Under the pieces are notes generated by a model. It was given only the letters and a program-made list of their open reading frames with translations, searched no databases and was not told the DNA's origin. DNA of 64,000 bases from Amoebophrya sp. A120 (taxonomy: Eukaryota > Protista > Dinoflagellata): positions 4,809,863-4,873,862 of the forward strand of contig CAJINV010000003.1 of assembly GCA_905178155.1 (NCBI GenBank). Direction: 5' to 3'. The translations under genes were made by a program, and so were the position numbers. Shown here one piece after another: positions 1-64,000 of this stretch (positions within the stretch are counted from its first letter, which is position 1; each line of letters starts with the position of its first letter).

Positions 1-683
1 TAAATTGAGGGGGGATCAGAGCCGGACATGGATACCGGTGGGTAGTTCAATCAATAGAGCTCGAAAAGTATCGGCAGGGGACCGACCAACCAAACTAAAA
101 CTCAAAAAGAGGGTCGTCAGCGCACGGCGAAATGAAAACGAAAAAAGTACAAGTATTCGGAAAAATCAGGGGTTACTTGGAAGAATGGGTGGGCCAGACG
201 AAACTACTTCTAGGTGGGATTGATATGAGTGGACTGTGGAGCGTAACAGCGATCAGTCGGGAATCCAATTTGATTTGTCAGAATCAGAGACAGAGAGAAG
301 GAGAACCAATCGGACGTCAACCGTTTTATCATGGTAGCATGAGTAAAGGTATTTTACGTCTCCGGATGACTATAGTACTTACAGCACATTTTGACCATCT
401 TCTGTGATAACCTGCGGAACAGATTGTGATGTGTGTGTCGAAAATCGTCGTTGATCTTTTTCAGCAGCTACAGGTCCCTTTCGTCGAATTGAAAGATTGA
501 CAGGCATCTCGAAAGTTTAGCGAACAGCCAAATTATAGCCACTCACGTGCTCACTTGGACCACATGGTGCGGGTTCCAAAGGTGGTAGGTTTTGACTGTA
601 AACTTTGATCCTGTGTTCGTGGACACCCGAGTCAAGGGCATATCTCTTCTTCATTGCCGACTACATTCAATCTCGAATGGGCA

Positions 684-1112
684 CTAGCTCCCCATCGGAA
701 CAACGTTTCCTTCCTCCTCAACTACTGGACCTGTGGGTGCCTTTGGCGTCCCGTGCATCGCTTTTTTCGCGCTGGTAACCGGGCCCTTGTTGAGTGCCAA
801 GTCCAGCGCATCTCGTTTTACTTTGAGCCGCTCCAAAGAGCGCAGCATCTCCTTGGGTGGCGGTGGGTAGTCCCAAATGGCGAAGTACTTCGGTTTTCCC
901 CCAAAATCATTGGCGGTCTTGAAGATTCCCTTGAAGTTATCCCCAAACACGCCGTCCCCGTGTCCATCTGCTATGTCGTGCTCCAGAACGCCGGGACCCA
1001 TCGGGAAGGGTGCGTATTTCTCCGCGAGCGGGGCCGGGAGCTCCGTTACCGCCTCTACTGCTTGGCAGACCATTGGGTGCTGAGTAAAACAGGTGCGCAG
1101 AACCCCGACCAT
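684..1112 (-). CDS. Hypothetical protein, probably the last exon of a multi-exon gene extending to ~1470
   Basis: 142-aa ORF; short open segments with GT/AG-like borders upstream (1187-1282, 1325-1470), but I could not resolve all phases; no recognisable domain. Confidence 0.4.
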   Translation of the reverse strand: MVGVLRTCFTQHPMVCQAVEAVTELPAPLAEKYAPFPMGPGVLEHDIADGHGDGVFGDNFKGIFKTANDFGGKPKYFAIWDYPPPPKEMLRSLERLKVKRDALDLALNKGPVTSAKKAMHGTPKAPTGPVVEEEGNVVPMGS

Positions 1113-1779
1113 GCTATTTTCTAGTGTTTCACGTGAATCTGATGCTGATGATCATGATCATGTGCAGCCGAAACTGAAACAACTTACTACTACATCGTCG
1201 TTTGCGAAGTCGAGGCTTTCAGCCCCCACCTGGTCCAGGTTCTCGCTCGTCTTTTCTTCTTTTACAGAAAGGGAACGATAATCTATTGCAAGAGCCACGA
1301 GACGTTGAAACGAGCTAACACTGACCTGTTTCGTTTTGAACCCTTATAGAAGCTGCACGAAGATACATCAGACAGCCCAGCGTTGTAAACCCGACGACCT
1401 GACGAGTACGAACTTCAACTTGTACGGGAGCGCCGCGTACCACGATACCACCACCAGCCCACATTTATTGAGAAAGTCGTAAAACCGATAGAGTGACAAG
1501 CTTAAGCACTTACGTAAGCCCCGATCTTCACAGAACAGCAGATGAAAGCTACCTGCTCTACTTTTCGTCGCCCCACAAGCTGGAATAGATGAAAGTGCCG
1601 AGCCATTTGTTCGAGGGGCCTAGTTAAGTAAATGTCAGTGTCTTCGAAGATGCTCCCCGTTTACATTCATTAGTACACGGACATGAGGCAGCACAGGTCC
1701 TCGCTTGCAGAGCAATACGTTGTCGAAATTGTACAACAATTGACGTGAGCAACAACATTCATTTAGTTGCTATTGGTTT

Positions 1780-2982
1780 TCAGGCCAACTTCGCAACTTG
1801 ATCGAGTTCCGCCGCAAACCACTGCGACAGTTCTTCTGTGAACATTTCAGGCACGGCCCGTTCCGAGCGATGTACTGCCGACCAAAACGAGAGTTTGCAG
1901 TTTTCGCCCGATTGCCGTCGTTGAAGTACCTCGGCAAGCACGTCAACGTGAGCCTGGCCGCACTCTTCCACGCTCTGCATACCGGTTCCCGGAACGTTCC
2001 TGCCCAAGAAATTGAGCGAGCGCGAGAAAAAGTTGTCGCCAAACGTAGAAAACATGACTCCCGTCTCGACCAATCCCGGGAACGTGCCAATCACATCCAC
2101 CGAAAGCGGACCACTCGAGCCGCTGTTTGCAGTTTGAAAAAAGGCCGCCAGCATCTGGTCGTGGGACACACCCGCGGTGGCCAGCGTTTTTGGAAACACC
2201 ATGTTTTCTTTGTACGCCGCTCGCGCTTCCTCAGTTTTGTGCTGCGTCAGCACGTGCTGCTCGAGGAAGCTGCGACGAGTGGCCGCGTCCTGTCCACCGG
2301 CGCTGTGCTTCTGGCCGGAGGCCAGGACGGAAATGACCGCGACCGGCAGCTTTTTGTCGGTCGCGCTTCGTAGCAAGTTCGCCTGGGTCAGATATCGGAG
2401 GAGCAGGTATCGACTCAGCACATCCACAAAAACTACGCGATTGAAGCCGTCGGGCGTGAGGGGATTGGCGAAGTCGGGCCAAACGCCCACCGTGAAAACC
2501 ACCAGATCGTAAGTGTCGGAAACCCCGGCCTTTGCTCCTGTTCTGCTCTCCGCCGGTTGTCCCCGTGCTGCAGCCGTACTACTAGCACCTCCAGCTCCAG
2601 CGGGAGGTACGGATTTATTGGCGGAGGTGCTTCTTGTGTCGGGATTATTTTTCCCTTGCAGGGTGTCAACGAAGGCACGGCAACCAGCAACCGTTGACAG
2701 ATCGGCCGCCCAGTGTTCGCACAGACACGAAGCGTTTATCTGTTTCATAGCTGTCTGAATGGCAGTGCCAGCTATGCGATCCCGTCCGACTATATCCACG
2801 CGACCGCAGCCGCGCTTGGCCAGCTCCAAGGCGATGCCACTGCCGATTCCCTTCGTGCCACCGACGACCAATGCCCTTCGATTTTGGAAAAGCGGCACCG
2901 TTGTTGTCGGGTTCTCCCGAACTGATGCTGCAACGCGCGATATTTCGGGCCCTAACGCGAACGAGTCCAAAAGAAAATTCAT
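1780..2982 (-). CDS. Short-chain dehydrogenase/reductase (SDR) family oxidoreductase
   Basis: 400-aa ORF with Rossmann motif ALVVGGTKGIGSGIA, IVGRD, ADLS, YDLVVFTVG and FPGLVETG. Confidence 0.85.
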   Translation of the reverse strand: MNFLLDSFALGPEISRVAASVRENPTTTVPLFQNRRALVVGGTKGIGSGIALELAKRGCGRVDIVGRDRIAGTAIQTAMKQINASCLCEHWAADLSTVAGCRAFVDTLQGKNNPDTRSTSANKSVPPAGAGGASSTAAARGQPAESRTGAKAGVSDTYDLVVFTVGVWPDFANPLTPDGFNRVVFVDVLSRYLLLRYLTQANLLRSATDKKLPVAVISVLASGQKHSAGGQDAATRRSFLEQHVLTQHKTEEARAAYKENMVFPKTLATAGVSHDQMLAAFFQTANSGSSGPLSVDVIGTFPGLVETGVMFSTFGDNFFSRSLNFLGRNVPGTGMQSVEECGQAHVDVLAEVLQRRQSGENCKLSFWSAVHRSERAVPEMFTEELSQWFAAELDQVAKLA

Positions 2983-3521
2983 TTTCGCAAGCTACACCTG
3001 AACTCCAACTCTCGTAAGGTCAAACTCAAATACACAGTCGTGCTATTACACGTCAAATAATCGAAGGGAAAGCGTCGTCTGATCAACAAGAGGCGTACGC
3101 GTACTATCCGGAAACGTAAATTGAATCGCGTGTGAGTGTGAAGATCCTGACGCATGGCATTTCCACAAGTGCATCATGGAAAGACAATGATCTCGATCGT
3201 CGTACGTGGAAGCCGAAGCCTTTCTTTCAGCCAAGACCCGGAACAATTACTTTTCACCGTGCAAAATTATTTCGTGTAGTTTTGGTTTGTTTGCGTGTGC
3301 GATCGTTTCATCGCGGTAATGATCGAAGTGCGCCTTATTTTATTCTGTGCATCTACGTAGATAATTATCGAGTCCTTGCGCGCTCATTTCATGTGTTCAC
3401 TCCTCACTTATGCGTATTTGTCACGCCCAATCCACTTGCGTGAAGTTCAAGTTCAGTTCTCATAAACTTCTACAGTGGAGGTGACGATGTACACGACCCA
3501 GACACCAGGATCGGTTATCTA

Positions 3522-6500
3522 TCAATCAAATTCTTCTGACAAAACCCTTCGAATGATCTCGGTCATCTCCGGTCCGCACCGCAAAACAACCGCCGTCGCG
3601 TGGCCTCCGGAGTGCCACTCCAGCAGGGCCTTGCGAGATGCGGCCTTCAACGTGGCGTACAGCGTGCGCACCGACTCCATGGGGACGAACTCGTCGTCCT
3701 TGCAGCCCACCACCAGTCCGGAGAGCCGGCTGTGGTCAATCTGACTGTGCAGGTACCCGATCCAGGTATCGATGTTCTGGTGGTGCCGCAAAAATCGCCG
3801 GAAAACCGCAGCCGCACGCATCGGAGTTTCGATCGCCGAGCTTGTAATCGGCTTGCCGCCGTAAGTGGGGACCTTAGCCTTCTTGGACGTAGTCGACGTA
3901 TTCGCATTCATTTTCGCTTTATTGGTACTACTAGAAGGCGCAGACGACCCCGTTCTTGGGGACGAGGATGTAGTCGCGGCAACAGATGCGGACGACCCCT
4001 CGTCGGCTTTTTTTCCAGCAGGAGTGCCGGCCTTATTTTTGTCATCCCGACCGGAACTGTCTTCGTCACCTGCCGAACGGATCTCGCCCGGCGTGACCGG
4101 ATTGCGACGTTGCGCGCGTACCTGCGACATGTCCACCTTGGCTTGGTCGGCCAGCAGGGCATCAAAGTTGATCTCCTGCCGAATCCGCCCGTCCACGAGA
4201 ACCGTGGGTGCGTGAGGGCCGCAGTAGCTGCCGATGCGTACCTCCACCCAGGGGTCCACGATCAGCAACACAAAGGCCGCGGCGAGTGCGCACCCTCCAC
4301 CGAGAGAGAAGCCTGTGAAAGTGACTCGAGGTGGCCGCGTGAAGCTCGGGTACAGCGAATCTACTTCGTTCAACCCGTTTGATGCTGCTTGTTCACTGTG
4401 AGAACCGTTATTTCTGATGTTTTCCGCTTCAGGCGCATCTTGTTCATCCGAGCCGCTGTTTTTCTTGGCAGTGGTCGCGAAGCTGGGGCGCCACACGTTG
4501 GAAAGGTTTCGCGGGCCCCCGCGTAGCCGGGAGGACGGCTCGAACTTCGTAGATGACTGATGTGCCGTGTTGCTTTTTTGTTTTTCCTTATTCTTTTCCC
4601 TCATCTTCATCTTCGCCTGCTGTGCTGCGTCGTCGTCTTCCTTATCTTTAGCGGCGTTGGCGGCGACGATGATTTTTTGATAGTCGTTGGGGTCGATCGT
4701 GAGAAATTTGCGAAACATTGGGGAGTTGAGAAACGTGTAGGTGAGCGAAACCGCCTCAACGGTCAGCCCGGTGGTCAAATAACACACGTGCTCCACGGTG
4801 CGGCAGTAGTGTCGCACCATCTTTGGAGTTCGCCGGATCCCGTGCATCGGCGCGAGGGTGATCATGACAATAGTGTCCTGGTTCGCGGTCTTGTACGCCG
4901 TTGCGAGCCGGTAGGACTCATTCATCGTCATCTCTCCGGTGAACGGCAAGATGACGACCAGATTTTTTAACGCAGCCACCGAACGCGCCGCAGCGGACTC
5001 ATCTACTGGTCCTGCCTCCCGCGGCGGCGCTGCGGACGAAGACGAACCCCCCGCCGCGCCGCCGGGTCCTGCTCTATCTGTTCTGTTCTTAGTCGTGCCG
5101 CTGGAACCACTGGAAAGAAGAGATGGCTGCACAGCGCCGACGACGGGGTTAATTCCGTCACCGCTATCATCTTTTTGGATCCTTATGCCCTTCTCAGCCT
5201 CGCTCGACCGTTTACTCCTTCTCTCCCGTCTGTCCTTTGGTGCGATTCCCGAGAGGGTCGACATCACGGAGTCCTTAGAGCGAGCAGGATCTGCCTCCGG
5301 GCTGCTGCTGTGGTCGTCTCCCGCGCCGTCAGTCTTGGTCAGGTCCACGACCCCGGCGAAGTTCCGCCACTTTCGCGCGGTCCGTCGGTTCATCGTCTCC
5401 GACTGGATTTCGCTTTCGTGCTCCGGACTCACAGCCAGTGGCTCCTGCAACAGATCCTCATTCACGCTGTCCGTGCCGGAACTGCTGCCTCCCGGTGGCG
5501 GCCGCGGAATGTCCCGAATCCACTTCACGAGCAAGAAATACCCGCGCTGGCACTCGTCCGGCAGGAACTCCGCAATGGGACTGGTGTACTCGTACTCCGA
5601 CACTTCGAATTCAGCACCGTACCTTGTTTCGAGGACCGTTTTGCTACTCTTCACTGGGCCGCCTGGAGCCGCGGCGGCCCTCGAGTTCTGCCTTGAAGTC
5701 GCGCCTTGATGTGGAAGGGGAGGCGTAGAAGTTGCGGTTCCCTCTTTGCCGGTTCTTGCACCACTAGTCTCGTTCGTTTTCGTATGACTTCCACCGACTG
5801 ATTCATTGACAGACGCGCTTGCTGTCGCGCCGGCTTCGTCTCCACCTCCAGCTTCGGGCAGCGGCGAGGAAGGTTTCTGTTGCTCGGGAAATACCCACTC
5901 GATGAAGTCAGATTTTCGCCGCCGCACCTCTTTCAGCAGAAAAATATCCTCGGTCGACCACGTGCCGGGCCAGTCCGCGGAGAAATCAAAATTGAAGGGA
6001 GGCCGAAACTCCGGGTCCAGGTACACCAAAGGCTTATTCTCCGGATCGCGTTTGGCGGCGGGCACTTCTCGGTGGCATCCCCAACCAGCCCAGTAAATGG
6101 CGTCCAACGGGCAAGATTGCCACGGAGAGAATTGATACGAGCCATTGGTACTGCTCTTACTGTCACTCGTCGACGCTTCATCGTAATCCTGGAGTCTCCT
6201 CCAGGATAGCAAATCCTGGCCGAGTTGTAGAGACGTAGCAGTGCTCTCCTTACTTGATGTCCCTTTGGCCACGAATTCAGGAACCGCGACACGACCGGGT
6301 TCATCTTCATCTAGGGGATCCTTTGTGATTTCCTCGGCGCTTTCCTCTATCCTTTGCGTCGCAGTCCGTTCTTCATCCTGGAAATCTGATAAATTGCAGA
6401 AGTCGTCCATTTTCATTGTCGGTTGTTCTTCTCTGCCAGCAGTTGCTGACATTAACAGCTCTCCTTGAAGATGCCCCCTCTCGTCCTCGCCGCTCGCGTC

Positions 6501-7205
6501 GGTACTACCGGTAATATTTGCGAGGGCCAAGAACGCCTCGCTCCCTCGTTGGAGTCGGCGCCGCGTCTGCAAAAACAGCTCGACCTTGGCAACCTCGTTG
6601 TTGCACGCATATTGCTCTGCCCAGACCGTCCGCAACAGCAGCGCACGCTGGGCGTGAAAGTTGAGCAAAATCATCATCCTCTGCACTTTCTCCAGGTCCC
6701 CCCATCCCTCGTCGAAAAACTGGTCCCCGCGGAGAAACTGCTGCGCGTGCGCGAACAGAGCGTCCATCGCCCCTAACGTGGAACTGTCCAGCCATTTCTC
6801 GATCCAGAAATTGTCGCGCTGGATGTATGACAGCCGGTCCTCTTTGTGCCGCTCGTCCTCCCGCTCGCCCGGAGCGAGGGCCGTCACACTCCTAGTACTG
6901 AATGCCCTCCGGTCACTTGCCGTAGCCCGGTACACCGCGTCGGCATCGGACGAACCGACCGTGCGCTGCCATTGGTTCTCGTCCGCGGCCCGTTCTTTTT
7001 GGCTAAAATTGTAGTCCTTATTCAGTCTTCTGCTCAACTCGCGATGGTCCCGCGGGTGCTTGCGCCCCCCGGCCGCGACCTCCTTGCGGAGTCGCAGCAG
7101 ACCCTTGGTAGTCGTGCCGGAAGAACTGCCCTTAGTACCGCCCGACGAGGGTTGCCCACTCTTGTCTCGGACTTTTGTTTCGCTTTCCTCTCCGTCGCGA
7201 CTCAT
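3522..7205 (-). CDS. Alpha/beta hydrolase, ABHD18 (DUF2048)-like, with long low-complexity insertions
   Basis: 1227-aa ORF; nucleophile elbow TGFSLGG, acid motif CKDDEFVP and His motif WHSGGHATA in canonical order. Confidence 0.7.
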   Translation of the reverse strand: MSRDGEESETKVRDKSGQPSSGGTKGSSSGTTTKGLLRLRKEVAAGGRKHPRDHRELSRRLNKDYNFSQKERAADENQWQRTVGSSDADAVYRATASDRRAFSTRSVTALAPGEREDERHKEDRLSYIQRDNFWIEKWLDSSTLGAMDALFAHAQQFLRGDQFFDEGWGDLEKVQRMMILLNFHAQRALLLRTVWAEQYACNNEVAKVELFLQTRRRLQRGSEAFLALANITGSTDASGEDERGHLQGELLMSATAGREEQPTMKMDDFCNLSDFQDEERTATQRIEESAEEITKDPLDEDEPGRVAVPEFVAKGTSSKESTATSLQLGQDLLSWRRLQDYDEASTSDSKSSTNGSYQFSPWQSCPLDAIYWAGWGCHREVPAAKRDPENKPLVYLDPEFRPPFNFDFSADWPGTWSTEDIFLLKEVRRRKSDFIEWVFPEQQKPSSPLPEAGGGDEAGATASASVNESVGGSHTKTNETSGARTGKEGTATSTPPLPHQGATSRQNSRAAAAPGGPVKSSKTVLETRYGAEFEVSEYEYTSPIAEFLPDECQRGYFLLVKWIRDIPRPPPGGSSSGTDSVNEDLLQEPLAVSPEHESEIQSETMNRRTARKWRNFAGVVDLTKTDGAGDDHSSSPEADPARSKDSVMSTLSGIAPKDRRERRSKRSSEAEKGIRIQKDDSGDGINPVVGAVQPSLLSSGSSGTTKNRTDRAGPGGAAGGSSSSAAPPREAGPVDESAAARSVAALKNLVVILPFTGEMTMNESYRLATAYKTANQDTIVMITLAPMHGIRRTPKMVRHYCRTVEHVCYLTTGLTVEAVSLTYTFLNSPMFRKFLTIDPNDYQKIIVAANAAKDKEDDDAAQQAKMKMREKNKEKQKSNTAHQSSTKFEPSSRLRGGPRNLSNVWRPSFATTAKKNSGSDEQDAPEAENIRNNGSHSEQAASNGLNEVDSLYPSFTRPPRVTFTGFSLGGGCALAAAFVLLIVDPWVEVRIGSYCGPHAPTVLVDGRIRQEINFDALLADQAKVDMSQVRAQRRNPVTPGEIRSAGDEDSSGRDDKNKAGTPAGKKADEGSSASVAATTSSSPRTGSSAPSSSTNKAKMNANTSTTSKKAKVPTYGGKPITSSAIETPMRAAAVFRRFLRHHQNIDTWIGYLHSQIDHSRLSGLVVGCKDDEFVPMESVRTLYATLKAASRKALLEWHSGGHATAVVLRCGPEMTEIIRRVLSEEFD

Positions 7206-8443
7206 CTGATCGAGGATGGCAGCCTCGTTCTACCTCTATAATTGTTAGCAGAGGTGGAACTACTTAGCCCATTAGAAGTCGGACCGGGCTTCGAGTTCGA
7301 TGAAAACACCAAGACTTCTATCTAATATGCGATGCTGTTCTCAGCACAGCTCGCAATTTACTTCTGCCAAAAGGTAAACGTAAAGGTTTATTGGTTGATA
7401 CAAATGAGATCAAAACACTGCCTAGTATGCGAATGGGGGTGTAATGTTACTTGAGTTCCTGGAAAAACAGTGCGAAGCGATCTTTCAAGTGCAGGGACTC
7501 CTGATTCATTCTCCTAATCTGCACGACCATCAGCACATAGAAGACAGACAGAAGCCGAAAATTTCTTTAACAAAACCGAGCCGCGTATACATAGCACACG
7601 AGATACCACGCTTTGCACGACCACAACCGAATGAAATTCGTTCATCTTCTTACCGAATTCACGTTCTTTGATAAGGCATGAGCCGATCAAAGACCTTCAT
7701 ACGATACCGAACTATGTTTGATACCGAGAATAGTGAGATGACACCGACAGCGTCACAATGGGTGAAACACGGCGTGGTCTTGTTCAGGTGTTGTGAAGAC
7801 GATTCTACGGGCGTGAAAAGAAACCGCCCCTTCGTGTCTGTGGTCGTTTTAATTGACTGTGTGTTTATCAGATTCACTTTCGCAATGCATTTTTTACCTT
7901 TCGCAGACAAGATAACCATTTTCATTTTTCCATGGGTTTCTCCCGTCATGGAGTACCTGCATGGATGGTTGGAATTCATGAGGCCTTTCTTGGATGTAGA
8001 AATTGAAATTTGTTCAACGATAAAATACAGGACTTCAGCTTGTTACTTTTCTTGGATCAAAAATTGCAACCACGCAAAGAAACGAAAGAGGACAGACATT
8101 GATTGGCTTACATACAACCTCGTCGTCCTCTCCTCAGGCTTGTCAGAGGGAAAAAAAATAGAATAAACTGATCTGCTCAACCACATGTGCATTTCTTCAA
8201 AACTGGTCCTGGATGCGGGCCACGATATACACATCGAGCACCTGAAGCCTACTTCTTGAAAATGTGACCCAGATAGTAGATTTGCAGTTTTCATTATCAT
8301 TGTACAAAAAAAAGAGAACTAGACGATCACTCATAGCATTTTCTTTCGTGTGTACAGAGAGCGTAAGGGTAAGCGAAACAGTGTGGGTTTTCGTTGCTGC
8401 CGCTACGCACTCCTGATTACAATTGTGAAAATTTGCATTGTTT

Positions 8444-11400
8444 TTAGCCGATGAGCTGCTTCTGCAGCTGCTTTTTACCTTGCGTTTTGTGGTCGTAGTC
8501 GCAAAGGTGCGTGTTGTCATCATCCACGTCGCCACCGTACCGGTGCTTGGAGCAAAACAGCCCGCCGCAGGGACAGGAAAATCCGGTTAGTCCCACCCGT
8601 TTGTTGCACACCCGACACCGGTTTTTTTTCGGTGGGTCGGGCTTTTTTGCCTCCGGCCTTTCGACCTCCATCGGCACCGGAGGTGGTGGCAAAGGTGGAG
8701 CGACACTTGCCGCAGCCGCTGACGACGGAGCCGGCGGGCCGGTACTTGTCTCGCTAACGTCTTCCGTAGTTGGCTTTTCGGTTCTAGTTCCACCGGCTCC
8801 ATTTTCCGCAGCGGTCGCACCCTCACGCTCACCGTTGGAAGAAGACGCGACTGGTTTCAAAAAGACGATTGAGTTTACTGTCTGCTCGTTGCCATCGCTG
8901 GAGCGTGTTTTGAGCTGGCAAAGAGTGGCGGTACCATTTACGGACGGAGGGCTGCTGCACAGATTTTGTCCACTGGCCGACAAACTCGATCCTGCTTGCT
9001 CTGTTGATGGTTGCTCCGCCATTGAGCTATCTTCCTGCAGTGGCTGCGTCGAAGCACCGGCTGTGGATGAAGAGGACCCACGACCCGTGCTGTCGGCACC
9101 ACCCGTCACAAAAGCTGCTGGTTCCATCGGTGGTTCGAGCTGCACGGTGAAAATGACGTGAACCTGGTCCCGTGCGTACTGCCACGCGCGCTGCTCCATG
9201 TCCTGCGTCCAGACGGCGGTGGGGGAAAACAAATTGTCCATCGAGTTTTGCGGTGAGGGCTGCTGCTCCTCCACCATAATCACCGTGTGGGGATTCCAAT
9301 CTACGTGCCGCATGGCGGCGAAGGGCACGTTCTTCAGCCCCCTTGTGATTTGCAGATCGCGGGGGTCGATCCCCGTAGGCGCTTTCGGTTCCTTTTTACT
9401 CTGCTTTCTCCGCTGCCGCCGGAGCGCGCGGATCGCATCCTCCTGGGCGAGGCGAATGCGCGTATCGTCGACCATCGCATCTAAATCCCCGTAGTGGTCC
9501 CTCTCCCCTTCGTTTTCTATGTCCAACATGTCGACGTCGGGAGTACTGGAAGAATTGGACTGCGTTTCCTCGTGGGCTAAATTGTCGTCTTGCGTGGCTG
9601 CCGTCGGCTTTGCTTCGTCAACAGCACCAACGGGCATCGTGCTCGAAGATGAAGATGCGGCCCCACTGTTTCGAGGAAAATCCTCAGGTAAATCAGATCG
9701 CTTCGCCGCATGCATGATGTTCTGTGTGTGGTAGCGGATGTTCATTTTTTCGTTCGCGTTTGCTTTCGCAAGAACACTCTCCTTTGCTGTTTGGGTAGTT
9801 TCCGCACCTCCAGCAGAAGACTGCAGCCCACTGTCGTTCTGATTTCCCATAATATTCCCGGTTCTGTGGTTTCCCGAGAGGCCGAACGCGTCCTTGGTGT
9901 GCCGCCGGCGGTCGTACAAAATCTGGTCAAGGGAGCCGCTCTCAGTAAGGCTTTGCTGGTCTACATCTACTTCTGCGGCGTTCTGCTCTACAGTTGAAGC
10001 CGCTGCGTCTCCGGTGCAAGGCCGCGAGTCACTAATCGTGGCTTGCGGTGGCCCCGCGTTTTCTGCGGAAAGAAGGCAAGGGAAGGCCTCGGCAGCGGAT
10101 TTCATCTCCGGTGCGGAACAATCGGTATCCTCCCCTGGCGTCGGACTAGCGTCTGTACTCGATGCTGCACGCACATTTTGCATCGGGTAGTGCGGACTGG
10201 GCGGGGGGCGAATATCCTGTGCAGAAATATCGCACTCGTACCAATTGCAACTATGCATGACGAATCTTGTCCTTAAGGTAAAACAGCATGACAAAGTCCA
10301 GCTCTCATGCTGTAATGCATTTATACGAATACGATACTTTTGCACAGGATACGGAACCGGCAAGGGCAATGCAGGACACGGCGCAGGCTTCGCCGTCGGA
10401 GCCTCCGCAAGGACAGCGGCCGTCGTAGTCGTCCCGGTAATTCCTTCACCGCTGCACACCAGTGTTGTGGTGCTCTCGCTAGGCCCACTCAACGAAACGG
10501 GCGCGGGCGGGAACACCCATCGCATGCCGCCGGAGTGCTGCCAGTCAAGCCGCATCAACTGTACTTCAAAGTGCTCAATGCGAAGCATGTCGATGGCGCT
10601 TTCGATCGATGCGCTTCCAAGAGCGTCGTACTTGACCGCGCGGCTCAGTTGGATTTCAAGTTCTGGGTTGCGCATGGCCTCGTACGTTCCGTCAGAAGCC
10701 TTCAAAGCCACTGGCGCGTACAGATACTGCAAGATACCGCCGGTCAGGCCAACGACGCGACGAGGCGCAGTGGGGTCCGTGGTCTCACTAGTAGTTGCCG
10801 CGCCCCGGCCAGTTGTATCGGTGGTCGACGAACCTGGAACATCCGCATTTGGCGCCGGCGCGAGCAGTGTCGTCGGCTTGGCTAAGTCCGCTGGATTGAA
10901 AGACGCCCCGTACTTTGTGCGCAGGGTCTGAGCTAATTGCCTCCCCAAGCCCTGCCCCGCGCCTTCTGTCAGAAAGTGCAATACACGACTCTGCAGGTTG
11001 TCGAACGTCTCATGTAGCCCTAAGAGCGGCATGCGAATTAGCACCCCGGGAACCAGATCGAACAAAACTGTTACCGTTCGCCTTTCGTTTTTGGGCGCGC
11101 GAAAATTCAGCGTGATAGCCTCCCCAGGAATTTTCAACAGCTTTGGTGCCAACGAGAGGTCTAGAATGTCCATGTCGCCGAGATTCAGTTTTGACCTTTT
11201 TGCCGTCTGTGGCTTCTTCGTTTGTTCCCGAGTCGTGACAGTCTGCAGCGCGGAAGTTTCCACTGCTGCAGCATTACACGCGGAGCTCGCAGCTCCCGTG
11301 AGGCGCAGCACTTCTTCCTTCACTTCTTCGTGCCTTTTTGCGGTTTTCACCAGATCACGCTTTAAAGAGTGCAAGTTCCGCTCCACTTCTGCTTTCAGTG

Positions 11401-14400
11401 CGCGCAGACGGCGAATCACGTCGTCGAGCTTGTCTTCGTGTCGTTGACGTGTGTTCGGGCTCGAGTCCGCAATTTCTTTTTCTTTTTGCTGAAAGGTGTC
11501 TACCTCCGATAGCAGACACGTTATCTCCTTGTCCTGTGCGTCCAACTCATCCGATCGAAGCTTCAGGTCGGCCTTCCGCTCAGCTGCATCCCCCTCGGCG
11601 ACCTCGTGCGCTTGATCGCTGTTCTGCGCTACTAGAGGAGAAGGTTGCTGCCACGGTATGCGAACGTCTTCGAGGCCCATAGACTCTCGCTCGAACTCTT
11701 CGCTCGAGGCTGCTAGCTGTTCTGCCAATTGTGCGCGTTCCTATCACAGGAAAAAACTGTTTCACTGTGACGATTTTGGAAGATCTGCATCACAAGTTTG
11801 TTACACATGACATCATGCGTGCTTCCTAAGGGAAAACACAGCTAAAAACCCAATGTATTGCATGTGTAGCAAGACAAACACATTTGCGTTCCGTTCTATG
11901 CATCACAAGTTCACAGTGAAACAGTTTTTTCTTGTGATAGTTCCTGCTGAATCAGTAGCGCCTCCGCCTCCGCTGTTTGCTCGTCGTTCTCCGCGCGGCG
12001 CACAAACTTTCCCCCTTTGCCGATCCACACCTGACAAGAGTAATGGAGAAAGTGACTGGCTTTCTTTTCAAAACTGCATGTCATCGATCCAAATCAATGT
12101 GTGTGCAGAACATCACGCTTAGGAATTCCCAATACTGATGATGATGATGTTGGCAGTGTGCCCTTGAATATTCCCAATACTCAAATGAAAACAAAATTAT
12201 AATTCGGTCCTCTTACATCGATGTCCGACAACCGGTTTCGATCAGAATAGCCCAGCACACTGGTGTAGTAGTTCTGAACCCATTTTTTGATGTCAATCAC
12301 ACGTGCCGTGCCAGTCAGAGGGTAGATGAACTCCAAACCGTCGTAACGAACCCGGACGCCCGACACAGGAAAATGCATGTTCAATGTCATGTCGTGCGAG
12401 ACTGGGATTGCATCTGTGTGTGAAAGGAAATCAACATTGGCAGTAATTTCGTGTACAAGCATCGATACGCCAATTCTTAAATCTATTTTTATGTTTGTCT
12501 TTGTAACATCAAGTGAGTACAGTGCTTCCACCTCAGTCGAAGCACAAGTGTACTTGTATGGTGCCCTGCCTTCCATAAGTAATCACACTTCTCGAAAAAT
12601 TTGAACTTCCACCATTTCGACTTTTGTACTTAAAGGTATAAAGAACGCAAGCATACCAGCGGGTATCGGGCGAACCTCTTTCACTCCGGCCATGGCGTAT
12701 GGACCTGTGAACTTTGTCAGCACTGCATCAACATTTGCCGGCAATGGCTTCTTGGTGACACGTTCCCAAAGCGCCAAGGCGCGCGCCCGTAGACCCTGCC
12801 ACGCCTCGAAATAAGTACTGCACCCCATGAAGAAGACTTCGCCGGGACGGTCGCTGAAGTTGACCTGGACCGCGTTCTGAATTTCGATAACGCCGCCCTC
12901 TTCGTAGAAAGAGCCGAGCATTTCGTGCATGTTCAGATCTCTTCGTCCCACCATCTTTACCAGTTTTGTAGGGGCTGGTGTCGTTTCCGCCACTTCAGTC
13001 GTTTCCTCTGCTGCTTGTTCTGCTTGCACCATCGGCTCGTCCGACGCCTCGGTACTATCTGCGTTCGCGCTATCGTCATGCATGGATGAATCTGACTCGG
13101 GGTTCGGGCTGTCGTCTTCCATGGCAGCTGACTCGGCAGAGGGGCTTGTAGCGCTTTGAAGATCTTCGCTTTCTTCGACGGCACTACTGGTGGATCCGGA
13201 GAAATCCTCCGCGGGCGAGGACGCCTCTCCGCTTTCTTCCGATTCTGCCGCAGGACTACTAGCTGGTCCAATTGCAGTTTCCGTGGCGTTCTCTACTCCG
13301 GTACTCATCTTCTGCGCATCTTCCTCCTGGGTCGTCCCTGACGCCTGCGGCCGATTTGCCTCCTCCTCCCGCTGCTGTTGCGCTTTGTGGTTCCGTTCCT
13401 CCTCTTCTGTGAGCGGTTCCCACTTGTGGTACATAGTGAGAAAGTGCGTGGGATATTGCTCCTCCGTTCGCCCCGACTGGTCGATTTCGGTGTAGTAGAA
13501 GTGTCTGACCCGCGGCACCAAGTGCGCAACCTGTTCGTTCGGGTGATAGGGAACGAAAATCACCCGACCCTCGTACTGCACCTGCACGAGCGGCTGCGGC
13601 ACTGCGGGGACCAAGGGCACCTCAGCGGTCGCTTCCGAACTGCCGGCAGTGCTTGCTAGTTCGCTTTTGTCGTACTTATTCGTTTCGTGCTGTCCGGCTT
13701 CTGTCCGTTGTTTGCTTTGCGCGGTGTGGAAAGCCTTGTCCACAATGGACCGCACTAGATTTTTCACGCTCGCCTTCTCAATCGCCGCGGCTACAACCTG
13801 CTTCGCGAGGGCGCGCGGATCCTCGACGATGTCGTTGCCCACTTCTTCAGCAGGTACGGGATTATCATTGCCGACCGGTTTGCCGAGGGCCTCCGGAGGT
13901 GGGGATGACGCGTCCATTTCTACTGCCTTCATCACTTTCTCCGTCGAGCTCGTATCAACCGCAGTCGGCTGCGCGAGCAAATTGCGTTCCTTCTTGTCAA
14001 GCTCCAGACCGCTGAGCTCAAACGTCAGCGCATCCATTTGCTGGTCTTGCGCTCCTACAATTCGCGTATCTGTTCCCTCAATATCTCCTTCCGCCGTATA
14101 ATCGGCATCCAGAGACAAAAGGGGCGGCGTCGTCCCCGTCGGACTACCGTCTCCGTCGGGGGAAAGCGACGGGCTCTGGGCCCAAGGCGTGGCTGGACTA
14201 CTGCTCAGGCCGGGGCTGCATCCCGTGGGGCTGGCCTCGGTGGACTCTTGTTCGTAAGCGTCCAAACCGTGATTTTCGAGATTTTTCATGGGTGATGTGC
14301 AGGGACGCGGGTCGCCTGGGGGCATAACTTTGTCCACGTCAAGGTTTCCCAGGTGATACAAGCGGTCGCGGCTCCGCTCGAGCGCAGTTGCCGCGCTGTC

Positions 14401-14940
14401 TACTCCGCGGTTCGAAGTGGACAACGGAAGCTGCAGCATTTTCTCCACACTCCTGGCACCATCTTCGAACGGATGCGATTGCGCAGAAATGGATGTTGCA
14501 GTTGTTGTGCCTCTGTCTTCATCCCCACCCTCCCGCAAAGGGGTGCCGGACCGACTCTGCGGCAAATCATCTGCGTAGTGATTGTACCGCGGCTGGCGCA
14601 GGAACGATAGTGACGCTGCTTGCTGGTCCGCCACCGAGTGCTCGCCAGTAAGTGTAGCACCAGGTTGTAGATGGTCCTTGCTAGTACTGCTCGCACCGTC
14701 AACCTCTCCTGGCTCAGTTGCCACGGCTTGTTGATCACCGCCCGCGCCGCCGGCTGTCGATGTCAGTGAGCTGGTACTTCCGTCCAGCAGCAGCTGCCGC
14801 ACACGTGACTGGCGGGGGCCAGTTGACGGTGAAAAGGAGCCCTCTGTCGGCTTCGGCAACAATAGAAAGGGCTTGCAGAGCAGGCAAATGAGAGTAGCCG
14901 TCCAACGAAGCCACACCGTGTCGGGTCTCATCGCCAACAT
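8444..14940 (-). CDS. ~1954-aa multi-exon protein: N-terminal hydrophobic/signal-like segment, two ubiquitin-like-looking repeats, coiled coil, C-terminal AN1 zinc finger
   Basis: Exons 14940-12657, 12413-12217, 12030-11940 and 11736-8444 join in frame (5865 nt) via two GT-AG introns and the introner at 11742-11939 (junction LIQQE-RAQLAEQL); AN1 motif [27 protein letters not shown]...HLCDYDHK. Confidence 0.75.
11742..11939. mobile_element. Introner-like TIR element, family E (198 bp), non-canonical intron
   Basis: 29-bp TIR TATCACA(G/A)GAAAAAACTGTTTCACTGTGA with 1 mismatch; TSD GTTCC at 11737-11741 and 11940-11944; removal fuses two ORFs in frame. Confidence 0.93.
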
Positions 14941-15353
14941 CTTCACTTTAGCTTCACTTCAATGTCATAGTCACGTAGAAGCGTCGTTGTGGGAAAAAGA
15001 ACAAAAGAACCAAAAACTGTGCGATTGGCGATAAACGATGAAGTGATGCCCAGGTGTAAAATCTAGACTCTTGACGATCAACAAATATTATTTGTTGATC
15101 CACATAGTTAGTTAATTGACGGCATCTATCTATGCTTCAGACCATATACAGAACACCAAAAGAATGAACGAATTCGAATTTAAATACCGATATCCGCATG
15201 AATTGCGAAGCTGCTACAGAATGGAGTGGAACACAGCGGTCGAGCTTGCGTCGCATTGCCGCGGTCGAACAAAAACACACGATCGTGTTCAGGTTCAATC
15301 TATCATAGTTGATACATTTTTGCTCATTATCTTTATGGTGTCGTTGTTGGTTT

Positions 15354-16604
15354 TTAGGAAAACATGTCGTCAAGAAAATCCTCTGCAGCCCTGCCGGAAG
15401 AACTTGCTTTGTCAACACGAGCTCCTGGTATGGGCTTGGCTGCCATTCGCTCAAGTTCCAGCAGATCTGCCTCGTCAATGTCAGCGTCGGACAGAGGACC
15501 AGCTGCCGTTGGCTCAGCCCTGCTGCGCCGTTGCAGCTCCCCTTCTTCATCGTCGCTCTCTTCTTCCGAGGAGGACGAAGATCCGCGTTTTTTCCGCTTC
15601 TTCTTTTCTTTTTTTCGCTTCTCCTTTCTTGCTTTCTTCTCGGCCTTCTTCCTTTCTTTTCGCTTCTTCTTCAGATGCACATAGTTCAGCTGGAAAGCGC
15701 AGGCCACGCACAATTTTATCTTGACCAGCGCCTGCTTCTGCGCCCCTTGTTCCATGTACACAAAGTTGACCTCGTAGCTTTTCAGATGGTTGCATTTCTC
15801 GCAGTGCTTGCTGCCGCAGACAAACTGTCCCTTGCCCTGGCGCACTTCTTGCGCGGTGCGCCAGCGAAACCCAAACTGGTTCCGCTTGTAGTTGCGCAGG
15901 TCGCCCAGTACATACTCCTTAAACAACCGGTCGTAGTACTTTTGTGCCAGCTTGACTGCTGCGCCGCCGGCGCTGCTGTGCCCGCCAGGATCCTCGTCCG
16001 GAATGAACTGGTGGAATTCGCGTAGCAGGGCCAGGTCGGATTTCGGATCGGGTCGTTTCAGCACGCGCGTACTGCTACTCGCCGCAGCTGCGTGTGCTTC
16101 CGACTGGGACAGGTCTTTGTTGGCTTCCCGCCTCTGGTACTCCTCTCGGCTGTCGGCTAAATTGTACTGCAGTTGCTCCATCAGGAAGCGATGCTTGGCC
16201 AGCCGCCGGCGCTCCGCCTCGTCCTCGGCGTGAATCGTTTTCATCCCCGCCTCCGGCTTCTTGTTGTCCACCGCGCTAGTGTGCCAGGAGGCATCCTGGC
16301 CGAATGTGGTGCTCCGGGGCGGCAAAATTTTCTCCTCGCCGATTCCCTCCGGTCGCGTTCGCTGCCCCACGGCGACCGAAGCGGACGACGTGGCGTTCGG
16401 ATTTTGCAGCGAGATGTGCGCCCGTCCCGAAGCTTGCCGCAGCAGGTAATTTGTGCCGTCCGTGCCGGCGGTCGGGGGCGCGAAAGCCTTCCGTCGCTTG
16501 CCCGGACGCCGGAATTCGCTGTCCGAGGAATCGTCGTCCTCGTCCGAACCGCCGTATTTGTTCATGCCGCCGCCGCCGGCTTTCTGGTGATGAGAAGACC
16601 GCAT
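15354..16604 (-). CDS. FRA10AC1: FRA10AC1 family protein (spliceosome-associated)
   Basis: Motifs KYYDRLFKEYVLGDL, FRWRTAQEVRQGKGQFVCGSKHC and LKSYEVNFVYMEQG..KQALVKIKLC..CAFQLNY; exact start codon uncertain. Confidence 0.9.
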   Translation of the reverse strand: MRSSHHQKAGGGGMNKYGGSDEDDDSSDSEFRRPGKRRKAFAPPTAGTDGTNYLLRQASGRAHISLQNPNATSSASVAVGQRTRPEGIGEEKILPPRSTTFGQDASWHTSAVDNKKPEAGMKTIHAEDEAERRRLAKHRFLMEQLQYNLADSREEYQRREANKDLSQSEAHAAAASSSTRVLKRPDPKSDLALLREFHQFIPDEDPGGHSSAGGAAVKLAQKYYDRLFKEYVLGDLRNYKRNQFGFRWRTAQEVRQGKGQFVCGSKHCEKCNHLKSYEVNFVYMEQGAQKQALVKIKLCVACAFQLNYVHLKKKRKERKKAEKKARKEKRKKEKKKRKKRGSSSSSEEESDDEEGELQRRSRAEPTAAGPLSDADIDEADLLELERMAAKPIPGARVDKASSSGRAAEDFLDDMFS

Positions 16605-16991
16605 GTCGTGACTGAGAAAATGACTCAAGAAAAAAGTGTAAGTATTTATGTCTCTACGTGGTACTGCTTTTATCTCTAAGTACCGTAGCTAGTAACCTGT
16701 GGCTGTGCTACACTGAAAAACAAAAGCAATCAAAAAAATCGTTACTCGTCCCTACAAAAACAGTCTAAGTTTTTTATTCTATCTATCAATATATCGCCAC
16801 TTCAATCATGCGAGGGCCTGGTTACGGTTGGATCAGAAATAGCAACCAAGATTCTTTGAGATCGTCGCACGAAGGACTTCGACCTCAGAAAAAAGTCAAT
16901 TCTGTATCTGTTCTTTTTTGAGTTCATATCGGATCGCCCAATTTCCAACTCCGTTTTTGGCCGCATGCTTATGCTAGAAGCGGATGCACAA

Positions 16992-18153
16992 TCACCGCGG
17001 AATATACTGCGTCAGCATTGAATCCCCATGACGGCAGCATGATGATCGCAGGATTTGAGACAACGAACAAGTGTCAGAGTGGTCAACGTCGTCAGTGGCA
17101 TCCTTTTGCTTGTTGGCGTACTTTTTAAAACAGTTATAGTATCCTTCGAATTCTTTGCCTTTTAGCAGGTGAAGCTCCAATAATTTGGCTGAGTACGTAG
17201 GCCACGACACATCACTGATCATCGGTAACCAGAAGTTCAAGCAATAAACGTGCGGATACAACATCATACCAAAAAAAATGAGGTTTGTGACTACATCATG
17301 GTCTGTCTCTAGGAGAAGTCGATACCTACTCACAAGAAGGAGGAGTGGGGTCCTAGTGTGTGAAAGCAGAGCAGTGCTTCGTCGAGTTTGCAAGTGCAAC
17401 TGAAGCGCAAGTCACTATTAATTGTGGAAATAGAAAAGCGACAATTTGGGCCTGCTAGACTTTTCCTTTTCCAATTCCAGGTTTACCAGTTCTAGGTGTC
17501 ATAGCACAGCCGCTTTGCCTTTAGGTTTGCTTACCACCCTCCGGGTAGAAAACCATTCAAAAAATTTAATTCGCTTCTTCTACAAAAATAAGCATGTAGA
17601 ACGATCAAAACAATGAATCAATTATAGTTAGAATTTGTAAGTACGTTATTTTTGTCCTTTTTCACTTTCGAAAAACAAAAACGAGTTGTGATTGTCTCTC
17701 AACAAAGATGATGCACAACTAGTTTGTCTTCGCAAATAGGATGGGAGACGTGGCAGACCTAAAATTTGTCGGTATCGCCGGTGACAGTGTCTAGATGCAA
17801 CGACAGGTCCTCCTCCTCCCAGTAGACAATCAAAGGAAACTCCAGAGACCGACGTTGTTGTTTATTTTATCTTACGCTGCTCGTACTAGAATGATGAAAC
17901 AAATGAAACGCAACTTTATCAAACGTAAACAACATCAGGCCACTCGGACAAGCAAACAAAGCGAAAGACACGACCACCTTGTGTTTTTCGATATTATTTC
18001 GGTTTGGTACACATGAAACTTCATCGGGGGAGGTTCGAACCAACTGTGGTAGAATAATCCACTGGAGATGACGATCCCGACAATAGCAAAACTCCCTGCT
18101 GCTATCTCCGCAAAATTAAAAAAGCCGCCGAAAGAAATCGTTACCGTTCCCAT
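16992..18153 (-). CDS. Possible small multi-exon membrane protein
   Basis: Hydrophobic ORF pieces 17935-18153 and 16992-17399; splice structure unresolved. Confidence 0.25.
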
Positions 18154-18399
18154 TCGACGGATTCATGTTTGTTCTTTGAAAGAATTTACTGTCAATCCTC
18201 TGACAAAATCTATTCAGTTCAGTACCAGTTATCTTCTATCAATCTTGCGGCTGTCACGCCTAAAGCTCTTCATCAACATCAAACCCAATATCACAACCTT
18301 GTGTCGTATCCGCACGAAGATCATGTTTAGAGTCTTGTTCATCTTGGCGGGAACATTTCCTCACCCTGACCGCCTCCGCCTGTCACAATGGATAAGAAG

Positions 18400-21300
18400 C
18401 TAGTGCGGAAACAGATTTGGATCGAACTTTTTCAACAAACTGGAAAGGTAGGCGGACCAATTGCTGACGTCCGCGCGGGTCCGGTTCTGGACTACCTTTT
18501 CGATCGAAGCCATGCACTCCTGGAGTTTGCCCTCTCCGCGGTTGGCGCACAGGCCGTACAGAAAGCGCATCACCCGAAAATCAAAGTCGTCCGCTTCCAA
18601 GACAGCTGAGCCCTTCGCCAACACCTCGGCCACCGCGGCGTTCACGCAGTCTTTTACAGCGCGCTTGTCTGTGATTTTTAATGCCGCACTTTTTACTTTG
18701 GACGTCTATTAAGCGGAACAAAGAACTCAAACTTCCAAAAAGTGCACTTAAAAATTCTAGTTCCATCGATCCATCTCTGCGTAGCAAAAAAAAAAAAGTC
18801 ACCTGAAAACTCCTCTTCGTGACTATTCTCGGGCTTGGAGTCTTGCTCAGCCCTCAGAACCTGTTCATCCATTTCTGCACTGCTTGCAACGGCGGTCTCG
18901 GTACCTACAAATCACGAGTTGCTTTGCTCCCACTGGTTCGCGCTTCTGTGTTCGCACCGCCTTCATTTTCATTGATACCAGTGACAGCATAAATCGCATT
19001 GAAAACGATAATGAAGCGCTACCGATTTGAAGCTCGCTGAACCAGCCTCAAACTCAACGTGAAATAAGCAATAAAGGCACCAGAAAGAACTAAACACTAC
19101 CCGCCGCTGCACCTGACTCGTTATCCCCGTTTCGCTCCGACGCGGCGGTCGTTACCGCAGCACGCCGGTCACCGCGCATGGGTGGACGAAAGGACCCTGG
19201 CGCGAACTGGTGCGGGTTGTAGGCGTAGTAGTTGTAGTGATACCCATGATACCATGAGTCGTAGGCAGCCGGATGGTAGTAGAAAGCATGCATCGGAAAG
19301 TAATTTTCGCTAGGCCCGTAGGCGCCTGGAGGTGGATGTCCCCACATGTCGTAGTGGTGCGAGGTGCCTACGCGTGGTCCTCGACCGTAATAGTGTTCAC
19401 CGCCCACCTGTCGCTGTGCCTGCTGCAGCGCTGCGTTAGATGTTGAAGCCGACGTTCCATTCGTACTACTACCTCCCATGCGTGCCACGACCGGGCCGCG
19501 AGGGCCACTGCGATGCTGAGAGCCTGACCGCGGATGATCGGTGGCAAGAAGCGCTGGAGCTCCGGTTTGCTTCATCGTGCTCAAGTGATCTTCACCCGCG
19601 TCGCTACATTCCTCGACGTCAGTGTTTTGCTGAAGATCTTTCTCCACAACGACGACCCCGCCGGCGGCCTTTGATGCCTCAACCGCAATATTATTGTGTA
19701 CGCGATCGCCCACCGCTTCGCGCCCACCCACTTTTCCGAACAGTTCCTCGTCTTCTTGCAGCGTGGGCGTATCGAGCACAAGATCTGGCGAAGATAACAG
19801 CGACGTGCTGTCGTTCAATTTCTTGATCGTTGTCACGTCCAGGGTTGTGTCCAAGTCGGCACGGGTGCTCAGCAGCTTCGACGGCGTCGTGGACAGCTCT
19901 TTTGGGCGGGGCGGTGAATCGAACCCAAAAACGTCATTCTTGCTGCACATGCGGTCGTCCTGTAGTTCATCCACCTCTTGGTCTTCTTCCACCTGCTCTT
20001 TGTCAAGAACGCGACCACGCGCCTTGTTGTGCAGGTCGACGGTAGCAGGCTGCGAATCGGCGAAAAAGGTTCTCGACGGCGCTGGAGCAGAAACTACGTC
20101 CTGTTGTAGTTCCTTCTGTGCGCCAAAATTGCTCTTCACTTTCGCTGAATACGCTGCGGCACCGGGGACTTTGCTTCGCCCCGACCAAGCGTTGGTCGGA
20201 GTAGTGGACAGCTCCTTCACTTGGACCACCTCGACAGAACCGAAGTCCAACAAACCGGCCGCCGAGGGCAGAAGCGGGTCCTGCTTAACGGCTCCCAAAG
20301 CGCTAGGTTCGTTGTCATTCAGGCTCAAGCCCGTCTCAACAGCCCCTTCATCGTCATTGTTGGGAACAATCTTCACAGCTGGAGACGGAGACGAAGCACG
20401 CCACGCCTTGCGAATCGCCTCGGAGGTGCAGGTGCGACCCGCGTGCATGATTTTTGATGTGCGCGACGAATCCGCAGGACTTATCCGTTTCACGGCTCGT
20501 CCACTCAATATGCTGATCTGCTCCTTTTCTGACGCCGCAGTCGGTTTGATGTCGCCGGTAGTACACACATCATCGTCATCCGCAGCGGCGGCCACGGCAT
20601 CGGCAATGAGATTCTTGCTCATCTTTGGCGTTACGCTTCTACTTCTCAGATCCTGCTGCTGCTCCTGCTGCAGCTTCGTATCTACTACATCTCCAGTCGC
20701 GGCGGGGGTTGCGACGACCGTCTTATTGACCTCCGATCCGCCTTCCTGTGTGGACCCTGCTGCGCTTCGCTGCGTGTGCGTCGGCAGATGCTTTCCGGAA
20801 AAACTCTCCCGCGTCCGTCTCCCGCCGTAACTGAACGATGGCGGATACCGGTACGGATCGTAGTGCCCGTAATACGGGGCCCACATTCCGGCATTGTGCG
20901 GCGGTGGCCTGATGTTGGGAGGTAAACAAGTTCATGAACGATGCCACCAAGCCTAAGTATACAACTACACACGCCTTACAGCATACTCACCTGAAGCAAG
21001 AGAACAATATGGAAATGCGAAACTGGTATCACTATCAATATCAAGTTAGTAAAATGACATCCAAGCTGGTGTTGTCCGGATAGTATACTTATTTCATGTA
21101 CCACCATTGGCCTCGGTTTCGGGATTGCCAGTGTTGCGTCGGATATAACTCGTTGGCACGCTGATCGAAATGTGTAGTCCGCGAGTCCGCTCGCGCCCCA
21201 GCACCCACGCAACTTTTGCTACGATCATCTGTGCCGGTTTTCATGATATTCTCAGCAGCAGTGGGGCTTGTGCCGTCTGCACTCAAAGATGCAGTCACAT

Positions 21301-24300
21301 CCTCAGACCTTTGCTTCTCTTCCGCACCAGCCTCCTTCGCACGACTTGGACTCATCACCAGCGACATCTTGTTGGGAAGCTCGATTTCCAAAGCGGCAGA
21401 TGTTGCAGGTCCACTTGCGTTCTTGTCATTTCGGTCAGCATCCGTCATAGGCGCAACTTGTGCAGCTGCGGTAGTCGACGTGCGAATGTCCTTCACGTTC
21501 ACGTCCTCCTCCATGCCTCCTTGTGCTTTTGCCGTAGTTGCACTCTTTTCACCCATGGCGGTTCTTTGTAGCCTGACGAGGTCCCGTTGGAACCGCCGCT
21601 TGGCTTCCAACCGAACTCGGGCGGGAATGGGGTGGTGCGGACGAGTGGACTTGTTGGTCATTTGCGACGGCAGTGTGACAAGTTCTTTACTACCCAGCCT
21701 TGTTTTGCTCACCGTAGAGTCACGACGACGACCACGATCATACCTCATGATACCAGTTCCCGCCTGCAAGCAGCTGTCGCTTCCCGCGCGCAGCCGCGAC
21801 CGACTCGGAATGATCCCAGAGGTGGCCGCTGCACCTCTGTGCGATAGACCACGATAGTGGCTGTGCTGGTACGCGGCCGCGCCTGCGTACGGCGAAATGT
21901 GTCGTGAGGCGGGGTAGTAGCCCATTGATGTTCCGAATTGCGCATAGTAGTTTCTGGCGTTGTAATTGTAGTAAGCAGCGGGATTGTAGCCGTACCTGCA
22001 AAATGCAGGGTAACCATGCACGTCAGCCCCGCCGGGGCCTGCCCGCATGATCATGGGGTTGTTGTTGCCTGCTCCATTTGATGGAGGTCCTCCAGTGTAG
22101 GGAACCAAGCCGAGTTGCTGCGGCTCCGCACCAGTTGAACCAGAAGATGAACCTTCCGGTCCAGTTGAAACTGCTGCACTGGGACCTGTAGAATTTGGAG
22201 GAGATTGCGGCGCTACCGCAGAGCCGGCGCCCTTCCCCACCACCCCAGCGAGCGGTCCGGAAACCGGTCCCACAAAGCGGCTTCGTTGCCCCGGACCGTA
22301 GCTTGGTGGCCCGGCAAAAGCACCCGGCGGCATCCAGTAGCCGTAGGGTGAAGGAGCGGCAAACGGCGGAACCATTCCAGGGTGCATCATCATCGCGCCG
22401 GGGTGCATCATCATGGCACCAGGATGGAATCTCGCCCCCTTTCCGTTTCCTTTCATCATCTGTTGCTGGTAATGTGCATACTGAGCAGCGGCCGCCCCTT
22501 TGTGATGAATCAGGGTCATGTCACCTCCAGGCCGTTTGTTCTGCTGGTACGCCAGTGCCAGGGCAAGCGTTTTCTTTGTCTCTGAGAGAGGCTTCTGCTC
22601 AACACTCGACTGGACAGCAGAGGACTCTCTCCCCTGTCGTGGTGAACCACCGAGCGTGCCTTTGTTCGCTACGACAGGGACTACCGCTGTCACCGTGCTG
22701 GCGTCTTTCTGCTCTGCCGCTTGAGTACTTTGTTCCAAGAACGCCGGGCCAGCACACAGATTAGCTTGCTCTTTTCCTTCCTTGCTTTTTGGAGTGGACG
22801 CGATTTTCGTTTTCCGCTCACGCTTCTCCGACAATGAACGTTTCATCTGTTGGTTATTTTGGTCGAGCGTTTTCTTCGCTTTAGACTTGGACTTTCCCCG
22901 CTTTGCAGAAGCCAATAGCTTGCTGGCCCCTAATTCCTCGTCCTGCACGCCGGATGCCGCTGCCGTCACCGAAACAACCGGCTTCGTGCTGCTCCCAGCC
23001 GTGACATCGGACGCCGATCCTTGCTTAGTGGTCGACTTGCTGGTCAGAGGGTGTTCCTCCTCCGGATCTTGCGATGTTGATGCGTCGCTTCTACTTGGTG
23101 GGAACCCAGCGGTTGATTTTTTCTTCTTCTTCTTTTGGTGGTCGCCGCGCGTCTCCGCAGAAGCGCCACGAACTTTCTCTTCGCCTGAATCGTCCGCGTC
23201 TTTCTCTGCGGCGTCGCGCTTTCCACCTTTTGTCCTTTTATTTGTCTTGTCTTCGGCGCTGGTCTTGACTTTACGAGATTGCTTTCGCCGCTTCTTCTCC
23301 AGGTCGTCTCCGGTTGGAATGGGTCCCGTCGGAACTGGCCTAACCACGGCCAACTCGTGGTCAGCCTCAGCGCCTTCAACATCGCCGTTGCTACGCTGAG
23401 CCGAAGCACCATGATCGTACTCCCGAATGCTCCACTTCCCATTTTCGCCTTTCCGTCCGGAAAAAGACTTCGAACGGTAACGACCTGTTTTGTTTCACTA
23501 CACGACTTTGCACTACTGCGAGTTCTATCTCGAGACACATGTAGCAAGAGTGAATGTGGAAACTTCAATCATGCTCTGGATTTCACACTTCTCCCGCCAC
23601 AGTATGTAGCGGTGGGTAAAACAAAGTAAGAGCAACAGATACACGTCAAGAACTACGTCATTGAACGAAATCTTCGAGTGGTATTATACCGTAACTTCCG
23701 TTCCAGACTTTACCGCCTTTACCCTTCTGCGGCTGCTTCGCTTTCCAACCGGAGTCACCAAATCGAGAGCTCCACAACGATTTGGAGTCGTAAAACGCAG
23801 GCGAGGGGCCCTTTGCGTAACAAGCGTCGGGAGAACAGTAACTGGGTGTCGTCACCACAAAAGGCCCGGCGCCCTTGCCTTTCCCTGAAGATGCGTTCTT
23901 GTGCGGCAGCAATATGTTCGGCTGCTCGTCCAATGCGGTGCTGAAAGGGCCGCTGTAATTTTTAGTATTATGACCGAACAACATCGCTGGGTCACCAGAA
24001 GGTTTCATCGCTTTACCCTTCTGACATCCCCCCAACATCTTCGCCCCTCCTTTACCGGCAGCTTTAGCTCCCTTGCGCACGGCCTTTCCGCCGGTCGTGG
24101 GCCCCCCGCCAGCGCCGACCCCACCGCCATCGTTTTCAGCAACGTCCACTTGGTCTGCATCCGGGGAGGCGACGTGTTCCCAGGGACATTTCGCTCCGCG
24201 CGGACACCAGCCTTTCTTGACAAAATCCCAGCACGTGTTCCAAGAGGCTTTGGGCCGTTTGTTGTTGGAAACGTCCTGGTGACAGATCACGTGGCTCGGA

Positions 24301-24380
24301 AAGAATTCATCCTCCAAAGGAGGCGGTGGCGGAGCCACTTGGTGAAGAAGTCCCGGGAGCTCTCCAGTATCGGGCACCAT
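18400..24380 (-). CDS. ~1750-aa RNA-binding-type protein: N-terminal CCCH zinc finger, long Y/P/G-rich low-complexity region, C-terminal hnRNP-Q acidic-domain-like module
   Basis: Exons 24380-23690, 23484-21102, 20908-19101, 18904-18803 and 18668-18400 join in frame via GT-AG introns (5253 nt); CWDFVKKGWCPRGAKCPWEH; DDFDFRV...ADVSNWSAYLSSLLKKF; the 5' end may extend further. Confidence 0.65.
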
Positions 24381-25325
24381 AGTCGAGGTAGAAGGCGCCT
24401 GTGCGGGAACTACAGGCCAATTCTACCTTCACTCCAACCAGTTCTGTAAAGTAGGTACGATATCACGAGGACGTCGACACAAGCGCTTGATGAAACAGCA
24501 CTGCAGCCGGTCCCTCTTTGCCAAGAACCTGAAAGATCGTTTTCGAAATTGAAGATGCGAAAGAAAATCACCGTTCTATGCTCGTCCGGCGTCGGTTCAA
24601 TATGAATAAAGTTATAGTTAATGACACAAATACTCGTGCTGTTTCTGTGAAAAAAGCAATAAAAATACGCTTGGCAGTAGCACTCCAAACCAAGTGTCCG
24701 CCTCTGGTCCGCTACTGGAGTCGCGGTGTTTTTTCGTCAGATCACACAGAACTGCAGCACAAGTCGCAGAAAACTTTGTAGGAGCGAAGCAAAGAAGAAA
24801 CTCAAACTCGTAGTCGATCACGATCACATGGAACGTTTTTAGTAAATCATTTTTTTACAACATCTTCGGAACTGATATTGATTTGACACAAACAAAAAAA
24901 GCAAGCAAATATCCGCGACCCATTTGTAGTTCTATTGAAGCCAACGAGCTGCATAAAGTGTTGTGGAAAACTACTTCATCCACATCTTCCGGTACAACAA
25001 GTCAAGCAAATCGAGACAGACAGAATGGGAAAACGAGTGGACATCATCATGCTCCTGCGGTGCCATGGTTCACGCAACAGATTTGAAAACAAAGCGGGTG
25101 ACGAGTGAACACGTAGATTCAGACACGAAGATGCAATCAAGTCATCGCCCCGCATTACGAAAAATATCGTGATATGCTGATGCAAATTTCCATGAGACCG
25201 AAAGCTCGTATGATGACCATGTTAAAACTTAGTTCCTGCGTTGAAGATGTGTGCGTGGGAGATGAACGTGGAAGTTGCACTACTAAATGTAGCGCGCCAT
25301 CTCTTCACAAAAATGATCGAATGAG

Positions 25326-28300
25326 TCATGACTTTCGACATACACAGAGCCGACGCGTGGCTGCATGCTGCGCTTCACATCGTGGTACCAACGGGGCCCA
25401 ACCGACGAGACATTGCTTCGTCGTCAGAGCGGACGGGTTCGCAGGAACATAAGCAGGCAATTCCCGGCCCTCCTGATTTCCGCAGCCCATTTCACAGGGG
25501 AAGTGCTGCTGAAGGACATCGCACCGGTTTGCGAGGTGCAGGTCTTGCTCGACACAGCGCTCCTGATACGCATTGCATACCGTGTAGCAGGACGTCTGCA
25601 CACGGGGGGCGGCCCGAAATTCGTGGATTTTGGGATCGAATAGCATCTGCTTCTCTGGTGGCAGCAAACGCACAGCACCACTCGACCGTCGCTCGACCAG
25701 GACCACTATGGTCTTTTCCGCCCGCCAGTGCGCGCGCACCCACAAAACGCCCTGCCTAGCCCCTCGCACGTTATGGATTGCAAAAGTGTCTGGCTCTGGA
25801 AGGATGTGAACTTGTGATGCGCGTTGCGCATCTTACAAAAATCTGTGTTGCATGGCTTGCAAAAGCTGTCCATCTCTGGCCATGCTGAGAGAGCATTTCT
25901 CATGCAGAATAGGCATCAACAAGGGGCTGCAGAAGCTGTGATGCTCGGCCCTGCATTGCAGACTTGGCAAATCTCGGAATCTTCCAGACCCAGACATTTT
26001 TGCATTTGATACACGTGGTCCTTGTACAAAAGAAGCGCCTTCCGCACTTCGGGGTACTCCTCGCGACGGTAGGCTAGCATATAACCCGCTCAGGTGTTAC
26101 AATTTCAAACGTTACAATAGAATTTGGAACTTGTGTTGCAAAATCCGCAACATCTGGCCTACTCCCATAGGAGCGCGCATGACAAGTTTCGGAGCCCCAA
26201 ACCCCATGAGATTCTGACGAAATTTGTATTGCGAAAAGCCCAAGTCTCTGTATGATACTCATGCTGTTCATGCAAGACAAATTCCAGACTCTATTGTAAC
26301 GTTTGAGATTGTAACATCTGAGCAAGCCATATAGCACCAGAAGCTTTTCTGGCTCGTCCTGCGAGGCTATGGCAGTAGATCTCGGCCGTTCGGAATCCAG
26401 CTTGTTCTGAATTCGTACCCAGTCCATCTCCACGTTCGGGCTCTGGGGCACGTGTTCGTTGATGCCGTTCGCACTCATCAACGCATTCGGCGAATCGACC
26501 ACCGCAGCAGTCTGCAGAAGCTGCTTCTCCCACAATTCGTACCCCTTTGGGGTGACCAAATATCTGTAGTCATACCGATCCTGTGCCGCCGACGTCAAAT
26601 CTGTAGTTCCTTGGCTCAACAATTCGATACTCGGCGGGAAGAAGGTGCGTTGCCGGAGTTCATCTTGCAGCGCTGCGCCCTCATCTTTTTCACTGTTCAC
26701 TTTCATTTCTTGAGCTGGGCCAGCTGCACGTCCTCCGGGGTTGCGAGACAGAACCGTGATGGGTGACCACTGTGCACGCAGGATTTTTTGCGCAGCGTCG
26801 GGAACCGCGAGATCGAAGCGCACAGTCAGGTGCTGCGGCATCAGTGCCATATCTGCGAGTCGCTTTTTGTGCTCCGCGCGCGTCACCGTGCTCCCCTTCG
26901 CATTGCCGACGTGATGGGTCCGCGGTACTTCCGGATACACGCAGTCGCCGAGGGGAAGCAAACGTATCCAGTGGTCCCAGCCTGTCGAAGGATAGTGCTG
27001 CCACTGTGACAGCACCTTCTCCATGATGATTTTCCGGTGGCTCATCCAGCCGAGACCAGGAAAGAAATCCGTCCGCCAGATGCGGCGCGGGTCGCGCGCA
27101 CTGTTTTTGAATCCGTTGTCGTTCCACCCGGAAGCGCACCAGACGTTCGTGTGCTGGTAGTTGTCAATCAAAACCTCCATACCGCGGAAAAAGTGAAACA
27201 AATCGGGCCCGATGCTGAGGTCGTCCTCGAGAAAGACACCCCAGGGCGCCACGGTAAACGCTTTGCGCAACGCGCAGTGGTAGTGGCGCTGAATCGGATC
27301 GTAGACCCGGAAAAAGTCCGTGTTTTTGTTGACACCTGATAGCACCGGACGCCCCCAATCGTGGCCCGCACAGTTAAACAGATTCGGCTCCAGTAGATCT
27401 GCGGCGGTCGCTTTTTCCTCCTCCCGTGCCGTGGCGGCAGTTGGAGGTTGCTCAAAAGCAAAAGTCGTACTGAAGTCGATAACTTCGTCCTGCCCCACCG
27501 CGGGTTTCTGGCGGGGACTGTGAAAAACGAGACGCCGCTGGCGGGAATTCGCACTGAGGTACTTTTCCCGCAAGTATTTTTTCAGGTGCGCAACAGACTG
27601 GGTCGCATCGTAGCTGATCACAATGCGAAAGCGGCTGTCGTCCACACCGGGGGCACGAACCACGCTTTCCAACAGCTCCGGCAGGCGACACTCAGTGGGT
27701 TTCACAAATACGTGCGTCAAAATCGTCACGACGACCTCCAGCCCAACGCTGGTCGTTGCGGTTTCGCGTGCCCTTTTTCTAGCGCTTCCGCGAAGTCGTG
27801 AGGAGGAAAATTCGTGGGGTGTTTCTTCGGAGCGTTGCACAATGCCCAGAGAGTCCTTGGCGAGGTCCTCTGGTGATGCAGCTTCACTCGTCTTTATTGC
27901 CGGCAACATCGGAGCCGCTGGCTCCGGGGCGAACGACTTTTTTCTGGCAACGGCCGGGCCCAGGAGAGCAGACTGGTCCTCCCGCAGCGCTGCTATAGCT
28001 GCGCTCCGGTCCTTCTCACGAACGGCACGGTAGGGATCTGGGGGAACGAAAACTGCTGCGCGTTTCCGGTCGCGAATTTTCTTGCTACAACGCAACTCTT
28101 TTACGTAGGACGCGGACCCACTTTTCGGCTGCATTAAAACTTTTTTGAGCCACGCTTCCGCCAGCGGGTCGTTCGGTGCCGCCGCACTGTGTTTCTCAAG
28201 TTCCCACTGTCGATTGATATCTATCAGCCTTTGCTTTGCCCCTTCCGGCGGCTCCTTCTCCTGTGATATTCTACGAAGTTCGCAATGATCACCCCCTCCG

Positions 28301-29778
28301 TCTACCTGGGCATTCGCGCGCGCACGCTCTGGCTCGCAAACAAATCCGAAGCATTCCTCTTTGTGAATGTGCTCAGATAGTTCGCATGCGATGGCGGCGC
28401 CCTGTGCGGTCGGAAACACGACCCCCGCGTACTTCTCAAGGTTTCCTAGCGACTGGACCTCCTGGCCAACAAAGGGGCCGGCGAACATGCACTGCTCTCC
28501 GACTCGCGAAGGGATATGAGCGCTCGGCACTGCATCTTCATAATCTCGAGGCCCACTTACTATGTGCGGAAACATTTCCCGAGTAATTACGTACTCTTCC
28601 ACGCGTCTTCCCTGGCCGAACTGTGACTTTATTCTGCCACGCGGAGCCTCAGCGTCGTTGGAACGGTTTGGGGCATCGCAGTGGTGTTTCCACAACACTT
28701 CTCGGAAAGCGGCCATCCTATTGTGGTTGAATCCGGTCGGTAGACTTGCAGTTCCTGCGCTACTTCTTCTGTAGTTGACCCACTCATGATTGTGACGAAA
28801 GAACAGGGATCGCTTTCTATCGGATGGCAGAGAGCCCATCACAAAGCAGCGAAGACTCTCCTCGTGCGAAGGCGCGGCTGCTCCGGTAGAAGATACCGGC
28901 GCGTGCGGCTTCGGCGCGAGGAGCTGCGGATGCTCCTTTAACACGCTTTGCAGAACGCTGCGGTCGGCCGCAGCAGTTGTCACGCCAAAACCGACGACCC
29001 CTTGATGGGCAGAGGGCGTCCCTTTGTTTTCCCGCCGTAAAGTCACTGCCTCGTGAATCAAATGCAGCGGAACTTCGACAGCGGCTGCGGGCGGAAGCGC
29101 GTCCGCCAGGTCAGGCACCGTGCAGGAGACCCCAAGGCACACATTTGATGGCAACGCTCCACATTCTCCCTGCGCAGCGTGAAGGCCACCGGGGACTGCG
29201 AGCGCCGTAATGAACTCCCCCAGCGGACGGTCGCTGTGCTCTGCGGCGGTAGTGAATGTGGCTGAGGACGCGGATGATCCGTGACCCACGGTAGCGGTGA
29301 GTCGTTCGCAGTCTACGGTGTGCGATATTACCAGTGGAGATTCTATTTCTGTCCTGCCGGGCGAATTGCTTTTTGTTTCAGGAACATGAGCCCGGGGCTG
29401 CGCAGGCGCATGCTCGTCCTCTAGTGAGGGATAAGAACCAACGGCCGGGTTAAAGTCCGCGAGCGGGGCAGGGGCTGGTCGGGCTATAATACTCTCGTCC
29501 GACCTGCGGCTCTGTTCTTCGCCACGCCATGAACTCGTCGTGCGCGGGTCCGCGGGGTCGGGAACTATCGCCGTCCTTACGGACAGAACGCCGGCATTCT
29601 CAGTTTGCTTTCCGCGAAGTTGCCAGGATTCCAAGTTGTGCGTCAGATCGAGGTACGACCAGGTGTAGAGCTGGAACAAAGCGTAGCACAAACTCCCCAG
29701 GCCAAACACCAAAAAAATGTAGGTACGCCGTCGCAGTGTGGTCCCGCAAACGCAAAGCTGCGGTAATATCCTCATCAT
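25326..29778 (-). CDS. GT13 family (GnT-I/POMGnT1-like) N-acetylglucosaminyltransferase, type II membrane, Cys-rich C-terminal domain
   Basis: N-terminal TM; FLEDDL, CASGWNDNG, RTDFFPGLGWM, WDHWIR, PEVPRTHHVG; exons 29778-26332, 26074-26012 and 25766-25326 join as EKLLVL-AYRREEYPEVRKALLLYKDHV-RGARQG after removing two introners. Confidence 0.88.
25772..26011. mobile_element. Introner-like TIR element, family A copy 1 (240 bp)
   Basis: ~31-bp TIR (TATCAAATGCAAAAATGTCTGGGTCTGGAAG type, 5 mismatches); TSD CACGT at 25767-25771 and 26012-26016; frame restored. Confidence 0.92.
26080..26331. mobile_element. Introner-like TIR element, family D (252 bp)
   Basis: ~60-bp imperfect TIR (core GCTCAG.TGTTACAAT.TCAAACGTTACAATAGA); TSD TAGCA at 26075-26079 and 26332-26336; frame restored. 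Confidence 0.92.
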
Positions 29779-30646
29779 TTTACTCCAGTGCGCACTACCA
29801 GTTCAACTGGTACCCGAAGGTACTACCACAGAAACAGATTCATCGAAGGCGAAACAAAGAGAATGCCTATCCTGAGAAACAGCAAGAAACCACAAAAGAA
29901 AAATGCTTGTATACTCCGTTCGCAAAAAGTAAAATGCAAAATGAATCGAAACAAACCAAAACGGCTCCTGTATAGCATACCTAGATACTAATCAATCCAT
30001 TTCTACCCTCTACACGCACGAGGCAAGAATTCAGCACAATCAATTCAGTGATCGATTATGAATCCACGCTTGAGCATGCGCACTAGAGCGGCATACAAAG
30101 CGAAATGATATAGAAGCAGCGATCATTACCTGCAAAGCAAGAGCGAAAAAGAGTGAGAAAGAGAGTAACAACTCACTACAAAGACGGAACTATGTGATTG
30201 CACTGGGGATCGCAAAACCGAGTAAGTACTTAAGTAGCGCGCCACTGTCACGAGGCGCCTGCGGTCCCCCTTGTACAACAGCTATCCTGCAGCTTTTTGT
30301 GCACTCTACGGGAACACCACCATCACTAACAAAGCATGAGCCGCATCGACTCAACCCATGTGTTTTCTTCGTGAGTAGTCGTTATTCATGTGCAAGCGAG
30401 AGGAAGATGCAGATCGATGCACTTTGCAACGTTCATATTCCGAACCCAGCCGTGCATTCAGCTCCAGTGCGCAGCAGGCTTTCTTGGTTACCAGACCATC
30501 CCACGTGTTCACGGCTGAGCAGCAGCGGTATGACATGTGACACGATCTGCACCACAGCTTCGCGGCTTCAAGCACTACTCCCAACACTCATCTCCAGGCC
30601 CACGTGCCATCACCGAAGTAGTACACACGGTCTGGCGATTGCATTT

Positions 30647-33564
30647 TCAGCGGACGGTTGCTGTCTTTTGGAAGTTTGTCTCATTGGTACTAATTTGAAA
30701 AACAAAAGGGAACTTGACTGAGCTAGGTGTAGTTGGTGTTGGTGTACGTCGTTCACCACAATACAACAAAGCAAATGGCCCGACGAGTTCGAGTAAACGA
30801 TAAACAGCAGTAGCTATACCTTGTAGTCCCTGGTCCACGCCTTGTTGTAGAGGTGCTTCGTCTTCGCTTCCGCTCGCCGCTGGCATTCTCTGCACATACT
30901 CCGGGTCTGCAGTTTTGCTACCAGCACCGCCCTGCGTGTGGTCCGTTCCCTTACTGCTGCCGGGCGCAGCTCCCGTGGCCGCATAATTCGGAGCCGCCGC
31001 CGCAGTGTTTTTTGCAAGCGTCATGGTCATCATATTTCGCCGCAGTCTTTCCTCAAGCGCATTCAGCTTGTTCAACAGCGCATCCTTCTCTTGCAAAAAC
31101 GCAGGATCCACAACGTCTGCCGCTGTCGGGTCCTGTTGCTCCGAGGGCAGAAGACGATCACTCGTCGACCACTCTGGAATAAAAGCCTTTCGTGAAGAGG
31201 AGGCTGCGCCTCCCTCGTCTGTCTTCACCTGCTGCAGTTGGCTCCGCCGGTTCAGCACGCTCGGGGGTATGAGCGCCGCGGACGGCTCGCGCGAACGTCC
31301 GCTCGGGGAGAGAACGGACTGGAGACAATTGTAGGCGTCCTCCACGCATTGTCGCGCACGCGAGAAGCCAACTTTGGGATCCGGTGAGCGAGGCAAAAAA
31401 GCAGCCATATCGCACGACAAAGGGTCACCAGTCAAGTTGATACGTGAGGGGGACATCAAGTCGCTGCTGGTGCCCGCCTCGGTCGCGGCTCTTTGTTGGC
31501 GCGCCCTGAAGCGAAGTGCCGTCTCCCCCCGCCGGCGTACTAAAGAGGGATCAGGTATGCGTCGCCGAGACGGGGAGCTGCTGGTCTCCAGCAGGTGCGA
31601 GAGCTCCTTCTCGGACCTTGTCCACTCGTCTCGCAGCGCAACCATCCTCTGCGCTATGGAATTCTCTCGCTTGTGCAAATCCCGCAGCAGCTCGCTCCGT
31701 TTAAAGTCACTCAGTCCGCTGGTGAGCACGTTTTCTGTCGCGGCCTCAGCGACGTCAGCTCGTGCGACGTTGTAGAGTGACCCGACGCGATCTCCCAGCG
31801 AGTCCGTGCGTGACTGCACGATGCTGGGCTCCCCACCCGCTGCTGCCGCCGCTTCGAGGACTGCCGGTGGTCCGTAGGGCAGCTGAAGGAGCTCTTTTTC
31901 TTCCGCCACCGCATTTATTTCGTCGACCGTTGGCAATTCCGCCGTGGGCTCCTCATCAATGGAAAGGACCTTGTTTGCTGCGCCACTGGTCGTGTCTTCT
32001 GTAGCAGCTTCTACTTCTGCGGTTGTGGTCTCTTCCGTCGCATCTGGTTTTGATTTCCGGTTCACTTTTCGTTTCGCGACGACCCGTTTTTTCTTCTTCT
32101 GCGTGCCCGGGCTGCCAGAAACGGACTCCGTATCCGCCGGGATTACGGTCTGGTCAGGGGGCGCCGCTGGTGCAGTGGATCTTTCTTCGGGAGGCGACTC
32201 CGGGGGCGCCGGATCCTCAACCTCCTTCTGCGCGGCCTTTGAAAGCGATGGAAGGTCGTATTTTAGCGGACCAAGTCGCGCGCCCAGCTTTCCTACCAGC
32301 GCATCCAGACGCTTCTCGTATTCGCGCATTCGCTTCTCGAAATCTACCGGCTCTGTCTTGTTTCGAATTTGTGGTTGAAGTAGTACGTCAAATCGTCAAT
32401 GAATGGCCAAGTACTTTTGCCAGTTTATGCTTGTACGTATTGCAATATGTGTTTAGTTCCTCCTCGTCGGCACAAACAGTATCGGACAGAAGGAGCGGTA
32501 GCTAGTTGCGTCACTACACTTCTACCCCTACCTGCTGAAAAGCAAAAGCAAAACTACTAAACTTACATACCAGACGAGGTAGGCGCACAACCGTTCTCCT
32601 CATCGCAGGAACTGATCTTGGACTCGGCTTCCGGAAGTAAGCACGATGCTGGCAAGATTGCAGAGAGTGCGCTACTTTTGTCTGACGGCAGGAGCACCCC
32701 GCTAAAGCCCGGCAAGTGCCTTCTACTTCCGCCGAGAAGAGCGGGAGGAGCAGTGGAGGAACTACTTCCGCCGATTTCCACTGAGCCTCGTACACGTTGT
32801 CGGCTGTCCAGTTCCTCCGCACGAGCAACCGCCCCCGCCGCAGCGGAATTTTCATCCGATGGTCCCCGGCTTCCTTTTGAGGCCCGCTGCAGCTGCTTGC
32901 CGGACCACCACGTACCGTAGTCGCTTTTCGCCACGGTGTTCAGCAGCTTTTCCGTTACGACTGCGGCTCGGGACGACACCGTTTTCGCGAAGTTCCCGAC
33001 TTCGCCCGCGATTTCCACCGGCTCCTGGTCCCAGACATCGCTTTCGACGACGGCTTTGGCAAGCCGAGCAAAGGTCCCGGCCTCGTGTTCCACCAGTTTG
33101 CTCCGCCGCGAAGAGGCCACCGCAGGGCTGGTGGTGGAGGGGAACACCTCTACCTTCTTCGAGAACAATTCCCGCGCCTGGTCGGCATCTACGCGGATCT
33201 CGACGCCCTCGCGTAGCCTGGCCACGAAGTTCTTCTCCCCACCTTGCGGGGGACGAAATCCAGCAGGGCGGTACAGCGGACGCCGAAATGGACTCTCGGT
33301 GGCCTTACTAGTCGGACTTTCGGATTCTTCCACCTCGCCAGCCAGCGTGGCGAGCTTGGAAGTGTCTCCTTGCCCTGTCGCGGTCATTTCAACAACACTT
33401 ATAGTCTCATCTTTTAGTTTTATTTTCCCAATTTTTGTGCAATTGCTATTGCCGTGACTGCTGCGCCGGTGCGGTAGAAAAGTTGAAGCGACTACGCCAG
33501 CGGAGAAAAGCTGACGACTCATTCGCAATGAAGGCCTAGTTGTCGCGATTCTGTATTCCTTCAC
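30647..33564 (-). CDS. Hypothetical coiled-coil/low-complexity protein (ORFs 32563-33564 and 30647-32329 probably joined by an intron)
   Basis: Two long ORFs; plausible phase-1 junction using a GTATGT donor near 32570 and a CAG acceptor near 32353; both ends uncertain. Confidence 0.5.
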
Positions 33565-33922
33565 CTTCTCTCATCGGTCTCTCTCGCAACGCATACGTTG
33601 TTATTTTTCTTTATTGAAAGACCCTCCACGGAATCGAGGTTGTCGCCATCTAGAAACGATCAGAAGTCACGAGCGAAAAGGCGCTAGGAGTTTCGAGGTA
33701 CTTCCGCGAAGGAGCGCGGAACGCGCCAGTACGGTCTCATCTTGTGGTGCGTGATGTATATGGACGCAGTTCGCCCGGCTGTTTCTAAGGAGCCTTCTTT
33801 CAGAAGAAAGCTGCAGAAATGAGGATGCTCATGCGTGTATGTCCGTAGGCGTTCATTGGAAAAGAAAACAGTAATCGATAAATATGTGGTCGCTCCGCGG
33901 ACCACGAAACGCGCCCTGTGGC

Positions 33923-36900
33923 TCATTCGTCTTCGCCCTCCTCCTCTTCTTCTCCCTCCGCAGCTTCTGCCGGCGCTGCAGCGTCTCCCCCCGCAACCGG
34001 TGTTGCTATAGGCAGACTACCCGCAGCCGCAGCCACTGGCGGTGGCGCCACGGCAGCGAGTGCAGAACCTGCAGGCGCTCCCGAGGATCCCGCCGACGAC
34101 CCGACAATCGGCCCTGGCGGCTCTGCAGGACCCAGGGTTAAACGATGAGCCTGGATGGCGTGGGCCACGCCCGTGCAGAAGGTGCTCACGTCGAAGTTCT
34201 CCTCGTTCCACATCTCAGCGCGCGAATGATGATGAAAGGTATTCGCGTGCTCGGGCTCCAACTGCCGCACGAAGCTCTGCTGCACGGCCTCGCACAGGCT
34301 GCGTTCCCGGGGCAGTTCTGCAGTCGAGCACACGGACTTCATCCGAGCCCCAACGAGACTAGGGTCGCCGTCAACCGAAAGAATCACCGAGACGACCATC
34401 TCCTGGCATACCGCGAAAAAGTCGGGGTCGGTATGCTGTGGAAATAGTCAAACACATTGTGATTGCAGATTTTGATATAGCATGATGTACACCGTTATGA
34501 AACAAAAACATGCTACCGAAGAAAAGAAAGAAAAGAAAGATAACAAGCTGCTTCAACATCTTCTAGCAAAAAGCGGCGGCTCTGTTGACACCTGTATATC
34601 GCTATCGTCAACAGAAATCTGTGTGCGCAACATCGGTGGGTGTGCGAAGGGAATCGCACCGCACTGCATGTTGCCGTCACGCTCCCCCCATTCACACATT
34701 TCCGTGTCCGGAGCGTGTGGCAGACGGTACTGGACGCAGTTCTCCTTGCTTGCAAACTCAGCACAGAACCCCGTACGCGTGACACAGGAAGTGCCATTCA
34801 CGTCAACTGCACAGGCCACTTCAGCAGCGCACTGTCCAGGCGCCAGCGCGGCGCAAGCGTCCGTCACGCACGCCCTTTCGTGCTTCCACACGCACATCTT
34901 CTGCGGGTCTGGCAAGGTGCTTCCGGCCGCCGTCGCGTTGGATGTACTAGCAGTAGAGAAACCTGGAGTGCTGGCGCCACTGAATACCAGAGACCCACCC
35001 GCACCGCACGTCGCCTTGGTAGTGTGCGTCGCACAGGCGTCGAAAAGACAGCGGTTGTTGCGCCACGCGCAGCCGTCGCGTAGACCGTGAGCGGAGCATG
35101 CAAATGAGTCGGAAAACTGCTGACACAGGTCCGTGTCGCACTTCTGGGTCCCCGCCGACCACTTGCACCACGGTTTGTGGGTGTCACAGGACTCTTTTTG
35201 GTCGTAGTGGGGGCAGGCGTTCACGAAGCAGACATTGGTTTCCGCGTTCCACAAACAGGATGAACCTTGTGGTCCACCTCCGGTAGAAGTGAGCTGACAG
35301 TCTGCGCGTGTCCGCGCGCGAGCGCACCCGGACTGGTCGCGGTGACATTGCGCGTCGCCCACACGCCATACACACCCGTGCGTCGGCCCGTGGTCGTTGC
35401 AATCGCTGACGGACTCCTTGAACGGGCACACATCGGTCGTACACAGATTCCCGGATGTCCACACGCACTGACTTCGATCATGGCGGTCCGGCATGTTGAT
35501 AGCAGCACGAGTGTCTTTGACCAAGAACCCTTTTCTCTCAAGCACGCGAGTGCTCTTCGACGCCATCTTGTGGGCAAGAAACGCAAGTGCCCCTCCTGCT
35601 CCGCGAGTATCCCCCGGACTGCTCGCCGGTCCGGTAGCGTTCGGTTTGATGTTCATGCCCCCACCTTCGTCCGCGTCACCGCCCTCACACTCCGTCAGGC
35701 TGGTGTGCAGACCGCAGGGGTCCGGACGACAGACTTCCAGGTCCCGGCTCCAGTGGCAGTGCGCTTCGTCGTCGCAGCTGGCCCGGTATTCGTGGCGCGA
35801 GCAGCTGTCCATCACACACAGGTTGCCGGTCCAGTGGCACCCGGCGCGACGCGTGCACGGGTAGGGCGCGGTTTCCGTCATGCACCCGTCCATCACGCAC
35901 TGCCCCCCGGCGACTACTCCGGGCGCGAAGTGGTTTCGGAACGTGACCACCGGTTCGACCGCAGTCGCGATCCAGGTGCAGTGGTGGGCCATGTCGGCCT
36001 ATTAAGAGGAAAAATCCCCCCTCCCCATATCGAAAAGGTATGTTTCCGCAAATTTGTGTTGCTGATTTGAGACCTCAAATCACGTCTGTCTTGCAAGAAG
36101 GCAACTCCACAAGCTCCGCAGCATTGTGCAGGCGGTTTGTGATGCTGATGGGTCTAAAGCGCGGACGTTTCTCATGCTAGACGCCTAGGCCAGAACCTCG
36201 CTACTTAGGCTTACTTAGTATGGGGCTGCATTCCTCTCCAGCAAGACAGATCTTATTTGTGTACGCAAATCCTGCATCAGAAACTTCGTTTTGATATGGG
36301 GAGGGGGGATTTTTCCTCTCAATACGGCCTCGCACCCAGACACGGTTGTGTGCGTGTCGCAGACGGAGTGATGCTGCACCAGGCGGTATCCTGAGTAAAA
36401 ACGTCCCCACCCCAGAGTTGTCATGCAAATCCGCACGCCAAGAAAGTTTCTCATGCGGAGCCCCATGAGAAGCGTTTCCTAGTCGTGTTTTGAAATTTGT
36501 GATGCTAGAATACGCATGATATGCTAGATCTGTGATGCTGCTTAAATAGCAAAACAGGACTACACTACGACAGCAAACTTGTCATGCAAAACAGCCGAAG
36601 CAGGTTGATTTGTCTAGCAGATTTCCCATCTTGACTCTGGTGTGGGGACGTTTTTACTCAGGATAGGCGGCTGGCCGCGCGGTCGTGAAGATCAGGGGAC
36701 ATTACGACTCCAGCCCGGTCGTACACCGGCGCCACCGCTGGGTCGTCGCGCAGCCCGTGCTGGTACGCCGCGGTCCCGGGCACAAAGTCGTCGAGCGTGT
36801 CCGCGGTCGAGTCGGCCAAGGCGGCGGTTCTCGCGGCCACGTGCTGCGCGACGTCCTCCGCCATGTTGGCTGCCTCGTGCACGCGAGCACGAACCTGGTC

Positions 36901-37107
36901 CGACACGACGGCCCCAGACGCATCCTCCACGGCCCGGTCCGTCAGCTGCGACAGCGGCGACTCCACCTGGTCAAACGGATCCTCGTGCTGCAGCATGCGC
37001 AGCGAAAGTCCCTGGTCCATAAGTAGGACGACCCAGCTGCAGCAAATAACCGGTGCTACCAAACACCATCGCGAGCGCGCGGACGGACTTGCTGCACACC
37101 CGCCCAT
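33923..37107 (-). CDS. ~804-aa secreted or surface Cys-rich repeat protein with saposin-like Cys pattern and A/E-rich tail
   Basis: Exons 37107-36666, 36381-36325, 35994-34592 and 34435-33923 (2415 nt, in frame); hydrophobic N-terminus; many C-x-W-x(3-6)-C-x-x-D-x-C repeats; junctions AASR-LVQHH and GCEA-DMAHHC formed by introner removal. Confidence 0.8.
36000..36324. mobile_element. Introner-like TIR element, family C (325 bp)
   Basis: 32-bp TIR TATT(A/G)AGAGGAAAAATCCCCCCTCCCCATATC with 1 mismatch; TSD CGGCC at 35995-35999 and 36325-36329; frame restored. Confidence 0.93.
36387..36665. mobile_element. Introner-like TIR element, family B copy 1 (279 bp)
   Basis: 32-bp TIR TATCCTGAGTAAAAACGTCCCCAC(A/C)CCAGAGT; TSD GGCGG at 36382-36386 and 36666-36670; frame restored. 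Confidence 0.93.
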
Positions 37108-37981
37108 GCTCGCTCTGTTTCAAGTCGAACCAGGCAAGTTCATAGTGGCGGGGGCGATACAAGCGATACTACTTGTATCACACTCGTCCTGCCTGGTACA
37201 GCTTTTGCTGTGAAACGATGTTGAATTCTCTTTCTGTTCCACTCATGAACATTTTGGGCCTTTTTCGGCACGGAAAAAATCACAGGCGTATGTGTACTAA
37301 CTCGCTTTCGCACTCGCAGGCCAGGCAGCACAAACATGGCACAAGAACATGAAGCATGTGTGCCTCAGTCACATTCTCATCAAACTCCGTTTGCCCTCAT
37401 AAGTGACCTGTTTATATATCGGGCCCTTCCAGCACTCCGTGCTCTATGTGTTTATGAAAAGTCCACCAGGTTGGCCGCACTGTTTCTGTCTGAGCAACAA
37501 AGAACTGTGAGATCTACCCGGAAGGAAAATCTGCGTGAGCTGCTCCGCAAATGCTCGCTTTGTCCTTCGTTTTTCCTGAGCCTGAAGAGACTTACTTTGC
37601 GTCGATATTAAACGCTTCTGTATTCTCAGGGTTCGTGTCAGCCTGCATCTGAATGTAATTCCGCGCACATGTTCACTTTATATCGCGGCGAGCTGTTGTT
37701 TTTGCAACGGCAGCTCTAATTATTCAGTTCTTTGTTTGTGGTTTTGGCACTGTCTATGGCACTCGCACTCTTGACTTCTGCATTTGACAATTTAAAGAAA
37801 AAGAAACTACAACTACTGGCAGTCATGTACGAAACAATTGAAACGATTTCTATTCTCACACAGGTGAAGGGATAATTCTCGTACGGCAGCGAGCATGAAA
37901 CAAGTTAGACTTAGAGAGTAGAGCAACAGCGAGTAGAAGCTCCGCGATCCCTGCCCAAGGGGGCACATACCGAGAGCGCGC

Positions 37982-40900
37982 TCAGTACTGCCTTGGCGCT
38001 TGGTTTCGCATTTGAACGTGAATCCGCTCGACCAATTCCAAGATCCGTGTATTTTGGTCTTCGAGCTGCGCGACCTGGTCCTCTACACGCCGCAGCCGGC
38101 GCCAATCCGCACTGCGGTCTGGGGATCCGCGCCCGTGATCGGCGCGAACGCGCTCCTGCACCTCCGTGAGTTGCTGTATCGCGCGGAGGATATTGTTCAC
38201 TTTCGCCTCCACCCGGTCACTCGCTTGGTACCGCTCGGCAAACCGGCTGTCCAGCCAGCGAAACCGGTCCTGCAGAAAGTCGCTCATCTGCCGTACACCC
38301 TTTTCGAGGCCCGCTGAATCGAAGCCCTTCGACTGCACCAGCTCGCCCGACTTTTCCAACAGGGTTGGCGCCAGCGCCATTTGTAACATCTCCGCCGACT
38401 GCGCGATCTGGTTCACATCGCTTTGCGGCGGGCCGGAAACTCCCCCACCGAACAACGGCGCACCGCCGGGACCGCGGAGGTGCGGTGGTCCGCCTGCTCT
38501 TGCGGGACTACTCCCTCCCCCGGCGTTGAACTTGAAACCGGTGCGACTCGGGATCATGTAGTCCAGCAGAGTCTCCATGTTCTCGGAAGCCCGTTTGGAG
38601 TAGGCCAGGGTCTTCGTGATCATGCGGCAGGCCATAGTCAGTGTGACTTCCTCCTCCTTCTCGTTTTCCGAAGCGTCGTGGGCGATGGCCATCGAGACCA
38701 AATACTCCGAGTTGTACTTACTCATGCGGGGGAAGGCGCGGCGCAAGGAGCGCGCGGAGACAAACTTGTCCGGGTGCGCTGGGTCGTCGTCGTCCTCGAA
38801 CTCGCAAAGCAGGTACCTAAAGAATCGATGCTGACCAGCATTGGGGGTTCCACCACAAGCTTGTTCCATGAACAGACACTCTACTCCGAGACAAGGATCG
38901 ATACGCGACCGAGGGGGGGTGTCCGAGATAAAATTGCAATGACTGAGAGAAAATATAAGGAGCCGAGCGCCAAGCACAGGCGCGAGATGAAACATATCGA
39001 CCATACCAGATGTCCAAATGGCCCTTGGTTTCGTTCATTTGCCGGTAAGTAGAGAAAGTCTGCTCGATGATCGTTTCTGCTCCCACCTGCTTTGCGTCTG
39101 CCTTCGCGAACTGGTTCATGACAATGGCGAGCAGGATGTTGAACATGATAATGGTGACCGACCACTGGAAAAGCCAAAACCACAGCGTGCCGCAGGCGAA
39201 GTCCAGCGCAGTGGCGCCATCTTGTCCAATCAATTCTTGAAAATCAAAATCTCCGAGCAAAATGGCGAACCCGGTGTTCAGCGAAGACGCCAGATCACTG
39301 AAGGCACGAATCCGGGACCCGAACAACGTCTGTGCTGTTGCCATGAACGCCAGAAAAATCGTCATGAACACCACGAAAAAGTGCGCGATATCCGAACTGC
39401 CATCCACGATGGTGCGCGTCACCACCTCAAGTCGCGGGTTCGCACGAAAACCCTTGAAGAACCGCAACATGATGATTAGCAGGTAGATGCCTGTGGTCGT
39501 CGTGTGGGGGGAAAATGATGAATGGCTTTCCGGTAAGGAGGGGAAAGGAAAATTTGATATTGACTTTCCGGTACTTAGCAGAGCTGCGATAGACATAGAT
39601 ACGTTTTCTTCAGCAGCGAAACGAGTCGCAAGTCAAAGTCATCTTTTATACCGATAAAGACGCGGAGCAGCTCGCAGGTGGCCGCAATGCCGTCCGCGGT
39701 TTCGTGGAGGTCGTCGAGCTGCTGGTAAAGCTGCTCGTACGTGTCCACGTCCGGGGCGTTGTCCACAATCTCGGTTGGCGTCAAATACGTTTGCTTCACG
39801 GAACTGTGAATCATCTGGTCCGCGGTCCCACTAACTTGCGGGAGCTTGTTGATGTGATCTCGAAGCGGGCCGCTCACCGAGAGCGCCATCTGCCAGAATA
39901 TTCCGGACAAGACAAAGCCGAAAAGGATTGACAGCCAATCTACCTGTGGTTCCAGTTTCGCCGTGCATCACGAGTACTAGCAGGTAAGAAAAGCCGAAAC
40001 GAATTTGAAAATCCTGCATATCATTTTTCCTCCTCCCATCCAAGCAAAAGTCGCAACATGACAACTTTTGCGGTACTTACCATGTTCCAAAACTCCCAAT
40101 AGTCGAAGAAACCGTCAACGCCATTTTTGATTGCGGGAATCAGCTCCTTGGATTCCGATATCATCATCTTGACGAGCAACTATCAAGTGCAAAAATGTCT
40201 GGGTCTGGAAGAGTGCATGTTTGTCATGCTTGTCTGGCATGACTCTTAAATATGTCATGCACGCTACCCAAGAGCTCCATTTTTCTGTGATGCAGAAACG
40301 CAGCTTGTCATGCAGAATAGGCAACACCTAGAGGCTCAGAAACTTGTCATGCTGAGCCAGCATTTGTGGCCTCATCATGAGACGCCACCCAGCATCACAA
40401 GTTTCCAGACCCAGACATTTTTACATTTGATAGCAACAGCACGTAGACCAAGTCCAGCAGGTACATGGTCCAGTGATGGTAGGGGTCTGCTAGAAAACTC
40501 GTCAGGCGATACCGTATCACGAAGAGGCCCTGCCGCCGCCACAGCAGTTCGAGATGCATTACCGTGAACATACCGTAGTGGGCGTTGTAGAACAGCGTTC
40601 GTATACGAATTTTCGTCGTCATACGGTTCAACCATACCTGCAGGAATAGCATATGCGAATGGGTCACTGTCATGTGCATGACAGACGTAAAACAAAGATT
40701 GATCTATGTCTATGTGCAACTGAAATCTTATTTGAATGAGAAACGAACTTTTCTCGCCGTCATCATTCAGAAACGAAGCGAGAATTGTCAAAATCAATGC
40801 AATTCATTACCGACTTCGACAAGTCGTCCGCCTTTGCGCGCATGTCTGATATTCTTTCTTGGTAGAGAAACCATTGCGTGAGTCTGCCTGTCTTTCCGAA

Positions 40901-41851
40901 GTCTTCTTCCACTTCTGCACCGTCCATGGGTTGACACTCCCCGTCCAGCTTGCCCGCGAACACCGCCTCCGGGTTGTCGACAAAGGCCGTAATCAAAGAA
41001 CCGCGGTTGTCGTAATAGGGGATCAGCTCGCCGGCCTGCATGCAGTCTTCACTCGCGACTGCGAATTTCTGCAGTCCGACGCCGCCTATTACTTGGTTGA
41101 AGGACGCCAGACGGCCGGGGACCGGAAAGTCGCGCACCAGCTCAGAATTCGTGCCCTGGCGAAACATCGCGTTGACGAAGCTGGTACTGAACCAGTCCCA
41201 GAACGTTGGCACGTCGTGGACGTCCCGCATCAAAAACGGGCCTTCGTGGTTGGAAATCCCGCCCTCGCCCGAGATTTCGTTTTGAATCGCCGCGTGGAGC
41301 TCGTAGGTTTGCCGGATCTCCAGGTGTGACCCCATCCAAGCGAGAAAGCACGTGAAGAAAACGAACGTGAAGGGCAGCGAGAAACAGGCATCGTTTTTGG
41401 TGAACTGGAATCTGAGATACGTGACCAGTTGGGGTCGCGTGCACTCCTCCTGCGTTCTAACGTCCTTTGCATTCCGGTCCCCGCGGACCTCCTTCAGCAC
41501 AATGTTGAAGACTAGGGATCCCTGCGTAATCGCTTTGAACAGCTCGTCGACGGATATGACGCCGTTCCCGTCCCTGTCGCAGTCCTCCGCCATTTGCCGT
41601 ACATTCTCTTCGGTCAGTTTGCTCCCGGGCATCGCACAGAGCACTAAGAGGTCGTCAACCGTGATCTCCAACGGCTCCGGCTCCCCGGTGAGAGGATTTT
41701 TCCTGCCCACCTTCTTCGGACACAGACACTCGAACAGCTCTTGCACCTCGGGACGCGTAACGGTGTGGAGTGTATCCGGCGACTGCAGCTTCTTGTACAC
41801 CGGGAGGCGCCCCAGCTGCTTGATGATGCGGTCAAACGTCGCCTCTGCCAT
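37982..41851 (-). CDS. Polycystin-2 (PKD2/TRPP)-like cation channel with N-terminal EF-hand and C-terminal coiled coil (~983 aa)
   Basis: EF-hand DCDRDGNGVISVDEL; PKD-channel motifs NQVIGGVGL, WLNRMT, FWNMVDW, LRFFKGFRANPRL, LLGDFDF, FNILLAIV; exons 41851-40811, 40637-40433, 40175-40081, 39943-39652, 39490-39007 and 38816-37982 (2952 nt; four GT-AG introns plus one introner). Confidence 0.88.
40181..40432. mobile_element. Introner-like TIR element, family A copy 2 (252 bp)
   Basis: 30-bp TIR with 2 mismatches; TSD GCAAC at 40176-40180 and 40433-40437; removal gives LVYVLL-LVKMMISE in the first channel helix. Confidence 0.94.
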
Positions 41852-42834
41852 CGTCGTTTTGTCTGTAGTGAAATTACATTTTGCACTGCAGGCTGTGCGC
41901 TGGCTACACAAAAACAGAAATTCTCTTGCGGAAGGCCGAAAAACCGCAGTCATCAGGCCGTACTACTAGCGTTCCCGGTTTAGGTCCAAAATGTCACTTA
42001 AAGCCTACGGCATACAAAGATTCTCGTCCTATTGGACCCGAAAGATGTGCTTAAACACTACCCAGCCTCCCGGGTTCGATGCCCATCGGTCTGGAAGACG
42101 ACGACGTGGAACTCCCATACTGCAAATAGGCTGATCCGTTCGACGACGCGAGGCTGTTGGCTTGCTGCATTTCCACATGCTACGTTTTCGCGCCAAGCCG
42201 TCCACCCGACCAACAGCCGCCCTACGAAAAGACAATGGAGATACAGATACTATCTTTGAAAGAGCAGAACTGGGGGAGCATGTTTTAGCTGCAGATTTTG
42301 TGAAACGTCTAGGAACATGAAAAACATATACGGTCTCTTCAATTCAAAGTTGTTTAGCAGAGCTTGTCGTGCAGAAGGATTGATACAGAGCTTGCAACGC
42401 CATGAGGGTTTCGTCTACAAGGGACCAGAGAAATGCTGCATTTCAGTCTATTTAGCACTCTTTACCTAGAACTCTCTCGAAATATTTGCCACACCATCAC
42501 GCGAAGGCATTGCGGCTTAGGCAACAAGTAAATGCTGAAAAACGCCCCATATAGTGAAACTTGCTGGGCGACAAGCCACCCATGCATTCCAAAAATTAAG
42601 CGAGCCTGTCGAAACTGAACAACGAGAGCCACCCAGAAACGGAAGACATCCTCATTTAATTGGCATCGCTCCTCCATGAGCTTGCTCACTGTCACACCAT
42701 GCACGGTGTCTGTTCAAGTTCAACATCATAGACGATCAACAAAGCAGTCGCCAATCAATCGACTTAGTGCTTGAAACGGAGCTGCCAGTCCCTCCGGATG
42801 GAAAAAAAAGATAAATATACACTGACACGCTGAA

Positions 42835-43527
42835 TCAATCAAAGCCGCCTGAGCACTCAGCCGAATTCTCTGCGTCACTTTTTGTCATAGCTTTGATGTT
42901 ATGCGCACCGCCGCACGCGTTGACGATATCCTGCTTTCTTCCGCACTGTTGTCCTGCTTCACTCCGCTGCTTTCCTTCACCCACCACCGTCGACTTGAAT
43001 CCGTCGAAGCGCTTACCGTTGCAACAGCACACCATCGCCTTTGTCGGTTTTTCTATTTCCCCGTGGATTTCGTGGACTTTCAGCATGACAGCATTTCGTG
43101 TGCTGGCACAGCACTCCGCGCAAACGACATCGCAGTTTTTTTCTGCTTCATTGTGGAGTGTGCCAATTTCCGTGTCCGAAAGTTTATCATAGTTGTTTCT
43201 CGACGGGAAGGCTGATGTGGTCCCATCAACGCACTCGCAGACAAAGTGGAATCCTCCCTTTTTCTCCTGATTGGTTGCAACTATGTTCCTTGCCAGGTTT
43301 GCCCCAGTAACGAACAGGGCAGTACCAAGTGGTTTCTGTTTATCTAAAATAGCGACAGCTGGATCTTCGGCATCACTTCCGACGACTGCCTGTCGTTCGT
43401 CTGTGGACTTGACCTCGTCCGCAAACTCGGTCTCGGCCACCGGGGGAGGCACTATCCCATGCACCGTGCCCACAGCGAAAGCCACGGTAGCTGCAAACAA
43501 CAGCTTCGTGGCAACCGCGAGGGCCAT
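42835..43527 (-). CDS. Secreted Cys-rich hypothetical protein (230 aa)
   Basis: Signal-peptide-like MALAVATKLLFAATVAFAVGTVHG; many Cys; single-exon ORF. Confidence 0.7.
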   Translation of the reverse strand: MALAVATKLLFAATVAFAVGTVHGIVPPPVAETEFADEVKSTDERQAVVGSDAEDPAVAILDKQKPLGTALFVTGANLARNIVATNQEKKGGFHFVCECVDGTTSAFPSRNNYDKLSDTEIGTLHNEAEKNCDVVCAECCASTRNAVMLKVHEIHGEIEKPTKAMVCCCNGKRFDGFKSTVVGEGKQRSEAGQQCGRKQDIVNACGGAHNIKAMTKSDAENSAECSGGFD

Positions 43528-43994
43528 TCTCGCATCCAGCTGTGGGCTGGCTCACATACTGTGGGCTTAAGTCTACAGCTTTGTTTCCGCGGGAGTGAGT
43601 GCCATCTTCTTGACTATCCACAATACCATCTGCGCAGCTGGCTTTAGAATTCTCCACTACGCGGGGAAAATTGAAATGCCAGTGCACTGTACTTCACGTG
43701 GCTCTCCACTAGCCGTCCTACAAATACATTCGGTCTCTCTCGTCAATAGTATCATCGCGCTCACGCTCTCAATAGCATCCTCGCCCTCTTTTTCTCAGTA
43801 CCATTTTCGCGTTCTCCAGGTGCACGTCGAGCTCGAGCCCGTAAGAACACCTCCTATCAACAAATGTTCATTTCTGTGAATTTTTCGTTTGATGCATCGC
43901 TACGACTTGTGCATTTGCTATCAGCACATACAGAGAAACGAGTGCGCGTCCCGAAATTTCACTGGCAAGCATCACATCCTGTGTTTCCGAAAGC

Positions 43995-44121
43995 GTAATC
44001 CAGTAATCCTGTGAACTAAGTAATCCTAAATCGGGTGCGTAATATGAATAAACAAACTAAGATGGGGTGATCCAAAAGTAATCCAAATAATGTTGTTCGC
44101 CAAAAGTAATCCAAGTAATCT
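43995..44121. repeat. Cluster of GTAATCC heptamers in an intergenic region
   Basis: Exact copies at 43995, 44003, 44020, 44078 and 44106; variants at 44067 and 44115. Confidence 0.6.
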
Positions 44122-44399
44122 AAATAAACACGCCCTAAACGGTGATGTGCTTGCGTGAAACAAAACGGCGGGTGAGACAAACAGACTCAACTTCTTTGTA
44201 CATACTGCAACATCTCGGCAATCGCTCACTTCGTATCGTGCATTTTTTACCGCCTTTCACATGGATTTTCGTTTTGTATTTCTCCTTCTTTCCGCGAATC
44301 CCGTTTTTTGTCTCCTTCTCCTTGAAGATCACCACCTAAAAATCTTACAAAATTCGAAATCGGTGGCGCCGTTTCCGCGCAAAAGAAACATCCAGCGCC

Positions 44400-47300
44400 T
44401 CACTTGTAGTGCGCCAAGGTCAGATCGACGTCGTCCGAGGCGTCCACGAGCGACACATTTTTGTCTGTGTCCGCGGAGATAGTTTGCAAAAATTGAATGA
44501 CCTCCTCGATCGCATCGATGTCGGTTTGCTTGGCCAGCATTGCGTTGTTGTACACATCGATTTTTTGCGCGCAGTTCCCGTAGTCTTCCAGCTCCTGTTG
44601 CGCGTCGTCCTCCGCAGTCTCGGCGTTTTCCAGGGCCGTCTTCTCGGTGGCGAGCTCCTTCGCGAGCTCGACCTTTTCGTCGGTTTTGCCGTTCTTCAGG
44701 TCGGTGAGCTCCTTGTGAGCCTCCGTCAGCTCCTCCTTCTCCTTGTCGCACTTCTCTTTGGACTCCGCGGCTTCGGCGATGGTGTCATCGAGGTTCTTGG
44801 CCAGGTTATCTTTGATCATCAGCAACATGGTCACCACCTTTGCGCCCCCAGACCGGCGGGCGGCCTGGTCCGTGAAGTCAGTGCTCTGCTGTATCAAATG
44901 CAAAAGTGTCTGGGTCTGGAATTATGCGGGTTTTCTATGACTCATGAGGTCTGGAATGCAGCGCCATGACAAACTCTGTGAGATCTCTACCTCTAGCATG
45001 CTGATCCTGCATGAGAAATTCCCTCTCAACTCGGTAAAAAACGACGGCTGTTGGTAATCACGCAACACAGATCTCTTGCATGATTCAGATTTAGCATGAC
45101 AAGTTCCATCCTCCCAGACCCAGAAATTTTTACATTTGATATGCTGCTTCTTGCTCTGATCACTTTCCATGCTGTTGTACTTGTCGTTGTAGTCGGCCTG
45201 TTATGGGATTTGCAATTACAGATTTGAAGACAAAAGTACTTAAGTGAAGACAGAGAGTGAGAAAAAGGTGGAAGAAGCGGTTCCTAAAAAAAACATGCGG
45301 TTGTAAGTTTTAAACACATAAGACACCTTGCGGTGCATACAATTCAAACCTTCTCACGAGGCAACTCACAGTTCGCGTCAGTGAGTGTTTCAACACGGAC
45401 ACTTTCACACAACGCTATTCACTACCTGGAAGTGTTCGTGCTCCTTTAAAGCGGCCAGGGCATCGTCGCCGTAGGCCTCAGCCAACTTCTCCGTGGCGGC
45501 TTCCACGGCAGCCTTCTCTGCTTCGATCTCCTCCTTTTGGGTCTTGAGCGTGCTCGCGGTCTGGGCGCAGTTGGAGTCCAGATCGGCCTTGGTCTTCTCA
45601 TTCACGGCCAAGTCGCCAATCACCTTCTTGATTTCGTCGTCGACGAAGCGAATGTCTTGCGTCGTCGCGGTGACGGCGTCCTCCGCGGCAACGCGGGCCT
45701 GCGTCGCTTCCTCCTTGGCCATCTCAAGCTTGTGCGTCGTCTCCACGCAGGTGTTCTTGGCGTCGTCGGTTTCCTTGATCTCCGTCTTCAGCGTTTCGAT
45801 CATCTCTTCGCACTTCTCGACGATCTTCTCCGTGGCGGTCAGGCCGGCGGCGGACGTTTGGGACAAAAAGGCCATGACCGCGCGCTTCGTTTCGGACGGA
45901 AGGCGGTGGATCTGGCGGGCGATGCGATCCACGCGGCTGGTCAGCGACATGCGGACCTTCGTCTTCATGCCCTGCTGGAGGAAGTTCGGGCTCGCGTTGT
46001 TGTCGCCGGCGACAATGGACTCCAAGATCGGGAGCGTCGCGTCAATGGCAGTCAGCTCCGCCTCGGCGTCCGCGACCTGCTTGCCGTAGAAACTGGAGCG
46101 TGCATCGCAGTCCGCCTGCATGTTGTCGAAGAACTCCACGTCGACGTCCATCTTCTGCTTCACGGCATTGTATTCCTGGAGTGGGATTCGTTCACATTGG
46201 AACTTCGCACCATCTGCACAGATTCCATTACGCCGAGACAGTTTGTAGTGGCAACACTAGCATAGCAGCTTGGGCACAAAAAAATGAAGCTCGTCTCTTG
46301 TTTATATTCTTGAAATAACAATCGAAAGCGCAAGTTTAAATTCGTACCTCGACATACTCGCCCTTCAACTTCATGTTTTCTGCTAAGATGCCTTCTTGTG
46401 TGCGCTTAATGAACTCGTGCTCGGAGATTGCCTGTTCTGCCAGAAGCATCTCTTTCGTGTACACCTTTCGGGCATTCACGTTCTCGATAGTGTCCTGCTG
46501 CAGGTCTACTGCGGTTTGCTTTTTTAGGTCGATCAAGTACCCTGCTGCCTGGCCCATCGTGCCCTCGCCCACAGCCTTGCCTGTGAGTTGCTGCACCAAT
46601 GCCAGGGTTTGCTTCATCTCTTCGGCTTCCGCCTGCAAAAACATGCTTTTTGGCTTGGACAGCACGCCGATCGCTTTGGACAACACGTTCAGGGTCTCGA
46701 TGTTTTCGCCTTTCCTCTTGGAAAACTCCGCGTCATCCGTCTCCATGCGCTGTTTTAGAGTTTCAGCGAATCACTGCAGCAGCGAAAAAATGCATTTAAA
46801 TGCGAAAGGTGTTGTCTCGTCAAACTAAACTCAGATTTAGAAAGAATCTCTGTCTGCAAACCTCCGAAATTCTCAGTTTTTAAAATTTCGTGACATTATT
46901 GCTCGACACATTAAAACCGCGCTACGTATTGTATCCGCGCTACCTTGGTGAGTTGTCCCTGCTTTTTCTTCTGCCCTGCGATGTTCTTCGTTTCGAAGGC
47001 GATCTGGAGCTCGGCCTCTGTGATCAGACTGGAACTAGTGCCGATCAATTTCGTGAGCTCGGTTAAGCGCGTCTTTGCGTCCTCGATGGCCTTTCCTCGT
47101 GCGGCTCCCTCTTCCTTGCAAAAGCACGCAAATTGGTCATACATACGCTTGTCGCGGTCGTTATCGGAGGCGATGTCCTTCTTCATGTCAAGCAGCAACT
47201 TGATTACTTTTCCAATCGCGCCCTCGGTCCCGTACTTTCCGGTCTTTACAGCCACCGGTGGCGCGCTACCGAGTGCGTCTGCGGCCTGTTTAGCTTCCGC

Positions 47301-47411
47301 CTCCAATGCGGCTTGGCGTGCCTTTTCATCCGCCTCCGGCTGGCCGAGGCGATCATGACGGCTGGCCGAGGCGGCCGCCGTGGTAGCAACGAGCAGCGAC
47401 CGCAACCGCAT
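44400..47411 (-). CDS. Secreted coiled-coil protein of the dinoflagellate/alveolate FLQ-processed type (trichocyst-matrix-like), ~720 aa
   Basis: Signal peptide MRLRSLLVATTAAASAS; IGKVIKLLLDMK..YDQFACFC; repeated FLQ motifs; exons 47411-46944, 46749-46348, 46175-45426, 45197-45142 and 44886-44400 (2163 nt, in frame). Confidence 0.75.
44892..45141. mobile_element. Introner-like TIR element, family A copy 3 (250 bp), inverted relative to the other family A copies
   Basis: 30-bp TIR with 4 mismatches; TSD TGCTG at 44887-44891 and 45142-45146; removal gives SKKQ-QSTDF; interior matches the reverse complement of copies 1 and 4. Confidence 0.93.
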
Positions 47412-48140
47412 TGACACACCTACCAAACCTAAATCTCCTACCAAGATCCTAAAAATCAACGGATCTTTTTTGCGAACGAAGGGAAAGTGCAAAAATAGAA
47501 CAACGGGGAAAAAATTTGGGATCGAAAGAAATCTAACTTGCGAGCGTCAGAGCCACAAAAGCAACACTAAGCGATCGAGCGCGAATTTTTCCGTCGGCAC
47601 ACTGTGCTTCCCACGGTGCCTTTGCGAATTTTTTTTTCGCATAAGCGTAGCAGCTGCTCTGGCAAAATCTTTCTACCTGGAAACCAAGCTCTGTCACAAT
47701 TCGTTCGGGAGAATGGGGACTTCTCCGGGTTTTGTTCGTAAACGTGTTACACTCGTACAAGGTAAATTAGTGGTGGGAAATTGGTACATTTGGGGTTTAC
47801 TACGAATTTCGTTTGTAATTTCAGCTCTCTAGCAGCGTTCAAGCACCGCTTTTGTTGCATTCCTGAGTCATAAATTTTCCAAAGTCTTACGTTTCATACA
47901 CCGCCCTCAGATGAGCAGCGGTGACTTCTGTTGCTTCTTGATTCTAAAACTAGTAAATTGGCTTTTTAGTTTTACATTAATTTTGAATTGTTGCAATCGG
48001 TGGCGATGTTCACACCGAGTGTACACTGGCGGTCATCTAAAGGAGCATGAGAATCTCTCTTCTACTACCATTCTAAATCAGCTCCTGCAGCAAGCGTAGC
48101 GCTCCCGCGCTCAACATACCACCTATGTTTTTTTCTCCAC

Positions 48141-50010
48141 CTACTTGAGCAAAGGCGGGACTTTAGGTTTTCCGAGGAGGCTTGCCCGCCACGGATCTAT
48201 GAGGTAGCGAAAATGGTCGGCTTTCCTCCTCTGATCCAGCGCCGAGAAGTCCAGAGACGCGGTGCCATATACGCGATCCCGATTTCGGTGCGGAACTTCA
48301 GCGGGTGTTGGTGCTGGATACCACGAGTAGCCCGCTTCGGGATGAATTCCTTTTCGTGGATTGCATATTGCAGGCGGTTTCGTGGGCGGGGCGTAGCTGT
48401 GCTCCTTCGGACCTCGCCAGATACTGTGTTTGATGTTTGTGTTCGGTTGCAGTTTCAAAAATTTAAAAACTGCTCGATACTCTAAAACATCAACCACTTC
48501 TTTCAAATTTTCTCTGGTCAATCCCTCAGCAAATTTTGAAATTGCTAAAAAGTCAGTACGTCTTCTTCCGCAGGTCGCGCTGCTTTTTTCTTTCCGTGTA
48601 GTGACCCGACGCGTGGTTCTGCACTGGCTTCTTCGTTATTTCTGCAAATTTCTTCATGTATCTCGCTTTGATCTCGTCACTCACCTGAATGTTCTCTATC
48701 CACGCCGGAGCTCCCTTCGAAAGCTTTTGCACTGTAGTTTTTTTGGTGAGCAGAATCTTTAGATGCGACTTTACTTTTGATCCACCGCACGACAAGCAGG
48801 CGTAATGAGACAGCCAAGCAATCTCGAGATCAACACCAACTCAAAACTGTTCGACGCCGCCTACACATGACATGCTGTTCCTTGTCGTGCGCACAATCCC
48901 GGAATAAAATTCAACAATCTTAAAATACTTGGTGGATCTTTTGCCAGTGGTATTTTCTCATCTTCTCGGGGCTCGGGCTGCAGCCGTGTCCTTCCGACAT
49001 TTTCTTCATCTCCCGGAACGTACCCAGTCCAACCTGTTTTTTTGTTCGACTTCATCAAGAAAGCTCGCAGGCTGGCTCCTCCCAGAAAAACATAATGGGA
49101 TGCGGAAAAAAACCCCGCGTATTTTGTTCCATTCGCATTCGAGGGCACGAATTATTAGTACTCACCTGGTGCTTGTTCGACCCTCGCGTTTATCGTGATT
49201 ATTGAAGTCGAAGCCCGCCGATCGCCGTGACTCGGGGCGGTCTGGGGCCGTTGCACCCATCTCTTCTTCTTCGTCGCCGGGTCTGTTTCTCGAATCGGCG
49301 GCTCTCTTTTGTGCACCGCCGGTGCTGCAATTGCCGTCTTCGGGCGCGCTTGTCTATTTGGTTTCGGGGTCTCTTTCGGAATTGTTAGGACTTCTTCCGG
49401 CTGGGGTGGCAACTTTCCGGTGTAGTACATTACCGCTGTGGCAGATTCTGGCCGACACAAGTGTCCCACCTGTTATTGAAATAGTGATAAAGCCATCACG
49501 CGGCTAAACTACGCGTTTCCCCAGGAGGGGCGCCCCGGCGAAAACTTTGCGCAAGTCTTCGCCTCTCAAGATATCCTTTCGTTTTCGCTCTGTTCTTACT
49601 ACGCCATTAAAAGAAGCGCTTACCTTTTCCCCGCGGTCGTATTCGTTGTAGTAGTCAGGACGCGGAAACTGCATCCAAGGCGGGCTGGGCTGGTAGTTGT
49701 GTGGGCGCCTTCGGTAGGAGGGCCCTGCCGATTTTGGTCGCACAGCGGCCGCCCAGAGAACGTCGCTTGCATTTTCCGCTCCCATTCTTCTACTGGCCGT
49801 GTTTTTGAAATTCTTTTCGTAATTACTGTAGCCCCCTAGCCGCACGTACGCCTCGACAAGCTCCGACGGTTCGTTTGCTTTGCACAAGTGTGGTCCTCCG
49901 TCGGGTCGTTGTGATCGCTGTGAACCTTGTAATCCCTCAGCAGGACATCACCAGAGCGTTGGGTATTGTTTTCATCTGGCGTATTTCGCGATAATCGAAA
50001 TAACGCTGAG
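48141..50010 (-). CDS. Multi-exon hypothetical protein, basic, with RPxSA/RPxTA motifs (possibly flagellar/axonemal)
   Basis: Chain of same-strand ORFs (49504-49887, 49155-49469, 48861-49148, 48553-48795, 48141-48521); motifs RPKSA, RPKTA, RPQTA, TGWTGYVPG; exon borders not resolved. Confidence 0.5.
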
Positions 50011-50705
50011 ACGCCTACGGAGAAAAGCGCCGCGGACGTGAGACGAAAGTAAGAATCGTACTGGGATCTTCCAATTTCGTTCGTTAAAATGCGATATTCT
50101 ACTTCCTGACACCTTCCTTTTTGAGACAAACAACTTGCATCTCTCGACCTCTTTGCTCTCCCTCTCCGATGGCGAAAAAACAAAAAAGAAAAACTCTCGA
50201 TCTCACTCAAATCGCAGCAAGAACGGCTTTTGTTTCATAAAAATTCGAATCGCTAATACATGACAAGGGACCATCTCGAGAATAATGAGGCCTGATTCGT
50301 TCTCCTCGCGATACTCCTCTGTTCTTGACAACTAAGTAGGATCAAACACACCAGGCCAAGCACTCTAACAGAAGAATCTATGGAAACGAAGAAAAGCGGG
50401 CGCGCGCTTCCGCCTCCCCTTCCGGCCATCGCGGTGCTGCATGGCAACATGGCGTCGACAAGAATCTTCAACAAAATCCTGATAGATAGGAATGGTGAAA
50501 CATGGTTACTTAGCATTGCATCTTCCAAATTGCGAGACATTATGTACATTGGAATTAGAAATTTATCTGTGGTGCTGAAAGTGGTAGAAGTATGGAGAAA
50601 CAGCTCGAAAGCATGTGATGTGTTGAACAGCAGTCGGAGAAAGACCAACAACGTACATAAAACAAAACCTAGTATACACGACACTCACAGCTGAAATAAT
50701 AAATG

Positions 50706-51969
50706 TCAACTACCGTACACTTTCGAGGCATGCCTGAGCTTGCTCGAATTCCTCGTCTCGCAGGAAAAAACTTGCCGCCGCTGCGGTAAAGTTTTCCGCG
50801 TGTAAAACTGGATCCAGCGCTGTGGGCACTCGGTAGAGGGCGGTCTGGTCCCCAGTGTGCACAAAATGCAGGATGTCCTCCTCCGGATCCGCGACAGCGA
50901 GCGACGAACTGCTTTCCGAAGCCGTCGGAGAAACGCCTGCACTTGTGGTACACGACGTCGTGGTGGAACTCGCTGCACTCCCTGCAATGCAATTTAAATT
51001 TCATTTTATGACACTTCACCACCTAGGCTCCTCGAATGTCTATGTCGTGTGCCATCGTGATCCTCGTCCATTTTTTCCTACTGTTTCTGATAAAAAAAAA
51101 TGAAAGAAATGCAAAAAGACGGAGAGGAAGCAAAACAGCTGCTTGCAGCGCCCGCTTTTATTTCAGAATCGGACTGCAGTTCGAAAAATAGCATTCACAA
51201 GAAACAGCGGTACGTTTCTCTGCGTGCCACTTGACTCTTGCCGTCCCCACCAAAGGTGGCAGCTTGTCCTGAACCCTTTTCGAATACGCCGCATCGCTCA
51301 AGGGAGACGACAGGGACCTCGGCTTCCGTCGCTTCTTGTTGGTTTTGGCAGCCGGATAAAATCCCACCTGCTGCAGGTACTTGGATTTGTCGCGGACAGT
51401 TACGGAGCGAGCTCGCGTGGTCACTTCACGTTCACCTCTACCGAGCATCGCAGCGCTGGACATAACACCTCCCGGTCCTCTTCGGCCGGTTGGCACTTCT
51501 GGGAGCGACGTGATTCCGCATCGTAGCTGCGCCTTCGACCAGCCAGTATCGCCTTGTTCTGCTGTTGCGAGGACAGGTGGCAAATGCAGCCGCTTCCTCT
51601 CACGCTGGTACATGTGGTCTAGTCTTTGTGCGCGCATGTCCATCACGTGCGAGCTCACGCTGCGCAGTTTCGTTCGTAGCTCGGTGGTCAGAGACTCAAG
51701 CGGCTCCGGACCCGCGACGAGGGACACGCTTTTCAAGGCCATCTATACGAATTTCTGATGCGTCGACCCAGAAGTGAAATTGACCTCCTTTTTCCAAGCA
51801 GGAAGCGAAGTCCAATTATGCAAAGAAAGTAGTCGGCTTGAACCTCTTCTACACGTTGATCTGCGTTTAGATTCACGTTCACCGGAGTATCCAGCGCACG
51901 CGTGAAGGCCTGCAACCGTCCTCGATGTAGAAACGCTGCTTTATTCAAACAAAGAAACAGCAGTAACAT
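50706..51969 (-). CDS. Multi-exon hypothetical protein
   Basis: ORFs 51733-51969, 51158-51742 and ~50700-50990; no recognisable domain. Confidence 0.35.
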
Positions 51970-52239
51970 ACGAATAGCATTTGCGACAACGACATCGACA
52001 TTGCGATTTGCACAGAAGAGCCTGCAGAACGACCTCGACGTAACGCGCCGTCTCTCATGTCAAACAAACGATCAGCTGGAAGAAGCTAAACCCACCACAA
52101 CGACAGCAGGCGCCACCAAAAGAAAACAAATTTTTGGAGGCAGTAGCCACGAGTTGCCTTGGGCTTTTCGATGCGCAAAATCGTATGTGTGCGATTTTGT
52201 CGGTCGAGTCCGTGGCAGTATGTCGTTTCGTGTCCGATA

Positions 52240-52960
52240 GCTTTTTTTTTCAGCGATACCGATACCAAATATAGCCGCCGAGGCGGAGGTAGTGAGGTCG
52301 TGGGCGTTTTCTTGCCGGCCGTCGCCTTGGCCGCGGCTTTGATTTTTCTGGGCCCGCCATACCGGCGTGAGTAACGTTAGGCCCCACGGTATGGCGGCCG
52401 CGTGATAAGCGTCGCAAATTTTGGCAAATTTTCGAAATTCCTTTCCGAAAGCCAGCCCCCATGCTATGAGGCCGATCCGGGCACCACGGGGGGCGCCCAA
52501 AAAGCGAGGAAAAATCGGGCCCATAGAATGCGGATTGGCTTAGCGCGTCTGGCGCGCTTTTTCTTTGTTGCGTTTTTATATTTCTCGCCAGCGCTTTTTG
52601 CAAAGCTTCCCAGGCTCTGAAACCGGCGAAAAGGCGGCCGCTTTCGCGGCCGCCCAAAATGCTCCGAAATCGCGGCCGTGCCATGCTGTTTCGCTGTTCT
52701 GATTTTGGGCGCGTTTTTTGCGCGCCCCTTTTTGGGCGCCCCAAATCGCCAGAAACCAAGGCGGTGGGCGCCTCAGAAGGGCGCCCCTTTTGCCGGCTCC
52801 CCTGCGTCGTTTTATCAAGTGCGAGTCGATAGTTTTCGACCGGGCTTGTTTGACAACAAAGCCCCGGCCGCTTGATAAGTGCAAATTTTTTTCGTCAAAA
52901 AACACTTTCGCCCGCTTGAAAACTGCCGGTCGTATTGCTGTCTGGGTGTCAAAAAAAACT
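52240..52960. other. Non-coding GC-rich block with recurrent A/T tracts and short GC palindromes
   Basis: Alternating TTTT/AAAA runs and GGCGCC/CGCG/GGCC words; ORFs in all frames look spurious; composition resembles 61690-62130. Confidence 0.55.
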
Positions 52961-53220
52961 CCCCGGTTAGAACCGTTCGGTGACCTCACTACATACCACT
53001 GGCATACGCGAGCAGTCAACATGATTGCTTTAAAAACATACGAAGTACATTGTACACGATCATTTTTCAAATGCCAAATCTTCGACCAAGGTGATCACAC
53101 TCATAGCGATATATCGTGCGACTTCTTCCTCTTCGTCGGGGACAATAAATTACAAGCGGATCCGCCCCCTGCACTTCTACACAGACATCCACTTTGCTAC
53201 AGATCATCCCTCACAACTTC

Positions 53221-53500
53221 GTCGTAGTGTACCCTGTCGCTGGTTACGTCATCGTCATTCACTTTGTGGTCGTTCACTTACATCACATACACTTGGTCGT
53301 CGTTCACTTTGTAGTCGTTAACTTTGTCATCGTTCACTTTTCTGTAGTTTCCTTTATTTTGTCGTCGTTCACTTTGTCGTCGTTTACATTTTTTGTCGTC
53401 GTTTACTTTGATGCGGTCGTTCACTTTATAGTCGTCGTTTTCCTCGTCGTTATTTACCTGCTCGTCGATTCCTTCGACTTTGTCGTCATCGTCATTCATT
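53221..53500. repeat. Degenerate minisatellite GTCGTTCACTTT
   Basis: More than 10 imperfect copies of GT(C/A)GTCGTT(C/T)ACTTT with a 15-21 bp period. Confidence 0.75.
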
Positions 53501-56500
53501 TTAGCGTCCATTGCAAAACTTGTTCATACCGTGTGGCAAACTCCTCGGGCGAATCGGTGGTATGCACCAGATTATTTTTCCCGTCGAACTCTTTTCTGAT
53601 CACGCCCTTCAGCCCGTCGACGTTGTCGTTTATCCTTCCTTTTCCAAAAATACGCCGCGATTCGCCGATTACCGGCGACGGGTCGAAGAGAAGGAATAGC
53701 AATGTTTTGTAGGAGAAAAAAGGAGCAGCAGGGGGTGAAGGAGAAGCGCCAGCAGGAGGGGCGCTATCATTTTTACTAAGTCCACTTGTTGACATACTTA
53801 CTTCAGGAGCAGTTTCTTTGCTTTGCTTTTTCGCCTCACTCATTTCCGCTTCCTCTTCTTGTTGCTCGCAAAAAGAGGAAAGCGGTGCGGGAACCTGGTG
53901 AAGATCATCATGGGGGCGGAGCTGCACATTCGTTTCTCTACTACTTCTTCTCGCTTCAACCCAGTCCGCGATCGCGTTGCCTTTGTGGTTGATGTGTCGC
54001 CACTCGTGAAACCGCTCGTCGTCGTTGCGCGGGAGCATGTGATTGTGGTAGATCGTCTGCATGAACTCCAGAATGCCGGCCCGAGCTCTGCTGGCACAAG
54101 CGGTGGGCAATAACACATCTTCGTCGTGCTCCTGGTCCTGGTCGTGTTCCTGCTTATTATTGGTTCCATGTTTGAAGAACTGGACCCTCCGCATGCCCAG
54201 AATGCGGAGATCTCCTGTTGAGGCGATGATCTCCCGGACCCTCTCCAGATGCTCCATTCCTTGCGGCCGCAGTATAAAAGATTCCAAAAGATCCAAATGT
54301 TCTTCTCAGGAGTCCACAAGTTTGCAAAAAAAGGCCGCGCGAAGAGCTCTTCTGCTACGGAGCAGGACATGCAGACCCTGGTCCTGATTGAAGACTGAGT
54401 CGGAGAAAAGTCTGCTGCAAATCGAGACTTTTTCGCAGTGAGTCTGATGCAATGCAATCAATGACTTGTGGGCCTGACAGGAATAACACTACCAAGAACT
54501 GCCGCTTGCATATAGAGCACCAAAAAGTGATACCACCCGCCTGATGCAGGATCGATTCCGGACGGAGGAATTTTCAGATTTCTTGTTGACCAGCTTGCGT
54601 CAACAGTTTTCTTGTCGTCACCGCTTGCTCCTCCACCATCTTCTTGCACTGTGGCCGCGAGGTATTTCCATTTCTGGTCCAGTTCTCGTGGCGAGTCCGT
54701 TACGTGAAACAGATTTCGTCCATACGCAATGCGGAGTAGGGCCTTGAAGTCAAGGACGCGCTGATTCTTCGTATCGTCCTTCATGCTGTCGTTTGTGGAA
54801 GAGGAGGAGGACGAGATGGCCCGCTCTACATACCGGTCCCGCACCAGAATCAACCCCACACGATCGCAGGTTGTCCTCGTCCCCAGAACCGCGCCGGGCT
54901 CTATTCCAGTCTCTTCCTTTTTTTCGTCCCCATGCAAGCCTGCGGCCAGTCGTGTACTTTTATTTGCTTCTAAAAAGTCGAGGTCCTTCTTGCAGTGGTT
55001 TTTGATCTTTTCAATTTTCCGGGCAATGTGCTTTTTTTCCGAGGTTTTGTCGTTCATATGGTCACGATACACTTCATTCACAAACGCGGTGAGATCCCCG
55101 TCTGTTTCTGCCTCATCAGTGTTTCCTACGGCATCACTTGGTTTGTAGAAATCTTCTTGGAAGCGGCGCAAAATCTTCACCCCAACAATCTCCATCGGAG
55201 GATTTCTTCTTATGGCGAGGTTGGACAGTATGCTAGCGCCAGGTGGAAAGGGGACAAAATGGAACCAACGGCTTCCTTTGTAATGAATTTTTTCACTGAC
55301 ACTGCACGCAAATCTGTCTGCCAGGACTGAGCAAGCCAAAGGCACACCTTTCGGGACCCTGGCTCGTCATCGTCTCCGAACTGTTTACTGTTTTACGCAT
55401 TCCTACACAAACAGGGCAAGCTGCTTGCAATTCATTCAGAGTGGCAACCATGCAAAACAACCTTCCGTCGTTCCGAGTTGCCGATCTCCTTCAAGCTTTG
55501 TAGATACACAGCGCGTACAGAATATCTCCGAAGTTCTGGACCATACCATGCGGCCACACAATTACGGCGTGCAGCCACGGGGAGGAGGTTGTTGTAGCAG
55601 CTCGTGACGCAAAAACATTTTCCTGTGAGGTCAACGGTGAAGACGACATCACCGCCGGGTCGTGATCAATTGCCCACGGGGGTGCGGCGACGTAGAAAGG
55701 TACGCGAGGACGAGTTGCGCTTCCAGATGCGGTGGCAGTACTCTCGAGCATCGCTCTTAACTCCACACTTGAAGTTACCGAATTTGGTCTCGAAGCCGAC
55801 GAGAGGTCGAGCAAGCCTGAGTCCACAACCACGTTGCGAACGAGGTGGGCCGAGCGAGCGTCGCTGTTCTTGTTGGTGTCCTTTTCCGCAGCGGAACGCT
55901 CGTCTTTAGTCGCCCCTGGGGGGCGAATTCGGAAAAGTCGCTGCGCCCGGAAGAGTTGCGCTGGGTCGTTCAGCTTGTCTAATGTTTGCCTCATCGCGTT
56001 CAGCATTTGGACCCTCCGAGCTTCCAGCAACTCTTCCTCCTGACGTGCTTCCCTGGCGTGATCGAGGTCGTCGATAGTGTCGAACAAAGCCTGTGCCGCT
56101 CTGCCGAGCGGCGCCATCACGTCAAACAGGTCCCCCGCAGCGTGCACCGCGAGCGCAAACTGCAAACGTTTATTTCCACCAGCAGAGTTTGCAGCAGAGC
56201 CAACACTTTTGCCTTCTTCTTGGTCCTCGCGCAGATCGATTCTCGGCCTGATTCCGAAGTCGTACAGAGCCAAGCCAGGAATGATGGGCATGCGACTCAA
56301 GAACGCGATGTCGAATTGCGGCATTTTGGTGCGCGTCTTTTCGGTCTGGGTCGGATCTCTTCCATCAGGGTAAAAGTCGCCCAAGCTCCGGGACATGAAG
56401 AATCTGAACGGCGCACTCAAACGCGGCAGTTCAAGATGGGGGTGCTCGCTGACGCCGCCTGGTGTGATTGTGATGCCGATCGAGGCAGCCCTGCTCTCGG

Positions 56501-59015
56501 CGCCGCGGTCCCTCTGCTTCATCTTCCTCCTCCTCCTCGCCTTCAAGCGTATTAAAGTTCTATCCGCTTTGTAACGCGGCAGGACCGGCGGAGAGAAGAC
56601 CGAGCTTCTTGCTGAAAGGAGTTTCGGGTGGTTCAACAGCGGCGCAAGGAGCTTGTGAAACAGGAAGAAGAAGATTTTGCTCGCCCGGTGAATGTCTCTC
56701 ACTGCCTGCTTGCGATTGTAGAAACTACACGCTGCCATGCGGTCAAGGTCAATCAAATGCACTGCGAGTCGTGGAAAGTGCTGCTTAATCACCTCTGAAG
56801 CAGATTGCCCCGCACCTCCGGATGGCGCCTCTGCAGGAGCCACAGGTGGTGTAGAAGAAAGTCGGTCGCTCGGGCTTTCGAGACATGGCACGACCTGGCT
56901 CGATTGGAGGTCGTCTCCAGAATCTGCACTATCGCCTGCCCGTCTCCTGCCTGGTAGCCTACACCATGCCCACGCTCCTGCGTCGACGTGGTCTCCTAAA
57001 GGTTCATTAGCATTCAGGACGAGGCTTCCATCTAATATTCTTGCCGACACGTGGGACGCTGCTGCTTCCAAATTGGAACCACCTCGAAGACCAGCATTTT
57101 CGCCTATAATTACGTGATCCTGCCCGTCGCCTTCGGAATCGTCTTCGCTCGACATTGCAACTTCCACCAAAACGTTTCCCATGGAAACATCGCAATGCGC
57201 CCGATTGTGGTCGGCAAGAAATTGCAGCGCGGACAGCACTTGCGCCATCAGCCGAGCAAGAAAGTTCACCACACGGAAAAGAATCACCGCCGCGCTTTTC
57301 GTTTTTCCGGCCACCTCGGCGTCAATCTGTGTGGCTTGCTCGTCGGTCTCTTCCCGAAACACAATGTTGCTTATCCCGTCCGCAAGTTCCGCGACGAGGT
57401 CCCGCAAAGGCACAGCACGCTTGTACTGTCGCATCAGGACGTAAGCGCGAACTGTTGGTCTTGAGAGTGGCGGCGTCGGAGAACTTCTTGTTGATGGATA
57501 CTCAGTTGTATCTATCGGCAAAGATTCTTGACTCGAAGAATCATCGAAAATGAACTGCCCGACGCCGCATCCGAGAACGCGCATGACGGTGAAAATGTCG
57601 CGACCAGATGACGCCCCTCCTCCTTCCGTTCTTGGAAGTACAATAAAGGCTGAGTTTCCACCATGGTGCCGCTGTTCCCCGCAGTCTTCGTACGTCCTAC
57701 TGCGGTGACAAGAGCCATACCCGGCAGCAAGGAACTGGGCGGGATGCAGAAGTTGTGTGCGACAGAAGTGGAGACTGTCTTCCAGAGAAGCAGCCAAAGC
57801 TGGCGCTCGCTCAATCGGAAACGTTTTCAGCAGCACGGGGCCATCGGCAGAACCTCCGCCCAGCTCGATCATGTGGGAAGATCTGGGAGATTGTTCGTCA
57901 TCCAGCAGCGTGTGGAAAAAAGCTGTATTCTCGTCTTCTCGCCCAGTTTCTCCGAAAGTTATCGGATGATCTTCGGCACATTGCTGATACGAAAATTTTC
58001 CGTCGGGCGATACCCGCGCCGTGCAGTGCCCGTGCTTGACTACCCGGAGCGCGCCGGCCTGTGTCGTGTCATTCATAAACACAGTGGAAGCCCCCGCCGC
58101 GTGTGCTCTAGTGCCGATGTGGAAAGTAGTAGTCGCGAGTGCGGTCGGCATGGGATCGCCTTTCTGGAGAATTTTTGCCGTCTTCTCATTTTGCTTCTCG
58201 GCGTTTATTTCCCCGTCAATTTCCGGCTTCCGCGTGGTCATTCCTTTCAAAAATGCGGCACGCTCTGCGGCACGTGTGAAAACGGTGTGGCGGGGCCACT
58301 TTTTCGGTCGTAGGTCCGTTGCTTTAGATGACTTCCAATCGATTTCGTATGGCACGCGCCAATCGTAAAACGACGAGCTCCGGCGCAAGTCTTGACTTGT
58401 GGACATCGTCGCAGCTCCAAACAGCCCTTGAAGATGTCCTTTTGTTGCGTTGAGATCAAATCCGGGGAGAAGGGATAAGGAAAAGCCCGACTCAACGTCT
58501 TCTTCGTCCAATTGCATGGTCAAGCAGCTGTGGGCAATAGGAAAACTAGTACGCGGGTCATTATACAGAATGCCAGACTCTGATCCAGCGAGATTCCCTG
58601 CTGAAATATCCAGACTCTGCTCTTTCTTGACTTTTTTCTTCTTGCTTCTCCGCCTCTCCTTTTCAAGTTTTTTCAGAAGGCCTTCGATTTTTGTTCGTAG
58701 TGATTTTATCGTCGCCCCTGCACGATCGCGACGTCGCTCGATTTGCATCCTCCACGCGTACTCGCGGCTCTCGTCAGAATCGTCCTCTTCCGGGCCTTCT
58801 GCCACCGAGGTCAAAGCTTCCTCCCAAAGATTTAGCGCCGCGCGGGCAAAAGTGGTCGTCGATTCTGCAAACTCCTGCGAAAAAACTTCGAAAGGAGAAA
58901 AGTCATCCTTGTTTTCATAATCGCTCCCAGCCGATGACTCACTCCCTTCATGGTCGTGATCCTGGAGAAAGGCGCGAAGTGAGAGTTTGCTAGTCAACCA
59001 GTGCAAATCCATCAA
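53496..59015 (-). CDS. Divergent protein-kinase-like domain followed by two NDK-like domains (ORFs 55491-59015, 54458-55345, 53496-54296 probably one spliced gene)
   Basis: Kinase-like LQFLADHNRAHCDVSMGNVLV and VHLIDLD; GT-AG junction 55518/55233 gives IVWPHGMVQNFGDIL-ILSNL; NDK-like motifs RNLFHVTDSPRE and NNLVHTTDSPEE; the last junction is ambiguous. Confidence 0.6.
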
Positions 59016-59200
59016 AAATCCAGCCGTTATGTCGATCCAAATATCATGTGCAAACTTGTCACAATCACAGCTTCTTTTGCATCATCAACATGTGATTCGT
59101 CATCACGCCTGTACCACGACTTGACAGAACAACTAACTTCGTGGCTTCTTCGTTTTCGAAATGGGGTCTGTCTTGCACACCAAAAAAACTACTGTCGAAA

Positions 59201-61420
59201 TCATGGGAGTATGGCCCACTTACCCATGCCTATAATCGAAATATTGGTCCTGCAAAAGATGCACGTCGGGGGCGGCGACTTTGTTGCAAGCTTTATTTTG
59301 CTGTTGCATCCGCTGCGACTATAACACAGTTGCAATGCGTACCCGAGCTCCGCTTTGGGTTTCGCGAATTCCGATGCTAGCAAGGCAGACCAGGATGTCC
59401 CAGTCGATCTGTACACCAGAGATTTAAGGAGAAACACCATTATCTGCGCCACCCGCCAGAGATCTTTTGCAATCTGGTTACGATTGAAAAAACTGCAGGC
59501 CGCCATCTGCTCCGTGTCGATGACATGAAGCAGGAAAGGTTGCGAAAGCAGGTCCAGGCCGTTTGTCCTTGCTGGTGATAGAAACGCTTGTTGGCCTCTA
59601 TCTCTCGCGGACGATGGGGCAGATGTTGACGAAGACGACGGCGAGGGGGGTGATGCTGTTGTAGATCGTTTTGTCTCGATCATGAAATTCGCCATCATGA
59701 CGTCACAGTGTCCTCGGTATCGCTTGAAAAAACTGCACCAGAACCAACGTGTATGCTAGCGGACCACCGACGTTGATAACTCGTATTTTTATGTTTCGAC
59801 AGACCATGCAAGAGCTTGATACCGGTACAGTTTTTTCTCAGCTTACTCGATTATGGTCAAACAAAAACTCCAGCGCCTTCAAAAGCTGCAACGCAACGCG
59901 GAGGGCGAAAGAAAGCAGCAGCAGAGCCGGGGCCTCCGGTGCCTCGCAGCCGGTCGTGAACGACGTGGTGCAAGTACGCGAAAAATCATCGCTCCACGCA
60001 GCGATCTGCAAAACCGCATCTTGCAGAGTTGCTGCCCTGTCGTAATTTCGAATGATCAAAAAGCCATGCTCCTTCTGTCCAATTCTGAGGTGCGACGGAA
60101 TCGGTTTAAATTCAAACTCCCCAACGCCACAAGCATACACTCGCATGATCGTAAATGCGTCCTGGTCCTCTACGAGAACACTTTCTTCATGGTTGTCGTT
60201 GTCGTCGCTCCCCGCTGCTGTTGCAGGATCACCATCCTGTTTGTCGTGTCGGCCTTGCTGATCATCTCGTGGCGGGCGGGATTGGGAAGAAGTGCTGCTG
60301 GTCGATGAGAACCTAGCAGTCTGTCTCTGTTGACCACGTTCCTCATTGCCATTACTTTGCCACTGGCTTTCCCGGCAGTCCGTGTAGTCTGCGTCCACAC
60401 ATGCTCCGTAGCTGAAGAGAAACTGCGACGGGTATCCTGAGTAAAAACGTACCCACACCAGAGTCAGGATGGGGATTTTGCAACACAAACCTAGGAGCTT
60501 TGTGAGTCACGCATGACAAGCTGTGCTCTGCAGTGTAGTGCAGGTTAGCAAGTGCAGCCGCGTCACAGATTCATCTGCTCATCCTGCTCACAGCATCACA
60601 AATTCCAAAACACGACTGGAAATGGCTCTCATGGGGATGCGCATTACAAGTCTTCCTGTCTTTGCAAATCTGCATTACAACTCTGGTGTGGGTACGTTTT
60701 TACTCAGGATAACGGGTACTTCCAGTTCATTTCGCATCTGGAGTAGAGGTATCAAATGTCAAAATGTCTGGGTCTGGAAGAATGCAACTTGTCATGCTGA
60801 TTTTGGATTCTAAAAAAATCTGTATTGCATGAGCAGTAAAGAGAGTCCGCGTTGTGCTACACGGAAAGAGCATTTGTCATGCGGTATAGGCATCAGGAAG
60901 CCCTCACAAAATCTGTGATGCTAGGGCATGCATCACAGACATCAGGAGTCATGCAAAATGTGCATGACAAACCTAGCAATCTTCCAGACCCAGACATTTT
61001 TACATTTGATAAGAGGCCCTGGAGCTGTTCCGTTTGCTTGGCTTTATCTCCCCCAAATCCGTCGACCTGCCACGTTTTCAAGAGAAACTCCCCCGACAAT
61101 CTCACCACGTAGCGCTTCCCCCCCTCTTCCACGGTTGGGGATAGCAGTAATTCTTTTTCCAACGTTTCCTCTATTCCACCGTAGAGTCTCGCGCCAATCT
61201 TCAAATGCGTAGCAGCAGAGAAACTCCCTCGCTGTTCCACAACGAAGTCTTCATCTGTGGCATGCGTGCCTCCTACTACGGGAAACCTGAAGACCGAAAG
61301 CCTCTTGCTTTTCTGAATAGCTTCCGCGCACGCATCCTCAACCTTCGCCAGAGATCCAGTAAAAAAAGGGTTAGAGTCAGGGATGACAATAAAGTAGCTC
61401 GGTCTGTCATGCATCTTCAT
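59201..61420 (-). CDS. Divergent protein-kinase-like protein, paralog of the 55491-59015 domain, interrupted by three introners
   Basis: Spliced QLQGL-YSRCEMNWKYP-SQFLFSYG...FTIMRVYACGVGEF...LEFLFDHNR-GHCDVMMANF...LHVIDTEQMAACSFFNR aligns with the downstream paralog; start and end uncertain; may be continuous with the next gene. Confidence 0.7.
59718..59845. mobile_element. Degenerate introner-like element, family F (128 bp)
   Basis: Imperfect ~30-bp IR (TATCGCTTGAAAAAACTGCACCAGAACCAA versus TAAGCTGAGAAAAAACTGTACCGGTATCAA); near-TSD CTCGG/CTCGA; removal gives DHNRGHCDV, matching paralog DHNRAHCDV. Confidence 0.75.
60433..60711. mobile_element. Introner-like TIR element, family B copy 2 (279 bp), inverted relative to copy 1
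   Basis: Perfect 32-bp TIR TATCCTGAGTAAAAACGTACCCACACCAGAGT; TSD ACGGG at 60428-60432 and 60712-60716; frame restored. Confidence 0.94.
60750..61011. mobile_element. Introner-like TIR element, family A copy 4 (262 bp)
   Basis: 32-bp TIR with 1 mismatch; TSD AGAGG at 60745-60749 and 61012-61016; frame restored. Confidence 0.94.
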
Positions 61421-61567
61421 GCAAAAGACTGTGGCACCGAACCAGCGGCGGGTTCTTCTGCAAAGCGGGGCTTGCCGCAAAGAAAATCTCGGAGAATCCC
61501 TTAGGCTCAAAGAGATTCTCCGGAATCTCAAGAAATTCTCCTGAAAAGGTGCTCGATTCTGCTGAAA

Positions 61568-61682
61568 AGGCACGTCGGTTGAGCAGGGCACGTCGGTTTT
61601 TGGCTTTTATTTGTTAACTTGTGCAGGCACGTCGGTTGAGCAAGGAGCGTCGGTTTTTTGCTTTTATTTGTTAACTTGTGCA
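61568..61682. repeat. Tandem duplication of a 57-bp unit
   Basis: AGGCACGTCGGTTGAGCA...TTTTATTTGTTAACTTGTGC present twice. Confidence 0.85.
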
Positions 61683-62134
61683 AGCACGAGATGGCCGCGG
61701 GCTTCACGCGCGCGCACCGCCCCGCCTGACATGCGATCGGTACGGCAGCAATGCTGGCCCCGGCCTTGAGAAAAACTAACCCACCACGCGCACGGCGCGC
61801 GGGCGACGAAAAATTTCCGTAAAGCGAAAAAGAGCACGCAGCGCCAAACAGTGTGGCCGGGCGAAGTAAAGGGTCCCTGCGCGCGAAAAAAGCTTCGCAC
61901 TCCCGGCGCAGTAGCTCCAAGCGCGTTTCATCTGTGCAGCCGGCACAAGAACGTCGAGCGCGATGCCGCGACCTCGTCCGGGTCCGCCCCTAATCGCGCG
62001 CGTGCGCAAAAAGATCGCTTTTGCGAAACCGCTACAAAGGCCCGCGCGCGCAGCGCGAAAAAATTTTTTGCCCGGCCGGCACAAGCAACAACGCCGAACA
62101 CGGTAGGCCCCGACCCTGAGTGAACCAGCGGCGG

Positions 62135-63246
62135 ACCAGCGGCGGCTTCTTCTGCAAAGCGGTGCAGATGCAAATGGAAATCTCTACAATGACTAGCGAA
62201 AGGTGAGAAAACCCATTATTTAATAGTATTCCGCAATAGAAACAAAGAATAGAAACGAAAAACAAAAACAAAGAATGGAAACGAAAAACGACAACAAACA
62301 ATGGAAACGAAAAACGAAAACAAAGAATAGAAACGAAAAACGAAAACAACGAAACAAATGCTGACAAAGTGCCCAGGCTTCTAAGCGGCGAAGCCTCGAA
62401 ACGAAGGGGCGTCGAAGCGCCGAAGCAGCGAAGCGCCGAAGCAGCGAAGCCTTGAAGCAGCGAGGCCTCGAACGAAGCAGCGAAGCCTCAAAGCAGCGAA
62501 GCCTCGAAGCAGCGAAGCAAGCCTCGAAGCAGCGAAGCAAGCCTCGAAGCAGCGAAGCAAGCCTCGAAGCAGCGAAGCAAGCCTCGAAGCAGCGAAGCCT
62601 CGAAGCAGCGAAGCCTCGAAGCACGCAGCGAAGCCTCGAAGCATGCAGCGAAGCCTCGAAGCAGCGAAGCCTCGAAGCAGCGCCTGAGGCCTCGAAGCAG
62701 CGCCTGAGGCCTCGAAGCAGCGCCTGAGGCCTCGAAGCAGCGCCTGAAGCCTCGAAGCAGCAGCGCCTGAAGCCTCGAAGCACCGTCTGAAGCCTCGAAA
62801 CAACGTCTAAAGCCCCGAGGCAGCACCGTGCGAGGCCCCGGGGCAGCAGCGTGCGAGGCCTCGAAGCAGCAGCGCGCGAAGCCTCGAAGCAACAACGTAC
62901 GAAGCCACGAAGCAACAACGTACGAAGCACCGTGCGAAGCCCCGAAGCCGCGGGGCCTCGGAGCAGCGGAGCCTCGACGAAGCCGCGCCGGTGCCGGACC
63001 ATGCCCAAGCCGAGCCGGTGCCAGCCGGACCATGGCCGAGCAAGGCGAGCTGGTGCCGGGCCATGGGCAGACCGAGCCGGTGCATTCCGGACCATGGGTG
63101 GCCAGACCGGGCCGGTGCGTGTCGGACCCCGGCAAGGCCGAGCCGGTGCCGGACCATGGCAGAGCCAAGCCGGTGCCGGACTATGCATGGCCAAGCCGAA
63201 CCAGCGGCGGCTTCTTCTGCAAAGCGGTGCAGATGCAAATGGAAAT
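62135..63246. repeat. Compound satellite (AAACGAAAAAC-type, GAAGCCTC/GAAGCAGC-type, CCGAGCCGGTGCCGGACCATGG-type) bracketed by a 47-bp direct repeat
   Basis: Arrays at ~62240-62357, ~62381-62985 and ~62985-63200; identical ACCAGCGGCGGCTTCTTCTGCAAAGCGGTGCAGATGCAAATGGAAAT at 62135-62181 and 63200-63246. Confidence 0.85.
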
Positions 63247-63665
63247 TTTTTCTATGAGAGGACCATGACTTGTCTAGACGTGAACCACACAGCACCGCAC
63301 AAGCTGCATGTAGCTCCCTGGCCTTGACACACTTGCAGTGGATACTAATGCGCGCACATAGGCGGACTGTTCCAAAGTCCGAGTCCATCGGGAGTGCAAC
63401 GCAAGGGTATGAAATTGAAAGCCTCAGGGTGATAAAAATGTTCCGAGTGGGAATCAGCTTCAGCACATTGGCAGCACGGCTGCGGGGTGGCATTCCAGAA
63501 CTTTGGAGCCTTGCTTTATGTCAAGTACGGTACAAACAGGGTCAGTACCAAAACCAATGCTGCGAGCCTAGAAAATGACCACACCCACTCCATACTCTCG
63601 ATCTAGTCTGATCATGCCACCTACTGCGCAATTATGCAAACCTTGGTTTGATAGCGAGCGTCGTG

Positions 63666-64000
63666 CTAATCCTCTTCATCTTGGTTGAGGATTTTCGTTT
63701 TGAGGCCTTCATAAATGCGTGATCGAACGTGGTAGGGCGGATTCCAACCGGTGGTTACTATTTCCCTGGAGGAAGCATCAAGAGCCCACTGCTGTACGTC
63801 TTCGTGGGTCTCGCTAATTTTCGTAGCCGCCTTGCGTAACTCCTGGTCAAGCGGCACTCTCCTCGTAACGTTTTTCCATGCAGGAAGGTACTGAAACTGT
63901 TCGTCTTCGTCCACCCGCCTAGTCTCTATCTCTAAAAATTCCTGTCCAACCGCGTGTCGCTCAGACAGCCAAGTTTCCAAATCGCCCAAGTAGCGTCTAG
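63666..64000 (-). CDS. 3' end of a hypothetical protein truncated by the window edge
   Basis: Open frame from near the window end to a stop at 63666; protein-like composition. Confidence 0.5.
   Translation of the reverse strand, partial: RRYLGDLETWLSERHAVGQEFLEIETRRVDEDEQFQYLPAWKNVTRRVPLDQELRKAATKISETHEDVQQWALDASSREIVTTGWNPPYHVRSRIYEGLKTKILNQDEED

Follow-up and report, generated by a model that had tools for sequence, protein, structure and literature searches.

The window (the whole 64,000-nucleotide stretch of DNA that was analyzed, from the marine parasite Amoebophrya sp. A120) contains MITE-like elements that interrupt coding sequence and are missing, together with 5 additional nt, from spliced RNA. 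We put at roughly 55% the probability that these elements are removed by a relaxed major spliceosome that measures its cuts from their paired ends. The elements themselves are the A120 introner elements already published by Farhat et al. (2021; PMC7789003), so their identification is a rediscovery. New here are the placement of the intron border in one element, 1 nt before and 4 nt after the inverted repeats (the -1/+4 register), removal despite a decayed duplication, and a counted independence of orientation; supplementary figures S19-S25 of that paper might contain part of these additions already.

In their account of A120 introners, Farhat et al. (2021) describe introns averaging 240 nt that are non-GT-AG, RNA-supported and present alongside canonical introns, with an inverted repeat (IR) motif of TAT, 7 nt and at least three A and with direct repeats of 3-5 nt (a 5-bp example is in the Fig. 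S19 legend). The same account leaves the removal mechanism open and gives the border position as unknown (Fig. 3 legend). The initial annotation of the window had mentioned TIR/direct-repeat introners forming non-canonical introns in Amoebophrya, which matches this report on the same strain. Some two thirds of A120 introns do not follow the GT-AG rule, and our search of the literature on A120 introns found no paper resolving what removes the non-GT-AG ones.

Elements and host genes in the window

The elements, each referred to by its first position and given without a strand, are as follows:

10213..10351: introner element, 139 bp, missed in the initial annotation; duplication decayed (3/5)
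11742..11939: introner element, 198 bp; its 5-bp duplication is exact; lies in the P0001 gene (weak AN1 finger)
25772..26011: introner element, 240 bp; in the GT13/GNT-I gene
26080..26331: introner element, 252 bp; shares the GT13/GNT-I gene with 25772; without an A-run at TIR positions 11-13
36000..36324: introner element, 325 bp; host gene cysteine-rich and surface-antigen-like; one register would allow GC..AG
36387..36665: introner element, 279 bp; shares the host gene of 36000; of the family of 60433, in opposite orientation
40181..40432: introner element, 252 bp; interrupts the gene of the PKD2-like channel
44892..45141: introner element, 250 bp; orientation opposite to that of family members 25772, 40181 and 60750
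59718..59845: degenerate element, 128 bp, TAT...TTA, 4/5 duplication; 5' end on the coding strand G|TAAG; assigned from frame evidence
60433..60711: introner element, 279 bp; assigned from frame evidence
60750..61011: introner element, 262 bp; assigned from frame evidence

TIRs and a 5-bp TSD had initially been ascribed to ten elements. This description holds for nine of them, which run from TAT to ATA between exact repeats that differ from element to element, and fails for the degenerate 59718; including 10213, the window has nine exact 5-mers and two decayed direct repeats. The combination of TAT...ATA with an exact 5-bp duplication was found nine times in the window vs. 0 times in 200 Markov controls. 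The inverted arms listed are 30-71 nt long and pairing of the ends is predicted for all 11 elements, with 21-30 pairs each. The IR motif (TAT, seven variable nucleotides, at least three A) is present on at least one end of 10 of the 11, the exception being 26080. Based on their length (128-325 bp), their TIRs and TSDs, and their being non-coding and multicopy, the window elements are MITE-like. A further candidate (49200-49483) has an exact 5-mer but a TIR of 9/20 and restores no frame; it was rejected as probably due to chance.

The host genes and reading frames are:

8447..14940, minus strand: gene of P0001 (1906 aa), with two GT-AG introns and two elements
25329..27909, minus strand: gene of P0002 (693 aa), a GT13/GNT-I glycosyltransferase; the open frame reaches 29802
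34556..37119, minus strand: reading frame of 650 codons holding 36000 and 36387; a GT-AG intron (34436-34591) follows
37985..41632, minus strand: gene of P0013 (910 aa), an EF-hand PKD2-like channel, with four GT-AG-compatible introns and element 40181
59204..61606, minus strand: reading frame that measures 573 codons once its three elements are taken out; belongs to no known family

All ten of the elements first annotated do lie inside coding sequence, each within a long minus-strand reading frame, and the A120 proteins P0001 and P0002 (NCBI) match the window exon by exon. The description of the host genes as recognizable is borne out for GNT-I/GT13 (E 1e-27) and PKD_channel (E 5e-19), which pass the Pfam cut-offs, but not for zf-AN1 (21.5 vs. 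27.9 bits). For the frame at 59204-61606 there was no Pfam match and no homolog was found. Ordinary GT-AG introns occur in the same genes as the elements, as had been claimed, for example at ~12031-12216 and ~12414-12656 in the P0001 gene.

Removal from RNA and the position of the cut

The RNA evidence consists of cDNA contigs of one sample, the raw RNA runs X8 and X9 having 4 and 0 reads, respectively, on the window. A junction of the kind predicted, lacking the element plus 5 nt, was found directly for 11742 in all four contig runs of this sample: 203 nt are skipped (198 + 5), with six ambiguous letters at the joint. Single contigs lack both GT-AG introns and both elements of the P0001 gene, showing that the two kinds of intron are lost from the same RNA contigs. 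Less directly, an X1 contig piece ends at 35994 with 614 nt absent, equal to 330 + 284 for 36000 and 36387, and an X1 contig piece ends at 44886, before element 44892. These contigs support the central proposal of the initial annotation, that MITE-like elements are precisely removed as non-GT-AG introns. X1 contigs give no coverage of the GT13 gene.

The annotated proteins fit removal of the element plus 5 nt, and neither plus 2 nor plus 8, for P0001 (10213), P0002 (25772 and 26080) and P0013 (40181). P0002 is the product of the +5 splice and two homologs align gap-free across the 25772 junction; at the 40181 junction the alignment is gap-free in 6 of 6 homologs examined. Deletion of the element and one TSD was said to restore the protein in every case, and it does reopen the frame in 10 of 10 (keeping the element breaks it); however, this test fixes the extra length only modulo 3 (2, 5 or 8). 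The assertion that sliding the junction never gives GC-AG is wrong for one of the ten, as 36000 gives GC..AG on the coding strand, where 11742 gives GA..AG and 40181 TT..AG.

The exact cut can be read at element 10213. Its joint (10208>10353) skips 144 nt with zero ambiguous letters in 4 of 4 contig runs of the one sample, and the intron removed is 10209-10352, with GT..CG on the coding (minus) strand. One cut precedes TAT by 1 nt and the other follows ATA by 4 nt; P0001 is compatible only with cuts 0 or 1 nt before TAT. The -1/+4 register is thus read from one element in one sample's contigs, and codon-likelihood scoring of mismatched duplications was uninformative as to the register. Under this joint, the T and A that are invariant in the TIR are at intron positions +2 and +3. 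In the same register, 0 of the 11 elements have GT-AG or GC-AG ends and 0 of the 11 have AT-AC (U12-type) ends. Since the 10213 duplication has decayed and yet the joint is unambiguous, an intact duplication is dispensable for removal.

Related loci provided a set of 293 elements; 195 of them were orientable and 120 were retained as coding. Because the window served to train the strand model, the model's check on the window is not independent. Exact 5-mer duplications flank 249 of the 293 (the caller demanded at least 3/5). Summed DNA depth is 10^4-10^5 over elements vs. ~25 in flanks. Among 206 sequences there are families of 96, 23, 22, 18 and 12 members, within which the two orientations are divided 55:41, 14:9, 11:11, 9:9 and 8:4, respectively. 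The base at +1 in 168 oriented copies is A in 54, G in 50, C in 36 and T in 28, and all 16 acceptor dinucleotides are present. GT-AG is near chance (5/168 in the -1/+4 register; in any register, 8 observed vs. 4.8 expected in the 120 coding copies), and the frame is broken by a retained element in 120/120 of the oriented coding copies.

In a profile of 226 elements, T1 of the TIR is conserved in 225 at the 5' end and 221 at the 3' end (p 0.22). Conservation is equal at both ends, which gives no sequence-level indication of selection on the donor in particular or on an RNA hairpin. Stem mismatches likewise gave a null result (G-U 171 vs. A-C 171), a comparison with low power when both orientations are common. 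A search of 132 loci for an autonomous copy found no transposase frame; its five longest TIR pairs, spanning 652-1384 bp, proved to be either composites or nested inserts, and no stop-free stretch in them exceeds 231 codons. TIR ends lacking a called partner (36 of 150) are mostly close to locus ends. Two TIR matches on viral contigs, both inside one AT-rich phage helicase gene, were discarded as chance. A is slightly raised at duplication position 3 (43 vs. 30 expected; uncorrected for the five positions, p 0.02).

Candidate removal mechanisms

In the mechanism we favor, a cut-and-paste or integrase-type transposase acting in trans would insert the element with a 5-nt stagger, and pairing of the TIRs in the pre-mRNA would bring the ends together. 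The donor would be read as N|UA-U, with U at +2 and A at +3 like GU-A donors and with +1 free, and the acceptor would be placed by a fixed 4-nt spacer and not by AG. Since 1 + 4 nt equals the duplication length, the original exon would be restored at any target site. In either orientation, the A-run of the TIR (positions 11-15) could provide a U-tract lying ~15-19 nt ahead of the acceptor.

We regard a relaxed major spliceosome as no less likely than the separate removal system proposed in the initial annotation, because the T and A of the TIR occupy +2 and +3, the places they have in a spliceosomal donor; in the canonical donors read in the window (n = 7), T is at +2 in 7/7 and A at +3 in 6/7. 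In Farhat et al. (2021), Table S4 gives nine predominant A120 intron classes with NT- donors only and A25 donors that are TT- only, with A25 repeats beginning TTA-purine-purine, although the borders in this table may have been set by aligner convention. The spliceosome is favored based on the fact that U+2 and A+3 occur in both A120 and A25 though the position of the cut on the hairpin differs, and also by the spliceosomal set reported for A120 (83/89 proteins and U2, U4, U5 and U6; U1 was undetected and minor snRNAs are reported absent), by the loss of GT-AG introns and elements from the same contigs and by the predicted pairing of ends in all 11 elements. Tunicates are described as having a U2 spliceosome that copes with introns that are mostly non-GT-AG. 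Counting against the spliceosome are the free +1 and acceptor positions and the near-chance GT-AG in related copies, and the chemistry of the spliceosome as known is hard to reconcile with ends this free. The equal conservation of the TIR at both ends and the equality of G-U and A-C mismatches also count against it, and the conserved TAT may be there for the transposase alone.

It is possible, though we hold the idea only tentatively, that a separate spliceosome-independent system is at work, in which a structure-guided endonuclease would make cuts at set distances from the TIR hairpin and a ligase would join the exons, a scheme that has been proposed for the nonconventional introns of euglenids. 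The free +1 and acceptor without GT-AG enrichment, the use of both orientations within families, the symmetric TIR conservation and the non-detection of U1 in A120 are all consistent with such a system, as is the Euglena code (N3-CDG...CH'G-N5-6), described as likewise spacer-defined and as yielding circles. However, a cutter guided purely by geometry has no need of U+2 and A+3, and their presence in both A120 and A25 would then be a coincidence. Equally tentative is a dedicated A120 splicing machine that would be independent of the spliceosome, junction-blind and reading an N1-TAT...ATA-N4 hairpin code in either orientation, which would be a convergent second origin of the Euglena type; if it exists, any exon position would be a free landing site for A120 transposons.

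We consider it very unlikely that the elements are not introns but are lost at the DNA level, through excision in a somatic or transcribed copy as with the internal eliminated sequences of ciliates. Such excision would fit the transposon anatomy and the precise loss, but contigs of the DNA-like run X5 extend out of the flanks and into the TIRs with a depth (~25) equal to that of the flanks, and of the 15 joints listed (of 306) none is a removal of element plus 5 nt. We know of no nuclear dimorphism in Amoebophrya.

A hairpin with a direct repeat is the textbook setting for reverse-transcriptase template switching. That the joints are artifacts of this kind, with mRNAs that keep the elements or genes that are dead, is the least credible reading: both structures are present, the RNA evidence comes entirely from one sample's cDNA contigs and the six ambiguous letters at 11742 would suit it, but the 10213 joint shares no letters and differs from the product of an adjacent 3-nt homology, switching at the duplication is not the explanation for an unambiguous joint at a decayed duplication, retention breaks the frame (10/10 elements first annotated and 120/120 oriented coding copies), and distant homologs are gap-free across three junctions.

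Together, the -1/+4 register, a duplication that can be dispensed with and independence of orientation constitute a concrete code that is checkable genome-wide on existing data. Either outcome would be informative: the relaxed major spliceosome we prefer would be one with nearly free terminal bases, and its alternative would be a second, non-spliceosomal mRNA splicing system.

Comparison with known introners and nonconventional introns

The window elements show no difference in kind from the A120 introners characterized by Farhat et al. (2021). According to Gozashti et al. (2025; PMC12130899), the sources of A120 introners include diverse TIR DNA transposons, one TIR family having integrase-like ORFs; a long copy of that type was not found in the related loci here.

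The nonconventional introns of euglenids (Nomura et al. 2025, PMC12501133; PMC11282704) are similar in their MITE-like origin, paired ends, spacer-set cuts and coexistence with GT-AG introns. Their code, given as N3-CDG / CH'G-N5-6 with a purine after the intron (PMC12501133), differs from N1-TAT / ATA-N4 in A120, and the euglenid signature is not found in the window elements. Circles are reported for euglenid introns and the authors assign the spacer code to non-spliceosomal factors (PMC12501133). Unlike euglenid introns as portrayed in these papers, the A120 elements have long TIRs and belong to young multicopy families.

Fritillaria borealis resembles A120 in having TIR/TSD-derived non-GT-AG introns beside canonical ones (PMC11282704, PMC13326754); there, the U2 spliceosome is implicated and the ends have preferences (AG-AC, AG-AT), whereas the ends in A120 look free. 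The introners of Micromonas and Aureococcus (PMC9860276, PMC11282704) are also non-autonomous DNA transposons of which one TSD copy is spliced out. As described in these sources, they carry or co-opt canonical splice sites and need particular targets, while the A120 elements do not.

Elements within the coding frames

Scanning the window for inverted ends flanked by exact 5-bp direct repeats recovered nine of the ten elements in the initial annotation, each with the form TAT...ATA and a length of 198-325 bp, versus none under identical criteria in 200 block-wise Markov controls. The tenth, element 59718 (59718-59845; elements are named by their start), departs from the description it had been given, having a TTA end and a direct repeat matching at 4/5 positions. 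An eleventh (10213-10351) has a terminal inverted repeat (TIR) matching at 18/20 positions and a direct repeat at 3/5. All 11 elements lie in minus-strand reading frames. Retention closed the frame for each of the initial ten and deletion of the element plus 2, 5 or 8 nt (2 and 5 being those run) reopened it. Element 10213, when retained, leaves the frame open. Sliding the coding-strand junction through the duplication never produced GT-AG, as had been stated, but the same statement for GC-AG was wrong because GC-AG arises at 36000; GA-AG arises at 11742. Positions 49200-49483 also run from TAT to ATA between identical 5-bp repeats, but this candidate was rejected as probably a chance match, based on its weak TIR (9/20) and location outside the long frames.

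Across positions 1-60000 the long coding frames scored as minus strand in all ten six-kb blocks, using a model trained on those frames, in keeping with reports that Amoebophrya genes are arranged in blocks of common orientation. Low-complexity tandem repeats at 62200-63300 are apparently non-coding, with a strong AT skew (0.56 in 62001-63000). Other frames were:

1783-2991, short-chain dehydrogenase-like frame (domain search)
3525-7229, ABHD18-like frame (domain search)
15357-16688, Fra10Ac1 frame (E 1e-41)
34556-37119, minus strand, cysteine-rich repeat protein (Paramecium surface antigen domain match, E 9e-5), a candidate parasite surface protein

Removal and the cut register

Contigs from four runs of one sample and study, whose RNA status is a guess yet which skip two GT-AG introns, contained the expected junctions lacking the element plus 5 nt. 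At 11742, position 11736 is joined to 11940 (203 nt skipped, 198+5), and at 10213, position 10208 is joined to 10353 (144 nt, 139+5); all four joints, those of the two elements and two GT-AG introns, lie within single contigs of runs X2 and X3. Indirectly, contig pieces of run X1 end at 35994 and 44886, five bases before elements 36000 and 44892, and the 614 nt missing from record 3 by length arithmetic equal 330+284, matching 36000 and 36387.

The sole match to the 8447-11734 frame (P0001) and the best match to the GT13 frame (P0002) both carry the NCBI name Amoebophrya sp. A120 and align to the window exon by exon, being this genome's own annotation and dependent on its RNA data. P0002 corresponds to removal of the element plus 5 nt at 25772 and 26080, where +2 and +8 do not fit, and two homologs (33-36% identity) are gap-free across both junctions. 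Similarly, the PKD2-like channel P0013 agrees with +5 at 40181, a junction gap-free in 6/6 homologs examined. The sole evidence for 59718, 60433 and 60750 is that their removal restores a 573-codon frame, for which family and homolog searches gave no match. Removal of the initial ten is therefore supported directly for one, indirectly for three, via protein for three and by frame only for three.

The coding-strand 5' end of 59718 (59846-59841) reads G/TAAG, a consensus spliceosomal donor, and this element may be drifting toward a normal donor; taking it out as a GT-AG intron, with 6 extra nt, would disrupt the frame. The canonical GT-AG intron 12414-12656 begins G/TATGCTTGC, similar to the TATGCATTGC TIR family, and could be an old element that has become canonical.

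Where the duplication is perfect, the joint is ambiguous and the cut has no unique position. The two copies at 10213 are not identical, and its joint contains no ambiguous letters. This sets the first intron base 1 nt ahead of TAT and the last one 4 nt past ATA (register -1/+4), GT..CG on the coding strand. An intact duplication is therefore unnecessary for removal of this element, which occurs although retention would be in frame. Nor is the joint the product expected of template switching at the adjoining 3-nt homology. A reverse-transcription artefact is an unlikely source of the joints; we consider excision at the DNA level improbable as well. In this register none of the 11 elements has GT-AG, the donors being N-TA. 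The predominant A120 classes in Table S4 of Farhat et al. (2021; PMC7789003), in the portion available, have NT- donors only, GT-CG among them, in agreement with -1/+4, albeit the borders may reflect the aligner's choice. What is new here is this small constraint on cut placement, the organism and kind of element being already known.

Related copies in metagenome loci

One TIR pattern matched at least 132 stretches of a metagenome collection (the 80 matches listed represent one assembly), and these loci contain 293 distinct elements, of which 249 are flanked by exact 5-mers. Orientation could be assigned to 195 of the 293 by a coding model that had been trained on the window, with locus- and element-level strand agreeing in 103/103 confident cases. 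Among 168 oriented exact copies the predicted +1 base was A in 54, G in 50, C in 36 and T in 28, all 16 acceptor dinucleotides were present and five copies had GT-AG. When every register was allowed, 8 of the 120 coding copies offered a GT-AG pair versus 4.8 expected, and retention would be harmless in none. In 57 of these copies the first base of the duplication is a third codon position (p 0.003), which would give phase-0 introns, an excess that target preference could also cause. Five families occur both ways relative to transcription (55:41, 14:9, 11:11, 9:9 and 8:4). Across 226 elements T1, A2, T3, G9 and A11-13 are near-fixed, equally so at the two ends, whereas the arms frequently mismatch at positions 4, 5 and 7, and G-U and A-C mismatches are equal in number.

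Element 3329-3608 of locus L026 has perfect TIRs and a direct repeat of 8 bp in place of the usual 5 bp; cutting there at -1/+4 would leave three additional bases, in frame. Two elements of the commonest family (L108, 301-952; L029, 3001-3972) are split by unrelated inserts of ~380 and ~690 bp, nested insertions that appear to have their own longer direct repeats at the flanks.

No transposase-bearing copy was found among the related loci examined, and the accessible text of Farhat et al. (2021) likewise reports none found in A120. That text describes A120 repeats as TAT followed by seven variable bases and then a run of A, and the introner elements as having 3-5 nt direct repeats, a mean length of 240 nt and 1954 families. 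According to the available part of Gozashti (2025; PMC12130899), A120 introners are partly TIR transposons, one TIR family being integrase-like.

Candidate removal mechanisms

The evidence shows how the elements are built, that they are numerous and lie in both orientations, that they are lost together with 5 nt, and, for one of them, exactly where the cut falls. We infer that a trans-acting transposase would insert the elements with a 5-nt stagger, that the TIRs, with pairing predicted for 11/11 elements, would pair within the transcript, and that cuts at -1 and +4 would remove exactly one duplication's worth. Farhat et al. (2021), in the text available, give the removal mechanism as unknown, and our search, which covered papers outside subscription, found none resolving it or fixing the register.

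We favor a relaxed major spliceosome as the catalyst, with a probability of roughly 0.55, because the -1/+4 register yields U+2 and A+3, like the canonical donors of the window, and because strain A25 would obtain the same bases via its TTA-starting repeats and TT- donors (PMC7789003, in part). In addition, the A120 spliceosome is described in that source as nearly complete, albeit with U1 not found, and tunicates supply a precedent. In another Amoebophrya, canonical splicing and U1 are both present, according to the accessible part of a 2025 genome paper (PMC12005148).

A separate structure-guided removal system is a somewhat weaker but serious contender. That the +1 and acceptor bases are free, and that the two ends show no 5'/3' asymmetry, would suit such a system, similar to the one proposed for Euglena, and counts against a relaxed spliceosome.
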